Shown one piece after another: positions 1 through 64,000 of a stretch of DNA of 64,000 nt (its first letter is position 1; each line of letters opens with the position of its first letter). The stretch lies in sequence record DRR723986_8739. One strand, given 5' to 3'. A program made the translations under genes and the position numbers. The notes below the pieces were generated by a model. The model was not told the DNA's origin, ran no database searches, and saw only the letters and a list, made by a program, of their open reading frames with translations.

Positions 1-30
1 AAAAAAGCAGCACCTAGGTGCTGCTTTTTT
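1..30. terminator. Perfect 30-bp palindrome, intrinsic (bidirectional-type) terminator
   Basis: AAAAAAGCAGCAC-CTAG-GTGCTGCTTTTTT is its own reverse complement, with A and T tracts on the flanks. Confidence 0.8.
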
Positions 31-77
31 CGTTTACATTTGTCTTAATTGTCTATTTTAGACAAAAAACCAACTAA

Positions 78-3000
78 ATGACAGAAGAGCACAGAGATAA
101 GCATTCGAAACACCCTTTTCGTAAGAAAATACTCAGGTGGGTCATGTTTACTTTTTTGGCTGTACTTTTCTTGGAGTTCATTGTGTATTTTGGATCCAAC
201 CTAGTGCTTTCCAACTGGGCTAGGCGTAAAATCAATGAAGCTGCTAAGGATGTTTATTTAGTTGATTTTAATCGGGTTAGATTTTCGCTGCTAAGAAGAG
301 GCATCTTCATGGATGGCATAGTGATGGAGCCTATAGGTGAACGTAAACCAGGTCAAAACCAACCCTTATTTGATTTAACCTTAGATGAATTAGCGTTAAG
401 AAATCTTTGGTTTGACTTTTCTGAAGGTATTTTGTACGTAGGTAAATTGGATTTTGACAATCCTAACATAAGTATGGATTTACCACCCAATAAAAACAAA
501 TCCGACAAGGAGGAGGAAGTTCAGAATGAGCAGAAAGATGGTTCTCCGGTAAAAGCCCTCGAAGATGAGTTAAAGAAGATAATTGGTAAGATTAATTTTA
601 CCGGTGTTTATATTACTGAACTTGAAATAAATCATGCGGATTTATTCTTTTTAAATTTTCTGAGCCAAAATTCATTAAAAGCAGAGAACACTAGATTGAT
701 TGTAAAAGATATCAACTGGGCAACTAAAGAAGAATGGGCTACTCCGTTTAATGCCAGAGGTTTCGAATTTGACTTGGAAAATGTGAACTTCCCGCTTCCC
801 GATGGCGTGCATTTTATTCAGTCGGAGAAGGTATATGTCAGTTCTCTTGATAATCGGATTTTAATTAACGGGTTTCAACTAAGTCCGGACAAAAGCATTC
901 AAAGCAAATCCTACTATGATGTCTATCTAAGTGAGCTTCGGGTAGGAAATGTTGACTTGAATGAGGCTTTTATGTCTTCAAATGTTGTCATCGATGAAAT
1001 AGTCTTAAACGATCCACGATTTAAAGTTGAGCAAAACCTAATCAGTGAAAAGGATAGTACTGCAACTGGTGATCTTAATGAATTGATTCAAGGGATTCTA
1101 AAGTCATTTGAGGTTCAGGAATTATCTGTCAATAATGGGAAATTCAGTACCTATAGTTTGGCAGATACGCTCAAAAATCGAATTGATATTCAGAAGCTTG
1201 ACTTCAAGATGATTAATTTTTATTTGGGAGCTGATGAATCCAGAAAAGCCAATCAATTTTTCTATGGCGAAGATGCGGCAATGGATATTCAAAATGCAGA
1301 CTTGTATTTATCAGATGAAGTTCATGTGATCTATGGAGACAGAGTGAGTGTTTCTTCGTTCAAAGATGAGATTATCGTGGAAAATATCCGGATAGAGCCT
1401 AGGGAAGATGCCTTGAAAAGTGGGCAGGCAAATCACATCATGAGAATTTCCCTGCCTAAACTCGCGTTAACGAAAGCCAACTTGAAGCAGCTATATAATG
1501 AGGGCGTTTTTAACGTTGATGAAATGCTCATTCAGTCTCCAAAGGTGGAAATAACAGAACTTAGACAAGGCAAAGAGAATTCAGAGGGTGTGCCGGTGAA
1601 GGAGCTTTTGACCGGGTATATGGATGAGCTTGCTATCGGAAAAATGGATCTTAGAGATGGGGAGGTTCAGTTTAAAAATGATAAAGGTGTTCGAAGTGAT
1701 GATATTGGTTTTGAAAAATTTGACCTATTGCTAGAAAAAGTCTTTTTACAACCGAATTTGCACAGTGATGTCAGAAACCAATTCCTAGCGGAGGAGATGG
1801 TTCTTAGTTTGGATAAGTACAGATTGAAATTGCGAGATAACCTGCATGTGTTTTTGGCAGACAGAGTCTTGATAGATAGTAAGAACTCACGTGTTGTGGT
1901 GAGTAATTTCACCCTCAGGCCTGAAAATCCAGATTCAGTACAAACCATTCTGGACTCTTATGGTAAATCTGTGATTTTGGATATTTCAGTTCCGGAATTC
2001 CGTGTAGAGGGTATAGATTTAATGTCAGTTTACATGGATGAGAAGCTGATCATCAATCAAATTCTTGTCCCTTCTCCGGTGGCTAGTCTTACTCGTTTTA
2101 GAAAGAAAAATGCTGGATCTGCTTCGTCCATAACTACTAGTCAACTGGAATCATCAGATGAAATTAAGGAGTTGCTGACATCCTATTTTTCTTCCATTCA
2201 AATTGATTCCATTAGTTTCAGCGATGGACAGGTTCAATACAGAAATTTTGCTGGTAAGAAAGATTTAGCCTTGAGTGAAGACAGTCTTTCATTGAGTCTA
2301 AAAGGATTTTACCTTGAAAGAGGGCTTGAGAAAAGCCCGGATAGAACATTTTTTTCGGATGAAATTGATTTGAAATTAAGAAAGTATGATTTCAGCGTAG
2401 CGGGAGGGAATTATAAGGTAGATACTGACGGACTTCGCTTTAATTCTCGCTCTAAGACCATAGAGATTGAAAACCTTACGCTGAGTCCTAGTAACTCGAT
2501 AAGCAGTAAAATCGCATTATCCTTAAAATTGCCCAGAGTTTCCTTTGAAGGGGTAGATATTGAATCTTTTTTGTTTGAAAATGAGCTACAGCTAGAAAAA
2601 CTTGCAGTGGATGGAAGTACGATTAATCTGGAGATTAATCGGGATTTTCAGAGGGAGAAAACTGGAGATGTAGCTGGGCCAGTTACTGAAAAAACACTTC
2701 CAAAATCTATTCAACTTGTTTCTATTGGAGCAATTGAGGCTACAAATTCTAAATTGAGTTTGAATTACAGAGTAGGGGAAAATGGGTTTGAATCTATACA
2801 AACCGATTTTGACTTAGAGATAAAAGGCTTAATCTTAGATTCTGCTGCAAATGCGAGGGAAGATATTGCAGGCTTGTTTGATGAGATCAGCCTCAATCTC
2901 AATGATTTCTCCTATGCATTGCCGGATAGTATCCATACGATACGTTTCTCAAATTTCTTTGTTGATAATACAGCAGACGAGACGATTTTTTCAAATTTTG

Positions 3001-4457
3001 AAATTATTCCTAGTAACACTTCTGGCAATCCAGGCTCGCCCATATTTTCTGCCAAAATCGATGAGTTGGGGGTGAGGAATAATAGAATCAGAGATATTCA
3101 ATCAACAGGCATAGTTGACCTGACTCAGCTTCGTCTACTAAATCCTAAAATCGATGTATATCTTGATACCGCCCAAAAATCTCCTAAGACTAAAAAATCA
3201 TCAGGTAACTCTAGCCCAAAAAATCTGGGACTAATTGAGTCGGTATTGCTTCAGGATATATTAATCAATAATGGAGATATTAGGATTCATAACAAGGAGA
3301 GTGGTCAGATTCCAAAAATGGCATTTCATAAAGTCAATTTTGGATTACAAGAACTCAACTATGATCTGATGAATAAAAATGCAGAGCTGAGTCCTCAGTT
3401 TCTGCTGGAAAAGGACCTGAGTCTTTCTATTTCAAACTATCAAATTTATACAAATGATAGCATGAATAAGTTGAAGCTCGGAAAAGTAAGATACCTGGAT
3501 AATACCATCGTCATCGATAGTATTTATTTCCAGCCTGCTTTTGGGCGCTATGATTTTTTGCGTAGAAAAGGGTATCAGGACAATGCAATGGATGCTTTTA
3601 TTCATCAGATCAGGCTTGAAGACATAGATTTTGATTCTTATTTCATAAATAAAAACCTGAAAGCCCATGCTTTAAGAGTTAATGGTTTTGAGGTGGATGT
3701 TTTTAGAGATAAGAGAATCCCACTAAAAGAAGGTGTAATCAAACCTATGCCTCAAGCATTAATGCAGAACTCCCCATTTGATTTAGAGTTTGATTCTGTG
3801 ATTTTGAATAATGGGGTTATACGATATCAGGAGTTTGCTCCAAAAGCTATGCTCCCGGGTTCTATAAGGTTCGAAGAGGTTAATGCTTCTATAGCTCCTT
3901 TTGTGATGCGCAAGAGTAGTGAGGAGTTTCCATTGAAGTCCAGTATGTTGTCAGCCACTGCGAAACTTATGGGAGAAGGGGATGTTAAATTAAATGCAAA
4001 TATGTTTTTTGGCGCACCGTATCCTATGGATGTAGATGTTGAGCTGGGGGAATTCGATCTTTCTCTTCTCAATACTATGCTTGCGAATAATGTCTTTCTA
4101 AAAGTGGTAGATGGGCGTGTTACTGACGGAAAGTGGAATTTCAGAATGGATGATGATGTAGCTAGAGGCAAAATGAACTTTAGATATGAAGATCTAAAGA
4201 TTGAGTTTTTGGATTCTTTGACCTTAGAAAGGGGTAAAGGAAAACTTGGGATCATGACCTTTCTGGCCAATACATTTACAAAAAGTAATAATCCCAGAAA
4301 ATTCTTTAATCATCGGGTCATTTCTCGGGTTTACTTCGAGCGGGATAAATCCAAATTCATTTTCGGGGGCTGGTGGCGAGCTACTTTTAGTGGCTTGAAG
4401 GGAAGCATAGGACTAGGACAACCAAAAGTACCAAAGCGAAAAGAGGAAGAAGAGTGA
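78..4457 (+). CDS. Large membrane-anchored AsmA/DUF748-like beta-rich repeat protein (1459 aa)
   Basis: Single N-terminal TM after a basic stretch; about six internal repeats; beta-strand-rich; C-terminus typical of Bacteroidota AsmA-like proteins (RDKSKFIFGGWWRATFSGLKGSIGL). Confidence 0.65.
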   Translation: MTEEHRDKHSKHPFRKKILRWVMFTFLAVLFLEFIVYFGSNLVLSNWARRKINEAAKDVYLVDFNRVRFSLLRRGIFMDGIVMEPIGERKPGQNQPLFDLTLDELALRNLWFDFSEGILYVGKLDFDNPNISMDLPPNKNKSDKEEEVQNEQKDGSPVKALEDELKKIIGKINFTGVYITELEINHADLFFLNFLSQNSLKAENTRLIVKDINWATKEEWATPFNARGFEFDLENVNFPLPDGVHFIQSEKVYVSSLDNRILINGFQLSPDKSIQSKSYYDVYLSELRVGNVDLNEAFMSSNVVIDEIVLNDPRFKVEQNLISEKDSTATGDLNELIQGILKSFEVQELSVNNGKFSTYSLADTLKNRIDIQKLDFKMINFYLGADESRKANQFFYGEDAAMDIQNADLYLSDEVHVIYGDRVSVSSFKDEIIVENIRIEPREDALKSGQANHIMRISLPKLALTKANLKQLYNEGVFNVDEMLIQSPKVEITELRQGKENSEGVPVKELLTGYMDELAIGKMDLRDGEVQFKNDKGVRSDDIGFEKFDLLLEKVFLQPNLHSDVRNQFLAEEMVLSLDKYRLKLRDNLHVFLADRVLIDSKNSRVVVSNFTLRPENPDSVQTILDSYGKSVILDISVPEFRVEGIDLMSVYMDEKLIINQILVPSPVASLTRFRKKNAGSASSITTSQLESSDEIKELLTSYFSSIQIDSISFSDGQVQYRNFAGKKDLALSEDSLSLSLKGFYLERGLEKSPDRTFFSDEIDLKLRKYDFSVAGGNYKVDTDGLRFNSRSKTIEIENLTLSPSNSISSKIALSLKLPRVSFEGVDIESFLFENELQLEKLAVDGSTINLEINRDFQREKTGDVAGPVTEKTLPKSIQLVSIGAIEATNSKLSLNYRVGENGFESIQTDFDLEIKGLILDSAANAREDIAGLFDEISLNLNDFSYALPDSIHTIRFSNFFVDNTADETIFSNFEIIPSNTSGNPGSPIFSAKIDELGVRNNRIRDIQSTGIVDLTQLRLLNPKIDVYLDTAQKSPKTKKSSGNSSPKNLGLIESVLLQDILINNGDIRIHNKESGQIPKMAFHKVNFGLQELNYDLMNKNAELSPQFLLEKDLSLSISNYQIYTNDSMNKLKLGKVRYLDNTIVIDSIYFQPAFGRYDFLRRKGYQDNAMDAFIHQIRLEDIDFDSYFINKNLKAHALRVNGFEVDVFRDKRIPLKEGVIKPMPQALMQNSPFDLEFDSVILNNGVIRYQEFAPKAMLPGSIRFEEVNASIAPFVMRKSSEEFPLKSSMLSATAKLMGEGDVKLNANMFFGAPYPMDVDVELGEFDLSLLNTMLANNVFLKVVDGRVTDGKWNFRMDDDVARGKMNFRYEDLKIEFLDSLTLERGKGKLGIMTFLANTFTKSNNPRKFFNHRVISRVYFERDKSKFIFGGWWRATFSGLKGSIGLGQPKVPKRKEEEE

Positions 4458-4645
4458 TCAGCTTTCAGTGGTCAGTCACAGTTTTCCGTTGTTAGTTTTT
4501 TTTCTTTTGTATGATGCAAATAGCTTTTCTGGTGGACAATTTTACACTTAGAGATAGAAGATTGGTACTTGAAAACTATGTTCAAAGTCATGTTTCTTAG
4601 GAGATTGGAAAAGGAGTGAAGAGGTACCATTGCTAATTACACAAC

Positions 4646-4683
4646 GAAAAGCCCTTATGAGATTAATTTCATAAGGGCTTTTC
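4646..4683. terminator. Bidirectional intrinsic terminator between convergent genes
   Basis: GAAAAGCCCTTATGA-gattaatt-TCATAAGGGCTTTTC inverted repeat. Confidence 0.85.
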
Positions 4684-4703
4684 TGATTTATCTACTAAGA
4701 GTT

Positions 4704-7700
4704 TTACCTTCTTAGGATTTTGAGTTGTTCGCTATGTGCTCCCCAGATTAGTTGAACAATGTGAACCCCTGGGGCTGCTTTTTCTAGGTAATCATTGACA
4801 ACTAGACTTACCTCTTCTACTGATCTGACAGAATAGGAGTTGAAGACTCCTTTTACATCTGATATTTTAATATGTATTTGCTCGTCTCTAAAGCTTCCTC
4901 TGTCGAGTAGATCAACTGTAACGTAGTTTCCAGGACTACTTGGGTTAGGATAAACCACCCAAGTGGATTGGCCTTTGAGTCCTTTCACCTGAATCGACCG
5001 AGTAACACTATACGCAAATGACCCATTCACATCGATTTGTTTCAATCGATAAAGAATATTTCCTCCTGCTGCTGGTAGATTTGTGTCCTCAAATTTGTAT
5101 TCAGTAGGAGAGTCACTGTATCCTTGACCTGTCACTTCTCCGATTTTAGTCCAAGAAGTCAAATCATTAGATGTAGCTCTTTCTATTTCAAATCTATCAT
5201 TTTCCCATTCTTGGGAGGTAGCCCAGGTGAGTTCGCTGGTTCGGTTGTCAGGGTTGTAGGTAGCATTGAAATAGAGATATTCTACTTGGAGGATACGGTA
5301 ATTGAAATAATAGATATACACCACTCCATTTCCACCTTTGCTTCCGGCATCTCTACCTGCTCCACCTCCTGAGCCTGTTTTATCCACACCAGGCAGACCT
5401 GTTGTAGTACTTCCATCACCTCCAATTTTACCTCCATCAGGAGTAATTCCACCAAAACCTACTTTTACTACACCATTGAAATTATATCCAACACCGCCGC
5501 CACCGCCGCCAAAATATCTAATAGAATCACCCATCACAAGCCTAACTCCGTTTCCACCTTTCCCTCCTTCGCCCTGACCTAAACCTGCTCCCTTGCCTTC
5601 TCCTCCTATCTCAAAGACTCCGCCTCCCCCACCACCTGCAAAGGCCTGACCGGTAGAATAATCTCCAGCGCCGCCAGTTTTTCCAGTTCCATTTCCAGTC
5701 CCACCAAGTCCCTCAGAAGAATTGTTAGCACCACCGCCCCCGCCGCTTCCGCTTAAAACGCCATTTCCAGGAGTGATTGCATTTTCGGAGCCGCCCCCAC
5801 CACCACCACCGGCTATAACAGAAACTGAATTGTAAATTCCACTTCCAGATATACTAGACTGTGTGCCATCAACCCCCCTCGTACTAGCAGAAGATGAACC
5901 TGCACCACCCGGTCCAGCATTTATTGTAAAGGTAGAATTAGCAGGAAAGCCTATAGGATTAGCGCTTGGTACATTTATTCCTGTCAGCAGGCCTCCAGCA
6001 CCACCCCCGCCAGAACCTCTTCCAGCTCCGCCCCCGCCTCCACCACCACCAACGGTAGTGAAAAACTCCAATAAGCCTTCAGGTGCGGTCCAAGTCATGT
6101 TCTGACATGTAAACTCAATTAAAGTCGTCCCGGAAATTGCCCCATCATCGATTACTTTAAAACAAGGATCTACTGGAGGTAAAGGGTATGAAATTAAAAT
6201 TAAACCTTGTCCACCTACTCCTCCATTGCTATTTCCTTTGGATCCTCCGCCCCCACCTCCTGGAGCCGTTCCGGGCTTTCCAGGATCATTTCCATTACCT
6301 GATCCACCAGGACCACCAGCACCCCCGTTCCCGCCGTTTCCCCCATCTCCACCTTTCTGATTATTTCCGGTTAAACCATTCCCAGGTTGACCATTTCCTC
6401 CAATAGTAGTGTTGCCATAACCGAATCTAACATCTTTTTGTAGGGTACCGTTATAAGTACCCGCTGTTGAGCCTGTAGCACCCTTTCCCCCTTTTGCATA
6501 AACTAAGCTCGTTGTAATTGAATTAGGTGGACTTGAATCTCTGGTTGCCCAGCTATCACCACCATTTGCCTGGGCTGCTCCTCCAGCACCTATAAAAATT
6601 CCTATTGGTCTACCTGGAGTAACTGATATAGTTTGTACAGAATATCCACCACCACCACCTCCAGCGCCATTGTCGCCATTTCCACCACCACCACCACCAC
6701 CCCAAACTTTGATGGTAATTTCATAAATACCGGCAGGCACATAGAATGTTCCATTTTCATCAAATACTACTGCTTTGATTCCAAAGAAGGTTAAGTTATT
6801 AGTTGAAAGTGGAATAGTACAAGAATCTGTATCTTTCTTTATAGAGGTAATGGTTAAAGAAGTTAAATTTTCACTATTGATTGGAATAGTTGTAAAAACT
6901 CCCTTTCCATTTGTAATGGTAAAAGTAGCTGTGCCTGTGCCTGAATTGGCCAATCCTAACGTATAACTAACCGTATAGGTTCCATTCAAGAAAATGGTAG
7001 GGTCACCATTAATTGTTATGGTTGCATTCCCACCTGTATTAGAAGGTGAAACGGAGGATATGGCTGTTAATGAATAAACAGGTGTGACCTCCACAGTTCC
7101 AGTGGCAGCAACAGTTCCACATCCACCAGTGAGTGGTATTGTATAAGGATAAAGGCCAGGAGCTGCAGTAACTGGGGCTCCGGTGCTGCTTAATGAAATA
7201 GTCCCACCCGAAAATGATGCTGTAATACCTGCAGGTAAACCAATTGGTGTTCCTATTCCGGTGGCCAATGAGGTAGTATGTGTTGATGTAGCTGGTAATG
7301 TTGCATTTACACATACACTGGTTAGTGCTGTCGTTGTGGTGGGAGTTGCGGTACTTTTCTCAACTGTTATATTGTTCGATGTAGCTGGTGAAGTCGCTCC
7401 ACAACCTTGAAGATCTTGGTAGTTTACAGTTACAGACTTGCTTCCTGGTGTGAGCCATTTTAATACTAAACTTGAACTTCCATTTCCTCCAGAAGTGATT
7501 GAATAATCGGTGCCCGCTAACCCTGGAATCGTCCAAACATAATTAGTTTCTCCAGTTTGAGTTGAGTAAGTAACATCTGTATCAACACAAGTTGGCCCAC
7601 TTGGCTGGGAAATAAAAGAAACTGTTGGTAATCCATTAACCACAAAAGCTCCAGATGGAGAACTTGTAGCAGTTGTCCCACAAGTTGCTGAGGTCACGAT

Positions 7701-9713
7701 AACATAATAATATTTTGTGCCTGCTGTAGTAGATAGGGGGGTATAAGAGGCGGATGTGCCATTTACTGTTATCGCAGTTCCTGTGGTATTGTTGTTGTTG
7801 GAATTCTCATACCATTGATAAGTAAATCCTTGACGATTTGCAACTGAGATAGGTGAGAAGGCTACATTATGACATCTGGTTTGCCCTCCTAAGCTTGGTG
7901 AAACAACTGCGGCTTGGGCATTCACAGTAATTGTTCCTGTTGCATTGACTATTCCACATCCTCCTGTAACCGGAATTGAATAGGTAAATACCCCTGGATT
8001 TGTAGGAGCTCCAGTGATTGAAATGGTACCTGCACTTAAGCTGGCCGTGATTCCGCCTGGATTGGAAGGGCTCCAAACAATTGCTCCTAACCCAGTTCCG
8101 CCAGTCACACTATGGCTTATTGTAGGAATGGCAGTATTTACACAAACTATTGGGGATGATGAGGCAGCAGAAACTGTGTTATTTGGAGTAACTATATATG
8201 CACTTGATACTGGACTAGTCACACTACTACAAGTAGGAGAGCTTACAACTACGTAATAATACAAAGTTCCAGCTGCGGTATTTAGCGGAGTATAAGTATT
8301 AGAGGTCGCTCCGGAAACCAAATTTGGTGTGTCATAGTCTGGTGTGTTATTACTAAACCACTGATAAGTATAACCAAATCCAGAGCCTACAGACATCTGG
8401 CCGAAAGCTGGACCGTTAATGCACGTTGTACCCCCTGGGGTATTTTGGCTCTTGATGTTTGGGGTTTCATTGATTGTAATAGTACCTGTCGCATTTACAG
8501 CTCCACATCCACCAGTTAGTGGGATTGTATAGCTATAATCTCCAAAAACGGTAGGAGTTCCTGAAAAAGTAATCTGATTTGAAGCCCAAGCAACTGTTAC
8601 TCCTGCAGGTAACCCTGTTGCTGTTCCAATTCCAGTTGCACCTGTTGTCGCTTGAGTTACTCCTGCTGGAAGGGCTGAGCCTTGGCAGAAGGTTGAACTG
8701 GTAATAGATGCGGCTGTATTGTTAGGGGAAACAGTAAAAGAACCTGAAAAAGAACCTGGCCCAGAGCAGGTGCCAGTAGATCCAGTTGGATAATTAGGAG
8801 TTAGGATATACGAGAAAGTTCCTGCTGCGTTTGATGCTCCAGAAATAGTAATTCTTCCGTCTAAATTAGTAACAGTTACTCCTGAAGGTGGAGAAGGTGA
8901 AGGGGTTCCATTTAGAACCCAATTTAGGGTATAGTCTGAGGCTCCAATTAAATCATATACAACTGGGCCAAAACTCGTTCCTAGGCAGACTGAAGTTGGA
9001 TTTGGGTTTCCAGATACTAAGGAGTTTGAGCAATTCCAACTTAAAATTAATTGTCCATGACCACCTCTTGCTCCATTGCCACCATTTCCGCCACCACCAC
9101 CACCACCACCAGGAGGAGTACCTGCGGTTCCATTAGAACTATTATTTCCACCAGGGCCACCATTTCCGCCGGAGGCAGGCGCAGTTGCTCCCGCTTGATT
9201 AGTTGCTGTAACACCAGGAGCAGCATTACCTGCAGAAGAACCTCCTCCTCCTCCAGAATTACCTGTGGATGGTTTAAATCCTGCTCCTCCACCAAGGACT
9301 GTTGTACCAATTCCAACTGCTGCTCCATTGCCACCGCTAGAACTAGAAGCTAAACCTCCACCATAGGCCAATAAATTTGTGTTTGAAATAAACCAAGTAG
9401 ATCCTCCTGCAAAACCTAGAGACCCTAAACCAATTGAATAATTAAATGGAAATCCCGTTAAGTTATTATAAATTTTTGAGGAGAAACCACCACCTCCACC
9501 ACCTGCGCCTCTATTTCCGTCTGCTCCAGAACCACCAGCCCCCCATGCCTGCGCAGTTAAATTTAATGAGGCCCCAGTGGGATTTGGATTATAGATACTT
9601 AGGCTTCCTGAGCCAGGAGTTGTTATTGTTATTGTTCTAGTCTGCCCATAAGCATCCCAACCGATCGAAATCAGCAAAAGTATGAGTATGCTTTTGAGTA
9701 GCTGTTTAACCAT
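4704..9713 (-). CDS. Secreted Gly-rich / Ig-like repeat surface protein with T9SS type A C-terminal sorting domain (1669 aa)
   Basis: Signal peptide; three Gly-rich domains starting (W/V)G(A/G)GG; repeated Y.IP.TGGCG.V.ATGT modules; C-terminal L.W.T..E..N..FEIER...YRLKQ.D..G...YS domain then VYPNP...KILRR CTD. Confidence 0.85.
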   Translation of the reverse strand: MVKQLLKSILILLLISIGWDAYGQTRTITITTPGSGSLSIYNPNPTGASLNLTAQAWGAGGSGADGNRGAGGGGGGFSSKIYNNLTGFPFNYSIGLGSLGFAGGSTWFISNTNLLAYGGGLASSSSGGNGAAVGIGTTVLGGGAGFKPSTGNSGGGGGSSAGNAAPGVTATNQAGATAPASGGNGGPGGNNSSNGTAGTPPGGGGGGGGNGGNGARGGHGQLILSWNCSNSLVSGNPNPTSVCLGTSFGPVVYDLIGASDYTLNWVLNGTPSPSPPSGVTVTNLDGRITISGASNAAGTFSYILTPNYPTGSTGTCSGPGSFSGSFTVSPNNTAASITSSTFCQGSALPAGVTQATTGATGIGTATGLPAGVTVAWASNQITFSGTPTVFGDYSYTIPLTGGCGAVNATGTITINETPNIKSQNTPGGTTCINGPAFGQMSVGSGFGYTYQWFSNNTPDYDTPNLVSGATSNTYTPLNTAAGTLYYYVVVSSPTCSSVTSPVSSAYIVTPNNTVSAASSSPIVCVNTAIPTISHSVTGGTGLGAIVWSPSNPGGITASLSAGTISITGAPTNPGVFTYSIPVTGGCGIVNATGTITVNAQAAVVSPSLGGQTRCHNVAFSPISVANRQGFTYQWYENSNNNNTTGTAITVNGTSASYTPLSTTAGTKYYYVIVTSATCGTTATSSPSGAFVVNGLPTVSFISQPSGPTCVDTDVTYSTQTGETNYVWTIPGLAGTDYSITSGGNGSSSLVLKWLTPGSKSVTVNYQDLQGCGATSPATSNNITVEKSTATPTTTTALTSVCVNATLPATSTHTTSLATGIGTPIGLPAGITASFSGGTISLSSTGAPVTAAPGLYPYTIPLTGGCGTVAATGTVEVTPVYSLTAISSVSPSNTGGNATITINGDPTIFLNGTYTVSYTLGLANSGTGTATFTITNGKGVFTTIPINSENLTSLTITSIKKDTDSCTIPLSTNNLTFFGIKAVVFDENGTFYVPAGIYEITIKVWGGGGGGGNGDNGAGGGGGGYSVQTISVTPGRPIGIFIGAGGAAQANGGDSWATRDSSPPNSITTSLVYAKGGKGATGSTAGTYNGTLQKDVRFGYGNTTIGGNGQPGNGLTGNNQKGGDGGNGGNGGAGGPGGSGNGNDPGKPGTAPGGGGGGSKGNSNGGVGGQGLILISYPLPPVDPCFKVIDDGAISGTTLIEFTCQNMTWTAPEGLLEFFTTVGGGGGGGGAGRGSGGGGAGGLLTGINVPSANPIGFPANSTFTINAGPGGAGSSSASTRGVDGTQSSISGSGIYNSVSVIAGGGGGGGSENAITPGNGVLSGSGGGGGANNSSEGLGGTGNGTGKTGGAGDYSTGQAFAGGGGGGVFEIGGEGKGAGLGQGEGGKGGNGVRLVMGDSIRYFGGGGGGVGYNFNGVVKVGFGGITPDGGKIGGDGSTTTGLPGVDKTGSGGGAGRDAGSKGGNGVVYIYYFNYRILQVEYLYFNATYNPDNRTSELTWATSQEWENDRFEIERATSNDLTSWTKIGEVTGQGYSDSPTEYKFEDTNLPAAGGNILYRLKQIDVNGSFAYSVTRSIQVKGLKGQSTWVVYPNPSSPGNYVTVDLLDRGSFRDEQIHIKISDVKGVFNSYSVRSVEEVSLVVNDYLEKAAPGVHIVQLIWGAHSEQLKILRR

Positions 9714-9762
9714 ATTTTGAGGTTATGAGCGAAATGAATTTTAACACTATAAAAATGTATTT

Positions 9763-9770
9763 CAAATATA
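9763..9770 (-). promoter_or_regulatory. Bacteroidota sigma-A -7 box (TATATTTG)
   Basis: Matches TAnnTTTG on the minus strand, 50 nt upstream of the 9713 start. Confidence 0.55.
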
Positions 9771-9920
9771 GTGATTTTTATTTATTTGAATCCTCATATT
9801 TACTATAACTGCCTATAAATAAAAGTCTTCTCAAAGTGGGGAATAATAAAGCATTCAGGAAAAGTACTGTTTCCTATTCGAAAAATGAGTGTATTCCATT
9901 ATTATCTTAAAACTGGAAAT

Positions 9921-9952
9921 AAAAAAAGCCAATCTATATGCAGATTGGCTCT
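9921..9952 (-). terminator. Intrinsic terminator of the 537-aa lipoprotein gene
   Basis: AGCCAATCT-atatgc-AGATTGGCT stem; the adjacent A tract gives a U tail on the minus strand. Confidence 0.75.
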
Positions 9953-9971
9953 TAATAAAAGAATGATTGTA

Positions 9972-11585
9972 TTATTTCAATTTACCTTCTGTATCGGTGA
10001 AATTCCCAATAATTTGTGCGCCGCTATTGATCGTAACTGTACCATAAACTGTAATTGTATTGCCTTCACCTAGGAATTCCAATGTGCCTCCACTGTTTAG
10101 TCTCAGGTCACCGTAGATCACCGTGCTTCCATGCAATTGAAGTTTGGATTGGCTATTAATGTTAAGAGAAGTATTTTTATTGTACTGTCCAAATACAAAA
10201 GACCCGTTAACTGTCATCAATCCATTACTGTTGACATTCAAATTTTGCTCTATAGCTAACGAACCACAGAATAAGAATGTGCCTCCGATGTTGACGTTTT
10301 TCAAAACAGAAGAGCCAGCATAAGCTTGGGATTCGTTGCTATTTACATTCAAGTTTGCATTACCGCTATAGGCAGATAGACCTTCGCATGATGTATCAGC
10401 GGGTGCTTCAACTTTATTGATTTTTAAAATCTGAAGGCCACCAAATCCCGTGGCTACAAATACAAATTCTTCCTCATTTCTTACAAAATTTGAAGATCCA
10501 TCCAGGTCTAATACACCAAATTGCTTAATTGAAGCTAGATCGGAAACGTCTGAAATTGAGATTCCAGCGGCTCCATTGGCCATAAATAACAGGTTGTTGT
10601 CCACTGATACTGCATTGGTAACGATATCGCCTTCGGCTACATCTTCTGGGCGAATTGGAATAGCTAGTTTTTGCACCAAACTACCATCTACCATTTTGTA
10701 AATACCTGCACCACTTGCGCCTTCAGAGACGTAAAGATTACCATTGTCAATGTCCATCGTTCTTTTTGCGCCAGCTACATCTAGCGTAAGCGGGATAGAA
10801 ACTACTTCAGAAAGACTGTTCGGATCCAGAATATGAACACCTGTAGTACCACTTAGTACAGCTAGTTTGTCGCTTCCAAAGGCTACAGCTCTTAAATCAG
10901 TTATTTCAGAAGAATTGCCTAAAGTTTGCGTGCCATCAAATAAGCCTATAACTCCATCATTTCCACTGGTTACAGCAGTACTGGAATTGGTATTCGCTAC
11001 ATCGGTAGCAACAAAACCTGGTAGAGAAGTATAGACAAATTCTGAGGTGAATCTCCCACCTGAAACAGAAACTGTGATCAAGTTTGCCGGGGAAGTAACG
11101 TCATCATTTTCGTCGATATTAACTGCGGCAGCTAAGTATAGCTTTCCATTCTTATATTCAAGAGAGCTGATATCAGTGTCTGTAAAGACTGCCTGCTCAG
11201 TGATCACAGGGCTATAAATATTTGTAATATCGAAAATATCAACTGCCCCTAAGTAAGTATCTCCTTCAGTATTATAAGCTACATAGGCATAATTACCGTC
11301 TATATCTACGTGTGTTGCTTTAAGAGTTTTACCATCTAGAACTGGTGCGTCCACTTGAGAAACTAGAATAAGAGGTAAATCTGTCGCTTCTTCGAGAACC
11401 CTTCCTTCAGGAGCATTTGGATCAATCAGGCCAATGACACCAGCATTGTCTAAGTTCACACGTGCTGTTAGTGATTGACTATCGGAATTAATAGTAATCG
11501 GGCCATCATTGATGGGATTCGAAGTGTCATTACAGGAGTAAAGAGCCATTGCTAGCGCAAGGCCAAAGACTAGATTTTTTTTCAT
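9972..11585 (-). CDS. Surface lipoprotein with LVIVD-like beta-propeller and C-terminal beta-helix-like module
   Basis: Lipobox (LYSC); repeats such as GNYAYVAY, GKLYLAA, GNLYVSEG.SG, NNLLFMANG.AG, EFVFVATG.GGLQIL. Confidence 0.75.
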   Translation of the reverse strand: MKKNLVFGLALAMALYSCNDTSNPINDGPITINSDSQSLTARVNLDNAGVIGLIDPNAPEGRVLEEATDLPLILVSQVDAPVLDGKTLKATHVDIDGNYAYVAYNTEGDTYLGAVDIFDITNIYSPVITEQAVFTDTDISSLEYKNGKLYLAAAVNIDENDDVTSPANLITVSVSGGRFTSEFVYTSLPGFVATDVANTNSSTAVTSGNDGVIGLFDGTQTLGNSSEITDLRAVAFGSDKLAVLSGTTGVHILDPNSLSEVVSIPLTLDVAGAKRTMDIDNGNLYVSEGASGAGIYKMVDGSLVQKLAIPIRPEDVAEGDIVTNAVSVDNNLLFMANGAAGISISDVSDLASIKQFGVLDLDGSSNFVRNEEEFVFVATGFGGLQILKINKVEAPADTSCEGLSAYSGNANLNVNSNESQAYAGSSVLKNVNIGGTFLFCGSLAIEQNLNVNSNGLMTVNGSFVFGQYNKNTSLNINSQSKLQLHGSTVIYGDLRLNSGGTLEFLGEGNTITVYGTVTINSGAQIIGNFTDTEGKLK

Positions 11586-11931
11586 GATTTTTAAAATAGA
11601 AGAAGAGCCGTATTTGGTCTATTAAAAACTGTTTTTCAAATAGTGTATTTAGAATTTTATTTCGAATGAGTGTAGCTATTAGACGATCATATCGAAAAAT
11701 AGATTCATTTGACACAAAATTGAAATATTATTTTGATTTATATCAATAGCTAGGATAGTTATTTTCAACTCTCAATTTTTGGTTATGAGAGTGTAGCGGG
11801 TGTTTTTCTATTGCTTTATTTTTGTAAAAGGCTCGGAAAAAGAGCTCAAATATTCGAAGAATTCCTATTAGGAAGATGATGGTTTTAAGATTTGGAAGAG
11901 AGGGGAATTAATTGGGCGGGGTGATTTACTG

Positions 11932-14900
11932 CTAATTCCGTAGCAATTTTATTTGCTGAGAATAAGAACCCCAGCGAATATCAAGTATATAAATACCTGC
12001 TTTCTTATTTCTCATCCATTCTGAGACTACTTGCGTAACCTCTTCCGGGGAAGTAAGTATGGTAGATTTACCATCACCCAGCATATTGACTAATCGTATA
12101 GAGATAGATTGGTCCTGATAATTTTGAAGTTGTGTAAGTTGTACACTTACATCAGATCCTGACGCACTTGGGTTAGGGTAAGCTACCCAAGTTGAATTGC
12201 TATGAGTAGCTTCTACCTGAATTGCTCTTGTTCTGCTGTAGCTATATTTACCTGAGAAATCTACTTGCTTTAATCTGTAGAATATGTTTCCTCCTGTAAT
12301 GGGCAGGTTATTATCAGAAAAGTTATATTCGACAGGCTTGCTTGAGTAGCCATTTCCTTCAATTCTCCCAATAGTTTCCCATTCTTTTACAGAATTTACA
12401 GCCCTTTCAATTTCGAAGTGAGAGTTTTCCCATTCTTTTGAGGTGGACCATTCTAAAAGAGCGGATCTATCTTTAGATTGGTAAGTCGCTGTGTAGTAGA
12501 GGAATTCTACTGGCAAAATTCTACACCCACCATAGTAGGCAGGAGAGGAACCGACACTAACTCCACTAGAGCCAGAACTAGGAAAGGACCCAGTAATCGA
12601 ACCAGCAGGTAATCTTTGATCACAGATTACTAATTGACCTGTTCCGGAAACGCCTATATTCCCGCCACTCTTAGTAAGGTTGCTAGTTATTAGGACATCC
12701 GCATTATCATTAACGATAAATTGAGCGCCTCCTACATTTGGTAAACTAACGTTTCCATCGAATGTAACATAGGCATTATCATTCATTCTGATCGGACTTT
12801 CTACCGAAGTGTTTCCACCAACATAAAAATTAACATCATCATTGATCACAAGTTCACTTGCTACGTTGGGCAGTGTAAGGTTGCCTTCTAAGGTGATTTG
12901 AGCGTTTCCAGACACATACATGGGTTTATTTAGTGTTGTGTTGCCACCTACGTTTAAATCTACATTATCATTTATGGTAAAGGAATTATCTCCGTTATTT
13001 TCCATTAGGAGATTACAAGAGATATTAATAATACCATTTTCTGACGCAGAAATATTTTTACTTACTGACGCACTTCCTGTTACATCCAAAAGGCCATCTC
13101 CTTTAACCTGAACTCTAATTGGTGTTCCCCCGCCATTGTTTCCAACAATTAATGTGTTTTTACATTCAGTCCCCGGAGGATTAAACATTGTTCCAGTTTT
13201 AAACTCACCTTCAATAATTAATTGAGAAGTTCCGCTTTGTAAATTAGCAACAACTAAAACTTGAAATGAGGTATTGGATCCAACTTCTAAAGGGCGTATG
13301 CTTGCTCCTCCATCATTTGGAAAATTTAAATTTCTTACGATTACTGAAGGATTGGGACTAGCGTTTCCAGGATTTGTTAAATAAAAATTACTGTTTCTAG
13401 ATAGAGACATCGTTCCTAGAACTGTAAGTTCGGCATTATCATTAACTGAAACAGTTACATTCCCATTGTCTGTGGTAAATGATAAGTTGTTATTGAAGGT
13501 AGTTATTCCATTTAATACAATGGTTCCATTCATTGAAGTTGAATTGGCAACAATTAATCGACCTACATTAGAGTTTGAAAAGCTCATACCTGAATTATTG
13601 GTATTAAAGCTTAAGTTGGTCAAGCTCATAGTCCCATTGTTGGTAACTGAACTACTACCATTTACCGTTAAATCACCTGTATGAGCATTATTATTAATAT
13701 ATGATCCTGTTCCTGAAACGGTCACTGGCCTTGTGATGGATCCATTATTCACAAATGAGCCATCATTAATAGTAACTACTCCGCCTGTTTGACTTCCACC
13801 GCTAGCAATCGAAAAGGTGGTATTTGGGTGGTTCATAATCACATTTCCTGATTGAACACCCGAATTAGTATAACTTCCGAAATTATTAAGAGTAATTGCA
13901 TTGGAAGAGCTTCCGGAGTTAGTGAAGGTGGAAGAGTTATTAACAATCACCTGCCCGGATTGTGCTCCATTATTGGTGTAAACTGAAGAGTTGTTCAGAG
14001 TTACTTGACCGGACTGGGTACCTGAGTTGAAATAGGTCGAGTTGGTTGACACAATTATCGAATTAGAAACAGTCCCTTGATTAGAAGCCACTCCGTTTTG
14101 TATGTTCAGAGTTCCATAGTTATTATACAGTCCGCTGGAAAATACATTGAAAGAACTCTGGGCATTGTTTAAGGTCAAATCACCTTGTACAGTCCCATAA
14201 ACATTGAGAGTGATTTTATTAGATGTATTATAATTGGTAAAGAATCCTGAGAATGTAACTCCAGATGCAACACAGATAGTTAGATCACTTCTGTTTTGAA
14301 GATCAATAGCATAGCCTCGGTTGCCTCTAATGCAAATGGTAGAACCATTTTGGATCGTCCCAGTAATTGTGTTTCCATTTACAATAACATCGCATCCTGC
14401 GGGTCCACAGCCAGCGTTTGCATTTAATATTTTACATATTTCAGAACCGTCACTATCAGAGGTCCAAGAAATATTCCCTGAGCTACCTGCGACTCCGGAT
14501 ACAGTTGTTGGACAAAGGTCAGTTGCATCTCCAGTCCAGCCAGTAATATTCACCCCACCAGTGCCAATAATAAAATCAGCTTCACCTATGACTACTTCTG
14601 AGTTGGGGCCTTGTAGATTAATTTCTACGCCAGAAAGAGTAAAATCATTTCGGCTCGATTCTCTCGAATCAAGTATTAACTTTCCTCCATCTTCCACACA
14701 TATCGTTACGTTTGATAATTCTGTTATATAAATCAAACTTAAAGTGGAGCCATTTCCAATTACTATACAGCCACCTTGAATATTAAAACCAGGGTTATTG
14801 CCTTCGTTAGGCCTATCTAGACTCAAGTCAGCTCCATTTGCTAATACAATCCCACCTATCTGTAAATCATTTTCTTCCCATATATAAGCTGCATTTGAAC

Positions 14901-15102
14901 CAGCAAATCGAACAACTGCAGAGCCATTATTGATTTTGCCAGTAGGGGTCCAATTAAGATTACTGTTGTTCACTGTCCCAGATATAGTTCCATTGTAAGT
15001 TTTAGTGCTTGAACATCCAATACACTGCCCCCACGCATCCCCACTCCAGAAAATCTGAGCACAGCAAAAAATCAGAAAAACGAACAGAAATCTGCTTTTC
15101 AT
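11932..15102 (-). CDS. Secreted Asn/Gly/Ser-rich beta-helix-like protein with T9SS type A CTD (1056 aa)
   Basis: Signal peptide; ~19-aa repeats (N.G.QSGQV.lNNSS.yT); C-terminal LPVEF...LEWSTSKEWENSHFEIER...YPNP...KLLRN. Confidence 0.85.
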   Translation of the reverse strand: MKSRFLFVFLIFCCAQIFWSGDAWGQCIGCSSTKTYNGTISGTVNNSNLNWTPTGKINNGSAVVRFAGSNAAYIWEENDLQIGGIVLANGADLSLDRPNEGNNPGFNIQGGCIVIGNGSTLSLIYITELSNVTICVEDGGKLILDSRESSRNDFTLSGVEINLQGPNSEVVIGEADFIIGTGGVNITGWTGDATDLCPTTVSGVAGSSGNISWTSDSDGSEICKILNANAGCGPAGCDVIVNGNTITGTIQNGSTICIRGNRGYAIDLQNRSDLTICVASGVTFSGFFTNYNTSNKITLNVYGTVQGDLTLNNAQSSFNVFSSGLYNNYGTLNIQNGVASNQGTVSNSIIVSTNSTYFNSGTQSGQVTLNNSSVYTNNGAQSGQVIVNNSSTFTNSGSSSNAITLNNFGSYTNSGVQSGNVIMNHPNTTFSIASGGSQTGGVVTINDGSFVNNGSITRPVTVSGTGSYINNNAHTGDLTVNGSSSVTNNGTMSLTNLSFNTNNSGMSFSNSNVGRLIVANSTSMNGTIVLNGITTFNNNLSFTTDNGNVTVSVNDNAELTVLGTMSLSRNSNFYLTNPGNASPNPSVIVRNLNFPNDGGASIRPLEVGSNTSFQVLVVANLQSGTSQLIIEGEFKTGTMFNPPGTECKNTLIVGNNGGGTPIRVQVKGDGLLDVTGSASVSKNISASENGIINISCNLLMENNGDNSFTINDNVDLNVGGNTTLNKPMYVSGNAQITLEGNLTLPNVASELVINDDVNFYVGGNTSVESPIRMNDNAYVTFDGNVSLPNVGGAQFIVNDNADVLITSNLTKSGGNIGVSGTGQLVICDQRLPAGSITGSFPSSGSSGVSVGSSPAYYGGCRILPVEFLYYTATYQSKDRSALLEWSTSKEWENSHFEIERAVNSVKEWETIGRIEGNGYSSKPVEYNFSDNNLPITGGNIFYRLKQVDFSGKYSYSRTRAIQVEATHSNSTWVAYPNPSASGSDVSVQLTQLQNYQDQSISIRLVNMLGDGKSTILTSPEEVTQVVSEWMRNKKAGIYILDIRWGSYSQQIKLLRN

Positions 15103-15171
15103 TGAAAATAATTAGGAAGTTAGGGCTAGGGTGAGCCCAATTGTTTAGTGATTAAGCTATTAAGGGTAGTG

Positions 15172-15179
15172 CAAAGGTA
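15172..15179 (-). promoter_or_regulatory. Bacteroidota -7 box (TACCTTTG)
   Basis: TAnnTTTG match 70 nt upstream of the 15102 start. Confidence 0.55.
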
Positions 15180-15319
15180 GCTAGACTTTTTTTGATATTT
15201 CAATATTTATACTTAAAAATGTATTTCATATACATTTCATTGATTTGAATTATCTCAGGAAACGCTTAATTATTTTAAGATCTACGTGTTTTCCCTGCAA
15301 TTTGGATTAGACAGGAATC

Positions 15320-15353
15320 AAAAAAGCCCTTGAATTGTTCAATTCAAGGGCTT
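15320..15353 (-). terminator. Intrinsic terminator downstream of rho
   Basis: AAGCCCTTGAATTG-tt-CAATTCAAGGGCTT inverted repeat with a U tail on the minus strand. Confidence 0.85.
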
Positions 15354-15376
15354 GAGAAAATATTTAAAAAGGGGGG

Positions 15377-17179
15377 TTACCCATTCATACTGATCAAGAA
15401 CTCAGCATTATCACGGGTTCCTTTCATCCTTTGCAGAAGGAATTCCATAGATTCCTGAGAATTCATATCGCTCATCAGCTTACGAAGGATCCAAACTCGT
15501 TGCATCTCTTCTTTGTCCATCAATAGATCTTCACGACGAGTACCAGAATTGAGTACATCGATAGCAGGGTAGATTCTTCTATTGGATAGCTTACGATCCA
15601 ATGCAAGTTCCATGTTACCAGTTCCTTTGAATTCTTCAAAGATCACCTCATCCATTTTAGAACCTGTTTCTACAAGCGCAGTAGCGATGATGGTCAAGGA
15701 ACCTCCATTTTCTACATTACGAGCTGCACCAAAGAAACGTTTTGGCTTGTGAAGTGCATTGGCATCCACACCACCGGAAAGGATCTTTCCTGAGCTTGGA
15801 ACTACGGTATTATGTGCTCTGGCAAGCCTGGTGATGGAATCCAAAAGTATTACCACATCATGACCAACTTCCACCATACGCTTAGCTTTTTCCAAAACGA
15901 TATTCGACACTTTCACATGTCTATCGGCCGTCTCATCAAATGTGGAGGATATCACCTCAGCATTTACAGAACGGGCCATATCAGTCACTTCTTCTGGACG
16001 CTCATCGATCAGCAAGATCATCAAGTGTACTTCCGGGTGATTTCTAGTAATCGCATTTGCAATCTGCTGTAGCAATACGGTCTTACCAGTTTTTGGCTGA
16101 GCGACGATCATACCTCGTTGGCCTTTTCCTATAGGAGCAAACAGGTCTACAACTCTAGTGGAGAATTTATCTCCTGAGGTAGATAGGTTTAATCTTTCTT
16201 CAGGGAAAAGTGGAGTGAGGTATTCGAAAGGAACGCGGTCTCTGATTTCGTCTGTAGTTTTACCGTTAACCGTAGCGATCTTTAAGAGAGCAAAATACTT
16301 TTCACCTTCTTTCGGAGGGCGAATGGATCCTTTGATATGATCTCCTGTTTTTAAGCCAAAAAGTTTTACTTGGCTAGGCGATACATAGATATCATCTGGA
16401 GAAGCAAGGTAATTGTAATCCAAAGAGCGAAGGAAGCCGTAGCCTTCTTGCATCATCTCCAAAACACCTTCATTTTCGATCACTCCGTCAAATTCACGTG
16501 GATTTACACCAGGACGTCTTCTATTGGAATGAGGCGTAGTCTCAGCTGAAGGAGCCATCACCTCGTCTTGCGACTTGAAGTTTCTTCTTCTTGGAAGTTC
16601 CACTTCTTGCTCAGGCTTGGCTTGTGCTGGTTTATTTGCTGGCTTGTCTTCCTTAGTATCAGAAGTAGATTCTACTTCTTCAACGGCTTTTCTTCTTGGT
16701 CTGAAAGTTTTTGGCTCATCCCCAGTTGACTCTCCTTGAGGCTGTGGTTTTCTTTCTGGACGCTCTTGTTGCCCTTCTTTTTTAGCTTTCCAATCTGGCT
16801 TTTCAGGCTTCGTTTCTTTGTTTCTAGGCTCCGGAGCTTTTTTAGGCTCTTCTGCAGGAGTTTCTTCAGCTTTTGGAATGGCCGTTACATTTTGTCTCTT
16901 AAACTTAGGCTTGTATTCCGGTTCTTCTACTGGCTTTGTGGCAGCCGCAGGTTTTGGGGTCTCTGCGGGTGATGCCGGGGCTTTTGCTGCTTCTGGGGTT
17001 TCAGCGGCAGAAGGTTTCTTTTTAGGCAATGATTGCTCTGGGGTGATAGCTTGCTGATCGAGGATAGCATAGACGAGCTCGTCTTTCTTTAGAGTTTTGC
17101 GGTTTTTGACACCTAACTCCTCAGCGATTTCCTTCAGTTCAGATAATAACCTGAGTCTGAGTTCTTCTATGTTGTACAT
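15377..17179 (-). CDS. rho: Transcription termination factor Rho with long N-terminal low-complexity insertion
   Basis: [52 protein letters not shown]; start moved to ATG 17179 (MYNIEEL). Confidence 0.97.
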
Positions 17180-17385
17180 AAAGAGGGGATGAAATAAATA
17201 AAATGTAGTAAATGCGGTATTTGAGATCGTGGATGAATTTCTGAGGTAAAAAGATCTGCAAGAAATACTCAAGTCAAAGTGGGCTGACTTGCTCATTCAC
17301 GGTGATGTCACAATATTAACCTATGCGTTTGTATTAAGCAAATAATTATTAATCATAGAGCGCTTTTTCACCTATATAATTGGCT

Positions 17386-18075
17386 TTAGCTATTTATTTG
17401 CCTCAGAATAGCTAAGGATTTCCAGTTTCCAGGATTATCTAAATGCTGACTGTAAAAGTCCAATAGATGATCCAAAAGCTTTTGGCGGAGCGATTTACTT
17501 ATTTTGGTTTCATTGGAAAATGAATCGCGCATCAGTGCCGTTAGGTAATTCTCCGCTAAAGTGAGCTCTGATACTGAAAAAGGTTGAGACCGGCTTTCTG
17601 CTAAAAAACCTGTAGCTTCTTCTGGCGCAAAGCCCAGAAAACTGGATTTCTCAATCAGAAAAACCAAAGGGAATTGCCCAAGATGAACTTCTTTACTGTC
17701 CAAATGAAGAATGCATTCTTTCAAGAAATCAAATAGTGTCTCATTTTGATAATTCTCATAAATGGACTTGCTGATGACCTCGGTGATGAAAAGCGCAATA
17801 CCTGTTCTAGTAAAATCAAATGGGATAAGTTGGTGGGCTCGGTGTAATTGCGCTTCGGATATACGCTGTAAACCGCCATTATCTTTGTCATAAACGACAA
17901 GTTCAAGCAAAGTCAGCGGTTGATATAATGCTGTTTTCGATTTGTTACCTTGAGTCCGTACTCCATTTACCAAATAGGATTTCAGGCCCAGTTCGCGAGT
18001 AAAGATCTTCACGATAATACTCGTTTCCTTATATCGAATGGCACTGAGAACTATCCCTTGGGTCTTTTTGAGCAT
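17386..18075 (-). CDS. recO: DNA repair protein RecO
   Basis: KTQGIVL..IRYKETSIIVKIFTRE.G; typical Bacteroidota RecO length and C-terminal KSLAIL. Confidence 0.92.
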   Translation of the reverse strand: MLKKTQGIVLSAIRYKETSIIVKIFTRELGLKSYLVNGVRTQGNKSKTALYQPLTLLELVVYDKDNGGLQRISEAQLHRAHQLIPFDFTRTGIALFITEVISKSIYENYQNETLFDFLKECILHLDSKEVHLGQFPLVFLIEKSSFLGFAPEEATGFLAESRSQPFSVSELTLAENYLTALMRDSFSNETKISKSLRQKLLDHLLDFYSQHLDNPGNWKSLAILRQINS

Positions 18076-18283
18076 TGGATGTAATAAAAGAATTTCTTTC
18101 TGATTTTTTTACTGCAATGCCATTGAGTTCGCAGAGCAGGCCGCGAAGGATTGCGTGTCCTGAATTTATACAAATACTTGAAGTCTTCTTTGAGCGAACA
18201 TCTTTGTGCTCTTTGGGCGTCAGCGGTGAAAAATCAATTATTTGATAACTCAGAACACCGGTCACCCGACACCCAGTATCCTG

Positions 18284-18868
18284 CTACTTTTTATCCTCAT
18301 AAAAACACTTTCTGCAGCGAGCTTCATAGCTTTCCTTTTCTCCCAAAACTACTTTTTCTTTAGCATCTGAAAGTCGGAAAGAGAAAGCGGCAAGGTCCCC
18401 GCATTTCATACAGATGGCATTTACCTTGGTTACATATTCTGCAATTGCCATCAGCTTTGGCATTGGCTCAAATGGATTCCCTTCAAAATCCATATCCAAT
18501 CCTGCTAGAATTACACGCTTTCCCTGCACTGCAAGCTTTTGTGCAACGGCAACAATCTGTTCATCGAAAAACTGTACTTCATCTATTCCCACCACATCGC
18601 AGTCCCCACTTAGTAAGAGAATATCATCTGCGAAGTTGACTGGAGTGGATCTTATGGAGTTTTCATTGTGCGAGACCACATCGTTTTCATCATAGCGCTT
18701 GTCTATGGATGGCTTGAAGATTTCTACCTTTTGCTTTGCGATTTTGGCACGATTTAGCCGACGAATCAATTCTTCCGTTTTTCCAGAAAACATGGACCCA
18801 CAAATCACTTCGATCTGACCTTTATTTCCTGAGGACTTTCGCTTACCAATTGAAGGTTCTAGAAACAT
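18284..18868 (-). CDS. tdk: Thymidine kinase
   Basis: [27 protein letters not shown] and YEARCRKC zinc motifs. Confidence 0.97.
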
Positions 18869-18876
18869 GCCTTATT

Positions 18877-19203
18877 CTATTCGCTATATTCTATATGTGG
18901 GAACTTATTGAAGTCACCAACTCGAACAACAATTTCACCTGATTGAAGTTCGGCTTGGCATGCTAGTCTTTCTCCCACTCTTAATCTTCCTTGCTGTAGG
19001 AAATCAAGTTCTGGTTTGGTAGGAGGGGTGAGGTTTTCTTCACCTGATTTCAGAATGATTTTGCAGGTGGTACATCTGCCTTTTTTCCCACATGCATGCA
19101 TCCAATCGATACCGTTTTCATGAATAATTTCGATAACTTTACGAGGAACGCTAATGGAATTAATTCTCAGATTAAATAGATTTTCTATGACGATATGAGG
19201 CAT
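18877..19203 (-). CDS. 2Fe-2S ferredoxin-like protein
   Basis: ACGKKGRCTTC...RLACQ; start moved to ATG 19203. Confidence 0.9.
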   Translation of the reverse strand: MPHIVIENLFNLRINSISVPRKVIEIIHENGIDWMHACGKKGRCTTCKIILKSGEENLTPPTKPELDFLQQGRLRVGERLACQAELQSGEIVVRVGDFNKFPHIEYSE

Positions 19204-19236
19204 TTGTTCGTTGACTTTTGTAAACACCACTCTTCA

Positions 19237-20355
19237 ATGACTACTCAAATTAACAGCAATTATTTAGAAAAATACGCCGAAGACTATGCCGCAATTGTTT
19301 GTGGGCAGTTTTTCGCTTCCAAACAATACATGACTGGACAAGATATTGTTCAGTTAACTAACAGTGCACAGGTGAATTTCTTTGTCATCAAAAGATTATT
19401 CGAGCTGTGGCAGGGAGAACTCGAAAAACTCAAGAGTAACCCTTATTTTGATTACCGGGATATCACGGTTCATGAGGCACTTACAGAGTTCATGAACGTG
19501 CTTTCACGAAGAATCAAGGTAGAGAAAGAGCAGCTTCAGCCGTTGTTAGAAACTGCGGTGAGTCAGGCAATTCAACTTGCAACTGATCCAGTTACATTTT
19601 ACCAAAATGAGATAGCTAAAGCTCCTGCGGGGCATATCAATGAATTTCTGAAGGAAAATAAAAAGTATTACAAATGGCATGCTCAAGTTATTTCTTTTTT
19701 AATAGATAAGGCCGGATTTGGTCATGATGAAAGTGCCTACCTACGAGCCATTGCAGCAAATTATCAGGCAATCAAAGAATCTTTAGAGTCTGTGAATTTG
19801 CTTCTCGCGACATTTGGAGATGTAAAGTCATTTGATTTAGATGCATATTTAATTCAGGAAACTGTAGAGCCTACACCCACTTTCAATCCATCAACTGAAA
19901 TTACTAAGGAGCAGGAATCCAGAAGTTCATTTTTCGATGAGGTAGAAAATGAACCTCCAGTTAGTAAGCCAATTAATTCCGGACCTGAGAGATTAAATGA
20001 GCCTGAGCCTGTCAAGGTTGAAGAAACACACCATACTAATGGTGCTGCGGGAGCATTAGATCCTTATAACCTCAAGGTTAAGTTCGAAACCCTCTCTTAT
20101 AAAGGTATGAAGGGTATTATGGGTGAACTGTCTGAAAGTGTAGCCATCAATCAGCGCTTTATGTTTACCAAGGAGCTATTTGATGGAAATGCAGATTTGC
20201 TCAAACATGCATTAAAATCCATCGATAAATGTGATTCATTTGAAGAAGCGATTACCCTAGTAAATTCCCGCTATGTGGGTGAGTTAGACTGGAAACCTGA
20301 GACTGAGCCAGTACAAGAGTTTCTTTTGCTGGTGTACAGAAAGTTTGAAGTTTGA
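19237..20355 (+). CDS. Conserved Bacteroidota hypothetical protein
   Basis: Long ORF; helical N-domain, Pro/Glu linker, C-terminal AINQRFMFTKELFDG...W...V..FL.LV.RKF domain; ATG 19237 chosen to avoid overlap. Confidence 0.8.
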   Translation: MTTQINSNYLEKYAEDYAAIVCGQFFASKQYMTGQDIVQLTNSAQVNFFVIKRLFELWQGELEKLKSNPYFDYRDITVHEALTEFMNVLSRRIKVEKEQLQPLLETAVSQAIQLATDPVTFYQNEIAKAPAGHINEFLKENKKYYKWHAQVISFLIDKAGFGHDESAYLRAIAANYQAIKESLESVNLLLATFGDVKSFDLDAYLIQETVEPTPTFNPSTEITKEQESRSSFFDEVENEPPVSKPINSGPERLNEPEPVKVEETHHTNGAAGALDPYNLKVKFETLSYKGMKGIMGELSESVAINQRFMFTKELFDGNADLLKHALKSIDKCDSFEEAITLVNSRYVGELDWKPETEPVQEFLLLVYRKFEV

Positions 20356-20378
20356 TGAAATATTGAAATAAAGAGAAC

Positions 20379-20404
20379 AAAGAGCTGGTTTACAGCTCTT
20401 TTTT
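20379..20404 (+). terminator. Intrinsic terminator
   Basis: AAAGAGCTG-gttta-CAGCTCTTT followed by a T tract. Confidence 0.8.
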
Positions 20405-20505
20405 GATTTTATAAAATGAAATCCCCTTAATTTATAGGAATTGCTTAATTCACAGATTATCTTGTTTTTACCTATTGATATGGTAGAGTAAGCTTTTTTT
20501 AATCA

Positions 20506-21066
20506 ATGCGTAAGAAACTTCAAGACCTGAAAGACCTTCCTCCATTAGATCCGGGCATAGACGCCGTGGATAATTATTGGTACCTAATCATGTATTTGCG
20601 TGATTTAATCAAAGCTTCGGAGATCAAAGCTGGCTTAGTCTTGTCTTTTTATGGCTTGTTGATGAACGTATTTTTCCAATTTTATGAGCATTTGATCGAA
20701 CTAGCCTCTTCAGACTACTTGACTTATGGCTTCATGGGCACTTGGTTTGTGTTTAGTGTCATTTCTATTTATTACAGTTTTAGATGCTTCATGCCTCAGA
20801 TAGAGGCTAATTATGATAAGAGTGTATTCTTTTTTGGAAATATAATTTCTTCCTATGGCCCTATCAAAGAGTATGTGAAAGAGTTGGAGAATGTGAGTAC
20901 AAATAGACGTCCACTCTTTGATCAGTTAGGAGAGCAAGTGTATATCAACGCCAAAATCACTGCAACAAAATTTAGAAATGTCAATCTTTCCGTACGATAC
21001 TTATCATTTAATATTGGCCTAGTGTTTGTTTTTATACTGTATTACGCAATAAAGACCGCCTTTTAG
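20506..21066 (+). CDS. Pycsar effector-like (PycTM/DUF5706) membrane protein
   Basis: I.ASEIKAGLVL (A-D/E-x-KA motif) before TM1, TM2 ending in P, loop SVFFFGNI, EQVY.NA.I...KF..V before TM3. Confidence 0.8.
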   Translation: MRKKLQDLKDLPPLDPGIDAVDNYWYLIMYLRDLIKASEIKAGLVLSFYGLLMNVFFQFYEHLIELASSDYLTYGFMGTWFVFSVISIYYSFRCFMPQIEANYDKSVFFFGNIISSYGPIKEYVKELENVSTNRRPLFDQLGEQVYINAKITATKFRNVNLSVRYLSFNIGLVFVFILYYAIKTAF

Positions 21067-21087
21067 CCTAAAGCCTGTTTCAATTCC

Positions 21088-21663
21088 ATGAAAGGATATC
21101 GAATTCTTCGCAACCGAGTTTTATCTGATCTTGAAGCAAATTTGCCCAAGACATTGACTTACCATGCGCTTGAACATACGCTTGATGTGTTAAATGTTTG
21201 CAATCAATACATCAAGCGTGAAAAGATACCTTATAAAGAAAGGTACCTATTGAAAGCTGGGGCGATCGTCCATGATATGGGATTTCTCAAAGGTGCAGCA
21301 AACCATGAAGAAGTGGGAGCAGGGATGGCTGAGATCATTTTAAATGATTTAGGAATGAACCAAAGAGACATTGATGTGATCAAAGGATTGGTCATGGCGA
21401 CAAAAATCCCGCAAAACCCTCAGAGTCATTTGCAACGAATCATCTGCGACGCTGATTTGGATTATTTAGGCAGAAATGATTATCCGGAAATTTCTCAGAA
21501 ATTATTTGAGGAATTAAAGAATATGAACGTGATTTCTACAGCCAAACAATGGAAAGATCTTCAGATTAATTTTTTGAAAGCACATAAGTTTCATACACCG
21601 TTTGCTATCAAGAATAGAGAACCAAAGAAACAAGTTTGGCTGAAAAAACTATTGGACTCTTAA
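21088..21663 (+). CDS. HD-domain metal-dependent phosphohydrolase
   Basis: YHALEHT, HDMGF, HEEVGA, ATKIP, ICDADLDYLG motifs. Confidence 0.9.
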   Translation: MKGYRILRNRVLSDLEANLPKTLTYHALEHTLDVLNVCNQYIKREKIPYKERYLLKAGAIVHDMGFLKGAANHEEVGAGMAEIILNDLGMNQRDIDVIKGLVMATKIPQNPQSHLQRIICDADLDYLGRNDYPEISQKLFEELKNMNVISTAKQWKDLQINFLKAHKFHTPFAIKNREPKKQVWLKKLLDS

Positions 21664-22934
21664 CCCATTCTTCCTAGCTGAAGTGCTCTGGCACTATCCA
21701 TTTTGATGAAGATGAAAAGCAAAATGGTAAATGACCATAGAGAAGACCCTCCATAACTAAAGAAAGGCAGAGGAATACCCACAACAGGAAAAAGTCCGAT
21801 AGTCATGGCTATATTGATCATGAAGTGGAACATCAGGATAGAGATTACACAATAACCATAAATTCGGTTGAATCTATTTTTTTGGCGCTCGGCCATAAAT
21901 ACTAATCTGGTAAGCAAGGTGACAAAAAGCGCGATAACTACGAAGCTTCCCAGCCAGCCAAACTCTTCTCCCAACGTACAAAAGATGAAATCTGTATGCT
22001 GCTCTGGAACAAAGTCGAACTTAGTCTGAGTCCCCTGCAAATATCCTTTTCCTGCTAGTCCTCCAGATCCAATCGCAATTTTAGATTGGGTCACATTCCA
22101 GCCAACACCTAAGGGATCAAGATCTGGGTTGAACAGAACCATTATTCTGTTTTGTTGGTGTTCTGGTAGTTTGGATACTACAAAATCGAGACTGTAAGTA
22201 AATGCGATTAACCCAAGGCCAATAACACTAAACCCTATAATTTGTTGTGGGGTCTTTTTCCCCATTAGGATGAGTATCACGACGATTACTACGATCGCAC
22301 CTGCCAAGTAAAGATTGTTTTCAATGCCTAAGGCAAGTAAGGCTATTGCAATGATGCCAATGCCCAGCACGTAATATTTTTGCGGAAGCCCTTCTCTATA
22401 GAACATGATAAGCATGGAGAAATAAACCATGGCTGTCCCTGTATCTGGCTGAAGAATGATCAATATTATAGGCAATAAAAGCACGCCAAATGCCTGCAAT
22501 TGATATTTAGTTTTGGAGAGATCAAAGGTAGGTCTCTCCATAAACTTGGCCAGAGCAAGTGCTGTGGCAAATTTGGCAAACTCTCCGGGCTGAATACGAA
22601 AGGAGCCAAAGCCAATCGTGAGTATCTGGCCATTTACTTCTTTTCCTATAAAAGGAGTGAGTAGCAGTAATACCAGCATTACCAGGTATATGGGAATAGC
22701 AAGATTTTCGAACAATCGATAATCTGCTGCCATGATTACAATGATGATGGCTATCGCTGTACCGATCCAGACGAGTTGAATGCCAGAATTGATCGAAGTA
22801 TCGAAGATGCTTTTGTCCACTTGGCCATCATAGACAGCTGCGTAGATATTGAACCAGCCTATCATCACCAATACGAAATAGATCATAACGGTGATCCAGT
22901 CCACCCGATTTATGTTAATATCCTTTTCGCGCAT
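21660..22934 (-). CDS. rodA: Rod shape-determining protein RodA (SEDS)
   Basis: IQPGEFAK, QPDTGTA, QSKIAIGSGG..GKG, PEQHTDFIF, PFFSYGGSS. Confidence 0.96.
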   Translation of the reverse strand: MREKDININRVDWITVMIYFVLVMIGWFNIYAAVYDGQVDKSIFDTSINSGIQLVWIGTAIAIIIVIMAADYRLFENLAIPIYLVMLVLLLLTPFIGKEVNGQILTIGFGSFRIQPGEFAKFATALALAKFMERPTFDLSKTKYQLQAFGVLLLPIILIILQPDTGTAMVYFSMLIMFYREGLPQKYYVLGIGIIAIALLALGIENNLYLAGAIVVIVVILILMGKKTPQQIIGFSVIGLGLIAFTYSLDFVVSKLPEHQQNRIMVLFNPDLDPLGVGWNVTQSKIAIGSGGLAGKGYLQGTQTKFDFVPEQHTDFIFCTLGEEFGWLGSFVVIALFVTLLTRLVFMAERQKNRFNRIYGYCVISILMFHFMINIAMTIGLFPVVGIPLPFFSYGGSSLWSFTILLFIFIKMDSARALQLGRMG

Positions 22935-24736
22935 TAGTAAATGAAATTTCCAGCTATTACATATTCTTCAAGTGCAGGTCTGGATATGCTGTCTTTTAGG
23001 TATTTTTCTATCATGAGAGAGGCAGTACTTGCCGCAGCTCTACCACCCCAGCCTGCATTTTCTACATAGACTGCAATAGCTATCTTGGGATTGTCTTTAG
23101 GAGCGAATGCAATGAATACAGAGTGGTCTTCTCCGTGAGGATTTTGGGCAGTTCCAGTCTTGCCTGCAATCTGGATATCCTTCATTATGGCTCGGGTAGC
23201 CGTACCATATAGGGCTTCGGCCATGGCATCTTGTACCATATCGAAATGATGAGCATCTACGCCTACTTCGTGCTTGATTTGATATTCTAATGGTATTTTG
23301 GTGTTGTCGCCGTCAATTGCCCGAATCAAATGAGGAGTATAATAGAACCCTTTATTTGCAAAGATTGCAGCCAAATTTGCCATTTGAAGAGGGGTTACTA
23401 AAAGCTCACCTTGACCAATGGATAAAGAATAAATAGTAGAATATTTCCAGCGGCCTTCTCCATAAACTCTATCGTAGTATTTACTTGATGGTACATCCCC
23501 AATTTTTTCATTTGGCATATCCACACCCAGTTGACCACCAAGACCGAATTTCAAAACATGGTCGCGCCATGCATCTAGACCAATTTTGGTGTCCTTAAAA
23601 GTATTGCTGGAAATTTCCTGATTGATGATTTGACGGAAAGCTTGATGATAATATGGGTTACAGGAGTTTCTAATGGCTCCGAACAGATTGACAGGTGAAG
23701 GATGATTATGACAGGCAACCAAAGATTTGTTACAGGCAAAAGTGGTTTCGGGGGTAAGAATTCCTTCCTGTAGACCAATCAGGCTTTGTACAATCTTGAA
23801 TATAGATCCTGGAGGGTAGGTGGCCATTATCGGCCGATTGAAAAGTGGTTTTGTCTCCAGTTTATTTAGTTCCGTGTAATTTTTTCCAAAATCCGAACCA
23901 GTTAGACTATTAGGATCGTAAAATGGGGCAGAGATCATGGATAGTATTTCACCGGTTTTTGGCTCTATCGCAACTACAGATCCGGTTTTTCCCATCATAA
24001 GCTTTTCCCCGTACTGTTGCAGCTCCATATCAATTGATGAGTTGATGTTATGACCAGCCACTGAGGCTGTATCATATTCACCATCCTTGAAAGGACCTTT
24101 ATCGATCCCACGCACATTGACCATTTTGTATTTCACGCCCTTCACACCGCGAAGTTCATCTTCATAGAATCTCTCCATACCGCTGAGGCCTACATAGTCT
24201 CCTTGGACGTAATATCCCGAACTATCCCGTTCCAGCTGTCTGCCACTGATCTCACCGATATAGCCAAGAGCATGTGATGCGATAGGATTTGGGTAGGAGC
24301 GTACCGATCTAGTCATAATGAATAGACCTGGGTAGTCAATTAGAAAGTCTTGGATTCTAGCAAATTCATTGGTTGATATTTGCTTGATAAAAGTGGAGGG
24401 TTTTACAGAGCTATATTTTCTTGCTGCCTGATAGGATTCAATGAGTTCTTCTTTAGTAATCTTAAACAGTTCTAAGAAACGTGTAGTATCACCCACCTCA
24501 AATTCCTTTGGAACTATCATCAAATCAAAAATCGGATTATTGTAAACTAGAAGTTTCCCTTTTCTGTCATAAACTAACCCACGATAAGGATGGTCGACTA
24601 TTCGTTGAATAGCATTCCGCTCAGCTCTTTTCATAAAGCTGTCGTCCATCACTTGTATCATGAAAAGTTTAGTCAGAAGGACAGCTCCTACCAAGAAAAC
24701 AAAGATGATTATTACTACGGGCCTTTGGTCGTTCAT
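22934..24736 (-). CDS. mrdA: Penicillin-binding protein 2
   Basis: RG.VYDR.G, YPPGSIFK (SxxK), SCN, KTGTAQ; start ATG 24736 overlaps the mreD stop (TGATG). Confidence 0.95.
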   Translation of the reverse strand: MNDQRPVVIIIFVFLVGAVLLTKLFMIQVMDDSFMKRAERNAIQRIVDHPYRGLVYDRKGKLLVYNNPIFDLMIVPKEFEVGDTTRFLELFKITKEELIESYQAARKYSSVKPSTFIKQISTNEFARIQDFLIDYPGLFIMTRSVRSYPNPIASHALGYIGEISGRQLERDSSGYYVQGDYVGLSGMERFYEDELRGVKGVKYKMVNVRGIDKGPFKDGEYDTASVAGHNINSSIDMELQQYGEKLMMGKTGSVVAIEPKTGEILSMISAPFYDPNSLTGSDFGKNYTELNKLETKPLFNRPIMATYPPGSIFKIVQSLIGLQEGILTPETTFACNKSLVACHNHPSPVNLFGAIRNSCNPYYHQAFRQIINQEISSNTFKDTKIGLDAWRDHVLKFGLGGQLGVDMPNEKIGDVPSSKYYDRVYGEGRWKYSTIYSLSIGQGELLVTPLQMANLAAIFANKGFYYTPHLIRAIDGDNTKIPLEYQIKHEVGVDAHHFDMVQDAMAEALYGTATRAIMKDIQIAGKTGTAQNPHGEDHSVFIAFAPKDNPKIAIAVYVENAGWGGRAAASTASLMIEKYLKDSISRPALEEYVIAGNFIY

Positions 24737-25257
24737 CAGATTCCTCTCCTGCGTTTGAAGAACAGTAGTTGTACAATTATAGCCAAAATGACTGTAAATA
24801 TCGAGGAGAAAAGGCTTTTGTTTAATACTCCAAACAATCCCCCTGTGCCCCATTGATCTGCAGTGAAAAACAACAGTGAAAATGCAAAAACTAATGGTAA
24901 TGAGTAGCTTATATACCAACCTATTCCCATTTCACGTAAAGTAGGTGTGTTGCTGTCATCATAGCCTCCATTTGGGCTAATCGCCTTTAGCCAGTAAGGA
25001 CGAAGAAACGCTAGGAGCGTAGCGGCAGCTGCATTGAGGCCAAGTGTGTCGTAAAAGACATCAATCAATAACCCTAGCCCAAAGCTGATCAAGATTAACG
25101 TAAAGCTTCGTATACTAATGGGAAAACTCAATATAGCTAATAGATAAATGAAGCAGAATGCCACACCAAAAAGAGCTACATTTTTCAATAGCAAAATCTG
25201 TACAGTGCAAAGGCAAATCACCAGAAAGACAAAGGTGATTAGGTTTCTAAAATTCAT
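24736..25257 (-). CDS. mreD: Rod shape-determining protein MreD
   Basis: Hydrophobic 173 aa, F.LGL.ID.F.DTLG..A motif, position in the mre operon. Confidence 0.9.
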   Translation of the reverse strand: MNFRNLITFVFLVICLCTVQILLLKNVALFGVAFCFIYLLAILSFPISIRSFTLILISFGLGLLIDVFYDTLGLNAAAATLLAFLRPYWLKAISPNGGYDDSNTPTLREMGIGWYISYSLPLVFAFSLLFFTADQWGTGGLFGVLNKSLFSSIFTVILAIIVQLLFFKRRRGI

Positions 25258-26083
25258 TTTCTATTTCGGATTGCTGTTGCAAAGAATCTATTTCGTTTAA
25301 TTGACTGTTTTCTACCAAATAGACATAATGGGCCTTGCTGAAGTCAACACTTAAATTGACAACTATATCCAAATAGTTAGGATCTGCCCCTTGATTGACG
25401 CTCTCGATGATTCCTACTAAAATTCCCTCAGGAAATACTGCACTGAATCCCGTTGTAACGATTGTGTCTCCTGGGTTGGCAGTCACATGCCTTGGAACAT
25501 ACAGGAGTTTCGTTTTATTGGAATTTTTCCCATCCCACTTTGCCGTACCAAAGGAATCGTTGTTTTTGATCTTGGTCGAGAGGTTCAATTCTGTATTCAA
25601 TAAGGAGAAGGCTACCGAATAATTTTCAGAAACTGATTTTATTCGTCCGATTACGCCTTGGTCATTGAAAACGCCCATTCCAGGTTTTACGCCGTCTTTC
25701 GAACCCTTGTTCAGAGTCAGGTGATTTTGTGCAAAACGTAAGGAATTGCTTATGATTCGGGCTCCCTTAAAGTCGTATTGTGCCTCAAATGCTGAATCCA
25801 ACTCTAATGTCAAGCTATCAGGGATTGCATTGATTGTTTTAAGTTGTTCAAGTAATAAAGCGTTTTGACTTAGGAGCGCTTCATTATCTTCCGCAAGGGA
25901 AAAGAAATCCACTACGTCTGACCGGGTTTTGAGAACTGTTCCGGTTAGTGCATTTGAACTATTGAAGAAAGCTGCACCCTGAGGGGAATTATTGGAGACA
26001 ATTAAACTTATCGCCAATACTTCAAGCAAAACAAATAAGAGAAAAGACCTTAGGCTATAAAGGAATTGAAGGATGCGTAGCAT
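25247..26083 (-). CDS. mreC: Rod shape-determining protein MreC
   Basis: TM plus coiled coil; LNKGSKDGVKPGMGV, GDTIVTTG.S.VFPEGI.VG. Confidence 0.95.
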   Translation of the reverse strand: MLRILQFLYSLRSFLLFVLLEVLAISLIVSNNSPQGAAFFNSSNALTGTVLKTRSDVVDFFSLAEDNEALLSQNALLLEQLKTINAIPDSLTLELDSAFEAQYDFKGARIISNSLRFAQNHLTLNKGSKDGVKPGMGVFNDQGVIGRIKSVSENYSVAFSLLNTELNLSTKIKNNDSFGTAKWDGKNSNKTKLLYVPRHVTANPGDTIVTTGFSAVFPEGILVGIIESVNQGADPNYLDIVVNLSVDFSKAHYVYLVENSQLNEIDSLQQQSEIENEF

Positions 26084-26090
26084 TCGGGGT

Positions 26091-27119
26091 TTAAGTCATC
26101 AATACTGTTCGGAAATTCTGTACGTTTTTCAAGGCAGTGCCTGTTCCTCTCACTACAGCTCTTAGTGGATCCTCTGCGATGTGAATTGGAAGTTTTGTTT
26201 TCTGGTGCAGTCTTTTATCAAGACCTTTCAGTAATGCTCCACCTCCCGTAAGGTGAATTCCATTGTCATAGATATCTGCAGAAAGTTCAGGCGGCGAAAT
26301 CTCCAATGCTTTCAAAACTGCTTCTTCGATTTTCGAAACGGATTTGTCAAGAGAGAATGCAATTTCAGAATAAGAAACTTTAATCACCTTAGGTATACCT
26401 GTCATCAAGTCACGACCTCTGATTTCATAATCCTCAGGAGGCTCGTCCAATTCAGTCAAAGCTGATCCGATGGCTATTTTCACCTTTTCTGCAGAGCGCT
26501 CACCAATCAGCAAGTTGTGCTGACGGCGCATGTAGTCTAGGATATCTTTAGTAAAGGTGTCACCAGCAACGCGGATAGATTGATCTGCCACAATACCAGA
26601 AAGTGCGATCAACGCGATCTCAGTAGTACCGCCTCCTATATCCACGATCATGGATCCCATCGGCTTCTCTATGTCGATTCCAATACCAATTGCGGCAGCG
26701 ATCGGTTCGAAAATCATATATACTTCTTTTGCGCCAGCATGCTCTGCAGAGTCACGTACCGCTCGTTTTTCCACCTCTGTGATACCAGATGGAATACAGA
26801 TCACCATGCGGTGGGACTGCGGGAATAAGCCTTTTTTCTGACCAGGGATCATTTTGATCAAACCTCTGATCATTTGCTCTGCGGCATAGAAATCAGCGAT
26901 TACCCCATCTTTCAATGGCCGGATAGTTTTAATATTTTCATGCGTTTTCTCATGCATGTTCATTGCTTCCCTACCTACCGCTAATACGCGATTGGTGGTT
27001 TTATCAATTGCAATAATTGAGGGTTCGTCTACTACAATTTTATCTTTATGAATGATCAGGGTATTTGCGGTACCGAGGTCAATTGCAATATCACTTGAGA
27101 AAAAGTCAAATAATCCCAT
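26091..27119 (-). CDS. mreB: Actin-like MreB
   Basis: IAIDLGTANT, IRPLKDGVIADF, VDIGGGTTE, LTGGGALL. Confidence 0.98.
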   Translation of the reverse strand: MGLFDFFSSDIAIDLGTANTLIIHKDKIVVDEPSIIAIDKTTNRVLAVGREAMNMHEKTHENIKTIRPLKDGVIADFYAAEQMIRGLIKMIPGQKKGLFPQSHRMVICIPSGITEVEKRAVRDSAEHAGAKEVYMIFEPIAAAIGIGIDIEKPMGSMIVDIGGGTTEIALIALSGIVADQSIRVAGDTFTKDILDYMRRQHNLLIGERSAEKVKIAIGSALTELDEPPEDYEIRGRDLMTGIPKVIKVSYSEIAFSLDKSVSKIEEAVLKALEISPPELSADIYDNGIHLTGGGALLKGLDKRLHQKTKLPIHIAEDPLRAVVRGTGTALKNVQNFRTVLMT

Positions 27120-27369
27120 TTTTAGGTATTGATTGTATTTACTGGAGTTAAGAGTTTAATATACTACGCTAAGTATTCATATTAAACGGGGGTCGACAAA
27201 ATTATTATCTTAACGGGACAAATTTGATAGAATCAGGATATTTTTTGGTAACAATATTAAATGAGTCTAAGGCAGACTTAGTTTGTCGGACTTTTCTAAT
27301 CTGAAATGAAATCTAATTAACTCTAAATCTTGATTTATTTACCTCATTGTTTTTAGTGTAAAATTATTT

Positions 27370-27377
27370 TACCTTTG
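27370..27377 (+). promoter_or_regulatory. -7 box (TACCTTTG) of the rimP-nusA-infB operon
   Basis: TAnnTTTG match upstream of the leader hairpin. Confidence 0.65.
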
Positions 27378-27398
27378 CGTCGTATTCGAAAGTTTCTG

Positions 27399-27426
27399 GA
27401 GGGGACACCATATGGTCCCCTTTTTC
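27399..27426 (+). promoter_or_regulatory. rimP leader hairpin (attenuator-like)
   Basis: GAGGGGAC-accatatg-GTCCCCTT followed by a T tract, between promoter and rimP start. Confidence 0.65.
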
Positions 27427-27438
27427 ATTATGTATACT

Positions 27439-27915
27439 ATGACTGAATTGAAACAAGCTATCGAAGAGATCGTAGAGAAGCATCTTCCGGATGAAAATCA
27501 TTTCGTAGTCGAAGTGAAATTGTCTGAGAAATCAGGGAAAACGCTCCTCAACATCCTTTTGGACGCTGATGAAGGTGTTACTATCCAGGCTTGCGCTAAG
27601 CTAAGCAGGGCGGTTTCGGAAGAGCTGGAGGCAAAAGATATGATGCCTGAAGCTTATATTCTTGAGGTTTCTTCCCCAGGGCTAGATTTTCCTTTGAGTA
27701 GTAGAAGGCAATTTCAGAAGAACATCAACAGGGAGCTTAAGATTTCTTTGACTTCGGGAGAAGAAATCCAAGGTAAACTATTAGAAGTATCAGAAGCTGG
27801 TGTGAAGCTATTAGTGAAACAGAAAAAGGAAAAAGGCAAAAAAGCCACCGAAGAGGAAATTTTTCTTCCTTTCGAAGAGATGAAGAAATCAATTGTACAA
27901 GTATCTTTTAAATAA
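27439..27915 (+). CDS. rimP: Ribosome maturation factor RimP
   Basis: C..LSR.VS..LE, Y.LEVSSPGLD.PL; upstream of nusA; start may be 27430 or 27439. Confidence 0.93.
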   Translation: MTELKQAIEEIVEKHLPDENHFVVEVKLSEKSGKTLLNILLDADEGVTIQACAKLSRAVSEELEAKDMMPEAYILEVSSPGLDFPLSSRRQFQKNINRELKISLTSGEEIQGKLLEVSEAGVKLLVKQKKEKGKKATEEEIFLPFEEMKKSIVQVSFK

Positions 27916-27920
27916 ATCAA

Positions 27921-29165
27921 ATGGATGCCAAAGTCTTAATAGAATCCTTCGCTGAATTTGCGAGATCTAAAAATGTGGATCGACCTACTATGATCCGTAT
28001 CTTGGAAGATGTGTTCAGAGCGATGATTCGCAAGAAGTTTGAAACTGATGAGAACTTCGATGTGACGATTAATGCTGATCAAGGTGACCTTGAGATATTC
28101 CGTATCCGGGAAATTGTTGACGACAATTCTGAAGATATATGGGATTTAGACAAAATCAGCTTTACTGAAGCTCGTAAAATCGAGCCTGATTTTGAGATAG
28201 GAGAAGAAGTATACGAGAAAATTGAGTTGGAAGCTTTTGGAAGACGTGCTGTGCAGATGGCTCGTCAGACATTGATTCAAAGAATAAAGGATCTTGAAAA
28301 AGATTTACTTTATAATAAGTATGAGGAGTTGGTAGGTGAGATTGTAAGTGCTGAAGTTTACCAGATTCTAGGAAGAGAAATCCTGTTGATGGACGGTGAA
28401 GGCAATGAACTTATTTTACCGAAAGCTGAGCAAATTTCTAAAGATCGCTTTAGAAAAGGTGACACCGTGAAGGCTATTGTGCACAGAGTGGACATGTCTA
28501 ATGGAAACCCTAAGATTATTCTTTCCAGAACCTCACCGGTATTCTTGGAGCGTTTGTTCGAGAATGAAGTTCCTGAAGTGTACGATGGATTGATTACAAT
28601 TATAAAGATTGTAAGAGAGCCAGGTGAAAGAGCAAAAGTTGCGGTGGAATCTTATGATGATCGTATTGATCCAGTAGGAGCTTGTGTGGGAATGAAAGGA
28701 TCTAGAATTCACGCTGTGGTAAGAGAATTACAGAATGAAAATATAGATGTGATCAATTACACTGAAAACCTGGATTTATATGTCACTCGTGCTCTGAGCC
28801 CAGCTAAAGTATCTTCTATCACTGCGAATGAAGAAACAAAAAGATTATCTGTATTCCTTAAGCCAGACCAAGTTTCCTTGGCAATTGGCAAGGGAGGATA
28901 CAATATCAAACTTGCCAGCAGATTGGTTGGTTATGAAATTGACGTATTCCGTGAATTGAACGAATACGAGGAAGAAGATGTCGATTTAATGGAGTTTGTC
29001 GATGAAATCGACAGCTGGATTATCGACGAATTAAAGAAAACAGGTTTAGATACTGCTAAAAGCGTATTAAGCTTGACTAAAGAGGACCTGACTCGTAGAA
29101 CAGAGCTTGAAGAAGAAACTGTTGACGAGATATTCAGGATACTCGGACAAGAATTTGATCAATAA
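27921..29165 (+). CDS. nusA: Transcription factor NusA
   Basis: FGRRAVQ.ARQ, S1 and KH domains, REPGERAKVAV, DPVGACVGMKGSRI, AIGKGG.N. Confidence 0.98.
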   Translation: MDAKVLIESFAEFARSKNVDRPTMIRILEDVFRAMIRKKFETDENFDVTINADQGDLEIFRIREIVDDNSEDIWDLDKISFTEARKIEPDFEIGEEVYEKIELEAFGRRAVQMARQTLIQRIKDLEKDLLYNKYEELVGEIVSAEVYQILGREILLMDGEGNELILPKAEQISKDRFRKGDTVKAIVHRVDMSNGNPKIILSRTSPVFLERLFENEVPEVYDGLITIIKIVREPGERAKVAVESYDDRIDPVGACVGMKGSRIHAVVRELQNENIDVINYTENLDLYVTRALSPAKVSSITANEETKRLSVFLKPDQVSLAIGKGGYNIKLASRLVGYEIDVFRELNEYEEEDVDLMEFVDEIDSWIIDELKKTGLDTAKSVLSLTKEDLTRRTELEEETVDEIFRILGQEFDQ

Positions 29166-29227
29166 AACGGGAACTAATCCCCGTTTAATACCCTAATTAT
29201 TTAAGATTTCGAAAGAAGTTTTTGCTT

Positions 29228-32119
29228 ATGTCAGAAGAAAAAATGATGCGTTTAGGCCAAATAGCCAGAAAACTCAACGTGGGAACGGCAACCATAGTTG
29301 AGTCTTTGGCCAAAAAGGGCTATGAGGTGGAGAATAATCCGAATTCAAAAATCAACATGAGTCAAGTTGAGATGCTGAATAAGGAGTTCAAATCTTCTGC
29401 CCTAGATAAGGAGGAGGCATCGCACCTCTCGATAGGGAAGCGCCATGAGCCTATTTCTATAGAGCCTGAAACTCCAAAAGAAGAGCCAAAGCCTGCTGCT
29501 GCACCTGCACCAGCTCCTGAACCAAAAGCACAGGAAGCGCCAAAACCAGCAGCTCCAGCTCCAGCTCCCGCGCCTGCTCCTCCAAAAGCAGCCGAAGAGC
29601 CAAAGCCCGCTCCTTCTTCAACGCCTACTCCGTCTGCCGATACGGAAAAAGTTTCTACAGAAGCTCCAAAACTAGAGGGTATTAAAGTCTTGGGTAAAAT
29701 TGACCTGAGTAAGAATACCAGTTCGGTTCCTAGACATAAGCAACAGCATGGCCAGAATAAGCACGGTCAAAAGCATGGTGATTCTAGGAAGCCGCAACCA
29801 GCTCAGCAACAAAACAAGCCTCAGCAGAAACCTGCTCAGGAAGATAAAAAACCTACCCCTCCTCAAGCACCTCAGGTGAAAAAGGAGCAGCCGAAACCTA
29901 CTCCACAACAGCCTAGCACTCCAGTGCCACCAGCTGCAAAGGATCAGGTGATTTCTGCAAAAGCAGACTCATTGAAAGGACTTACTGTTTTAGGTAAAAT
30001 AGAACTTCCTGCGGATCGACCTAAGAAAAAAGGAGGTCCAGTAGCTTCTTCTGACGAAAGAGGAAGAGATAAGAAGCGACCACGTAAACGTATTGATAAG
30101 CCAGGAGGACCAGGCCAAGGTAACCGCGCAGGTGGTGGCCAAGGAGGGCGACCAAACCAAGGTGGTGGAAACCGTCAAGGAGGAAACCAAAGGGGAGGGG
30201 CTCCTGTCAGAGCTCAGAAAGCTGAGCCAACTCAAAAAGAAATTCAAGATCAAATCAAACAGACCTTAGCTCGTCTTCAGGGCAAAAGCTCTGGAGGAGG
30301 AAAAGGCAAAAGTCGTAGAGACAAGAAAGCCGAAAGAGAGAGAGACGTAGATTTTGAAGCGGAAGAAACAAAAATCTTAAAAGTAACGGAGTTTATCTCT
30401 GCAAACGATTTGGCAGCATTGATGGATTTATCTGTTAATCAGATTATTTCTGCGTGTATGTCACTTGGGATGTTTGTGTCGATTAATCAGCGTTTGGATG
30501 CAGAGGCAATTACAATTATTGCTGACGAATTTGGCTATGAGGTGGAATTCACCAAATCTATCGAAGACGAAGTCGAGGTGGAGGAAGAAGATTCTCCGGA
30601 AGAATTGGTTGAAAGAGCTCCGATCGTAACCATTATGGGGCACGTCGATCACGGTAAAACTTCCTTACTAGATTACATCCGTATGTCCAAAGTGACTGCA
30701 GATGAGGCAGGAGGAATTACTCAGCATATTGGTGCTTACGATGTAATGACCAAAACAGGTCATAAGATCGCTTTCCTAGATACCCCGGGTCACGAAGCAT
30801 TTACAGCGATGAGAGCACGTGGTGCAAAAATCACCGATGTGGCGATTATCGTGATTGCGGCTGATGATAGCATCATGCCTCAGACTAAGGAAGCTATCAA
30901 TCACGCTCAAGTAGCTGGTGTACCGATGATTTTCGCTATCAACAAAATTGATAGACCAAATGCTAACCCTGCAAAGATCAAAGAAGAGCTTGCGAACATG
31001 AATCTCTTAATAGAGGAATGGGGTGGTAAATATCAGTCTCAGGATATTTCAGCTAAGACGGGTGAAGGTGTGGATGATTTGTTGGAGAAAGTTCTCCTTG
31101 AATCTGAGGTATTGGAGCTTACTGCGAATCCTGATAAAAATGCTGCTGGTACAGTAATCGAAGCATCCCTCGATAAGGGACGTGGCTATGTATCTACTAT
31201 TATGGTTCAAGCTGGTACATTAAGAATCGGTGATATTATCCTTGCAGGTCAGCATCACGGTCGTGTGAAAGCGATGTTTGATCACAAAGGTAAGAAGCTG
31301 AAAGAAGCCGGACCATCTACGCCAGTTCAGGTGTTGGGTCTTGGTGGAGCTCCTCAGGCAGGTGATATCATAAAAGTTTACGACACTGAGCGTGAAGCTA
31401 GAGATATTGCCAACTCAAGAGAGCAGATACAGAGGGAGCAAAGCTTAAGAACTAAGAAGCATATTACGTTGGATGAGATCGGTCGTCGATTGGCAATCGG
31501 TTCATTTAAAGAATTAAATATTATCATCAAGGGTGATGTGGATGGATCAGTAGAAGCACTTTCTGATTCCCTACTGAAGCTTTCTAAAGATGAAGTGAAA
31601 GTAAGTATTATCCACAAAGGTGTGGGGCAGATCTCCGAATCGGATGTCTTGCTAGCTTCTGCTTCTGATGCTATTATCCTTGGATTCCAGGTAAGACCAT
31701 CTTCCAACGCTAAGAAATTGGCAGAACAGGAAGAGATTGAAATCAGACATTACTCGATCATCTATGATGCGATCAACCAGATCAAAGATGCTATCGAAGG
31801 TATGCTTGAGCCAGAATTTGAAGAAGTGATCACTGGTAATATACAAGTTCGTGAAGTATTTAAAATCACTAAAGTGGGTACCGTTGCTGGTTCTTACGTT
31901 ACTGATGGCTTCATTACTAGAAAGAACAAGATCCGCGTGATCAGAGATGGTATAGTAATCCACGAAGGCGAGATCGATCAATTGAAGCGATTCAAAGACG
32001 ATGTAGCTGAAGTGAAAGCTGGATACGAATGTGGTATTTCGATCAAAGGTTTCAATAATATTGAGATTGATGATACTATCGAAGGCTACGAAATGAAAGA
32101 AATCAAGCGTAAGAAATAA
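29228..32119 (+). CDS. infB: Translation initiation factor IF-2
   Basis: [34 protein letters not shown]; long Pro/Ala/Gln-rich N-terminus; ATG at 29228. Confidence 0.98.
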
Positions 32120-32142
32120 TTTCGCTTAGATATATAGAAAAG

Positions 32143-32170
32143 AAAGGGACAGCATTGCTGTTCCTTTTTT
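32143..32170 (+). terminator. Intrinsic terminator after infB
   Basis: AAAGGGACAGC-att-GCTGTTCCTTT plus T tract. Confidence 0.85.
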
Positions 32171-32181
32171 AGTTTTACGGC

Positions 32182-32379
32182 ATGTTATCAGCGGTGTATA
32201 TTCTTCTTTGGATACTGTTTTTCTTTTGTCTTGCCAGTCTAGTTGCCGGTTTGATACGGCCCGTTTTTGTATTATGGTTTTTGGATAGAATGAATCGCCT
32301 TAAAGTCCTAAAAATTTACGGATTATCTTCTTTAATACTTTTAATGATTCTGATGCTGGTGAAATATTATTTTGTCTGA
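32182..32379 (+). CDS. Small two-TM membrane protein (65 aa)
   Basis: ATG start; two hydrophobic segments joined by an RP..VLWF.DR.NRLKVLK loop; fills an intergenic gap. Confidence 0.6.
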   Translation: MLSAVYILLWILFFFCLASLVAGLIRPVFVLWFLDRMNRLKVLKIYGLSSLILLMILMLVKYYFV

Positions 32380-32503
32380 TTTATTTGTATAGTAAATAAT
32401 TTGGATTTTGTGTTTATTGGGGAAATTTATCATTATTTTTTTTAGGTAACGTTGGTTTTGCAAATTGAATAGTTTTATTTTTCGAATTGTAATAAACCCA
32501 GAA

Positions 32504-33049
32504 TTGAAGAATCGCGTTTCCATATTGCTTTTACTTTGCTTTGTGATGTACCACTTTGGGTACTACGCATTTTATTTTTCCTACGATTCGCATCTGGAAC
32601 GTAAATGGGAGGCTATAATTTTTAGTGAAAGCCCTCTCGTACCTGAAGAAACTTTAATGGAAATTCCACTTTCTGCACCCTATATGGCTAATCAGGAGGA
32701 GTTTCAGCCCACAAATACTTCCTTTGAGAAGGATGGGCAATTCTACCGGGCCATCAAGCAACGCTATCAGAATGACACTTTGCAAGTGGTGGTAGTACCA
32801 GATACCGCTCGTGGAGTACTAGATACTACGGTGAAAAAGTGGATTTCCTCCCTGACCAGCGATGAACTCCCTCAAGATCAAAATGGTAAATCTCTGCTTC
32901 AGCTTTTAGTCAAAGACTATCTTCGAGCAGAGAAATTTGCAATGGGAAACATTACTACCAGTTTTGATTTTGTTTCTCCTGGTTTCACTTCCATCTATTA
33001 TAGTAATCCTTTTTTTCAACAAGTAAGTCCTCCTCCCCAGTTAGGGTAA
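32504..33049 (+). CDS. Hypothetical protein with N-terminal hydrophobic segment and C-terminal PPP (putative regulatory leader ORF)
   Basis: TTG start MKNRVSILLLL; F...GQFY..IKQ...NDTL core; ends SPPPQLG just upstream of an outer-membrane protein gene. Confidence 0.7.
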   Translation: MKNRVSILLLLCFVMYHFGYYAFYFSYDSHLERKWEAIIFSESPLVPEETLMEIPLSAPYMANQEEFQPTNTSFEKDGQFYRAIKQRYQNDTLQVVVVPDTARGVLDTTVKKWISSLTSDELPQDQNGKSLLQLLVKDYLRAEKFAMGNITTSFDFVSPGFTSIYYSNPFFQQVSPPPQLG

Positions 33050-33192
33050 TTTCTTATTTCTCCTGCTTGTAGACCTTACCAGATATAGTTCTGGATTGTT
33101 TGTTATACCCTTTTGTTAAAACGATACAGTTAGTAGGGTTTGGTTTTAGTTTAAGCACACTTAAAAATTCACAAGAAATTACTCTATTTACT

Positions 33193-34299
33193 ATGAAAAA
33201 ATACTCTATACTTACCCTATTCATACTTACATTTTACTCTGCTTCTTTTGAGTTATATGCTCAAGGATGCGTTGCTATTCGCCAGTTTTCTGGACTCGGA
33301 AATGCTGTCGGTCAAGGAAATATCCTCAATAAAGGGGAGTGGAACGTAAGTGCCAATTACCGTTATTTTAAGTCATTCAGGCATTTTCGTGGGACGGAAC
33401 AAGAACACAATCGTCTGACAGATCACACTGAAGTGATCAATAAGCAACATGGGCTGGACATCAATATTAGCTATGCATTCTCAGAGCGGCTGTATGGGAT
33501 TGTTTCCCTGCCCTTACAATACAATGAGAGAAGTTCGCTTTACGAGCATAATAGAACTGACAGGCATACGTCCTATTCTAAAGGTTTTGGTGATATGAGA
33601 ATAGGTGCTGGTTACTGGTTGCTTTCTGGCGAAAAAGCTCAGAAGGGCAATACTGCAATTGGCCTTGGAATCAAATTCCCAATAGGAGATTATGCTGCTA
33701 CAAGTACATTCTACAGAGGTCCTGAAAGCACACCGACGGAGATGACTGTAGACCAATCCATCCAATTAGGAGATGGTGGAACTGGTTTAATTGTTGATTT
33801 TCAGGGTCTTTGGAATATCGGGAGCACTAACTTCTGGTACTACGATGGGTTTTATATGTTTAATCCTAAGGAAACCAATGGAACTCTTACTAATCGTAGC
33901 CGACCAAATGAAGCAATAATGAGTGTTCCAGATCAGTTCGCACTTAGGACTGGTGTTTTCCATGCATTTGAAAAAATTCATGGTCTGGGAGCGTCACTGG
34001 GAGGAAGAGTTGAAGGAATTCCTGTCCATGATGCCTTCGGTGGAAGTGAAGGTTTTAGAAGACCAGGCTGTATTATTTCTGTTGAGCCTGGAGTGAGCTA
34101 TATGCTTGGCAATGTGACTGGTACGCTGAATGTGCCGATAGCTTTATTCCGAAATAGAACACAAAGTGTGACTGATATCGAAAATTCCACTCCAGATAAT
34201 GAGGTTCATGGGGATGCTGCATTCGCAGATTACCTGATCAATTTCACTGTAGCCGTGAGAATTCCTAAGAAAGTTAAAGAGGTTTTTAACTCACTATAA
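33193..34299 (+). CDS. Outer-membrane beta-barrel transporter-like protein
   Basis: Signal peptide then QGCVAIR; alternating aromatic beta strands; GFGD...G, G.K.P.G and QLG.GG motifs resembling the MetA/CoxB-like barrel family; ATG 33193. Confidence 0.7.
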   Translation: MKKYSILTLFILTFYSASFELYAQGCVAIRQFSGLGNAVGQGNILNKGEWNVSANYRYFKSFRHFRGTEQEHNRLTDHTEVINKQHGLDINISYAFSERLYGIVSLPLQYNERSSLYEHNRTDRHTSYSKGFGDMRIGAGYWLLSGEKAQKGNTAIGLGIKFPIGDYAATSTFYRGPESTPTEMTVDQSIQLGDGGTGLIVDFQGLWNIGSTNFWYYDGFYMFNPKETNGTLTNRSRPNEAIMSVPDQFALRTGVFHAFEKIHGLGASLGGRVEGIPVHDAFGGSEGFRRPGCIISVEPGVSYMLGNVTGTLNVPIALFRNRTQSVTDIENSTPDNEVHGDAAFADYLINFTVAVRIPKKVKEVFNSL

Positions 34300-34310
34300 T
34301 ATTCAGAAAG

Positions 34311-35945
34311 TCAAAGAGCCTTTGCAGGTTCTTTGACTTCTTTTTTTAAGCTTTTGGTAGCTAAAACCATCAAGGAGATTGCCAAAACGAAAAGAAGTGC
34401 TGCGATGATAGAAAGTACATACACTTCGTCTTGGAAATTTTTCCAGGCAAAAAGCCCTAAGGAAGAAAGGGTAACAGTAAACATGAAAAACATGGGTATC
34501 GTAACAAAGAGTGCATTGATTTTTTTCTTAATGAGCCAGACAGCTATAGTCAATAGCGCAAGAGCTGCAAGAAGTTGATTGGCTGAACCGAAAATTGGCC
34601 AAAGTGTAGTGAATTCACCAGATAGTAATAACAGAATAGAGAATAAAACTACGATTCCCGTGGATACATATCTGTTTTTTGCCAAGAATTGACCAGCTGC
34701 CTGAGGCACATCTTCGAAATATTCCTGCAATGTAAATCTTGCCAATCGAGTGCAAGTATCTAAGGTGGTAAGTGCGAAAGCTGATACGGTCAATGCGACA
34801 AAACCAACCGCAAACTCTTCTGAAATTCCCAAAGTTGCGATCATTCCACCCAGGCCAGTGGAGAAAAGTGCGACAGGACCTTCACCTGTAAGTCTTGCTG
34901 CATATTCTGACCTGGACAAAATCACAACTGCTCCAACCGAAATAATTGCCAAGAAAGATTCAATTAGCATGCCTCCGAATCCCACTAATTTAGCATCAGA
35001 CTCCTTATTTAATTGTTTGGAAGTTGTGCCTGAAGCCACGAGAGAGTGAAATCCGCTGATTGCTCCACAGGCGATCGTCACAAAAAGTACTGGGAAAATA
35101 TAACCGAGATTTTCATCAGAAACGTGGATCTCATTACTCATTTCGATAGCAGGATTGGCAATGAATACACCGAGAACAGCGGCGATAATCAATCCATAGA
35201 GCAAAAAGCTATTGAGGTAATCACGTGGCTGAAGAAGCATGCCGACAGGAGTCACTGAAGCTAAAAATGCATAAGCCAAAAGTGCCAAAACCCAGATTTT
35301 ATAATCCAACACGAAAGGAAGTTTCATCCCCAGGTACACAAAGAAGTACATCAAGATCACACCTATAACCGTAATGATAATAAATGCGGTTTTCCGATCT
35401 CCTATTATTTTATTGACAATTCCGAAGCCCACTGCCAATAAAATAAAGAGTATTGAAGCTGATGCTACGCCTGGATTGGTAACAAAGGTCTTAGCAATAA
35501 TGTCTGCAAAAACACCGATAACAAGGATTAGAGTAGAAAAACTGAAGATAACGAAGAGCTGTTTTCCTTTCATCCCTATTTGATTTCGGATGATTACTCC
35601 GATTGATTTTCCTTCTGTTTTCAGCGAGGTAGCCATACTTCCCAAATCATGCACCGCTCCAAAGAAGATTCCACCAACCAAAATCCAGATCACAGCGGGA
35701 ATCCAGCCAAAGGTCACTGCGATGATCGGCCCTACGATCGGTCCGGCTCCAGCAATCGAAGCAAAATGATGCCCTAGAACCACAATTGGCTTGCTTGGCT
35801 CATAGTCTACGCCATCTCGATGGGTGTGGGAAGGTGCTGGATTTTTATCATTTAAACCGAATTTCCGGTACACATACCTTCCATAAACCTTGTAGGCTAT
35901 AAATAATATCACTGCGGAACTGAGGAGAAGAACGGCAAGGTTCAT
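34311..35945 (-). CDS. cstA: Carbon starvation protein A family transporter
   Basis: DGVDY.P, GHHFASIAGAGPIVGP, LLQPRDYLN, TIACGAISGFHSLV.SGTTSKQ, WPIFGSANQLLA. Confidence 0.96.
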   Translation of the reverse strand: MNLAVLLLSSAVILFIAYKVYGRYVYRKFGLNDKNPAPSHTHRDGVDYEPSKPIVVLGHHFASIAGAGPIVGPIIAVTFGWIPAVIWILVGGIFFGAVHDLGSMATSLKTEGKSIGVIIRNQIGMKGKQLFVIFSFSTLILVIGVFADIIAKTFVTNPGVASASILFILLAVGFGIVNKIIGDRKTAFIIITVIGVILMYFFVYLGMKLPFVLDYKIWVLALLAYAFLASVTPVGMLLQPRDYLNSFLLYGLIIAAVLGVFIANPAIEMSNEIHVSDENLGYIFPVLFVTIACGAISGFHSLVASGTTSKQLNKESDAKLVGFGGMLIESFLAIISVGAVVILSRSEYAARLTGEGPVALFSTGLGGMIATLGISEEFAVGFVALTVSAFALTTLDTCTRLARFTLQEYFEDVPQAAGQFLAKNRYVSTGIVVLFSILLLLSGEFTTLWPIFGSANQLLAALALLTIAVWLIKKKINALFVTIPMFFMFTVTLSSLGLFAWKNFQDEVYVLSIIAALLFVLAISLMVLATKSLKKEVKEPAKAL

Positions 35946-36125
35946 GTGTCATTATTTGGGTAAATGTATGTTCTTCAATGAAAAACACACTCATTAGTAT
36001 TCTAAATCAAAATAAGGTAAATATTAATCCTTGAAAAAGCGATTTTCAAAAATGCTTGGATTTCCTTTGCAATGCGGAAATCCTAACCAATTTTCAAGGA
36101 GGTTTTATTTACGGGATTTAACGAC

Positions 36126-36133
36126 TAAATTTG
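36126..36133 (+). promoter_or_regulatory. -7 box (TAAATTTG) for accD
   Basis: TAnnTTTG match 38 nt before the start. Confidence 0.55.
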
Positions 36134-36171
36134 TAACCTTTGACTCGTCAAAAACAACCTAAAAACTCAAT

Positions 36172-37014
36172 ATGGCTTGGTTTAAAAGAACTGACAAAGG
36201 CATCAAAACATCTACAGCTGAGAAGAAAGATGCACCTGATGGCCTTTGGTTTAAGACCCCAAACGGAAATATCATTCATACCCGAGAGCTCAAGAACAAC
36301 GCTTACGTATGCCCAGATGATGATTTTCATGTGAAAATTGGTTCGAAGGAATATTTCGAAATTCTTTTTGACAACAATAAATTCAAGGAACTTGATGCTA
36401 ATATGACCTCAGGTGATCCTTTGAAATTCACAGATACTAAACCCTACGTTTCCCGCATAGAAGCTACGATCAAGAAAACAGAGTTGAATGACGCTGTTAG
36501 ATCCGCTGTGGGTAAAATGAATGGATTGGACATCGTTATTGCTTGTATGGACTTTAATTTCATCGGAGGATCCATGGGGTCTGTAGTAGGTGAGAAAATC
36601 GCCCGTGCTATTGATCACTCCCTAAAGAATAAAATCCCATTTTTGATGATTTCCAAGTCAGGTGGAGCACGAATGATGGAAGCTGGCTTCTCTTTAATGC
36701 AAATGGCGAAAACATCTGCCAAGCTTGCGTTGTTAGATCAAGCAGGTATTCCTTACATTTCTATGCTTACGGATCCTACGACTGGTGGAGTCACGGCTTC
36801 TTATGCAATGTTGGGGGATTTCAACATCGCTGAGCCAGAAGCATTAATTGGTTTTGCTGGTCCAAGAGTAATTCGTGAGACGATTGGTAAAGATTTACCT
36901 AAAGGTTTCCAAAGTTCTGAGTTCGTTTTGGAGCATGGATTTCTTGATTTCATTGTTGATCGTCGTCAGTTGAAAGGCCGATTGACCACCTTGCTAAACC
37001 TTTTAAATAACTAA
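36172..37014 (+). CDS. accD: Acetyl-CoA carboxylase carboxyltransferase beta subunit
   Basis: [48 protein letters not shown]. Confidence 0.98.
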
Positions 37015-37091
37015 AAGAGTTACTATTAAAAGGATTTCATTATTCCGGCCAAATTTGAACTGTGATTTGGTCTCTTTTAGTGATTAATAAA

Positions 37092-37099
37092 TATATTTG
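37092..37099 (+). promoter_or_regulatory. -7 box (TATATTTG) for nqrF
   Basis: TAnnTTTG match 47 nt before the start. Confidence 0.6.
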
Positions 37100-37146
37100 T
37101 GCTCCCGTATTGGGCCAATCCATAAGAAAAATTAAACCAAAATTTC

Positions 37147-38448
37147 ATGGGTTCAGTAATTATTACATCCATCGTAGCTTTTACAGTAATCATATTGCTA
37201 CTGGTATTTATTCTCCTTTTTGCCCAGTCGAAACTGGTCAACTCAGGTGATGTCAACATTATAATTAATGGTGACACTAGTTCTCCAATCGTGACTGCAG
37301 CTGGTACAACCCTGCTTTCTACACTTGGGGGGCAAAAAATCTTCCTTCCATCCGCTTGCGGTGGTGGTGGAACTTGCGCTATGTGTAAATGCGTGGTCGA
37401 AGAAGGTGGTGGAGAAGTTCTACCTACCGAAGTCGGTCACTTGAGCAGAGCTGAGCAGCAAAGTAACGTCCGCCTCGCGTGTCAGGTGAAAGTGAAAAAT
37501 GACATGAAGATCCGCGTTCCTGAGGAGATCTTTGGTATCAAGAAGTGGGAGTGTGAGGTTATCTCTAACTACAACGTTTCTACCTTCATCAAAGAATTCA
37601 AAGTGAAACTCCCTGAAGGAGAAACTCTTGAGTTTGAAGCGGGTGGATACATTCAGATTGACGTTCCTGTAATCACAGTGAATTTCAAAGGAATGGATAT
37701 CACTCCGCATCCTGATCTAGGTCACCCAGCAGACGTTTACCAAAGCGATTGGGACAAATTCGGTCTTTGGGACTTGACCATGAAGAATGATGAGGAGCTT
37801 TTCAGAGCTTATTCCATGGCTAATCACCCAGCTGAAGGTAACATCGTAATGCTTACGATTCGTATTGCTACTCCACCATGGGATAGAGCGAATAACAAGT
37901 GGATGGATGTAAATCCTGGTGTTTGTTCTTCTTATGTGTTCTCTAGAGTTCCTGGTGATAAAGTAACTATCTCTGGACCTTACGGTGAATTCCACATTAA
38001 TCCTACCCAACGCGAGATGGTTTACATCGGTGGTGGTGCAGGTATGGCTCCATTGAGAGCACAGATTTTCCACCTTTTCCATACTGAAAAAACCAGCAGA
38101 AAAGTTTCTTACTGGTACGGTGGTAGATCTAAAAAAGAGCTTTTCTATGTGCCTCAATTCAGAGACATTGAGAAAGACTTCCCTAACTTCCAATTCAACA
38201 TTGGTCTATCGGAGCCACTTCCGGAAGACAATTGGAAAATCAAGAAAACTCCGGAAGATGAAGGTGACGGTTACGTTGGTTTCATTCACCAAGTATTATA
38301 TGATAACTATCTAAAGAATCATCCTGAGCCAGATGAGGTGGAATATTACCTATGCGGCCCTCCTTTGATGAACTCAGCAGTTTTGAAATTGCTAGATGAT
38401 CTGGGAATTCCTCAGGAGAACATCCGATTTGACGACTTCGGAGGTTAA
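37147..38448 (+). CDS. nqrF: Na(+)-translocating NADH:quinone reductase subunit F
   Basis: N-terminal [14 protein letters not shown]...[28 protein letters not shown], ending FDDFGG. Confidence 0.97.
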
Positions 38449-38456
38449 TCAAAAAC

Positions 38457-38484
38457 AAAAGATCCCGCTTCGGCGGGATTTTTT
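38457..38484 (+). terminator. Intrinsic terminator after nqrF
   Basis: ATCCCGC-TTCG-GCGGGAT plus T tract. Confidence 0.9.
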
Positions 38485-38532
38485 ATTTAAGAACCATTTT
38501 TGATTATTTTTACCTTAGACTATCACCCCTTT

Positions 38533-39684
38533 ATGAATATCCAATCTTATTTTGACCCAGTAGCCGAATACCTTTGGCAGAAGAAGTATCAAAACAATTC
38601 ATTCTTTAAGCAAATCCATTTTTTTGGAGAGGAATTTCCTGATCTCAAAGGCGTACAAATAGCCTTAGTCGGAATCAAAGAAAATCGAGGTTTGGGCAAA
38701 GTGGAAAGTGCGGATAGAGGTAGTAGTGAGATTCGTGAGAAACTTTATGAGCTGAAAAAAGGCTTTGGGGCATATAGAGTAGCTGATTTAGGAGATTTGA
38801 TTTCAGGAGAGAAATTGAGTGATACGTATCAACGGATGCAGGAGGTAGGTGACTACCTGATGAAGCAGCAGATTCTGCCAATTTACTTTGGAGGTTCGCA
38901 CGATTTGGACTACGGGCAGTATTTGTCCTACCAAAAAATGAAAAAGCTGGTCAGCCTGTTGACTGTAGATGCCAAATTAGACATGGAAGAAGATGGTCCA
39001 CTTGCGGATCAACATACACAGGAGATCATTCTTCATCAGCCTAATTTTCTCTTTTCATCTGCCCATCTTGCTTACCAAAGCTTTCTAGTTGATCCATCGC
39101 TGATCAATGTGGTAGAAAAGCTCTATTTTGAGCATGTGCGCTTGGGAGAATTGAGAAGTGAGTTTAAAGAAGTAGAGCCTTTGATTCGAAATGCAGATTT
39201 GTTAAGTTTTGATTTGTGCGCTATTCAGTCCGCTGATGCTCCTGGGGCTGTGAATGCTGAACCTTTCGGACTGACAGCCGAAGAAGCGTGCCAGATTTGC
39301 TGGTTTGCGGGGACAAATGAAAAGTTGAGTTCCATCGGAATATATGGTTACGAACCTTATTATGATGATGCTGCAAATAAGACAGCCAAGGTGGTTTCTG
39401 TAATGATTTGGTATTTCTTAGAAGGGTTTTACTCCCGCAAGGATAGCCTTTCTTTTAAAAGCTCTGATTATACAAAGTATACAGTTTCCTTGGATACGAA
39501 GCCAAATACCTTGGTTTTCTACAAAAGTAAGCGAAGCGGCAAATGGTGGATGGAGATTCCACATAATGAAACAGAGAAATTTGACCGAGTGAGTACAGTT
39601 CCTTGTAGCTATGCGGATTATCAGATGGCTCAAAAAGGAGAGATCCCTGAGCGGTGGATTAATGCTCAGATCAAATTGCTTTGA
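38533..39684 (+). CDS. Arginase/formimidoylglutamase-family protein
   Basis: ADLGD, GGSHDL, DAKLD, SFDL..I...DAPG, PFGL..EEACQI; ATG 38533. Confidence 0.85.
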   Translation: MNIQSYFDPVAEYLWQKKYQNNSFFKQIHFFGEEFPDLKGVQIALVGIKENRGLGKVESADRGSSEIREKLYELKKGFGAYRVADLGDLISGEKLSDTYQRMQEVGDYLMKQQILPIYFGGSHDLDYGQYLSYQKMKKLVSLLTVDAKLDMEEDGPLADQHTQEIILHQPNFLFSSAHLAYQSFLVDPSLINVVEKLYFEHVRLGELRSEFKEVEPLIRNADLLSFDLCAIQSADAPGAVNAEPFGLTAEEACQICWFAGTNEKLSSIGIYGYEPYYDDAANKTAKVVSVMIWYFLEGFYSRKDSLSFKSSDYTKYTVSLDTKPNTLVFYKSKRSGKWWMEIPHNETEKFDRVSTVPCSYADYQMAQKGEIPERWINAQIKLL

Positions 39685-39753
39685 TGAAATTTGAGCATGG
39701 CCAAAGCGTCAAGGGCAGTAAGCTCATTAAAAATGAGAGATTCCATTTGGCCA
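39684..39753 (+). repeat. Intercistronic ~70-nt element, copy 1 (candidate structured RNA)
   Basis: ATGAAATTTGAGCA-N10-GTCA-N21-ATGAGAGATTCCAT-TTGGCCA; matches three other copies. Confidence 0.75.
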
Positions 39754-39766
39754 AAAAAAATATTAT

Positions 39767-40000
39767 ATGCACATGAATACTTATACAAAGCAACAATTGG
39801 CACTTCGAAATGGCCAGGATAAGCCTGAAATTTGGGTTGCTTACCAAGGTGTCATATATGATGTCAGCAGGTCAAGACTTTGGAAGAAAGGCATGCATTA
39901 CGAGCATTGGGCAGGACAGGATTTGACTGAGGAATTGCCAGATGCACCACATACAGAAAAAGTATTTGAGAAATTTGAAGCCATTGGGCAACTAGCATAA
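39767..40000 (+). CDS. Cytochrome b5-like heme/steroid-binding domain protein
   Basis: IWVAYQGVIYDVS.S.LW..G.H..H.AGQDLT.EL.DAPH; start may be 39773. Confidence 0.9.
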   Translation: MHMNTYTKQQLALRNGQDKPEIWVAYQGVIYDVSRSRLWKKGMHYEHWAGQDLTEELPDAPHTEKVFEKFEAIGQLA

Positions 40001-40843
40001 ATGATTTTAATCGCAGATAGTGGTTCCAGCAAGACGGACTGGAGAGTTATTCATTCTGACCATAAAATTAGTCAGCATCGTGGAATAGGGTTTAATCCCT
40101 ATTACCAAACCTCCGAAGAGATGGCTATTCAAATGAAAGATGACTTTCTGGTTAATCTGGAATCTGAAATAAAGGAAATATATTTCTATGGAGCTGGCTG
40201 CTCGAGTCCTGATAGGAAGAATGAAGTTTCATCAGCACTAAAGACAGTTTTTCCAACTGCTAAAATTAGTATTGATCATGATCTTGCGGCAGCTGCTAGG
40301 TCCACATGTGGTCATCAGCCTGGGATAGCTTGTATTTTGGGTACTGGTTCAAATAGCTGTGACTACGATGGTGTTCAAATAGTAGCCTCTCGTCCAGCAC
40401 CAGGCTACATCTTCGGTGATGAAGGAGGAGGAGGCTATGTAGGAAGAAAACTTCTAAAGGATTTTATCAATGATGAAATGCCAACTGAAATCAAAAAAGA
40501 GCTGATAGAAAACTTTCATCTTACAAATACTGTGATTCAGGAACACGTTTATCAAAAGCCATTTCCTAATCGATACATGGCCAGCTTTTGCAGGTTTATC
40601 ACTGAGCATAAATCCAATTCCTATTGCTATATGCTCTATTACAATTCCTTTCAGGATTTCTTCCAACAACATGTGATGAAGTATAAGGATTATACGGAAA
40701 AGCCTGTCAATTTCGTGGGTTCTATAGCCTATTATAATAGTGATATCCTTCGTAAAGCTGCCTCAGATGTCCATATTAATGTAAATTTAATCATTGAAAG
40801 CCCCATAGCTGGCTTGACACTTTACCACCAAGAGAACTTATGA
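40001..40843 (+). CDS. BadF/BadG-type N-acetylglucosamine/MurNAc kinase
   Basis: ILIADSGSSKTDW, G.NPY, FYGAGC, CILGTGSNSC, GYI.GDEG.G; directly upstream of murQ. Confidence 0.9.
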   Translation: MILIADSGSSKTDWRVIHSDHKISQHRGIGFNPYYQTSEEMAIQMKDDFLVNLESEIKEIYFYGAGCSSPDRKNEVSSALKTVFPTAKISIDHDLAAAARSTCGHQPGIACILGTGSNSCDYDGVQIVASRPAPGYIFGDEGGGGYVGRKLLKDFINDEMPTEIKKELIENFHLTNTVIQEHVYQKPFPNRYMASFCRFITEHKSNSYCYMLYYNSFQDFFQQHVMKYKDYTEKPVNFVGSIAYYNSDILRKAASDVHINVNLIIESPIAGLTLYHQENL

Positions 40844-40910
40844 AATCGAGCATGAGTCAGGCGTCACAAATGTTGGTGATTATAACACATGCGAAGATTC
40901 CATGTGGCCT
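40840..40910 (+). repeat. Intercistronic ~70-nt element, copy 2
   Basis: ATGAAATCGAGCA-N10-GTCA-N22-ATGCGAAGATTCCAT-GTGGCCT. Confidence 0.8.
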
Positions 40911-40931
40911 TAAAAGTCAAATTATATACAC

Positions 40932-41744
40932 ATGAAGGTAACTGAAAGTACTTCTCTATATGACAATCTTGAGCAGATGGATGTCATTTCTATTCTTCGA
41001 AATATTAACCGGGAAGATAAAAAAGTAGCCCTTGCCGTTGAGAAAGTTATTCCGAATATTAATGGATTGATCGAGCAGATTGTGCATAGGATGGAGAAAG
41101 GCGGAAGATTGATTTACATAGGTGCTGGGACCAGTGGTAGGCTAGGTGTGTTGGATGCATCAGAGTGTCCGCCAACCTATGGTGTGCCATTCGATATGGT
41201 ATTAGGACTTATTGCGGGAGGAGATAAAGCAATCAGGAAAGCTGTGGAAAATGCGGAAGATGATGCGGATCAGGCTTGGAATGATATTCTGGAATACGGC
41301 TTTAACGAAAATGATACGGTGATCGGAATAGCTGCGTCTGGTACAACTCCTTATGTAATTGGTGGGGTAAAAATAGCACGGGAGAAAGGTCTTTTGACAG
41401 GGAGTATTACTTGTAATCCGGATTCACCGCTTTCAAAAGAAGTAGAGCACCCCATAGAAGCAGTGGTGGGTCCAGAATTTATCACAGGGAGCACACGAAT
41501 GAAATCAGGCACAGCACAGAAGTTGATTCTTAATATGATTTCCACTACTGTGATGATTAAGCTAGGGAAAGTGAAAGGAAATAAAATGGTGGATATGCAG
41601 CTTTCCAATGCTAAGTTGGTACAGCGTGGAACCAAAATGATCATGGAAGCTACAGGATTAGAAGAGGAAACAGCTTACAAACTATTGCTTAGTGAAGGGT
41701 CAGTGAGAAAAGCGACTGAGTATTTTTATAAGAATCTGAACTAG
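40932..41744 (+). CDS. murQ: N-acetylmuramic acid 6-phosphate etherase
   Basis: GAGTSGRLG.LDASECPPT.G, GIAASG.TPYV, GPE..TGSTRMKSGTAQKL.LNM. Confidence 0.97.
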   Translation: MKVTESTSLYDNLEQMDVISILRNINREDKKVALAVEKVIPNINGLIEQIVHRMEKGGRLIYIGAGTSGRLGVLDASECPPTYGVPFDMVLGLIAGGDKAIRKAVENAEDDADQAWNDILEYGFNENDTVIGIAASGTTPYVIGGVKIAREKGLLTGSITCNPDSPLSKEVEHPIEAVVGPEFITGSTRMKSGTAQKLILNMISTTVMIKLGKVKGNKMVDMQLSNAKLVQRGTKMIMEATGLEEETAYKLLLSEGSVRKATEYFYKNLN

Positions 41745-41752
41745 ATTTCAGA

Positions 41753-41828
41753 AAACCTTCCAGGTTTACATGATGGAGTAGTGATGAATTATGGATTCCT
41801 TAGTCTTTTATAGAAACCTGGAAGGTTT
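41753..41828. repeat. REP-like 15-bp perfect inverted repeat pair
   Basis: AAACCTTCCAGGTTT (41753-41767) and AAACCTGGAAGGTTT (41814-41828), 46-nt spacer. Confidence 0.7.
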
Positions 41829-41880
41829 ATGAATTAGGAATATTTTTGAATGCAATGATTAGATATCTCAAAAGAGGCTG

Positions 41881-41888
41881 TATCTTTG
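41881..41888 (+). promoter_or_regulatory. -7 box (TATCTTTG) for the pseudouridine synthase gene
   Basis: TAnnTTTG followed by CA, 72 nt before the ATG. Confidence 0.65.
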
Positions 41889-41960
41889 CAGCCCGATTAA
41901 GGGATTGAAAACCAATCGCTTAATCACACACAATCAATCCAGCAGTGATGCTGCAAATCT

Positions 41961-43289
41961 ATGAGAGATAACAATTCGAAAAAGCCGTTTTTCGGCGAAG
42001 GAAAAAAAGATTCCAACTCTTCCAATTCTGGCCAAAGAGGTGGATACAAAGGGAAATCACAAGGATTCAATAAATCCAAAGATTCTGGATTTTCTAAGTC
42101 TGGCTCAGCAAAGAAGCCCTTCAGCACTAGTGAAGATGACTTTTCTGATTTCAATAAAAAGCCAAGAACAAATAAAAAATCGGGGTTTAAAACCTTAGGC
42201 GAGAAGAAATTTGGTTCTAAATCGAATTTTGGACCTAAGAAAGACCAAGGTGCTGACTTTACTGAAAAGAAAGATTTTGGTGCTGGCAAGAAGCAATTTT
42301 TCGCCAAAAAAGAAGAAGCCGATCGGCCAAAGCCATACAATAGAGATTCTAAAGGAGGTAAGACGCAATCTTCTGAAAAACCAGAAGGACTTATCTACAA
42401 AGGTCGTGGAAAGGACCAAAAGCCAGTTTTTGCAGCTGGAAGACCGACCTACAAGTCTGATAAGAAAGAGAACAAGGGTTTCGGTAAGAAGCGTTTTGTA
42501 GATCAGGATACCAACGTAGAGCGTCCGGATTACAACTTTGACTCTCTTCCTCAGAAAAAGAAGAAGTTGGAGAATGAGGACAACCTTATTCGCCTAAATA
42601 AATACATCGCAAATTCTGGAATTTGCAGTAGGAGAGAAGCAGATTCTTTGATTAGCCAAGGTCTCGTTACACTGAACGGTGAGGTATGTACTGAGCTAGG
42701 TCGTAAAGTGAAGAAAACTGACCGAGTAGTTTATCAAGGAAGAAAGATCAATCCTGAGAAGCCTACTTATGTGTTGCTGAATAAGCCAAAGGATTTTATC
42801 ACTACTACGGATGATCCTATGGATCGGAAGACAGTAATGAACCTAGTAGGAAATGCCTGTGAGGAGCGTATTTTTCCTGTTGGTAGATTGGATAGAAATA
42901 CGACTGGGCTTTTGTTATTCACCAATGACGGTGAATTGGCTGCTAAGCTTTCTCATCCTTCAAACGAAATCAAGAAGATCTATCAAGTGACTTTGGACAA
43001 GCCACTTACTAAGAAGGACGAAGAAGCTATCATTGAAGGCTTGACTTTAGAAGATGGCAAAGTTGAAGTAGATGATATGCAAGTTTTATCCTTGGATCGT
43101 ACGATTCTAGGTTTGGAGATTCACGTTGGTAGAAATAGAATAGTCCGTAGGATCTTTGCCCACTTGGGCTATGAAGTTACTGCGCTGGATCGAGTAGTCT
43201 ATGCAGGCTTGGATAAAAAAGATTTGAAGCGTGGACATTATCGATTCCTTACAGAGCAAGAAGTGATTCGATTAAAGTTCTTCATATAA
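41961..43289 (+). CDS. RsuA/RluB/RluF-family rRNA pseudouridine synthase with ~200-aa disordered N-terminus
   Basis: S4 domain RLNKYIA.SG.CSRREAD, LLNKPK, PVGRLDR.TTGLLL.TNDG, GRNR.VRR. Confidence 0.95.
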   Translation: MRDNNSKKPFFGEGKKDSNSSNSGQRGGYKGKSQGFNKSKDSGFSKSGSAKKPFSTSEDDFSDFNKKPRTNKKSGFKTLGEKKFGSKSNFGPKKDQGADFTEKKDFGAGKKQFFAKKEEADRPKPYNRDSKGGKTQSSEKPEGLIYKGRGKDQKPVFAAGRPTYKSDKKENKGFGKKRFVDQDTNVERPDYNFDSLPQKKKKLENEDNLIRLNKYIANSGICSRREADSLISQGLVTLNGEVCTELGRKVKKTDRVVYQGRKINPEKPTYVLLNKPKDFITTTDDPMDRKTVMNLVGNACEERIFPVGRLDRNTTGLLLFTNDGELAAKLSHPSNEIKKIYQVTLDKPLTKKDEEAIIEGLTLEDGKVEVDDMQVLSLDRTILGLEIHVGRNRIVRRIFAHLGYEVTALDRVVYAGLDKKDLKRGHYRFLTEQEVIRLKFFI

Positions 43290-43291
43290 GT

Positions 43292-43322
43292 AAAAAAAGC
43301 TCCCGATTTGGGAGCTTTTTTA
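43292..43322. terminator. Bidirectional intrinsic terminator
   Basis: AAAAAAGCTCCC-gattt-GGGAGCTTTTTT between convergent genes. Confidence 0.88.
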
Positions 43323-43419
43323 TTTCAATTTACACGTAATAAGTGTAAAGAACCATGCTGAGAGCGCGGTTTTTCTGTTTCAGTTAGCTTGCTTCGCCAG
43401 AAGCTGAACAAAGCGATTT

Positions 43420-43725
43420 TTACACAAATCCTTTTAGCCCTTGCTTCAAATCCCTTTTAGTAATCAGTCCTCCCTTTCTCCATAAGATTTTCCCTTTTTT
43501 GAAAAGTATGTAATTAGGGATGGAGCGCACTGCGAACTGCTGAGCTAGTTGTGGGCTTTTATCAATATTGATTTTCAGCAATTTAATTTTTCCTCCCAAT
43601 TCTGTTAATACTTCGTGTATGATAGGATCCATTGTCTGGCAGGGTCCGCACCAGTCTGCATAGAAATCTACGAGGACTGCATCCTGACTCTTGCTAATGA
43701 TATCTTTTGGATTCTTTTTTGGCAT
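43420..43725 (-). CDS. Thioredoxin family protein
   Basis: VLVDFYADWCGPC, VRSIP. Confidence 0.93.
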   Translation of the reverse strand: MPKKNPKDIISKSQDAVLVDFYADWCGPCQTMDPIIHEVLTELGGKIKLLKINIDKSPQLAQQFAVRSIPNYILFKKGKILWRKGGLITKRDLKQGLKGFV

Positions 43726-43738
43726 TGCTGGAAAACAA

Positions 43739-43774
43739 AGAAGCCGCTAATTCGAGATCGAGTTAGCGGCTTCT
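43739..43774 (-). terminator. Hairpin/terminator after the skp genes
   Basis: AGAAGCCGCTAATTCGA-ga-TCGAGTTAGCGGCTTCT with a U-rich tail on the minus strand. Confidence 0.75.
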
Positions 43775-43790
43775 AGTTGCTAGTGGTTAA

Positions 43791-44333
43791 TTAATTGGCT
43801 GCTGGAGCAGCTGGCATTTCAAGACCTAATTTCGTCAAAACTAGCTCAGTGAATTTATCTTCTTCTTTAGTATAAAGAAGGATAGGCGCTTGTCCTGCAG
43901 ATTCAGCGAAAATATGGGTGTAGTTATTTTCAGCTGCTACTGCGTTAATAGCATTTACGACTTTAGTTTGTACTGGACCTAGAAGTTCACCTAATTTTCT
44001 CTGGTAGCTGATCTGAGAGTCTGACTCCATTTTCTGCAAACTATTTTGAAGAGCAGTCAGCTCATTTACTTTTGCAGCTCTAGCTTCTTCAGTCATGGAC
44101 TGTGATGCTTGCTCAAATGCCTGAACTTGGCGCTGGAAATCTTCACCTTTTAATTGCATTGTGGTTTGCAGCTGAGTTTCGTAGTCTTTGATATCAGCAG
44201 CAATTTGCTCCATCTCTGGCATTAAATCCATGATAAATTCTACGTTGGTATAACCAATCTTTACTTCTTGAGCCTGAGCTGCGAATCCTACGCAAAGCAA
44301 TGCTACTGCGGAAAGGATAACTTTTACTTTCAT
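43791..44333 (-). CDS. skp: OmpH/Skp periplasmic chaperone
   Basis: Signal peptide, KIGY.N...I...MPE, coiled coil, AI..VA.EN.Y..IF. Confidence 0.9.
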   Translation of the reverse strand: MKVKVILSAVALLCVGFAAQAQEVKIGYTNVEFIMDLMPEMEQIAADIKDYETQLQTTMQLKGEDFQRQVQAFEQASQSMTEEARAAKVNELTALQNSLQKMESDSQISYQRKLGELLGPVQTKVVNAINAVAAENNYTHIFAESAGQAPILLYTKEEDKFTELVLTKLGLEMPAAPAAN

Positions 44334-44355
44334 ATGAATTTGTTTTGTTTTTTAA

Positions 44356-44423
44356 TGGTCACATGGAATCTCGCATCGTTTAGAATCAGTAAGTTATTGA
44401 CTCTTAAGTTTGCTCGATTTCAT
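44356..44423 (-). repeat. Intercistronic ~70-nt element, copy 3
   Basis: Minus strand reads ATGAAATCGAGCA-N9-GTCA-N21-ATGCGAGATTCCAT-GTGACCA. Confidence 0.8.
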
Positions 44424-44440
44424 CATTTCTGTGTTTCTTT

Positions 44441-44971
44441 TTATTTGTTGTCTTCTATTCCCAATTCCTCCAATACGAATTCCGAATAATCATGTCTAGG
44501 ATCTGTCCAGATAATAGCCGATGGTTCGGCCGCTTTATCAAATAACATTCCTAGGTTGTTTCTTCGCGTTACTCGCTCTATAGCATCATAAATTTTGGAT
44601 TGAAGTGGTTGCATTAATTCCGCTTGTTTTTGGAAGTACTGACCATCAATTCCGAAAATTCTGCTATTGAATTCCTGGGATTCTTTTTGTTTCAACTTTA
44701 TGTCTTCCAGCCGTTGCTGGTACATTTCTTCTGTGAGAAGAACCTCTTCTGCTTTAAGCTGCACAGAAAGATCTTTGATCTCTTTATCCAAATTTTGTGC
44801 CTCTTTCTTCCATTCAGCGCTTATGTTTTCTAGCTCTTGCTGGATAACCTTGTAGTCCGGATGCTTATTTAGAATATACTCCGTATCAATGTATCCAAAC
44901 TTTTGTGCTACCAAAGGGGCTGCTTGGAGCAGTAGAAGCAGCAAAAATACAATTTTCAGTGGTTTATTCAT
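44441..44971 (-). CDS. skp: OmpH/Skp periplasmic chaperone
   Basis: AQKFGYIDTEYIL, coiled coil, FG..G.......L..P.Q.KI..AI; directly downstream of bamA. Confidence 0.9.
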   Translation of the reverse strand: MNKPLKIVFLLLLLLQAAPLVAQKFGYIDTEYILNKHPDYKVIQQELENISAEWKKEAQNLDKEIKDLSVQLKAEEVLLTEEMYQQRLEDIKLKQKESQEFNSRIFGIDGQYFQKQAELMQPLQSKIYDAIERVTRRNNLGMLFDKAAEPSAIIWTDPRHDYSEFVLEELGIEDNK

Positions 44972-45062
44972 GAGGTTGGGGAATTTACAAGGACCTATTT
45001 TATTAATTTCTTAGCACGTCAATTTTTGCATAAATTAACTATTCCCCTCCCTAAATCCATAC

Positions 45063-47759
45063 TTATCTTATCTGCTGGCCAATTGTGAAGTGGAATTGTG
45101 AACCACTTCTCTGAGTAGTACCTGGAATCGCATCGAATCCGTATCCCCAGTCAATCCCCAAAAGTCCAAATGCCGGCATAAAGATCCTTGCTCCAGCTCC
45201 TGCGGATTTCTTAAGATCATATGGATTAAAGTCTTTGTATGAAGCCCAATTGTTTCCTGCCTCAGCAAATCCAAGTACGAAAATGGTAGCTGATGGGTTA
45301 GGGGATATAAGGTATCTGACTTCCATCACATATTTATTATATACAATCCCTCCATAAGGCTCTGGATTAGCTGTACCTCTACTATCTCTACCAGGAGTAA
45401 TCGATTGATCCTCGTAGCCACGTAGGCCGATGATTTCTTGTCCTAGCGCAAAGTTGTTCATAGACATACCATTTCCACCCATCACGAATCTTTCCAAAGG
45501 AATAACGCCTATCTTTTGGCTGTATGATCCAAGAAAGCCCATGTGAGCTCTTGCACTGGCTACTAACTTGTTTGAGCCAAAAAGAGGGGTGTATATAGAT
45601 GCGTCAAACATCCATTTATGATATTCCAACCACTTATATTTTTCCTGGTCGGTGGATTCTTCATCAATATTTTTATTCAAAGAAGAATACGGAGGCGTGA
45701 AAGCTGTAGAGAGGATAATATTGGATCCAAATCTAGGGTATGTTGGATTGTCCAAGTTATACCTTGCAATTGTAGTATTCCAAGTAATACTGTTAGATGT
45801 ACCAGTTGGGTAGCTCAAACCAAAGGAGGTACCGAATTGATCAAACTCATAAATTTGGAACTGTAAGGAATTACTTATGCTAAAGTTATCATCCGGCCAG
45901 GTAACTCGCTTGGCTAGACCTAGCGTTACTCCTGTAATTTTGAAGAAGCCTAATTCATCTCCGAAACTGGCCTGATTATAAAAATCTACTTGGCGCTGTA
46001 CAGAATGGTTAAATGAGAAGCTTAATGCATTTGGCTTTTTGCCACCGAACCAAGGTTCTGTCAAGGATACTGAATAGTTCTGGAAGGAACGACCGTTGGC
46101 CTGCACTCTAAGTGATAGCTTTTGACCATCTCCTACGGGAAGTGGATCCCACTTAGAGAAGTCTTTTATGTTTCTGATCGAGAAATTGTTAAATGAAAGG
46201 CCGACTGTTCCTACGAATCCGTAGAAACCGCCCCATCCGCCTGATAGCTCAATCTGGTCATTTGGTCTTTCCTCCAATTCGAATGTAATATCAACAGTCG
46301 CTGCTTCGAAGTTTGGTCTTAGATCAGGATTGATTTTCTCTGGGTCAAAATAACCTAAAGTAGAAAGTTCACGAATGGTACGAACCAGAAGTTCTCTGTT
46401 GAACTTTTGACCTGGAAGAATACGGATTTCACGCATGACGACATGATCAGACGTACGCTCATTTCCACTGATATTTACACTGTTTACAGTTACTTGAGGT
46501 CCTTCAAAAATCCTCATTTCCAAATCAATGGAGTCTGCAAATACATTTACCTCAACTGGGTCAATCTGAAAGAAAAGATATCCGTCATTCTGGTAAAGGG
46601 AACTAACATCATCCCCCTTAGTTGGGTCGTAGTTTAGTCTTTTATCAAGCTTTTCCTTATCGTAAACATCACCTTTTTGGATACCTAGTTTGGCTAAAAG
46701 GACTTGGTCTGGATGAATGAAGTTGCCGTTGAAAGTAATATTTCTATAGTAGTACTTTTTGCCTTCTTCCAGCGCGATGTCAATGTTTATTTTATCTTCA
46801 CCAAAGTTGTAGATAGAATCTGCGACAATTTTAGCATCTCGATAACCTCTACTTTGATAGAAATTAATGACATTATCTTTGTCGTTTCTGTATTCCTTAG
46901 GAATGTACTTTGAGCCGTTAAAGAAATTAAGTTTGAAGTTTTTGTTGATGTATTCCTTTACATCGTCTTGAGATGCAGAATCTGTGTAAAGTATTGTGTT
47001 CTTAATATCTTCTGCTGAAGCATTTGTCAACCGGGAATATCCATCTTTAAAAACGCTTACTCGTGCGTGTTCTTTGGTTTTTTTAAGCTTCTTTTTGAGT
47101 TTAGTATCATTCAGTTCCTCATTGCCATAGAACTCAATCGCGTTGATTTTAACTTTAGAGTTTTGCTGAACGTCGAAAATTAATTTAACTGAATTAGGTA
47201 GAGTGGTGTCTCTTTCTTGTTTGATTTTAACATCCGCGTTCATGAAACCTTTGTCCAAATAATATTTTTCAATATTTCTTTTGGCATTATTCAGAACATC
47301 ATCTCTAACGACACGTCCACGGATATTTACTTTGTCGCGAAGCTCACTTTCCTGAGTTTTATTCATTCCGGTAAATTCTACTCTTGAGAATCTAGGTCGC
47401 TCAGTCAAATCAAGAAGTAGCGAAATGTCATTTCCTTCTATTTTGGTCACTAAGATTTTTACATCCCCAATGATTCCTTGCCCCCAAAGCTTTTTCAACG
47501 CATTAGAGATAGCATCTCCCGGTACCTCGATTTCATCATCTACTTTCAATCCTGATAAGGAAAGAATGGCGATTTCATCCAAGGTGGTAAGACCTACAGC
47601 TTTTATTTCTGCGATTCTATAGGTTTGAGGCTTAGCGTAGTTCAGCTCCAAAATATCGATTGGCTTGCTTGTGGCATAGCGACTTTGGCCCAAACGTATT
47701 TGCGCCATTGCTGAACTTGCCCAAACCAGACAAAACAGAATCAGTAAACTTTTTTTCAT
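45063..47759 (-). CDS. bamA: Outer membrane protein assembly factor BamA
   Basis: POTRA repeats (GN..T.D.V..RE), barrel with IGLRGY motif, C-terminal FHFTIGQQ. Confidence 0.96.
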   Translation of the reverse strand: MKKSLLILFCLVWASSAMAQIRLGQSRYATSKPIDILELNYAKPQTYRIAEIKAVGLTTLDEIAILSLSGLKVDDEIEVPGDAISNALKKLWGQGIIGDVKILVTKIEGNDISLLLDLTERPRFSRVEFTGMNKTQESELRDKVNIRGRVVRDDVLNNAKRNIEKYYLDKGFMNADVKIKQERDTTLPNSVKLIFDVQQNSKVKINAIEFYGNEELNDTKLKKKLKKTKEHARVSVFKDGYSRLTNASAEDIKNTILYTDSASQDDVKEYINKNFKLNFFNGSKYIPKEYRNDKDNVINFYQSRGYRDAKIVADSIYNFGEDKINIDIALEEGKKYYYRNITFNGNFIHPDQVLLAKLGIQKGDVYDKEKLDKRLNYDPTKGDDVSSLYQNDGYLFFQIDPVEVNVFADSIDLEMRIFEGPQVTVNSVNISGNERTSDHVVMREIRILPGQKFNRELLVRTIRELSTLGYFDPEKINPDLRPNFEAATVDITFELEERPNDQIELSGGWGGFYGFVGTVGLSFNNFSIRNIKDFSKWDPLPVGDGQKLSLRVQANGRSFQNYSVSLTEPWFGGKKPNALSFSFNHSVQRQVDFYNQASFGDELGFFKITGVTLGLAKRVTWPDDNFSISNSLQFQIYEFDQFGTSFGLSYPTGTSNSITWNTTIARYNLDNPTYPRFGSNIILSTAFTPPYSSLNKNIDEESTDQEKYKWLEYHKWMFDASIYTPLFGSNKLVASARAHMGFLGSYSQKIGVIPLERFVMGGNGMSMNNFALGQEIIGLRGYEDQSITPGRDSRGTANPEPYGGIVYNKYVMEVRYLISPNPSATIFVLGFAEAGNNWASYKDFNPYDLKKSAGAGARIFMPAFGLLGIDWGYGFDAIPGTTQRSGSQFHFTIGQQIR

Positions 47760-47766
47760 TAATTAC

Positions 47767-48504
47767 TTAAGATTTAACTTGCTCACCCGTTTTGCCAAAT
47801 CTCCTCTCCCGTGATTGGAAGTCGGAGACCGCAGCAAAGAGATGCTCTCTTCTAAAATCCGGCCATAATACAGGTGTAAAATACAACTCTGTATAAGCCA
47901 ATTGCCAAAGTAGAAAATTGCTTATTCGGTATTCCCCGCTAGTTCTGATCATTAATTCTGGATCAGGATAGGCAGTTGTTTCCAAATGCTCAGCCATTAC
48001 TTTTTGTGTAATGTCCTCCACATTCAATTTTCCTTCTGAGACTTTTTGAGCAATGTGTTTAGCGGCATGAGTGAGCTCCCAGTGACCACTGTAGCTTAAC
48101 GCCAAGATCACTTTGAGGCCTGTATTTTTAGAGGTGATTTCCTTTACTCTCATCAGCGTTTTGTATGCTGAGGGTGGTAAACTTTCTACATCTCCAATAC
48201 TTTCTAATTTGAAGTTGCCATTCATCAGCATAGGGATCTCATCGGACATGGTCTTCACCAATAGCTCCATCAATCCATCGACTTCAGCTTTTGGTCTGGA
48301 CCAGTTCTCAGTAGAAAAAGAGAATAAGGTCAGGTATTTGACTCCTAAACTATCTGCTCCTTCTATAGCTTCTCTTACTGCCTTAGTGGCGTTCTTATGC
48401 CCAAATATCCGCATAGCGCCTTTTTTAGTGGCCCAGCGTCCATTGCCGTCCATGATAATAGCAATATGCTTTGGGATGTTGTTATTTTCAGATACTTCCT
48501 TCAT
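47767..48504 (-). CDS. uppS: Undecaprenyl diphosphate synthase (isoprenyl transferase)
   Basis: PKHIAIIMDGNGRWA, FSTENW.RP..EV, IRTSGE.RISNFLLWQ.AY.E, RERRFG; start moved to ATG 48504. Confidence 0.97.
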   Translation of the reverse strand: MKEVSENNNIPKHIAIIMDGNGRWATKKGAMRIFGHKNATKAVREAIEGADSLGVKYLTLFSFSTENWSRPKAEVDGLMELLVKTMSDEIPMLMNGNFKLESIGDVESLPPSAYKTLMRVKEITSKNTGLKVILALSYSGHWELTHAAKHIAQKVSEGKLNVEDITQKVMAEHLETTAYPDPELMIRTSGEYRISNFLLWQLAYTELYFTPVLWPDFRREHLFAAVSDFQSRERRFGKTGEQVKS

Positions 48505-48587
48505 TCCAGCCGTCTCCGGTTCCTTACTTTTTTGGAGGTACAAAAATGCCATTTCTTTTCCAAATATTAGCCCTAGGGCTCGATTTA

Positions 48588-49379
48588 TTAATATGCGTAG
48601 CATTTGGTAGTCGTGATAGTATAGCTGATCGTTACGCCTAAGAAGTAGTACCAATCCTTATCGTAAGCATTACCAAAGTTAATTCCATAGGGTTGATCTG
48701 GGTTATCAGGATCAGGAAACCTGGGAATTGTTGGTTCTTTACTATCTATTTTGTCTAGGTAGTCTGTAAAGGTAGGCCGAAAGCCTAATTCTGCGGCTAA
48801 TGTCCATCGTTCATCAATCTGGTACTTGACTCCTCCTCCAAAAGGAATGACTACTGTACCCAAATTATATCTTGAGGATACATTATATTGGAAAGTATTT
48901 CCTTTTGCGAAAACAAATGTATAGCCAACACCAAAGAAAGCATATGGTGAGAAGCGAAACTCCGAGCTTAGCGACAGATAATCAAGGAAGTTAAATTCCA
49001 TTACTGCAGAAAACTCCAATACCCCAGCTCTAAACCTGCCGTCCCTAATGTATGCTAATTGATCTATAGGTTTAATACTATCTGCTCCATATAGGAACGC
49101 AGCATTTCCCCCCGCTCTAAGCGACCACACATTGTCAAAATTTCTCCTGCCAAACAACGTGACTTGGGACCCTAATTGGCCCGGGTCAATTTTCCTGATG
49201 ATGTCACCTGAATAAGCAGCGACTCCTACCCCTCCTCCTATATCGTATTTCTGTGCGCTGATTTCTCCGTTAAGCCCGAAGAAAAGAAGCAAGAGTACAA
49301 GTAAGTAGTTGGAAATCTGAAAATTGACCTTTTTCAAGACGCTGCAAGATATGAAGTACCTAACGTTTAAAAAACGCAT
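48588..49379 (-). CDS. porG: DUF6089 / PorG-like outer-membrane beta-barrel (T9SS-associated)
   Basis: G...Y.GD, IPFGGG.KY, E.G.R.TFTDYLD, GN...KDWY.F.G.T.SY; conserved position upstream of uppS-bamA; start uncertain (49415/49379/49337). Confidence 0.7.
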   Translation of the reverse strand: MRFLNVRYFISCSVLKKVNFQISNYLLVLLLLFFGLNGEISAQKYDIGGGVGVAAYSGDIIRKIDPGQLGSQVTLFGRRNFDNVWSLRAGGNAAFLYGADSIKPIDQLAYIRDGRFRAGVLEFSAVMEFNFLDYLSLSSEFRFSPYAFFGVGYTFVFAKGNTFQYNVSSRYNLGTVVIPFGGGVKYQIDERWTLAAELGFRPTFTDYLDKIDSKEPTIPRFPDPDNPDQPYGINFGNAYDKDWYYFLGVTISYTITTTKCYAY

Positions 49380-49441
49380 CTCAGTATTTAGCGGGTTAAT
49401 AATTGTTAAGCTCAAATTGACTTGGTCTTAAAGACATTGAT

Positions 49442-50317
49442 TCAATTTCTCATGTCAAAACCCCAATTCAGCTTTTGTCTTAATGTGTCAAAGAAATGAT
49501 AATGAGGCAACTTTACCAATTTTGCTGAAAACTTTTCCTTCTTAACACTAAGCTTCACTTCCGAGGAAATTGACGTTGATCGTGAGTCCAAAGATATTAA
49601 GAATTTTTCGGCCCTTCCCTCTATTTCAAAACTGATCTCACTTTCATCAGAAACAATGATTGGGCGCACATTTAAATTATGTGGACTTACTGGAGTAATC
49701 ACTAGGTTTTTTGCCTCAGGTGAGATTAATGGCCCTCCGCAACTTAAAGAATAGCCTGTAGATCCAGTTGGGGTAGAGACGATCAATCCATCCGCCCAAT
49801 AACTGTTCAAATATTTGCCATCAATGTACGTATGAACTGTGATCATGGATGAGGTGTCCCGCTTATGAATAGTAAATTCATTCAAGCCAAAATTTAACCC
49901 ATTAAATAATTTCCGATGACTTTCCAGAGAGATTAAGGTCCGGGTTTCCAATTGGAAATTACCCGTAGCCAAATCAGCTATGGCATCTGAAATTTTTTCT
50001 GTCGCTACTGTAGCTAAAAATCCAAGTCTTCCTGTATTCAGGCCTAAGATGGGAACTTCAAGATCACCTACTTGGGTAACTGCGTCTAGCAACGTGCCGT
50101 CTCCACCTATGGAAATCATAAAATCCATAGCAGCCATGTCCTCTCTGCTTTCGAGTACCCAATAGTTTAAGACATTGTTGCCATGCATACGAAGCTGCCG
50201 ATCAAATTGCTCAGTGGCGAAAATCTCGAATTGATGCTTGGTGAGTTCGTTAAAAAGTGACTGAACGTCTGAAAATAATTCTGTTTTCAGAGCTAAGCCA
50301 TGAAGGGCGACTTTCAT
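49442..50317 (-). CDS. nadK: NAD kinase
   Basis: SIGGDGTLL, G.NTGRLGFLA, LNE, ADGLIVSTPTGSTGYSLSCGGP. Confidence 0.96.
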   Translation of the reverse strand: MKVALHGLALKTELFSDVQSLFNELTKHQFEIFATEQFDRQLRMHGNNVLNYWVLESREDMAAMDFMISIGGDGTLLDAVTQVGDLEVPILGLNTGRLGFLATVATEKISDAIADLATGNFQLETRTLISLESHRKLFNGLNFGLNEFTIHKRDTSSMITVHTYIDGKYLNSYWADGLIVSTPTGSTGYSLSCGGPLISPEAKNLVITPVSPHNLNVRPIIVSDESEISFEIEGRAEKFLISLDSRSTSISSEVKLSVKKEKFSAKLVKLPHYHFFDTLRQKLNWGFDMRN

Positions 50318-50320
50318 GTC

Positions 50321-50986
50321 CTAAATATCTAAAAATCTTAACAAGTTACCGATTCTGTCTTCTTCCCCGCTTACACCTGACTCTTCTTGATAATGATCGA
50401 TGATTTTATAGCCAAATCTTTCAAGCGTTGCTTTTATATGTCTCAACTCTGTTTGATCAAGTTTCAAAGTGAGCTTGATCTTGCTGTCATCTAAAGGGTC
50501 TGTTGTGATAAAAGAACTTAGAATCTTAGTGTTCTCAGATTCGATAATTCGAGATATTTCTGCTAAACTATAATCAGTCATTGCAAGAGAGAGGATTACA
50601 ACACTCCCTTGTGATTTGATGGAAAGACTATCTGCGAATGCAGAAATAGAATCTTCCATAGTTACAATGCCAAGGTAATTTGATTCTCTGTCTAAAACAG
50701 CTACAATATTTGAATTTTGCTCTGAGCTAACGCGCAAAACATCATAAATATGCTTGTCGGAATATACCCAGCAATTCGGATTGGAAGGTTGGATATCAGA
50801 GATTAAAGTTTCTGGATTGTTAACCTCAAAAATTGTTTCTTCTTTAATGAGGCCTAAAAAAACTCCTTTATCAATAATTGGAAGTACGTCAGTTCTGATT
50901 TCTTCCATCCATGCTAATGCCATTCCTGTTTTATCAGAAAGCTTCAGGGGTGGGATCAGATTGTTGATGTATTCGTAGGCGTGCAT
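50321..50986 (-). CDS. CBS domain-containing protein
   Basis: Tandem CBS (LPIID.G.FLGLI; VLD...YLGIVT) plus ACT-like C-terminus (DYSL.EISRI.ES.N.KILS). Confidence 0.88.
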   Translation of the reverse strand: MHAYEYINNLIPPLKLSDKTGMALAWMEEIRTDVLPIIDKGVFLGLIKEETIFEVNNPETLISDIQPSNPNCWVYSDKHIYDVLRVSSEQNSNIVAVLDRESNYLGIVTMEDSISAFADSLSIKSQGSVVILSLAMTDYSLAEISRIIESENTKILSSFITTDPLDDSKIKLTLKLDQTELRHIKATLERFGYKIIDHYQEESGVSGEEDRIGNLLRFLDI

Positions 50987-51078
50987 AAAAGAAAGATAGG
51001 GAATGAATTTAGATTATGAAACGCCTGAACCCCTATTCTTGTTCCTTTTTAGCGAAATTAGCGATGGTTTCTTTAGTA

Positions 51079-52278
51079 TTACAAAAGGAAATAATTATAA
51101 ATTATCCCTAAAACCACACCACCTGCGATGATTATGGGCGATGAGATTTTGGTAAACTGTAGCAATACATAGGTGGCCAGGATAAAAAGAATATTTAGGC
51201 CGTTTGCCTCCATAGGCTCAAAAAGTAAGTAGGCTGCTGCAATTAACATCCCACACGAAACAGCGTTGATTCCTTCCAATGCCGCTCTTACTGGGCGGTA
51301 TTTTTTTAATTGATCCCAAAATCTGATGACAAAGAATATTAGGAAAATCCCAGGAAGAAAAATTCCTGCCGCTGCGATAAATCCTCCCATAAAAAAACCA
51401 GCAGTTCCAAATTCTTTCATCGATAATGCACCTACGTAGGAAGAAATGCTGAAAGTTGGTCCTGGAATACCTTGGGAAATTGCATACCCGGTAAGGAATT
51501 CCTCCGAGCTGAGAAAATGCTTAAAGTCAACAAATTCTGTGTATAAATAGGGGACAAGGACTTGGCCTCCGCCGAAGATCAAACTTCCGTTACGATAGAA
51601 ATTCTCGAAAAGTATCAGAGGTTGATATTTAGTAACAGCACCCAGTCCAGCTGCCGCTATCAAAACTCCCGCCCATAGGTAGAAGTTAGCCCATTCAATT
51701 TTCAGAGGAGCATCTTTCTCAAGCTTGGGTTGCTGTTTGTATTTGATGGAAGTGCTCAGACCACCAATAATTAATAGAACTGGGAAAATATAAGGTGAAC
51801 TATAGAAAAATGAAACAAAAGCTGAAATCAAAACCAGTACCATTGCCTCGGTAGTTTTGATTGTTTTACCAATTATTTTTTGCGCAGCAAAAATGATAAA
51901 ACCAATTGCCATAGGCTGAATAAACCGTGCAAAATCCAATGCTCCTGGTGTATTTTCCTGAAGAAAATAGATGAGCATTGCAGCAAAAATCATGAGAAGT
52001 GTTGCTGGTAAAATCCAAACTAGCAATGCGAGGTAGGCTAAATTCGGTCCTCCCACACGATAGGCAATCGCACAAACCAATTGTGTGGAAGATGGACCTG
52101 GGAGCATATTGCACAGTGCATTAAGCTCCCAAAGTTCATCTTCCAGAATGTAGGCTCTACGTTTTACCATACGCTCCAGCAACATCGCAAGAAAGGCCTG
52201 AGGGCCTCCAAAGGCTGTAAGAGAAAGCGTGATAGTGTCTTTCAAAAATACATAGTATCGGACTTTCTTTACCGACAT
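51079..52278 (-). CDS. chrA: Chromate efflux (CHR) family transporter
   Basis: AFGGP, LPGPSSTQ, FGGGQVL, Q..PGP.FS duplicated CHR domains. Confidence 0.93.
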   Translation of the reverse strand: MSVKKVRYYVFLKDTITLSLTAFGGPQAFLAMLLERMVKRRAYILEDELWELNALCNMLPGPSSTQLVCAIAYRVGGPNLAYLALLVWILPATLLMIFAAMLIYFLQENTPGALDFARFIQPMAIGFIIFAAQKIIGKTIKTTEAMVLVLISAFVSFFYSSPYIFPVLLIIGGLSTSIKYKQQPKLEKDAPLKIEWANFYLWAGVLIAAAGLGAVTKYQPLILFENFYRNGSLIFGGGQVLVPYLYTEFVDFKHFLSSEEFLTGYAISQGIPGPTFSISSYVGALSMKEFGTAGFFMGGFIAAAGIFLPGIFLIFFVIRFWDQLKKYRPVRAALEGINAVSCGMLIAAAYLLFEPMEANGLNILFILATYVLLQFTKISSPIIIAGGVVLGIIYNYFLL

Positions 52279-52281
52279 CCC

Positions 52282-53259
52282 TTATTTTCTCAGTCCCAGT
52301 TCGCGAAGTCTTTCTTCTAGGAATTCTCCTGCGGTAGCATCTTCAAACTGTTTTGGGTGGTCTGAATCGACACAGCTTTCCAGACAAGTAAGATCCATTT
52401 CAGATCTTGGGTGCATAAAGAAAGGAATGGAATACCTACTTGTGTTCATTTTTTCCCGAGGTGGGTTGACCACGCGGTGGATGGTAGATTTCAATTTTTT
52501 ATTGGTTAGTCTTTCCAGCATATCACCTACATTCACTACGAGTTGGTCAGGCAGGGCAGTAATTGGTATCCATTTTCCATCCATACGCTTTACTTGAAGT
52601 CCATCAGCACTTGCTCCCATTAGCAAAGTAATCAAGTTAATATCGCCATGTTCGGCAGCTCTTACGGCATCGGCAGGTACCTCATCGGGGTTTTCAATTG
52701 GGAAATAATGGATTTGCCTCAAAATTGAATTTCCATAAGCAACCTTGTCTTCAAAATAATTTTCATTCAACTCCAAAGAAAGCGCAATTGCCTGAAGCAT
52801 GGATTTTCCAGCGCTTTCAAGCGTACGGTATGCTTCATTTGCATCATTTTGAAATTCTGGAAGCTCAGTAGGCCAGATGTTTGGAGGATATTCAGATTTG
52901 ATAGGGTCAGTGTCGGGAATTCGGCTGAGTTCTTGCCCTACATGATAAAATTCCTTTAAATCTCCAGTATTTCTGCCTTTGGCATGCTCTTTTCCCTTCC
53001 CAGTATAGCCTCGTTGAAATCCGATTTCCGGTTTCTCATATTTGGCTTTAACATTGTCTGGAAGTTTGAAGAAATTTTTGATCGATCCGTAAAGTCTGTC
53101 TTGAAGATCCTGGGATAAGCCATGGTTCTTAATAGCTACAAAACCAATGTTTTGGTATGCTTCCCCAAGCTTTTGTACAAATGCAGCTTTTTGAGCAGGC
53201 GTACCCGCCGTAAAATCAGCTAAATCCAAACTTGGGATCTCATCAAATAGGATGTCCAT
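52282..53259 (-). CDS. Isopenicillin N synthase-like 2OG-Fe(II) oxygenase
   Basis: IP.LDL.DF, GF..I.NHG, HGDINLITLL (HxD), NVGDML.R.TN..L.ST.HRV, RYSIPFF. Confidence 0.93.
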   Translation of the reverse strand: MDILFDEIPSLDLADFTAGTPAQKAAFVQKLGEAYQNIGFVAIKNHGLSQDLQDRLYGSIKNFFKLPDNVKAKYEKPEIGFQRGYTGKGKEHAKGRNTGDLKEFYHVGQELSRIPDTDPIKSEYPPNIWPTELPEFQNDANEAYRTLESAGKSMLQAIALSLELNENYFEDKVAYGNSILRQIHYFPIENPDEVPADAVRAAEHGDINLITLLMGASADGLQVKRMDGKWIPITALPDQLVVNVGDMLERLTNKKLKSTIHRVVNPPREKMNTSRYSIPFFMHPRSEMDLTCLESCVDSDHPKQFEDATAGEFLEERLRELGLRK

Positions 53260-53334
53260 ATGTTTAATGTATTATAGTTCTATTTCTAATTTATCTTTAA
53301 AATTAAATATCTTTAATCTCAATTTACACGCTGT

Positions 53335-54102
53335 ATGAATAAAATCCTGACTTTACTCTCATTCATTTGTCTTTTTTCAGCTTGTAGTTCCGAGAAAGAG
53401 AGGGTTAATGAGGAAGTAGTTGAATTACCGAATAGTCAAGGCACAGAAGATGTAGCTACTCCTCAGGTAAAATTCTTTCAATATGAGGGGCAAGCTGCCT
53501 ACCCTGATGCAATTCTTGAATTATATACACCTTTAGGAAATCAAATTTTTAAGCCAGGAAAAGTTCCGTTCGAGTTTAATGTCAAAAACTTTCCTTTCGA
53601 TCTAAACGAAACTAAGGAATTTAAGCTTTTCAATATTTTAAATGGAGGCGATCCTGCTGGGTTTTATTCTCCGATTTTTCAAAGAGATCTTACAGAAGGA
53701 AGTTACCGGGTCGTCGCTTATTTGGTAGATGAGGAAGGACTTGCTCTGAAAAATTTCGGAAATTATGTTGATAGAGATTTTCAAGTTGGAGACTCTAGAC
53801 CTTTTCCATATTCAGCGGAGCCTTATTTGGCTTTGAATTATCCAAGGTCAGATCAGGTTTATGACTCTGGTAGCGAAGTAGTTATTGATTTTTTGGTGAT
53901 CGGTGGAGATATGAAACTTGATGGACTTAAAGTCTCTATTCAGCTAAATGATCTAAGCTATGAAATTGATCACATGGCTCCTGTCCGAGTAGAAAATCTT
54001 CCTGTTGGAAATTACCAGGTGAAAGTGAGATTGCTACGATCCGATGGAAAAGAGCTTGACGGACCATTTTCAAGTGTGAGTAAAGACATCATTGTTCGCT
54101 AA
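53335..54102 (+). CDS. Hypothetical lipoprotein with two Ig-like domains
   Basis: Lipobox FSAC; two similar beta-sandwich-like halves. Confidence 0.75.
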   Translation: MNKILTLLSFICLFSACSSEKERVNEEVVELPNSQGTEDVATPQVKFFQYEGQAAYPDAILELYTPLGNQIFKPGKVPFEFNVKNFPFDLNETKEFKLFNILNGGDPAGFYSPIFQRDLTEGSYRVVAYLVDEEGLALKNFGNYVDRDFQVGDSRPFPYSAEPYLALNYPRSDQVYDSGSEVVIDFLVIGGDMKLDGLKVSIQLNDLSYEIDHMAPVRVENLPVGNYQVKVRLLRSDGKELDGPFSSVSKDIIVR

Positions 54103-54108
54103 CATGGT

Positions 54109-54116
54109 TATCTTTG
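54109..54116 (+). promoter_or_regulatory. -7 box (TATCTTTG) for serS
   Basis: TAnnTTTG match 25 nt before the ATG. Confidence 0.6.
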
Positions 54117-54141
54117 AGACTTCAATTTCAACTATGTTAAA

Positions 54142-55416
54142 ATGCTTTTAGTTAATCAGATTCGTGAAAACTTCGCCGGCGTACTTGCCGGTCTACAAAA
54201 GAGAAATTTCCCAAATGCAGAGGCTGTCTTAAATCAGGCAGTGGCTCTTGATGAATTGAGAAAATCCACTCAGTCGGAGCGTGATCAGATTCAAAGTGAA
54301 TCAAATGCTATTTCAAAAGAAATCGGAACGCTTATGCGTGAGGGAAGAGCCGAAGAAGCAGTCAAGATTAAAGAGAAAACGGCTGAGCTGAAAATTCAAG
54401 TGAAGGATCTTGAAGAGCAAAATTCGAAAGCAGAAGCAGATTTAATAGCCTTACTTTATACTATCCCTAATGTGCCACATATTTCTGTTCCTGCAGGGAA
54501 ATCTGCTGAGGACAATGAAGTAGTCTTGGAGAATGGCGCTATTCCTACGCTGTATGAAGGCAAGCTTCCTCACTGGGACTTGATCAAAAAATACGATATC
54601 ATCGATTTTGATCTGGGCAATAAAATTTCTGGTGCTGGATTTCCAGTATATAAAGGAAAAGGGGCTAGGCTGCAGCGAGCTTTGATTAATTTCTTCTTGG
54701 ATGAAGCACTCGAGCAAGGATATTACGAAATCCAACCGCCAATTTTGGTAAATGAAGACTCAGGCTATGGAACTGGTCAACTTCCAGATAAGGAGGGGCA
54801 AATGTATTATGCAGGTGCTGATAACTTGTATTTGATTCCAACTGGTGAGGTTCCAATCACCAATATTTACCGTGATGTGATTCTTTCTGAAAGTGATCTG
54901 CCTATCAAAAACGTGGGACATTCTCCATGTTTCCGTAGAGAAGCAGGAAGCTGGGGCGCTCATGTGAGAGGATTGAATAGACTTCACCAATTTGACAAAG
55001 TGGAGATCGTGCAGATAACCCATCCTGATAAATCCTATGAGACATTAGAAAGCATGAGCACTTATGTGCAAGGACTATTGCAAAAGCTGGAATTACCTTA
55101 CCGTGTTTTGAGACTTTGTGGAGGTGATATGGGCTTTACGTCTGCGCTGACTTATGATATGGAGGTATTCTCTGCGGCACAGGAAAGATGGTTGGAAGTT
55201 AGTTCTGTTTCTAACTTCGAAACCTATCAGTCGAATCGCCTGAAATTGAGATTCCGTGGTGAAGATAAAAAAATCCAATTAGCTCATTCACTGAATGGGA
55301 GTGCATTGGCATTGCCTAGAATAGTAGCTTCCATCTTGGAAAACAATCAAACTCCAGAAGGTATCATGATGCCAAAGGTGCTTCAGCCTTATTTAGGATT
55401 TGATAGGATCTCCTAA
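54142..55416 (+). CDS. serS: Serine--tRNA ligase
   Basis: N-terminal coiled coil, GTGQLP, LIPT.EVP, FRREAGS.G...RGL.R.HQF.KVE, LNGSALA.PR. Confidence 0.98.
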   Translation: MLLVNQIRENFAGVLAGLQKRNFPNAEAVLNQAVALDELRKSTQSERDQIQSESNAISKEIGTLMREGRAEEAVKIKEKTAELKIQVKDLEEQNSKAEADLIALLYTIPNVPHISVPAGKSAEDNEVVLENGAIPTLYEGKLPHWDLIKKYDIIDFDLGNKISGAGFPVYKGKGARLQRALINFFLDEALEQGYYEIQPPILVNEDSGYGTGQLPDKEGQMYYAGADNLYLIPTGEVPITNIYRDVILSESDLPIKNVGHSPCFRREAGSWGAHVRGLNRLHQFDKVEIVQITHPDKSYETLESMSTYVQGLLQKLELPYRVLRLCGGDMGFTSALTYDMEVFSAAQERWLEVSSVSNFETYQSNRLKLRFRGEDKKIQLAHSLNGSALALPRIVASILENNQTPEGIMMPKVLQPYLGFDRIS

Positions 55417-55434
55417 TGGATAGACCCTACTTAT

Positions 55435-55465
55435 AGCGTGAAGATTACTTCTTCACGCTTTTTTT
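55435..55465 (+). terminator. Intrinsic terminator after serS
   Basis: AGCGTGAAGA-ttact-TCTTCACGCT plus T tract. Confidence 0.85.
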
Positions 55466-55493
55466 GTTACCCTCTTAAGCCTTGATTCTTTCC

Positions 55494-55877
55494 TTACCCT
55501 ACATTTTCCTCAAAAAGGCATTCCAAAGTTTTCTCCAAGTCCTCGGCAGTTCCAGAATGGGGCCGTGAAGTTTGGATAATGGAGCTTCTTACAGCAGTTA
55601 GCCATCTAAACCTAGAGGCTAAATCCATGGATGCAATATTACCCCCTGCTTCTGAACCAGTGCATATTTTTTCAAATGAGGCCAAATTAAGTGCAATCAT
55701 TTCAACATCAGCATGAGGATCCAGCATCAATAATTTTTGAGTGTTCAAATGTATCTTACAGGCAAGGAAATTTCTTTTCCAATGGCAGATCACTACACCA
55801 ACATTGATGAATTCCTCCCTTTCCACCCGTGGCACTACACGGATGATCGCGTATTCATATAAGTGCTGTTCTTGCAT
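55494..55877 (-). CDS. DUF3037 domain-containing protein
   Basis: YEYAIIRVVPRVEREEFINVGV, RF.WL.A.RS.IIQTS..H.G. Confidence 0.9.
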   Translation of the reverse strand: MQEQHLYEYAIIRVVPRVEREEFINVGVVICHWKRNFLACKIHLNTQKLLMLDPHADVEMIALNLASFEKICTGSEAGGNIASMDLASRFRWLTAVRSSIIQTSRPHSGTAEDLEKTLECLFEENVG

Positions 55878-56649
55878 CTTGAGCTTCTTTTATGAATTGA
55901 TCAGAATAGGAAAGGCGAAGATTCAAAAAGTCTTGGTAAACCTTTCTCACTTCATCTGCATGCTCAGAATCGCCACCCGCTAGTAGCCATTCTTCTGGAA
56001 TAGTATTTACAATTGCGCTGATTTTCTCTGGGGTCAAAACCTTTTTAAAAGTTGCATTTACAGTTTCTAGTTCTGAAGCCGCTGGAAGCAACACATGATT
56101 TTTAATTATAGGAAAAGGGCTTTCCGCATTTTTCTTCCAATTCACCCATGCATGTTGAAATAAGAAAGAAGCCCCATGATCGATTAACCAAAGCTCTCGA
56201 TTCCAAATTAGCATGTTTGTGTTTCTAAAAGTCCGATCCACATTCGTGATGAACATGTCCAGCCAGACTATTTGCGAAGCTAGAAGAGGATCTGTATTCA
56301 TGGCCACGGGATCGTAGTTGATCGCTCCAGATAAGAAATGCAGGGCTAGGTTAAGGCCTTGGCTACCTTTGAGCAGGTCTTGAATTTCTTCGTCTCCCTC
56401 AGATCTACCAAATGCTGGATCAAGGTTGGCGAAGACTAATTCCGGGACTTTCAAACTTAAAGCTCTGGCAATTTCCCCGCCCAGTAGTTCGGCGATGAGT
56501 GCTTTTTCTCGCTGACCAGCTCCTCGGAATTTGAGTACATATTTAAACCCATCATCTGCATCAGCAAGAGCAGGCAGTGATCCTCCTTCTCGTAGGGGGA
56601 GAATATACCGGGTTACATTTACGTTGCGTAAACTTAATTTTTGATCCAT
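55855..56649 (-). CDS. HipA-like kinase (HipA_2 type)
   Basis: PLREGGSLP, YVLKFRGAGQ, L.AEL, N.DRT..N.N.L, LWLIDHGA; overlaps the DUF3037 start; ATG 56649 preferred. Confidence 0.9.
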   Translation of the reverse strand: MDQKLSLRNVNVTRYILPLREGGSLPALADADDGFKYVLKFRGAGQREKALIAELLGGEIARALSLKVPELVFANLDPAFGRSEGDEEIQDLLKGSQGLNLALHFLSGAINYDPVAMNTDPLLASQIVWLDMFITNVDRTFRNTNMLIWNRELWLIDHGASFLFQHAWVNWKKNAESPFPIIKNHVLLPAASELETVNATFKKVLTPEKISAIVNTIPEEWLLAGGDSEHADEVRKVYQDFLNLRLSYSDQFIKEAQDARTALI

Positions 56650-56698
56650 TTGATACTTATAATGCAAGCCTTGATTGTCCAAAGTTAAAGAATCTGAT

Positions 56699-57580
56699 TT
56701 AGATCAGTTCTTCTACATGCTTTTGGATGTTTGAAGATAATTTCCCCATAGGTAGGTCATTGGCATCGGTGCCAAAAGGCTCTTCGATTTCTTCGGCTAT
56801 CAATTCTAAACTGGCTAATACGTAAAATATAAAAGTCACGATCGGGGCAGCATAATATCCTAGTGAAAATACATATCCAAGAGGCAAAGTGACTACATAA
56901 GCCAAAATGAATTTCTTAATAAAAGAGCTGTAAGAGTAGGGAATTGGTGTGTTTTTGATTCGTTCACATGCACCGCATATATCTGTGAATGACATTAACT
57001 CCTGGTTCAAAACGATCAATTGATCGCCTGTAATTATTTTGGCTTTATACAGATCATTCACCTTAGCAAACATCAATTTAGCGACTTGGTTGGGAACATG
57101 TTTTTCTGGATCGATCTCGGGTTTTATATCCTCATCTTCCTTGTCATCCAGCATATAAAGTGTCACTTTGGATTGCAAATGTTCCTTTAGGGCGAAAGCA
57201 TAAATGGGAATTGTTCTCCTGAAAAATTTTCTGGATTCTTCGTCAGAATTATCAAGCATTCCGGCCAGCTTTAGGGCTAGATTTCGGCTATTGTTTACCA
57301 ATTGCCCCCATAGTTTCCTGCCTTCCCACCATCTGTCATATGCAGTATTCGTTCGGAAGACCAATAACATGGAAATCACAAAGCTCAGTAAACTGTGCAT
57401 GATTGGGATATTTTTCACCCAACTGTTTTCGCTAATCTTTAAATAGTCAATTTCCAGCCAAGCCATTCCTATGGAATAAGCAAAAATCAGGAGCATAAAA
57501 GGGCCTAACTTGACTAAGGTGTCAGACTTTTGAATAAAAAATAAAACTTTAAACCATTCCTTTGGATTATATCCTTTCAT
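56699..57580 (-). CDS. Bestrophin family (YneE-like) ion channel
   Basis: LLVFRTNTAYDRWWEGRK.WG.L.N.SR, G.CERIKNTPIP.SY, EIE.PFG.D.NDLP. Confidence 0.95.
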   Translation of the reverse strand: MKGYNPKEWFKVLFFIQKSDTLVKLGPFMLLIFAYSIGMAWLEIDYLKISENSWVKNIPIMHSLLSFVISMLLVFRTNTAYDRWWEGRKLWGQLVNNSRNLALKLAGMLDNSDEESRKFFRRTIPIYAFALKEHLQSKVTLYMLDDKEDEDIKPEIDPEKHVPNQVAKLMFAKVNDLYKAKIITGDQLIVLNQELMSFTDICGACERIKNTPIPYSYSSFIKKFILAYVVTLPLGYVFSLGYYAAPIVTFIFYVLASLELIAEEIEEPFGTDANDLPMGKLSSNIQKHVEELI

Positions 57581-57656
57581 GTTGTTAGCAAAAGTGTTTT
57601 GAATGAGTTAGAAGAAAAGTGACAATTTACTGAGGCCTATTACAGCACGTGATAGT

Positions 57657-58262
57657 CTATTTGTTGGTAAGGAGATGCTGATGTATTTTTAAAACCTGTG
57701 GGATGAGCAACTTATTGTCTGTGTTCTTGATCACAAAATCAGCTAGTTCATTTTTCTGCTCATCTGGAAGTTGCTGGTTGATTATCTGGTTTACCTGCTC
57801 TTCCTTACGAAATGGATCACGCATCAATATTCTGGCAATACGGACTTTCAAGGGAGAACTAACATTGATGACTTTATCTAGCGTTTTTTCACCTCCAGTT
57901 TCAAAGATTAATGCAGCTTCTTTTAAGACATAAGGGGCATGTTGCTGCTCTGTCCAAGCAAAAAAATCTTTTCCAACGGCCGGATGTACCAGCGCATTAA
58001 TCATTTTAACCTTCTCCGGGTCTGAAAAGACTTCATTAGCTAAGAAAGTTCTATTTAAGCTACCGTCAGCGGAGAAGGATTCTGGCCCAAAGGCATTGGT
58101 AAGCTGCCTCTTCAATTCCTCATCATTTCCCATAAGCCACTTTGCTCGATCATCAGCTGAATAAATGGGAATTCCTAGTATAGAAAAAATCTTTGCAACA
58201 GTAGATTTTCCTGAGCCAATTCCACCAGTTATACCGACTAAGATGGGAGAGGTGTTACTCAT
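57657..58262 (-). CDS. coaE: Dephospho-CoA kinase
   Basis: GITGGIGSGKST, AD..AK, HP.V, E.ALIFE. Confidence 0.96.
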   Translation of the reverse strand: MSNTSPILVGITGGIGSGKSTVAKIFSILGIPIYSADDRAKWLMGNDEELKRQLTNAFGPESFSADGSLNRTFLANEVFSDPEKVKMINALVHPAVGKDFFAWTEQQHAPYVLKEAALIFETGGEKTLDKVINVSSPLKVRIARILMRDPFRKEEQVNQIINQQLPDEQKNELADFVIKNTDNKLLIPQVLKIHQHLLTNK

Positions 58263-59217
58263 ACTTTAATTTTAAGATTTCTGGTTGAGCTACAACTTGT
58301 TCGAGGTAGTCAGGCATTGGTTTTACCTGTACGGTGATAGTACTGTCCTCTTTATTCCTTTTGTAATAATCTAAAATTGCTTCGAATTCTAAGTCTTTTA
58401 ATTCGGATGATTTACGTTCATCCACCAAATATGAAATCATGATTACGACTTCTTCATTTTGTAAAGAAACCGACTTTGGGAAGTTTAATTTTTTAATTTT
58501 TAGCCGCTTATTTCCTTCAAGGAATTCAACAACGTCAAATTTAACCTGGATATTTTCGACTTCAAGCGTCACATGATTTCCAAGATTTTCAGGGATAGTA
58601 AGCGCTATTTCTTTATCAATTGACTTGTTAATACGGTTTTCCTCCAGATTAACTGGAAAACTTTTTAAACTGTCTAAAAGTGAGCTAGGCCCTTTGAGTG
58701 TAATGGTGCTTGGATTAAAAGTAACTGGTCCGATTGCTCTATAGTTTTTACTCATAGAAAAACCTGCCGAATCCAAGACAGGATTGAGTTTGACTGTTTT
58801 GATTTTATCAATTTTAAATGTTAATGAATCCTGAAGGACAGAATTAAGCTGAGTTGGAGAAAGGAACTCCCCTAGAGACCTTTTAAGGTCGGCGGTAAGA
58901 ATGTAATTCTTTGAGGCTGGATTTGATAGCTCTACAGGATAAGAGTCGCTGTTAAAGTTGAAATATTTCCTTAGTAGGTCCCAGCCGTTTCCGGATATTT
59001 CTATTTCCAAAGTTTTTGGGAGACTGGCGACAGCTACATACTGATCTTTGTCGTAAACTAATTCAATTGGAAAATCGACAATAGTATTATAATCGTCCTT
59101 ATTGAGGGCGTTTAAAATCCAAAAAGTGGTAGCTGCTGCGATGCAGAGGACTACCACTTTCAGATTAGAGAGTTTTTTTGGAGAAATCCTTTTTGAGGAT
59201 TTTTTAGTTTCCGGCAA
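58255..59217 (-). CDS. YbbR/CdaR-like domain protein
   Basis: N-terminal TM (FW.LNAL.K.Y), G.GW.LL, P..I...GP motifs; conserved position between yajC and coaE. Confidence 0.75.
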   Translation of the reverse strand: MPETKKSSKRISPKKLSNLKVVVLCIAAATTFWILNALNKDDYNTIVDFPIELVYDKDQYVAVASLPKTLEIEISGNGWDLLRKYFNFNSDSYPVELSNPASKNYILTADLKRSLGEFLSPTQLNSVLQDSLTFKIDKIKTVKLNPVLDSAGFSMSKNYRAIGPVTFNPSTITLKGPSSLLDSLKSFPVNLEENRINKSIDKEIALTIPENLGNHVTLEVENIQVKFDVVEFLEGNKRLKIKKLNFPKSVSLQNEEVVIMISYLVDERKSSELKDLEFEAILDYYKRNKEDSTITVQVKPMPDYLEQVVAQPEILKLKYE

Positions 59218-59225
59218 AATTCAAT

Positions 59226-59543
59226 TTATTTTTTTGTTTCAGTCTTCTTTGAGAAATCTAGAGAAATAGCAGATTTTTCAACTTTGACCTTCATGCCTCT
59301 GTCAAGTTCAAGGATAACTGTGTCGCCTTCAACTGAGCTTACTTTTCCGTGAAGTCCGCCGATTGTTACTACTTCGTCGCCCTTTTTGATTTCTTCAATG
59401 AATTTTTTGCTTTCCTTTTGTTTTTTTTGCTGTGGTCTGATCATGAAGAAATACATAATCAGGATAATAGAACCGAAAAGGAAAACTTGTCCTAAAATTC
59501 CGCTACCACCTGCGGCAGCCTGGGCTAGTACTGTAGAAATCAT
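59226..59543 (-). CDS. yajC: Preprotein translocase subunit YajC
   Basis: YFFMIRPQQKKQK, KGDEVVTIGGLHG. Confidence 0.97.
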   Translation of the reverse strand: MISTVLAQAAAGGSGILGQVFLFGSIILIMYFFMIRPQQKKQKESKKFIEEIKKGDEVVTIGGLHGKVSSVEGDTVILELDRGMKVKVEKSAISLDFSKKTETKK

Positions 59544-59545
59544 AA

Positions 59546-60088
59546 TTATCGTTTAACTGGGCCTACTGGAGTAGCTGCGCCTGCAATTTTTGGTGTAACT
59601 GTACCTTTCAATCTTAATCTGGTTACAGCCGGGTTAGTGTTTGCTTGAATACTTACTGTAGGAGCTTGTGCGCCTGATTTAGAAGTTGAGTTGAAAACTA
59701 CCTTCACAAATCCTTCATCTCCTGGCTTAACAGGTGCCTTAGACCAATCTGGGCTAGTACATCCGCATGAAGCAGTGATGTTAGAAATAACCAATGGAGC
59801 TTGTCCATTATTTGTGAATTTAAAGATATGTTCGACGACTTGACCTTCATTAATAGCGCCAAAATCATACTCCTCTTCTGGAAATGCAAAAGCACCTAGA
59901 GTAGATGGATCAGCAACAGTCGCTGCTTGCGCATTCACTGGAGTAACTGTAGGGCTACTTGTTTCTAATTGAGCGATTTTTTGTTCAAGTGCAGCAATCT
60001 TTGCGTCTTGATCGCTTTTTGGGTTACATGAAGTTCCCAAAGCAAGCATGACGGAAAATACCGCCATATTCATTACGTTGATTTTCAT
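59546..60088 (-). CDS. DUF1573 domain lipoprotein
   Basis: Lipobox; YDFG.I.EG, F.FTN.G..PL.I......SCGCT.P. Confidence 0.9.
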   Translation of the reverse strand: MKINVMNMAVFSVMLALGTSCNPKSDQDAKIAALEQKIAQLETSSPTVTPVNAQAATVADPSTLGAFAFPEEEYDFGAINEGQVVEHIFKFTNNGQAPLVISNITASCGCTSPDWSKAPVKPGDEGFVKVVFNSTSKSGAQAPTVSIQANTNPAVTRLRLKGTVTPKIAGAATPVGPVKR

Positions 60089-60107
60089 CTGTTTATGTTT
60101 TTTTTAG

Positions 60108-60176
60108 TGGTCAAATGGAATCGTGCATTTCAGTTTTCTTTCTTCAATAGAAATGACACTGTACGCTCGATTTCAT
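60108..60176 (-). repeat. Intercistronic ~70-nt element, copy 4
   Basis: Minus strand reads ATGAAATCGAGCG-N6-GTCA-N25-ATGCACGATTCCAT-TTGACCA. Confidence 0.8.
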
Positions 60177-60181
60177 TCCGA

Positions 60182-60484
60182 TTAGTTGTTTCCTTGATTG
60201 ATTTGATCTATTAATTTATTCACATCGCTAAGAAGGTTCTCAGCTTTGTTTTTCGCTTCGGATATTACTCTTTTTCCTTCGGTTTTAGCTTCGTTAAGGT
60301 GCATTTCCTTTCCGTCTACCAAATCGTCGATTAATTCTTCTAACTCCTTCTTATATTTTGAGAGTTTAAAAGAAAGTCGATCACGGGTATTTGTACCAGC
60401 ATCCGGTGCAAAAAGTACTCCAACTGCTGCGCCTACGCCTGCGCCTATTAGGAATGCGATGAGTGAATTACTGCTCTTGCTCAT
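60182..60484 (-). CDS. YtxH domain-containing protein
   Basis: FL.GA.VGAA.GVLFAPD.G..TR..L. Confidence 0.92.
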   Translation of the reverse strand: MSKSSNSLIAFLIGAGVGAAVGVLFAPDAGTNTRDRLSFKLSKYKKELEELIDDLVDGKEMHLNEAKTEGKRVISEAKNKAENLLSDVNKLIDQINQGNN

Positions 60485-60491
60485 AGTTAAA

Positions 60492-61676
60492 TTATTTATT
60501 GTCTAAAAGTCCTCTACCGCTCTTACGGATTTCTCCGCTTTCGGTTAACTCTTTTGCCATCACATCTAGCAAACCATTAACAAATTGCTTGCTTTTAGGT
60601 GTACTATACGTTTTTGAAATATCGATATACTCGTTTATACTTACTTTAACGGGAATACTAGGGAAGTTTTTCATTTCCGCTATTGCCATCGAAATAATTA
60701 CTTTATCAGTGAAAGCAAGTCTATCAATGTCCCAGTTTTTTGTTTTTTGAGTAATGAGGGCCTTACTGTTTACATCATTTTCAATGGTGAAGTTAAAGAT
60801 ATTTTGAAAAAACTCCTTATCCTCGTCCCAGTTCATCGCGATCTCAGGCATTTGGCTTTCATTTTCCTCATTGAGATTAGCCGCATTTTTCAAGACCTTG
60901 GAAGCTAAGCTTCTAACAACTGATTTGTCTTCTGTCCAGTTTAGATCTTTTTCAGAGAAGAAATTTAAGATCACTTCATTTTTGAATAGTACTTTCTTCA
61001 AAAGATCGTCAACTAGCTCAAAATCTTGAGTAACTGTTGGGTTTTCCAATTGCAAGTAAGTCTGATAAAATTCAGACGGCTTTATATAGTCTCTAAACCA
61101 TTCTCTGATTTCAAGTTCTATATCATCCAGGTTAACATTGTTTCTTGCCACCGCAGCCTTGTAAGAATCTGATTCTCGAAGAGAGGCAAGAACGGTATTG
61201 TTCGGAAAATTCAGTTCGTTTCCAAATCCAACTGGATTGTTTGAAGCAAATTTTTTCTTCTTTTCAATTTCTTTTTCTACGTGCTTAGCAAATGCCTGTA
61301 AAAGCTCAATTGCTAATAAATAAAGCTGTGGAATTCGTTCTGCAGAAACCACCATATTTTTCAACAAAAACTGGTGATCCTTTTCGTTTGCTTCATGATA
61401 CTTTTTCAAAGCATCTAAAACAACCTGTTTGACTTTTCTATTTGCCTCGCTGGATTTTAGTAGATCTTTTGAAGTGAGATTCTCTTCAAACAGCTTAATT
61501 GCTTCCTCAGCTTCTTTGTTAAGTGCAGTTTTATCCTGGACTTCCATACTGTTCAGATCCGGCATGAACGAGGCTCGGATAAAATCTTTTGACAGGTTTA
61601 GGTTAGAACCTTTGCACTGCTCGTATGCATATAGGTTTTGGAAAGCCTTTACTCTGAGTATTCTTCTGTTTAGCAT
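60492..61676 (-). CDS. nusB: Transcription antitermination factor NusB (long Bacteroidota form)
   Basis: MLNRR.LRVK..Q.LYAY; C-terminal NW...R....D, FP.IP.KV.INEYI...K.YSTPKS..FVNG.LD. Confidence 0.95.
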   Translation of the reverse strand: MLNRRILRVKAFQNLYAYEQCKGSNLNLSKDFIRASFMPDLNSMEVQDKTALNKEAEEAIKLFEENLTSKDLLKSSEANRKVKQVVLDALKKYHEANEKDHQFLLKNMVVSAERIPQLYLLAIELLQAFAKHVEKEIEKKKKFASNNPVGFGNELNFPNNTVLASLRESDSYKAAVARNNVNLDDIELEIREWFRDYIKPSEFYQTYLQLENPTVTQDFELVDDLLKKVLFKNEVILNFFSEKDLNWTEDKSVVRSLASKVLKNAANLNEENESQMPEIAMNWDEDKEFFQNIFNFTIENDVNSKALITQKTKNWDIDRLAFTDKVIISMAIAEMKNFPSIPVKVSINEYIDISKTYSTPKSKQFVNGLLDVMAKELTESGEIRKSGRGLLDNK

Positions 61677-61693
61677 GTCTTCGAAATGAGTTG

Positions 61694-61701
61694 CAAATAT
61701 A
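61694..61701 (-). promoter_or_regulatory. -7 box (TATATTTG) for the nusB operon
   Basis: TAnnTTTG followed by CA on the minus strand, 17 nt before the ATG. Confidence 0.6.
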
Positions 61702-61738
61702 GGTAATTTGAGGTGCCTATCATCTAGGTATATGAGAC

Positions 61739-61772
61739 AAAAAAACCACCGGAAGCCATTTCCGGTGGTTTT
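61739..61772 (-). terminator. Intrinsic terminator after Leu dehydrogenase
   Basis: AAAACCACCGGAA-gccat-TTCCGGTGGTTTT with a U tail on the minus strand. Confidence 0.88.
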
Positions 61773-61791
61773 GATGTTGGAGTTTGTAATC

Positions 61792-62892
61792 TTAGAAAGA
61801 AAGCTTTACTCTACCGATAGCTTCAATTCTGGCTTTAGCTGTCTCGATAGCTGCTTGTTGAGCTGGAATGTTTTCCTTTTCTGATTTATTCAAAATGCCT
61901 AAACAGGTATCGAATATTTTTTCAGTTTGCTTATAAACTGTATCTCTATTGTATCCGCCGAAATACTCAGCGCCAACGTTGATGACACCGCCAGCGTTGA
62001 TTAGAAAATCAGGTGCGTACACAATTCCTTTTTCCATTAGAATTTTGCCGTGCTTGGCTTCATCTTTCAGCTGATTATTCGCCCCTCCTGCTATTACAGC
62101 ACATTTCAAGCGGTCAATGGTTTCATCGTTGACGGTGGCTCCTAACGCACATGGAGAATAAATATCCATTTCCAAATCATAGATTACATTTGGGTCAACT
62201 ACTTGAGCACCTGTTTTTTTGGCGACAGCTTGGAGCTTGTCTTCGAAAATATCCGTTACTAACACGTTGGCTCCTTCTTTCACCAAATAGTCAATCAAAT
62301 ATTTGCCTACCTGCCCTACACCCTGAACGCCAATTCTTTTTCCAGCCAAGGATTCTGATCCAAAAGCTTTCTTAGCTGCTGCTTTCATACCCATGTAGAC
62401 ACCATAGGCCGTAACCGGAGAAGGATCTCCACCGCCTCCTTTGATCTCAGGAAGACCCGTGACATGACGAGTTTCCAGGCCGATGAACTCCATGTCTGAG
62501 GTGTTCATGTTTACGTCTTCTGCGGTAACGTACCTACCACCTAAGCTCTGAACGAATCTTCCAAAGCGTCTTAGGTAAGCTTCATTTTTCAATTTTGGAT
62601 CTCCCAAAATCACAGCTTTACCGCCGCCAAGATTCAACCCGGCAAGGGCATTTTTGAAAGTCATTCCTCTTGATAGACGAAGAACATCTGTAATTGCTTC
62701 TTCTTCAGAAGCATAAGGCCACATACGGGTTCCGCCTAGCGCAGGGCCCAAAGTGGTGTTGTGAATTCCTATCAATGCCTTTAGGCCGGTAGCTTCATCA
62801 TGGCAGACCACAAGTTGTTCGTGATCCATCGTAGTGATTTGGCCAAAGATTGAACCTTCACGTACTGTTTCGGTAGCTTTAATCTCTAACAT
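61792..62892 (-). CDS. Glu/Leu/Phe/Val dehydrogenase (leucine dehydrogenase-like)
   Basis: H.T.LGPALGG.R, LRLSRGMT.K, GGGKAV, TAEDV, QG.G.VG, APDF..NAGG.I. Confidence 0.95.
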   Translation of the reverse strand: MLEIKATETVREGSIFGQITTMDHEQLVVCHDEATGLKALIGIHNTTLGPALGGTRMWPYASEEEAITDVLRLSRGMTFKNALAGLNLGGGKAVILGDPKLKNEAYLRRFGRFVQSLGGRYVTAEDVNMNTSDMEFIGLETRHVTGLPEIKGGGGDPSPVTAYGVYMGMKAAAKKAFGSESLAGKRIGVQGVGQVGKYLIDYLVKEGANVLVTDIFEDKLQAVAKKTGAQVVDPNVIYDLEMDIYSPCALGATVNDETIDRLKCAVIAGGANNQLKDEAKHGKILMEKGIVYAPDFLINAGGVINVGAEYFGGYNRDTVYKQTEKIFDTCLGILNKSEKENIPAQQAAIETAKARIEAIGRVKLSF

Positions 62893-63037
62893 GTGAACTT
62901 AGCTTTTTAGAATGTGTTATATTTGGGTACTCCTTGCGAAATTGACCGATACAAAATTAAATACTTTTATTGGCCTTCAAAGGATTAATATACCCAGTCT
63001 TCCTAATCTATTTCTTTCATTTTAAAATTTTTATTTG

Positions 63038-64000
63038 GTGAAACCACTTTGGCGACTCAATAAGTATTTGTATAAATACAAGGGCTTGATCCTTTTGGGG
63101 ATAGTTTTTACGGTGATTTCTAACATTTTCGTAATTATACCTGCTCAGTTAGTAAGACTTGCAATAGATTATGTTGTTGAAAGTTTTTCGATTTATCAGC
63201 CTTTAGAGCAGGGTGGTTTGGGTAATCAGGCCCAAGATATTTTTCTAAAATTCGTTTTTGTGTTTGGAGTACTGATCTTAGTAATGGCTTTACTGAGAGG
63301 TATCTTCCTGTTTTTCATCCGACAGACGCTTATCATCATGTCCCGAAAGGTGGAATATGATATGAAAAATGAAATCTATGATCACTACCAAAAACTGCCA
63401 CTTAGTTTTTACAGAAAAAATAGCACGGGAGATTTGATGGCAAGAATCACAGAGGATGTGAGCCGCGTGCGTATGTACCTAGGACCAGCGATTATGTATG
63501 GTTTAAACCTGCTCATTCTTTTTCCCTTGGTGATATCCTATATGATCACGGTTAATCCCTTGCTGACACTTTATGCACTCTTGCCTCTTCCTGTACTTTC
63601 GCTGAGTATTTATTATGTGAATAACATGATCAATGAGCGTTCTGAGAAGATTCAGCGCAGTTTGAGTGGGTTAAGCACGTTTGTGCAAGAAGCATTTTCA
63701 GGGATTCGGGTGCTCAAAGCTTTTGTCAGGGAGAGTGATAGTGCTAATGACTTTGCGACTGCAAGCGAAGATTATAAGGTGAAGTCTATTCGGCTGACCC
63801 GGGTAAATGCGCTTTTCTTCCCGATCATCATGGCCCTTGTTGGTGTTTCAACAATTATCACTGTATATGTAGGTGGATTACAGGTGATCAGTGGAGAGAT
63901 AGGGTATGGGGTCATTGCGGAATTTATTTTGTACGTGAATATGCTCACTTGGCCAGTGACTTCATTGGGCTGGGTGACTAGTATAGTCCAGCGAGCGGCT
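63038..64000 (+). CDS. ABC transporter fused permease/ATPase, N-terminal TMD (runs off the window end; absent from the ORF track)
   Basis: GTG at 63038 opens MKPLWRLNKYLYKYK...LRGIFLFFIRQT.I.MSRKVEYDMKNEIYDHYQKLPLSFY...TGDLMARITEDVSRVRMYLGP; no stop before 64000. Confidence 0.9.
   Translation, partial: MKPLWRLNKYLYKYKGLILLGIVFTVISNIFVIIPAQLVRLAIDYVVESFSIYQPLEQGGLGNQAQDIFLKFVFVFGVLILVMALLRGIFLFFIRQTLIIMSRKVEYDMKNEIYDHYQKLPLSFYRKNSTGDLMARITEDVSRVRMYLGPAIMYGLNLLILFPLVISYMITVNPLLTLYALLPLPVLSLSIYYVNNMINERSEKIQRSLSGLSTFVQEAFSGIRVLKAFVRESDSANDFATASEDYKVKSIRLTRVNALFFPIIMALVGVSTIITVYVGGLQVISGEIGYGVIAEFILYVNMLTWPVTSLGWVTSIVQRAA

What the first reader, a model, noticed from the sequence alone, without database searches (positions are those of the whole stretch)
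39684..60176. Four-copy ~70-nt intercistronic element with conserved stem and pseudoknot: candidate novel cis-acting RNA
Seen: four intergenic copies on the sense strand. c1 39684-39753 (+): ATGAAATTTGAGCA-N10-GTCA-N21-ATGAGAGATTCCAT-TTGGCCA. c2 40840-40910 (+): ATGAAATCGAGCA-N10-GTCA-N22-ATGCGAAGATTCCAT-GTGGCCT. c3 44356-44423 (-): ATGAAATCGAGCA-N9-GTCA-N21-ATGCGAGATTCCAT-GTGACCA. c4 60108-60176 (-): ATGAAATCGAGCG-N6-GTCA-N25-ATGCACGATTCCAT-TTGACCA. Lengths are 68-71 nt although the spacers are unrelated. All four lie between co-oriented genes, start 0-17 nt after the upstream stop and end about 19-22 nt (A-rich) before the downstream ATG (c1 measured to ATG 39773). The outer blocks pair (AUGAAAUC..GC with GC..GAUUCCAU, looser in c1) with the same A-C mismatch every time and a purine-rich internal loop. 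The invariant loop GUCA can pair with the 3' UG(A/G)C, U-A swapping with U-G; c1 GUCAA/UUGGC versus c2 GUCAC/GUGGC is a compensatory change. Inference: fixed mismatches, strand bias and fixed distance to start codons fit a folded RNA better than a DNA MITE or terminator. Downstream genes are unrelated (cytochrome b5, murQ, skp, DUF1573), which argues against a single-metabolite riboswitch. It suggests a general device: an internal translation-initiation or reinitiation element in a phylum that largely lacks Shine-Dalgarno usage, an mRNA processing or stabilising element, or a ribozyme. I do not recognise it as a named family but cannot exclude an Rfam entry.
Basis: partly seen in the sequence, partly recalled or inferred. 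Interest (0 to 1): 0.92.

Follow-up and report, generated by a model that had tools for sequence, protein, structure and literature searches.

The report
Start-codon-homing mobile repeat in Cyclobacteriaceae
The four look-alike intergenic stretches are copies of a roughly 90-base mobile repeat that lands on the first bases of genes and brings its own leader and start codon, and it probably derives from an RNA-guided jumping gene rather than being a regulatory RNA of the host.

Summary
The four copies are real and lie at the stated places. They are not a local four-copy RNA. They belong to an interspersed family with 30 to more than 100 copies per genome, seen in many Cyclobacteriaceae and in none of 388 other Bacteroidota genomes searched.

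The true unit is about 90 nt. It runs from ATGAAAT to a second ATGAA, and that second ATGAA is the start codon of the downstream gene.

Congeners have empty sites at two of the four window loci. Sites turn over between species, and tandem arrays occur. So the unit is inserted DNA.

A 14-bp hairpin and an inner hairpin covary. The strongest covariation joins the base after CCAT to the base before the gene's ATG.

Stem mismatches show no G-U over A-C excess, and pairing decays in degenerate copies. This argues against host-level RNA selection.

IS110-family insertion sequences in five genomes (DEDD recombinase) have the same boundaries. In four the left end opens with ATGAAAT followed by CATGA, and in two it matches the unit's first ~48 nt. 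Three lie in tandem with units.

Best reading: a non-autonomous IS110/IS1111-type derivative homing to ATGAAA gene starts. Its activity and the recombinase link are inferred, not shown.

The parts
39684..39777 (+). Copy c1, whole unit from the relic ATG to the ATGAA of the Cyt-b5 gene. It is degenerate. Left arm 39684-39698, right arm 39733-39746, N=T at 39747, N'=C at 39772 (unpaired).
   Evidence: 68.5 bits. The stop TGA of the upstream arginase-family gene (39682-39684) overlaps the relic ATG.
40840..40936 (+). Copy c2, whole unit. Left arm 40840-40853, right arm 40889-40903, N=G at 40904 paired with N'=C at 40931. The start codon of the SIS/MurQ-like gene is at 40932-40934.
   Evidence: 90 bits. 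The upstream ORF's stop (40841-40843) overlaps the relic ATG as ATGA. Congeners without the unit have the same ATGA overlap directly at the murQ-like start.
44329..44423 (-). Copy c3, whole unit. Left arm 44423-44410, right arm 44376-44363, N=G at 44362 with N'=T at 44334 (G-U). The start codon of the second OmpH/Skp gene is at 44333-44331.
   Evidence: (83 bits)
60084..60176 (-). Copy c4, whole unit. Left arm 60176-60163, right arm 60128-60115, N=T at 60114 with N'=G at 60089 (U-G). The start codon of the DUF1573 gene is at 60088-60086.
   Evidence: (75.3 bits). The site is empty in 18 of 30 congener loci and filled by a different copy in two.
39773..40000 (+). Cyt-b5 domain gene whose start codon is the last part of c1.
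   Evidence: PF00173, E 1.9e-9
40932..41744 (+). SIS-domain (MurQ-like) gene whose start codon is the last part of c2.
43791..44333 (-). OmpH/Skp gene whose start codon is the last part of c3.
59546..60088 (-). DUF1573 gene whose start codon is the last part of c4.

Best explanation
The four copies belong to a family of ~90-nt non-autonomous mobile elements confined, as far as searched, to Cyclobacteriaceae.

Anatomy of a unit. It opens with ATGAAAT, and its first 14 nt form the left arm of a hairpin. An inner hairpin and a conserved loop follow. Then comes the right arm, ending in GATTCCAT, then one variable base N, then TGRCC, then an A-rich ~25-nt tail ending CA-N', and finally ATGAA.

What insertion does. 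The unit inserts in one orientation at ATGAA(A), most often the first bases of a gene. The old start codon becomes the foot of the hairpin. The gene is then read from the unit's terminal ATG, behind the unit's own Shine-Dalgarno-less leader.

Junction pairing. The internal stretch GATTCCAT-N-TG is complementary to the sequence made when the unit's right end is joined to its left end (CA-N'-ATGAAATC). So the N/N' covariation acts across the junction of a circular or tandem form.

Likely origin. The unit is probably an internally deleted derivative of an IS110-family (IS1111-like) insertion sequence. That family is mobilised by a DEDD recombinase and a guide RNA (this applies Durrant 2024; it is inferred, not shown here).

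After insertion the hairpin decays roughly neutrally, while ATGAA is kept because it is now the gene's start.

Shown: the anatomy, the copy numbers, the empty sites, the turnover, the covariation, and that the IS shares boundaries and its left end with the units. Inferred: the mobilising enzyme, the circular intermediate and the guide role.
For: Abundance and range.
- 70 model hits in G001 and 83 in G157.
- A loose pattern matches 28 of 41 congeners, with up to 116 copies.
- It matches 28 of 121 genus representatives of the family. By my reading of the matched sequences, 17 of these are bona fide.
- It matches 4 of 401 Bacteroidota genomes, all four in the window's genus, and 0 of 388 outside the family.
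- Named hosts include Algoriphagus, Lunatibacter, Lunatimonas and Cyclobacterium.

Fusion to start codons.
- The terminal ATG opens an ORF of at least 70 codons in 64 of 69 unique G001 copies. Two of the other five are alignment offsets onto real starts.
- A crude count in the window predicts about 39% if any tolerated ATGAA were hit.

Insertion.
- Empty sites at the murQ-like locus and the DUF1573 locus.
- A different copy sits at the same site in G168 and G161, while G134 and G166 are empty.
- Only 18 of 69 G001 sites are occupied among the 71 G157 copies fetched.
- Tandem arrays contain unlike units.

Structure.
- N/N' pair: GC 49, CG 37, AU 36 in 149 sequences, the top mutual-information pair.
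- 91.6% of cells paired against 84.3% in shuffles, and 116 double-change cells against 43.
- Subfamilies swap the inner left and right arms compensatorily.
- Pairing is highest in the best copies and decays. G-U is about equal to A-C.

Link to the IS.
- Units abut a gene with PF01548+PF02371 domains in L374 and L375.
- IS copies in five genomes run from ATGAAAT to ...TA-n-CA-N' followed by ATGAA, or ATA-G in L388.
- In two of them the left end aligns with unit type C over ~48 nt.
- In G046 the IS sits between two units.
- A ~110-nt piece in L182 joins the IS-type left end to an IS-type right end.
- The right end is longer than the left (~197 vs ~96 nt) and holds a conserved stem with covarying pairs and two AUGAAA motifs. 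Bridge RNA in the right end is the IS1111-group layout in Durrant 2024 (passages).
Against: - The recombinase does not track the units. Homologues with at least 45% identity are in only 3 of 41 congeners, and a 35% homologue in one more. Homologues with at least 60% identity are in 3 of 121 genus representatives.
- The richest genomes lack it: G134 with 116 pattern matches, G166 with 112, G055 with 139. G001 has no PF01548 hit at all. G046 and G077 have the IS but no unit by the exact pattern.
- Most IS copies seen are broken or of unclear intactness. G554 needs a frameshift, and G029, G077 and G162 each have an in-frame stop. G046 shows no internal stop, but its N- and C-terminal parts lie in different frames.
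- The recombinase gene itself starts with ATGAA in 3 of the 4 IS copies whose start was read (G554, G029, G046; ATGGA in G077). Its unit-like leader could therefore be just another insertion.
- The right inverted repeat is recognisable in only one IS copy, G029.
- No circle junction, transcript or transposition event was observed.
- Orthologous copies that are clearly descended from one insertion keep the arms and tail better than the middle. This could mean in-situ function, although ascertainment and conversion or replacement can also explain it.
Confidence: 0.65

Rival explanations
1. The unit is a mobile, start-codon-homing repeat, but it is unrelated to the IS110-family element. On this view the recombinase gene is merely one more ATGAA-starting gene that units have targeted. 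The units would then be moved by something else: an unseen enzyme, a RAYT-like Y1 transposase acting on single-stranded hairpins with guide/cleavage-site pairing as in IS200/IS605, or recombination.
For: - The phyletic mismatch between recombinase and units.
- The tnp gene starts with ATGAA.
- Y1_Tnp genes are present in 101 of 121 genomes of the family, including all unit-rich ones.
- The unit has one hairpin and an internal stretch complementary to both junctions, which resembles guide logic.
Against: - The unit-like left end travels with the IS in two genera. The same ATGAAAT ... CA-N'|ATGAA boundaries recur in four genera and five genomes.
- In G046 the whole IS occupies the slot of a unit within an array.
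- A deletion derivative joins the IS left and right ends.
- Five Y1 genes in G001 and two in G055 are flanked by other GC-rich hairpins, not by this unit.
Confidence: 0.2
2. The unit is a host cis-regulatory RNA. It would be a bistable leader in which GAUUCCAU pairs either with the 5' AUGAAAUC (start codon free) or with the gene's own CA-N'-AUGAAA (start codon sequestered). That would give a global translational switch, such as a thermometer or a factor-binding device, for some 70 genes. It would have been spread by duplication and kept by selection.
For: - The N/N' covariation involves the start-codon helix.
- In ViennaRNA folds of 132 copies the gene AUG is paired with probability 0.79. The AUG:CAU helix scores 0.54 against 0.31 for the outer stem, so the two conformers are close in energy.
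- The unit is in the sense orientation at gene starts.
- The arms and tail are better kept than the middle in orthologous pairs.
Against: - Housekeeping loci are empty in congeners, and sites turn over quickly.
- G-U is about equal to A-C in the stems, 83 vs 70.
- N/N' pairing falls to 0.62 in degenerate copies while ATGAA stays at 0.95-1.0.
- The conserved loop is lost in the window's own copies.
- Of 15 copies not fused to a long ORF, 7 are followed by a gene on the opposite strand.
- The downstream genes are unrelated.
Confidence: 0.12
3. The unit is a self-cleaving ribozyme or RNase processing element that separates cistrons.
For: - Tandem units and a conserved unpaired core occur in young copies.
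- The unit sits between overlapping operon genes.
Against: - There is no hit to any Rfam ribozyme or other family. This holds for the window at gathering scores, for the window copies at E up to 10, and for canonical copies and a five-unit array, where the best hits lie far below gathering scores.
- The 'core' is not kept in older copies.
Confidence: 0.03

Closest known systems
IS110-family insertion sequences, IS1111 group, with bridge/seek guide RNAs (Durrant et al. 2024, Nature, PMC11208160; passages read)
   Same: - A DEDD recombinase with PF01548+PF02371 domains lies next to units.
- There are no terminal inverted repeats at the very ends.
- Insertion is specific for sequence and orientation, around a short core.
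- Sub-terminal inverted repeats of 7-17 bp are described for IS1111; the unit's arms are 14 bp.
- The right end is longer than the left and holds a conserved structured region.
- Covariation runs across the right-end/left-end junction.
   Different: - The abundant form here is a ~90-nt piece without a recombinase.
- The target is the start of genes (ATGAAA) rather than REP or attC-like repeats, and the element supplies the gene's leader and start codon.
- No bridge RNA has been shown. Rfam gave no hit on the IS.
- The recombinase is missing from most unit-rich genomes.
ISPpu9 of Pseudomonas putida and its stand-alone ssr9 modules (Pares-Guillen et al. 2025, PMC12288879; abstract read)
   Same: It is an IS110-family element. 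Its non-coding module also exists alone at other sites, and it is proposed to spread selfishly using the IS recombinase through its own minicircles.
   Different: - ISPpu9 has three stand-alone copies, against tens to more than 100 here.
- It targets REP sequences, not start codons.
- It has no sequence relation to this unit, as far as I could judge without its sequence.
Neisseria REP2 and Borrelia IR repeats (described in Delihas 2011, PMC3184786; passages read)
   Same: These are repeats placed immediately upstream of ORFs. They carry internal stem-loops, a ribosome-binding region and the ATG initiation codon.
   Different: - REP2 is said to carry a promoter and a Shine-Dalgarno site. By eye, this unit has neither a -33/-7 Bacteroidota promoter motif nor a Shine-Dalgarno site.
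- REP2 has about two dozen copies (recalled, not from the passages read).
- Mobility and empty sites are shown here.
- No sequence comparison was possible.
Classical MITEs (for example the Correia elements of Neisseria) and REP/RAYT systems
   Same: They are short and non-autonomous, have many copies, are transcribed with neighbouring genes, form hairpins, and show filled and empty sites among relatives.
   Different: - The inverted repeat is not terminal on the right side, because a ~32-nt tail lies outside it.
- Orientation and target are strict.
- The Y1 (RAYT-like) genes checked are flanked by other hairpins.
RNA thermometers and translational riboswitches that sequester the initiation region
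   Same: A predicted helix includes the start codon, and a competing helix exists.
   Different: - There is no conserved ligand pocket.
- There is no orthologous conservation and no excess of G-U over A-C.

Membership tests
Any Rfam 15 family (including the hammerhead, twister, pistol and hatchet ribozymes, and leaders) | A score at or above the family's gathering threshold | tested here: not met
   The whole window gave 0 hits at gathering scores. At E up to 10, no listed match overlaps the copies in 39000-45000. On a canonical copy and a five-unit array the best matches are 9-19 bits against gathering scores of 37-382. The IS itself gave 0 hits at E up to 1.
IS110 family (IS1111 group) derivative | A DEDD recombinase with PF01548 and PF02371 domains encoded between the ends of the full-length element | tested here: met
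   L374 and L382 ORFs: PF01548 99.6 and 89.2 bits, PF02371 62.2 and 48.9 bits. The copies seen carry a frameshift or stop, or are of unclear intactness.
IS110 family (IS1111 group) derivative | The short unit shares both ends with the full-length element | tested here: met
   The left ends of two IS copies align with type C units over ~48 nt, and all four aligned left ends share the opening ATGAAAT and CATGA. The right ends finish ...TA-n-CA-N' before ATGAA, like the unit tail. The right arm is clear in only one of the IS copies.
IS110 family (IS1111 group) derivative | Sequence- and orientation-specific insertion around a short core, without terminal inverted repeats | tested here: met
   ATGAA brackets the units and the IS. 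A follows at +6 in 90% of 145 fused starts against 61% of 341 background ATGAA starts. All 69 G001 copies are sense to the gene they abut, except one with no gene.
IS110 family (IS1111 group) derivative | A guide (bridge/seek) RNA whose loops pair with the target and the donor | tested here: inconclusive
   The right end has a conserved stem with 2 covarying pairs among only four sequences, and two AUGAAA motifs. One motif equals 10 nt of the right flank in G029. There is no transcript or binding data.
IS110 family (IS1111 group) derivative | A circular intermediate, and mobilisation of the unit by the recombinase | not testable with these tools
   No RNA or DNA read evidence is available (one search listed no run). 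The phyletic co-occurrence is poor.
Classical MITE | Terminal inverted repeats at both extremities, plus a target-site duplication | tested here: not met
   A direct repeat ATGAA is present. However, the right inverted repeat lies ~32 nt inside the right end.
REP/RAYT or IS200/IS605-derived element | The cognate hairpins flank a Y1 (PF01797) transposase gene | tested here: not met
   Five Y1 loci in G001 and two in G055 are flanked by other GC-rich hairpins and no unit. PF01797 is present in 101 of 121 genomes whatever their unit content. One G001 Y1 locus was not looked at.
Riboswitch or RNA thermometer (host cis-regulator) | Structure kept by selection at orthologous sites, with G-U tolerated over A-C | tested here: not met
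   Orthologous sites are empty in congeners. G-U 83 vs A-C 70. N/N' pairing decays.
Integron attC site | R''/R' core sites (GTTRRRY), with an integrase and cassette array nearby | tested here: not met
   No such core is present in the sequences read. The neighbouring genes are housekeeping genes. No integrase search was run.
Leader peptide or small ORF | A conserved reading frame through the unit | tested here: not met
   ORFs from the first ATG are mostly 2 to 45 codons long. In three copies the frame stays open through the unit into the gene. Conserved blocks fall in different frames.

The most novel reading that the evidence does not exclude
The 90-nt unit is a self-guided minimal element. 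Its own transcript or folded strand carries, in GAUUCCAU-N-UG, the guide that recognises both its joined ends and the ATGAAA of gene starts. An IS110-type recombinase supplied in trans can therefore move it. By replacing native leaders with a portable, Shine-Dalgarno-less, partly start-codon-masking leader at 1-3% of genes, it has become a genome-wide modulator of translation initiation in a phylum that lacks Shine-Dalgarno pairing.
Probability: 0.2. Interest if true: 0.85.

Novelty: new variant of a known kind. Interest (0 to 1): 0.62.

Why it matters
If the reading holds, three things follow.

1. It is a natural case of an RNA-guided (IS110/IS1111-type) element whose target is the first codons of genes. 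It would have a very abundant recombinase-less derivative, showing how such systems give rise to MITE-like swarms.
2. It shows a mobile element that does not disrupt the gene it hits, because it brings a new leader and start codon. This is relevant to how Bacteroidota initiate translation without Shine-Dalgarno pairing.
3. It matters for annotation. The relic ATG can extend ORFs by about 30 codons; the frame runs through the unit in 3 of 69 G001 copies. The repeats also break draft assemblies.

It removes the case for a new class of host regulatory RNA or ribozyme at these sites.

Tried and rejected
- **Rfam.** Five scans gave no family.
- **Small ORF through the unit.** The frames are not conserved.
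Not supported.
- **RAYT/Y1 link.** PF01797 is ubiquitous in the family, and the loci checked are flanked by other hairpins.
- **Full-length copy by orphan half-sites.** I searched all fetched loci for unpaired half-sites. The orphans were variants with mismatches, copies with nested hairpin inserts, or truncated relics. The one candidate, L153 at 4776, is followed by genes on the opposite strand.
- **Phage and plasmid collections.** blastn with a canonical copy gave no match.
- **RNA sequencing runs for window 39000-45000.** No RNA holder was listed, so no reads were laid.
- **Earlier findings of this scan.** Nothing was found by place, sequence or words.
- **Literature.** Four searches for the motif strings, for Cyclobacteriaceae repeats and for start-codon MITEs found no description of this element. 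A MITE survey (PMC11602168, find mode) does not mention Algoriphagus or Cyclobacteriaceae in its main text.
- **Limits of the literature check.** Supplements are closed and ISfinder is not available here. A catalogued IS with this target may therefore exist in the supplementary tables of Durrant 2024 or in ISfinder.
- **Whole-genome file.** None is held for the window.

Full report
**1. The observation**

The 3' block occurs exactly four times in the window. A covariance model (R1) finds these four at 68.5-90 bits and nothing else above 13.2 bits. The model was seeded with these four copies among 26 sequences, so their own scores are partly by construction.

The gene context is as described:
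- c1 and c2 begin on the stop codon of the upstream gene (TGATG and ATGA).
- c3 and c4 begin 17 and 5 nt after it.
- The downstream genes are Cyt-b5, a SIS/MurQ-like gene, OmpH and DUF1573.

**2. The real unit**

I aligned the four copies with 22 copies from related genomes. Conservation does not stop at TGRCC. It runs through an A-rich tail to CA-N'-ATGAA, and that last ATG is the start codon of the downstream gene. The unit therefore begins with ATGAAAT and ends with ATGAA. In G001 it is 86-93 nt long in 57 of 69 copies. That length equals the 88-92-nt period of the tandem arrays seen in other genomes.

**3. Abundance and range**

No assembly is held for the window itself. The nearest genome, G001, has 70 model hits, and a congener, G157, has 83.

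| Sample searched with a loose two-block pattern | Genomes with a match |
|---|---|
| Congeners | 28 of 41, up to 116 copies |
| One genome per genus of the family | 28 of 121 |
| Bacteroidota | 4 of 401, all in the window's genus; 0 of 388 outside the family |

Of the 28 matches among the genus representatives, I set aside 11 single matches as chance, because they lack the rest of the motif. The reversed-pattern control matched once in all. One of the 121 genomes, G112, is unpublished, and nothing here depends on it. Named records with the unit are Algoriphagus (many species), Lunatibacter, Lunatimonas, Cyclobacterium, Pararhodonellum, Pleomorphovibrio, Negadavirga, Anditalea and Aquiflexum, plus a few metagenome bins with other labels.

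**4. Fusion to start codons**

In 64 of 69 unique G001 copies the terminal ATG opens an ORF of at least 70 codons. The other five break down as follows:
- two are alignment offsets onto real ATGAA starts;
- two lie 17 and 79 nt upstream of a gene on the same strand;
- one is a two-unit relic with no gene.

The upstream neighbour is co-oriented in 58 copies and divergent in 11. So the unit is a leader element, not specifically an intercistronic one.

In a multi-species set biased towards well-kept copies, 64 of 100 hits open long ORFs. A further 24 open short ones, and at least 7 of those are simply followed by another unit. Fifteen short-ORF copies were examined. Five are followed by a same-strand gene, seven by an opposite-strand gene, and three have no long ORF called downstream. 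So insertion is not absolutely tied to gene starts.

A crude count in the window gives 14 genes starting with ATGAA against 22 intergenic non-start ATGAA. If any tolerated ATGAA were hit, about 39% of copies would sit at starts.

Fused starts have A at position +6 in 90% of 145 cases, against 61% of 341 other ATGAA starts. The 5' flank of solitary units looks like ordinary sequence upstream of a start, with a little more C at -3.

**5. It is inserted DNA**

*The murQ-like gene, 19 congener loci:*
- 13 have the upstream stop overlapping the start (ATGA) and no unit;
- G001 has one unit;
- G134 and G123 have two units in tandem;
- two loci have other spacers;
- one locus is truncated.

*The DUF1573 gene, 30 congener loci:*
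- 18 are empty;
- 4 are filled;
- 7 have other spacers;
- 1 is uninformative.

At the DUF1573 locus the site is filled in G001 and G157, empty in G134 and G166, and filled by a clearly different copy in G168 and G161. That needs at least two insertions, or precise loss.

Only 18 of 69 G001 sites are occupied among the 71 G157 copies I fetched out of 83 hits. At several shared sites the middle of the unit is unrelated between the two species, and a fresh G157 subfamily sits where G001 has a relic. Arrays mix unlike units, for example four similar units plus one of another subfamily before a lipoprotein gene. This fits repeated insertion into a target that the unit itself recreates.

**6. Structure**

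RNAalifold, mutual information and pair counts agree on three elements:
- a 14-bp outer stem;
- an inner 4-bp hairpin;
- a pair between N (after CCAT) and N' (before the gene's ATG).

The outer stem has a fixed A-C mismatch (142 of 149) and tandem G-A pairs. The N/N' pair reads GC 49, CG 37, AU 36 among 149 sequences. Subfamilies replace the inner part of the outer stem compensatorily.

Read as one strand, the right arm plus N-TG is complementary to CA-N' followed by the left arm. So the inverted repeat is continuous (17 bp) only when the unit's right end is joined to its left end, as in a circle or a tandem array.

As RNA, the same stretch can instead pair with the gene's own CA-N'-AUGAAA. 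Folding 132 copies predicts the gene's AUG paired with probability 0.79, with the two conformers close in energy.

**7. Is the structure kept by the host?**

Three observations argue against it:
- Apart from the fixed A-C, G-U and A-C mismatches in stems are about equal, 83 and 70. In functional RNAs G-U is usually favoured (general knowledge).
- N/N' pairing is 0.91-1.00 in the best third of copies and 0.62 in the worst third, while ATGAA stays at 0.95-1.0. Score rank is only a proxy for age, and the score includes the pair.
- The conserved loop of young copies is gone in the window's copies.

One observation points the other way. In the few orthologous pairs that clearly descend from one insertion, the arms and tail changed less than the middle. 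Ascertainment through the model, and replacement or conversion between copies, can also produce that pattern.

**8. A full-length relative**

I searched five unit-rich genomes for the IS110-family DEDD domain and found it in four; G001 has none. At two of six fetched loci, units abut the gene.

Reading these loci and homologues from other genera gave the following:
- The elements read end to end are about 1.5 kb (1,513-1,538 nt). All five copies begin with ATGAAAT and end ...TA-n-CA-N' (ATA-G in L388), followed by ATGAA.
- The first ~48 nt of two copies match subfamily-C units, and all four left ends aligned share ATGAAAT and CATGA.
- In G046 the element sits between two units, like a long unit.
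- L182 has a ~110-nt piece that joins the IS-type left end to an IS-type right end.

The ORFs carry PF01548 and PF02371. The right non-coding end (~197 nt) is longer than the left (~96 nt). It holds a conserved stem with covarying pairs and two AUGAAA motifs, one of which equals 10 nt of the right flank in G029.

From the passages of Durrant et al. 2024 that I read, the IS110 family:
- lacks terminal inverted repeats;
- inserts sequence-specifically around a short core, through a circular form;
- uses a guide RNA that covaries with donor and target.

The IS1111 group has 7-17-bp sub-terminal inverted repeats, short left ends and long right ends that hold the RNA. The ISPpu9 paper (abstract) reports a non-coding module of an IS110-family element spreading alone through its own minicircles.

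**9. What weakens the link**

- Close homologues of this recombinase are rare. Homologues of at least 60% identity are in 3 of 121 genus representatives, and of at least 45% identity in 3 of 41 congeners.
- They are missing from the genomes richest in units.
- Every copy seen is either interrupted by a stop or frameshift or of unclear intactness.
- The recombinase gene starts with ATGAA in three of the four IS copies whose start was read, so its unit-like leader might be one more insertion.

I therefore hold two claims at different strengths:
- The unit is a mobile, ATGAA-homing repeat fused to start codons. This is firm.
- The unit is an IS110/IS1111-type derivative. This is the best lead, not a demonstration.

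**10. Comparison with known systems, and novelty**

Functionally, the closest described repeats are Neisseria REP2 and the Borrelia IR sequences, which carry a ribosome-binding region and an ATG upstream of ORFs (Delihas 2011, passages).

Mechanistically, the closest are the IS110/IS1111 elements and the ISPpu9 ssr9 modules.

I found no description of this family in four literature searches or in Rfam. Supplements and ISfinder were not available to me.

I rate it a new variant of a known kind. It is of moderate to high interest for mobile-element and Bacteroidota translation research.

Noticed in passing
L099, L102, L105, L252, L253, L186 and others (related genomes); none in the window: Two kinds of 20-30-nt GC-rich hairpins are nested inside units at fixed points. 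One, GTCCCGA..TCGGGAC(AGGC), sits within the CCAT of the right arm. The other, CCTGCC..GGCAGACAGGC, sits just after the left arm. Similar hairpins flank Y1_Tnp (RAYT-like) genes. This looks like a REP-like family with its own target preference.
   Followed up: partly
window 40854-40888 versus L053/L004 (G001): The middle of c2 differs from its G001 orthologue at about 11 of 45 positions. Meanwhile 30 nt upstream, both arms, the tail and 50 nt downstream are identical. This suggests replacement or conversion bounded by the arms rather than ordinary drift.
   Followed up: partly
L374 1456-2699, L375 1456-2700, L381, L382: The N- and C-terminal parts of the IS110-family recombinase lie in different frames in three copies (G554, G046, G077) at about the same point. 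G029 and G077 each have an in-frame TAA. These could be decay, sequencing error or a programmed shift.
   Followed up: no
L382 1250-1412 and 2926-3054 (G046): A longer relative of the unit (~160 nt) flanks the IS in a genome where the exact unit pattern found nothing. It has arms ATGAAATAGC/GCTATTCCAT and the same tail. The family is therefore wider than my pattern counts show.
   Followed up: no
L282, L283, L285, L286 (DUF1573 locus in four congeners): A ~100-nt spacer with no recognisable hairpin ends in a unit-like tail (...AAAACCAATTAATACAC before ATGAAA). It may be a very old or different element at the same site.
   Followed up: no
L389 (G154, recombinase 52% identical): A related IS has AUAAAAC and AGAAAAAAC at the two right-end positions where the others have AUGAAA motifs. 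That is what one would expect if those motifs are guides for a different target.
   Followed up: no
window 43266-43381, both strands: Several weak Rfam matches (Phe_leader, sau-19, rimP and others, all far below gathering scores) pile up between the convergent ORFs that end at 43289 and 43420. The region is probably a bidirectional terminator-like hairpin.
   Followed up: no
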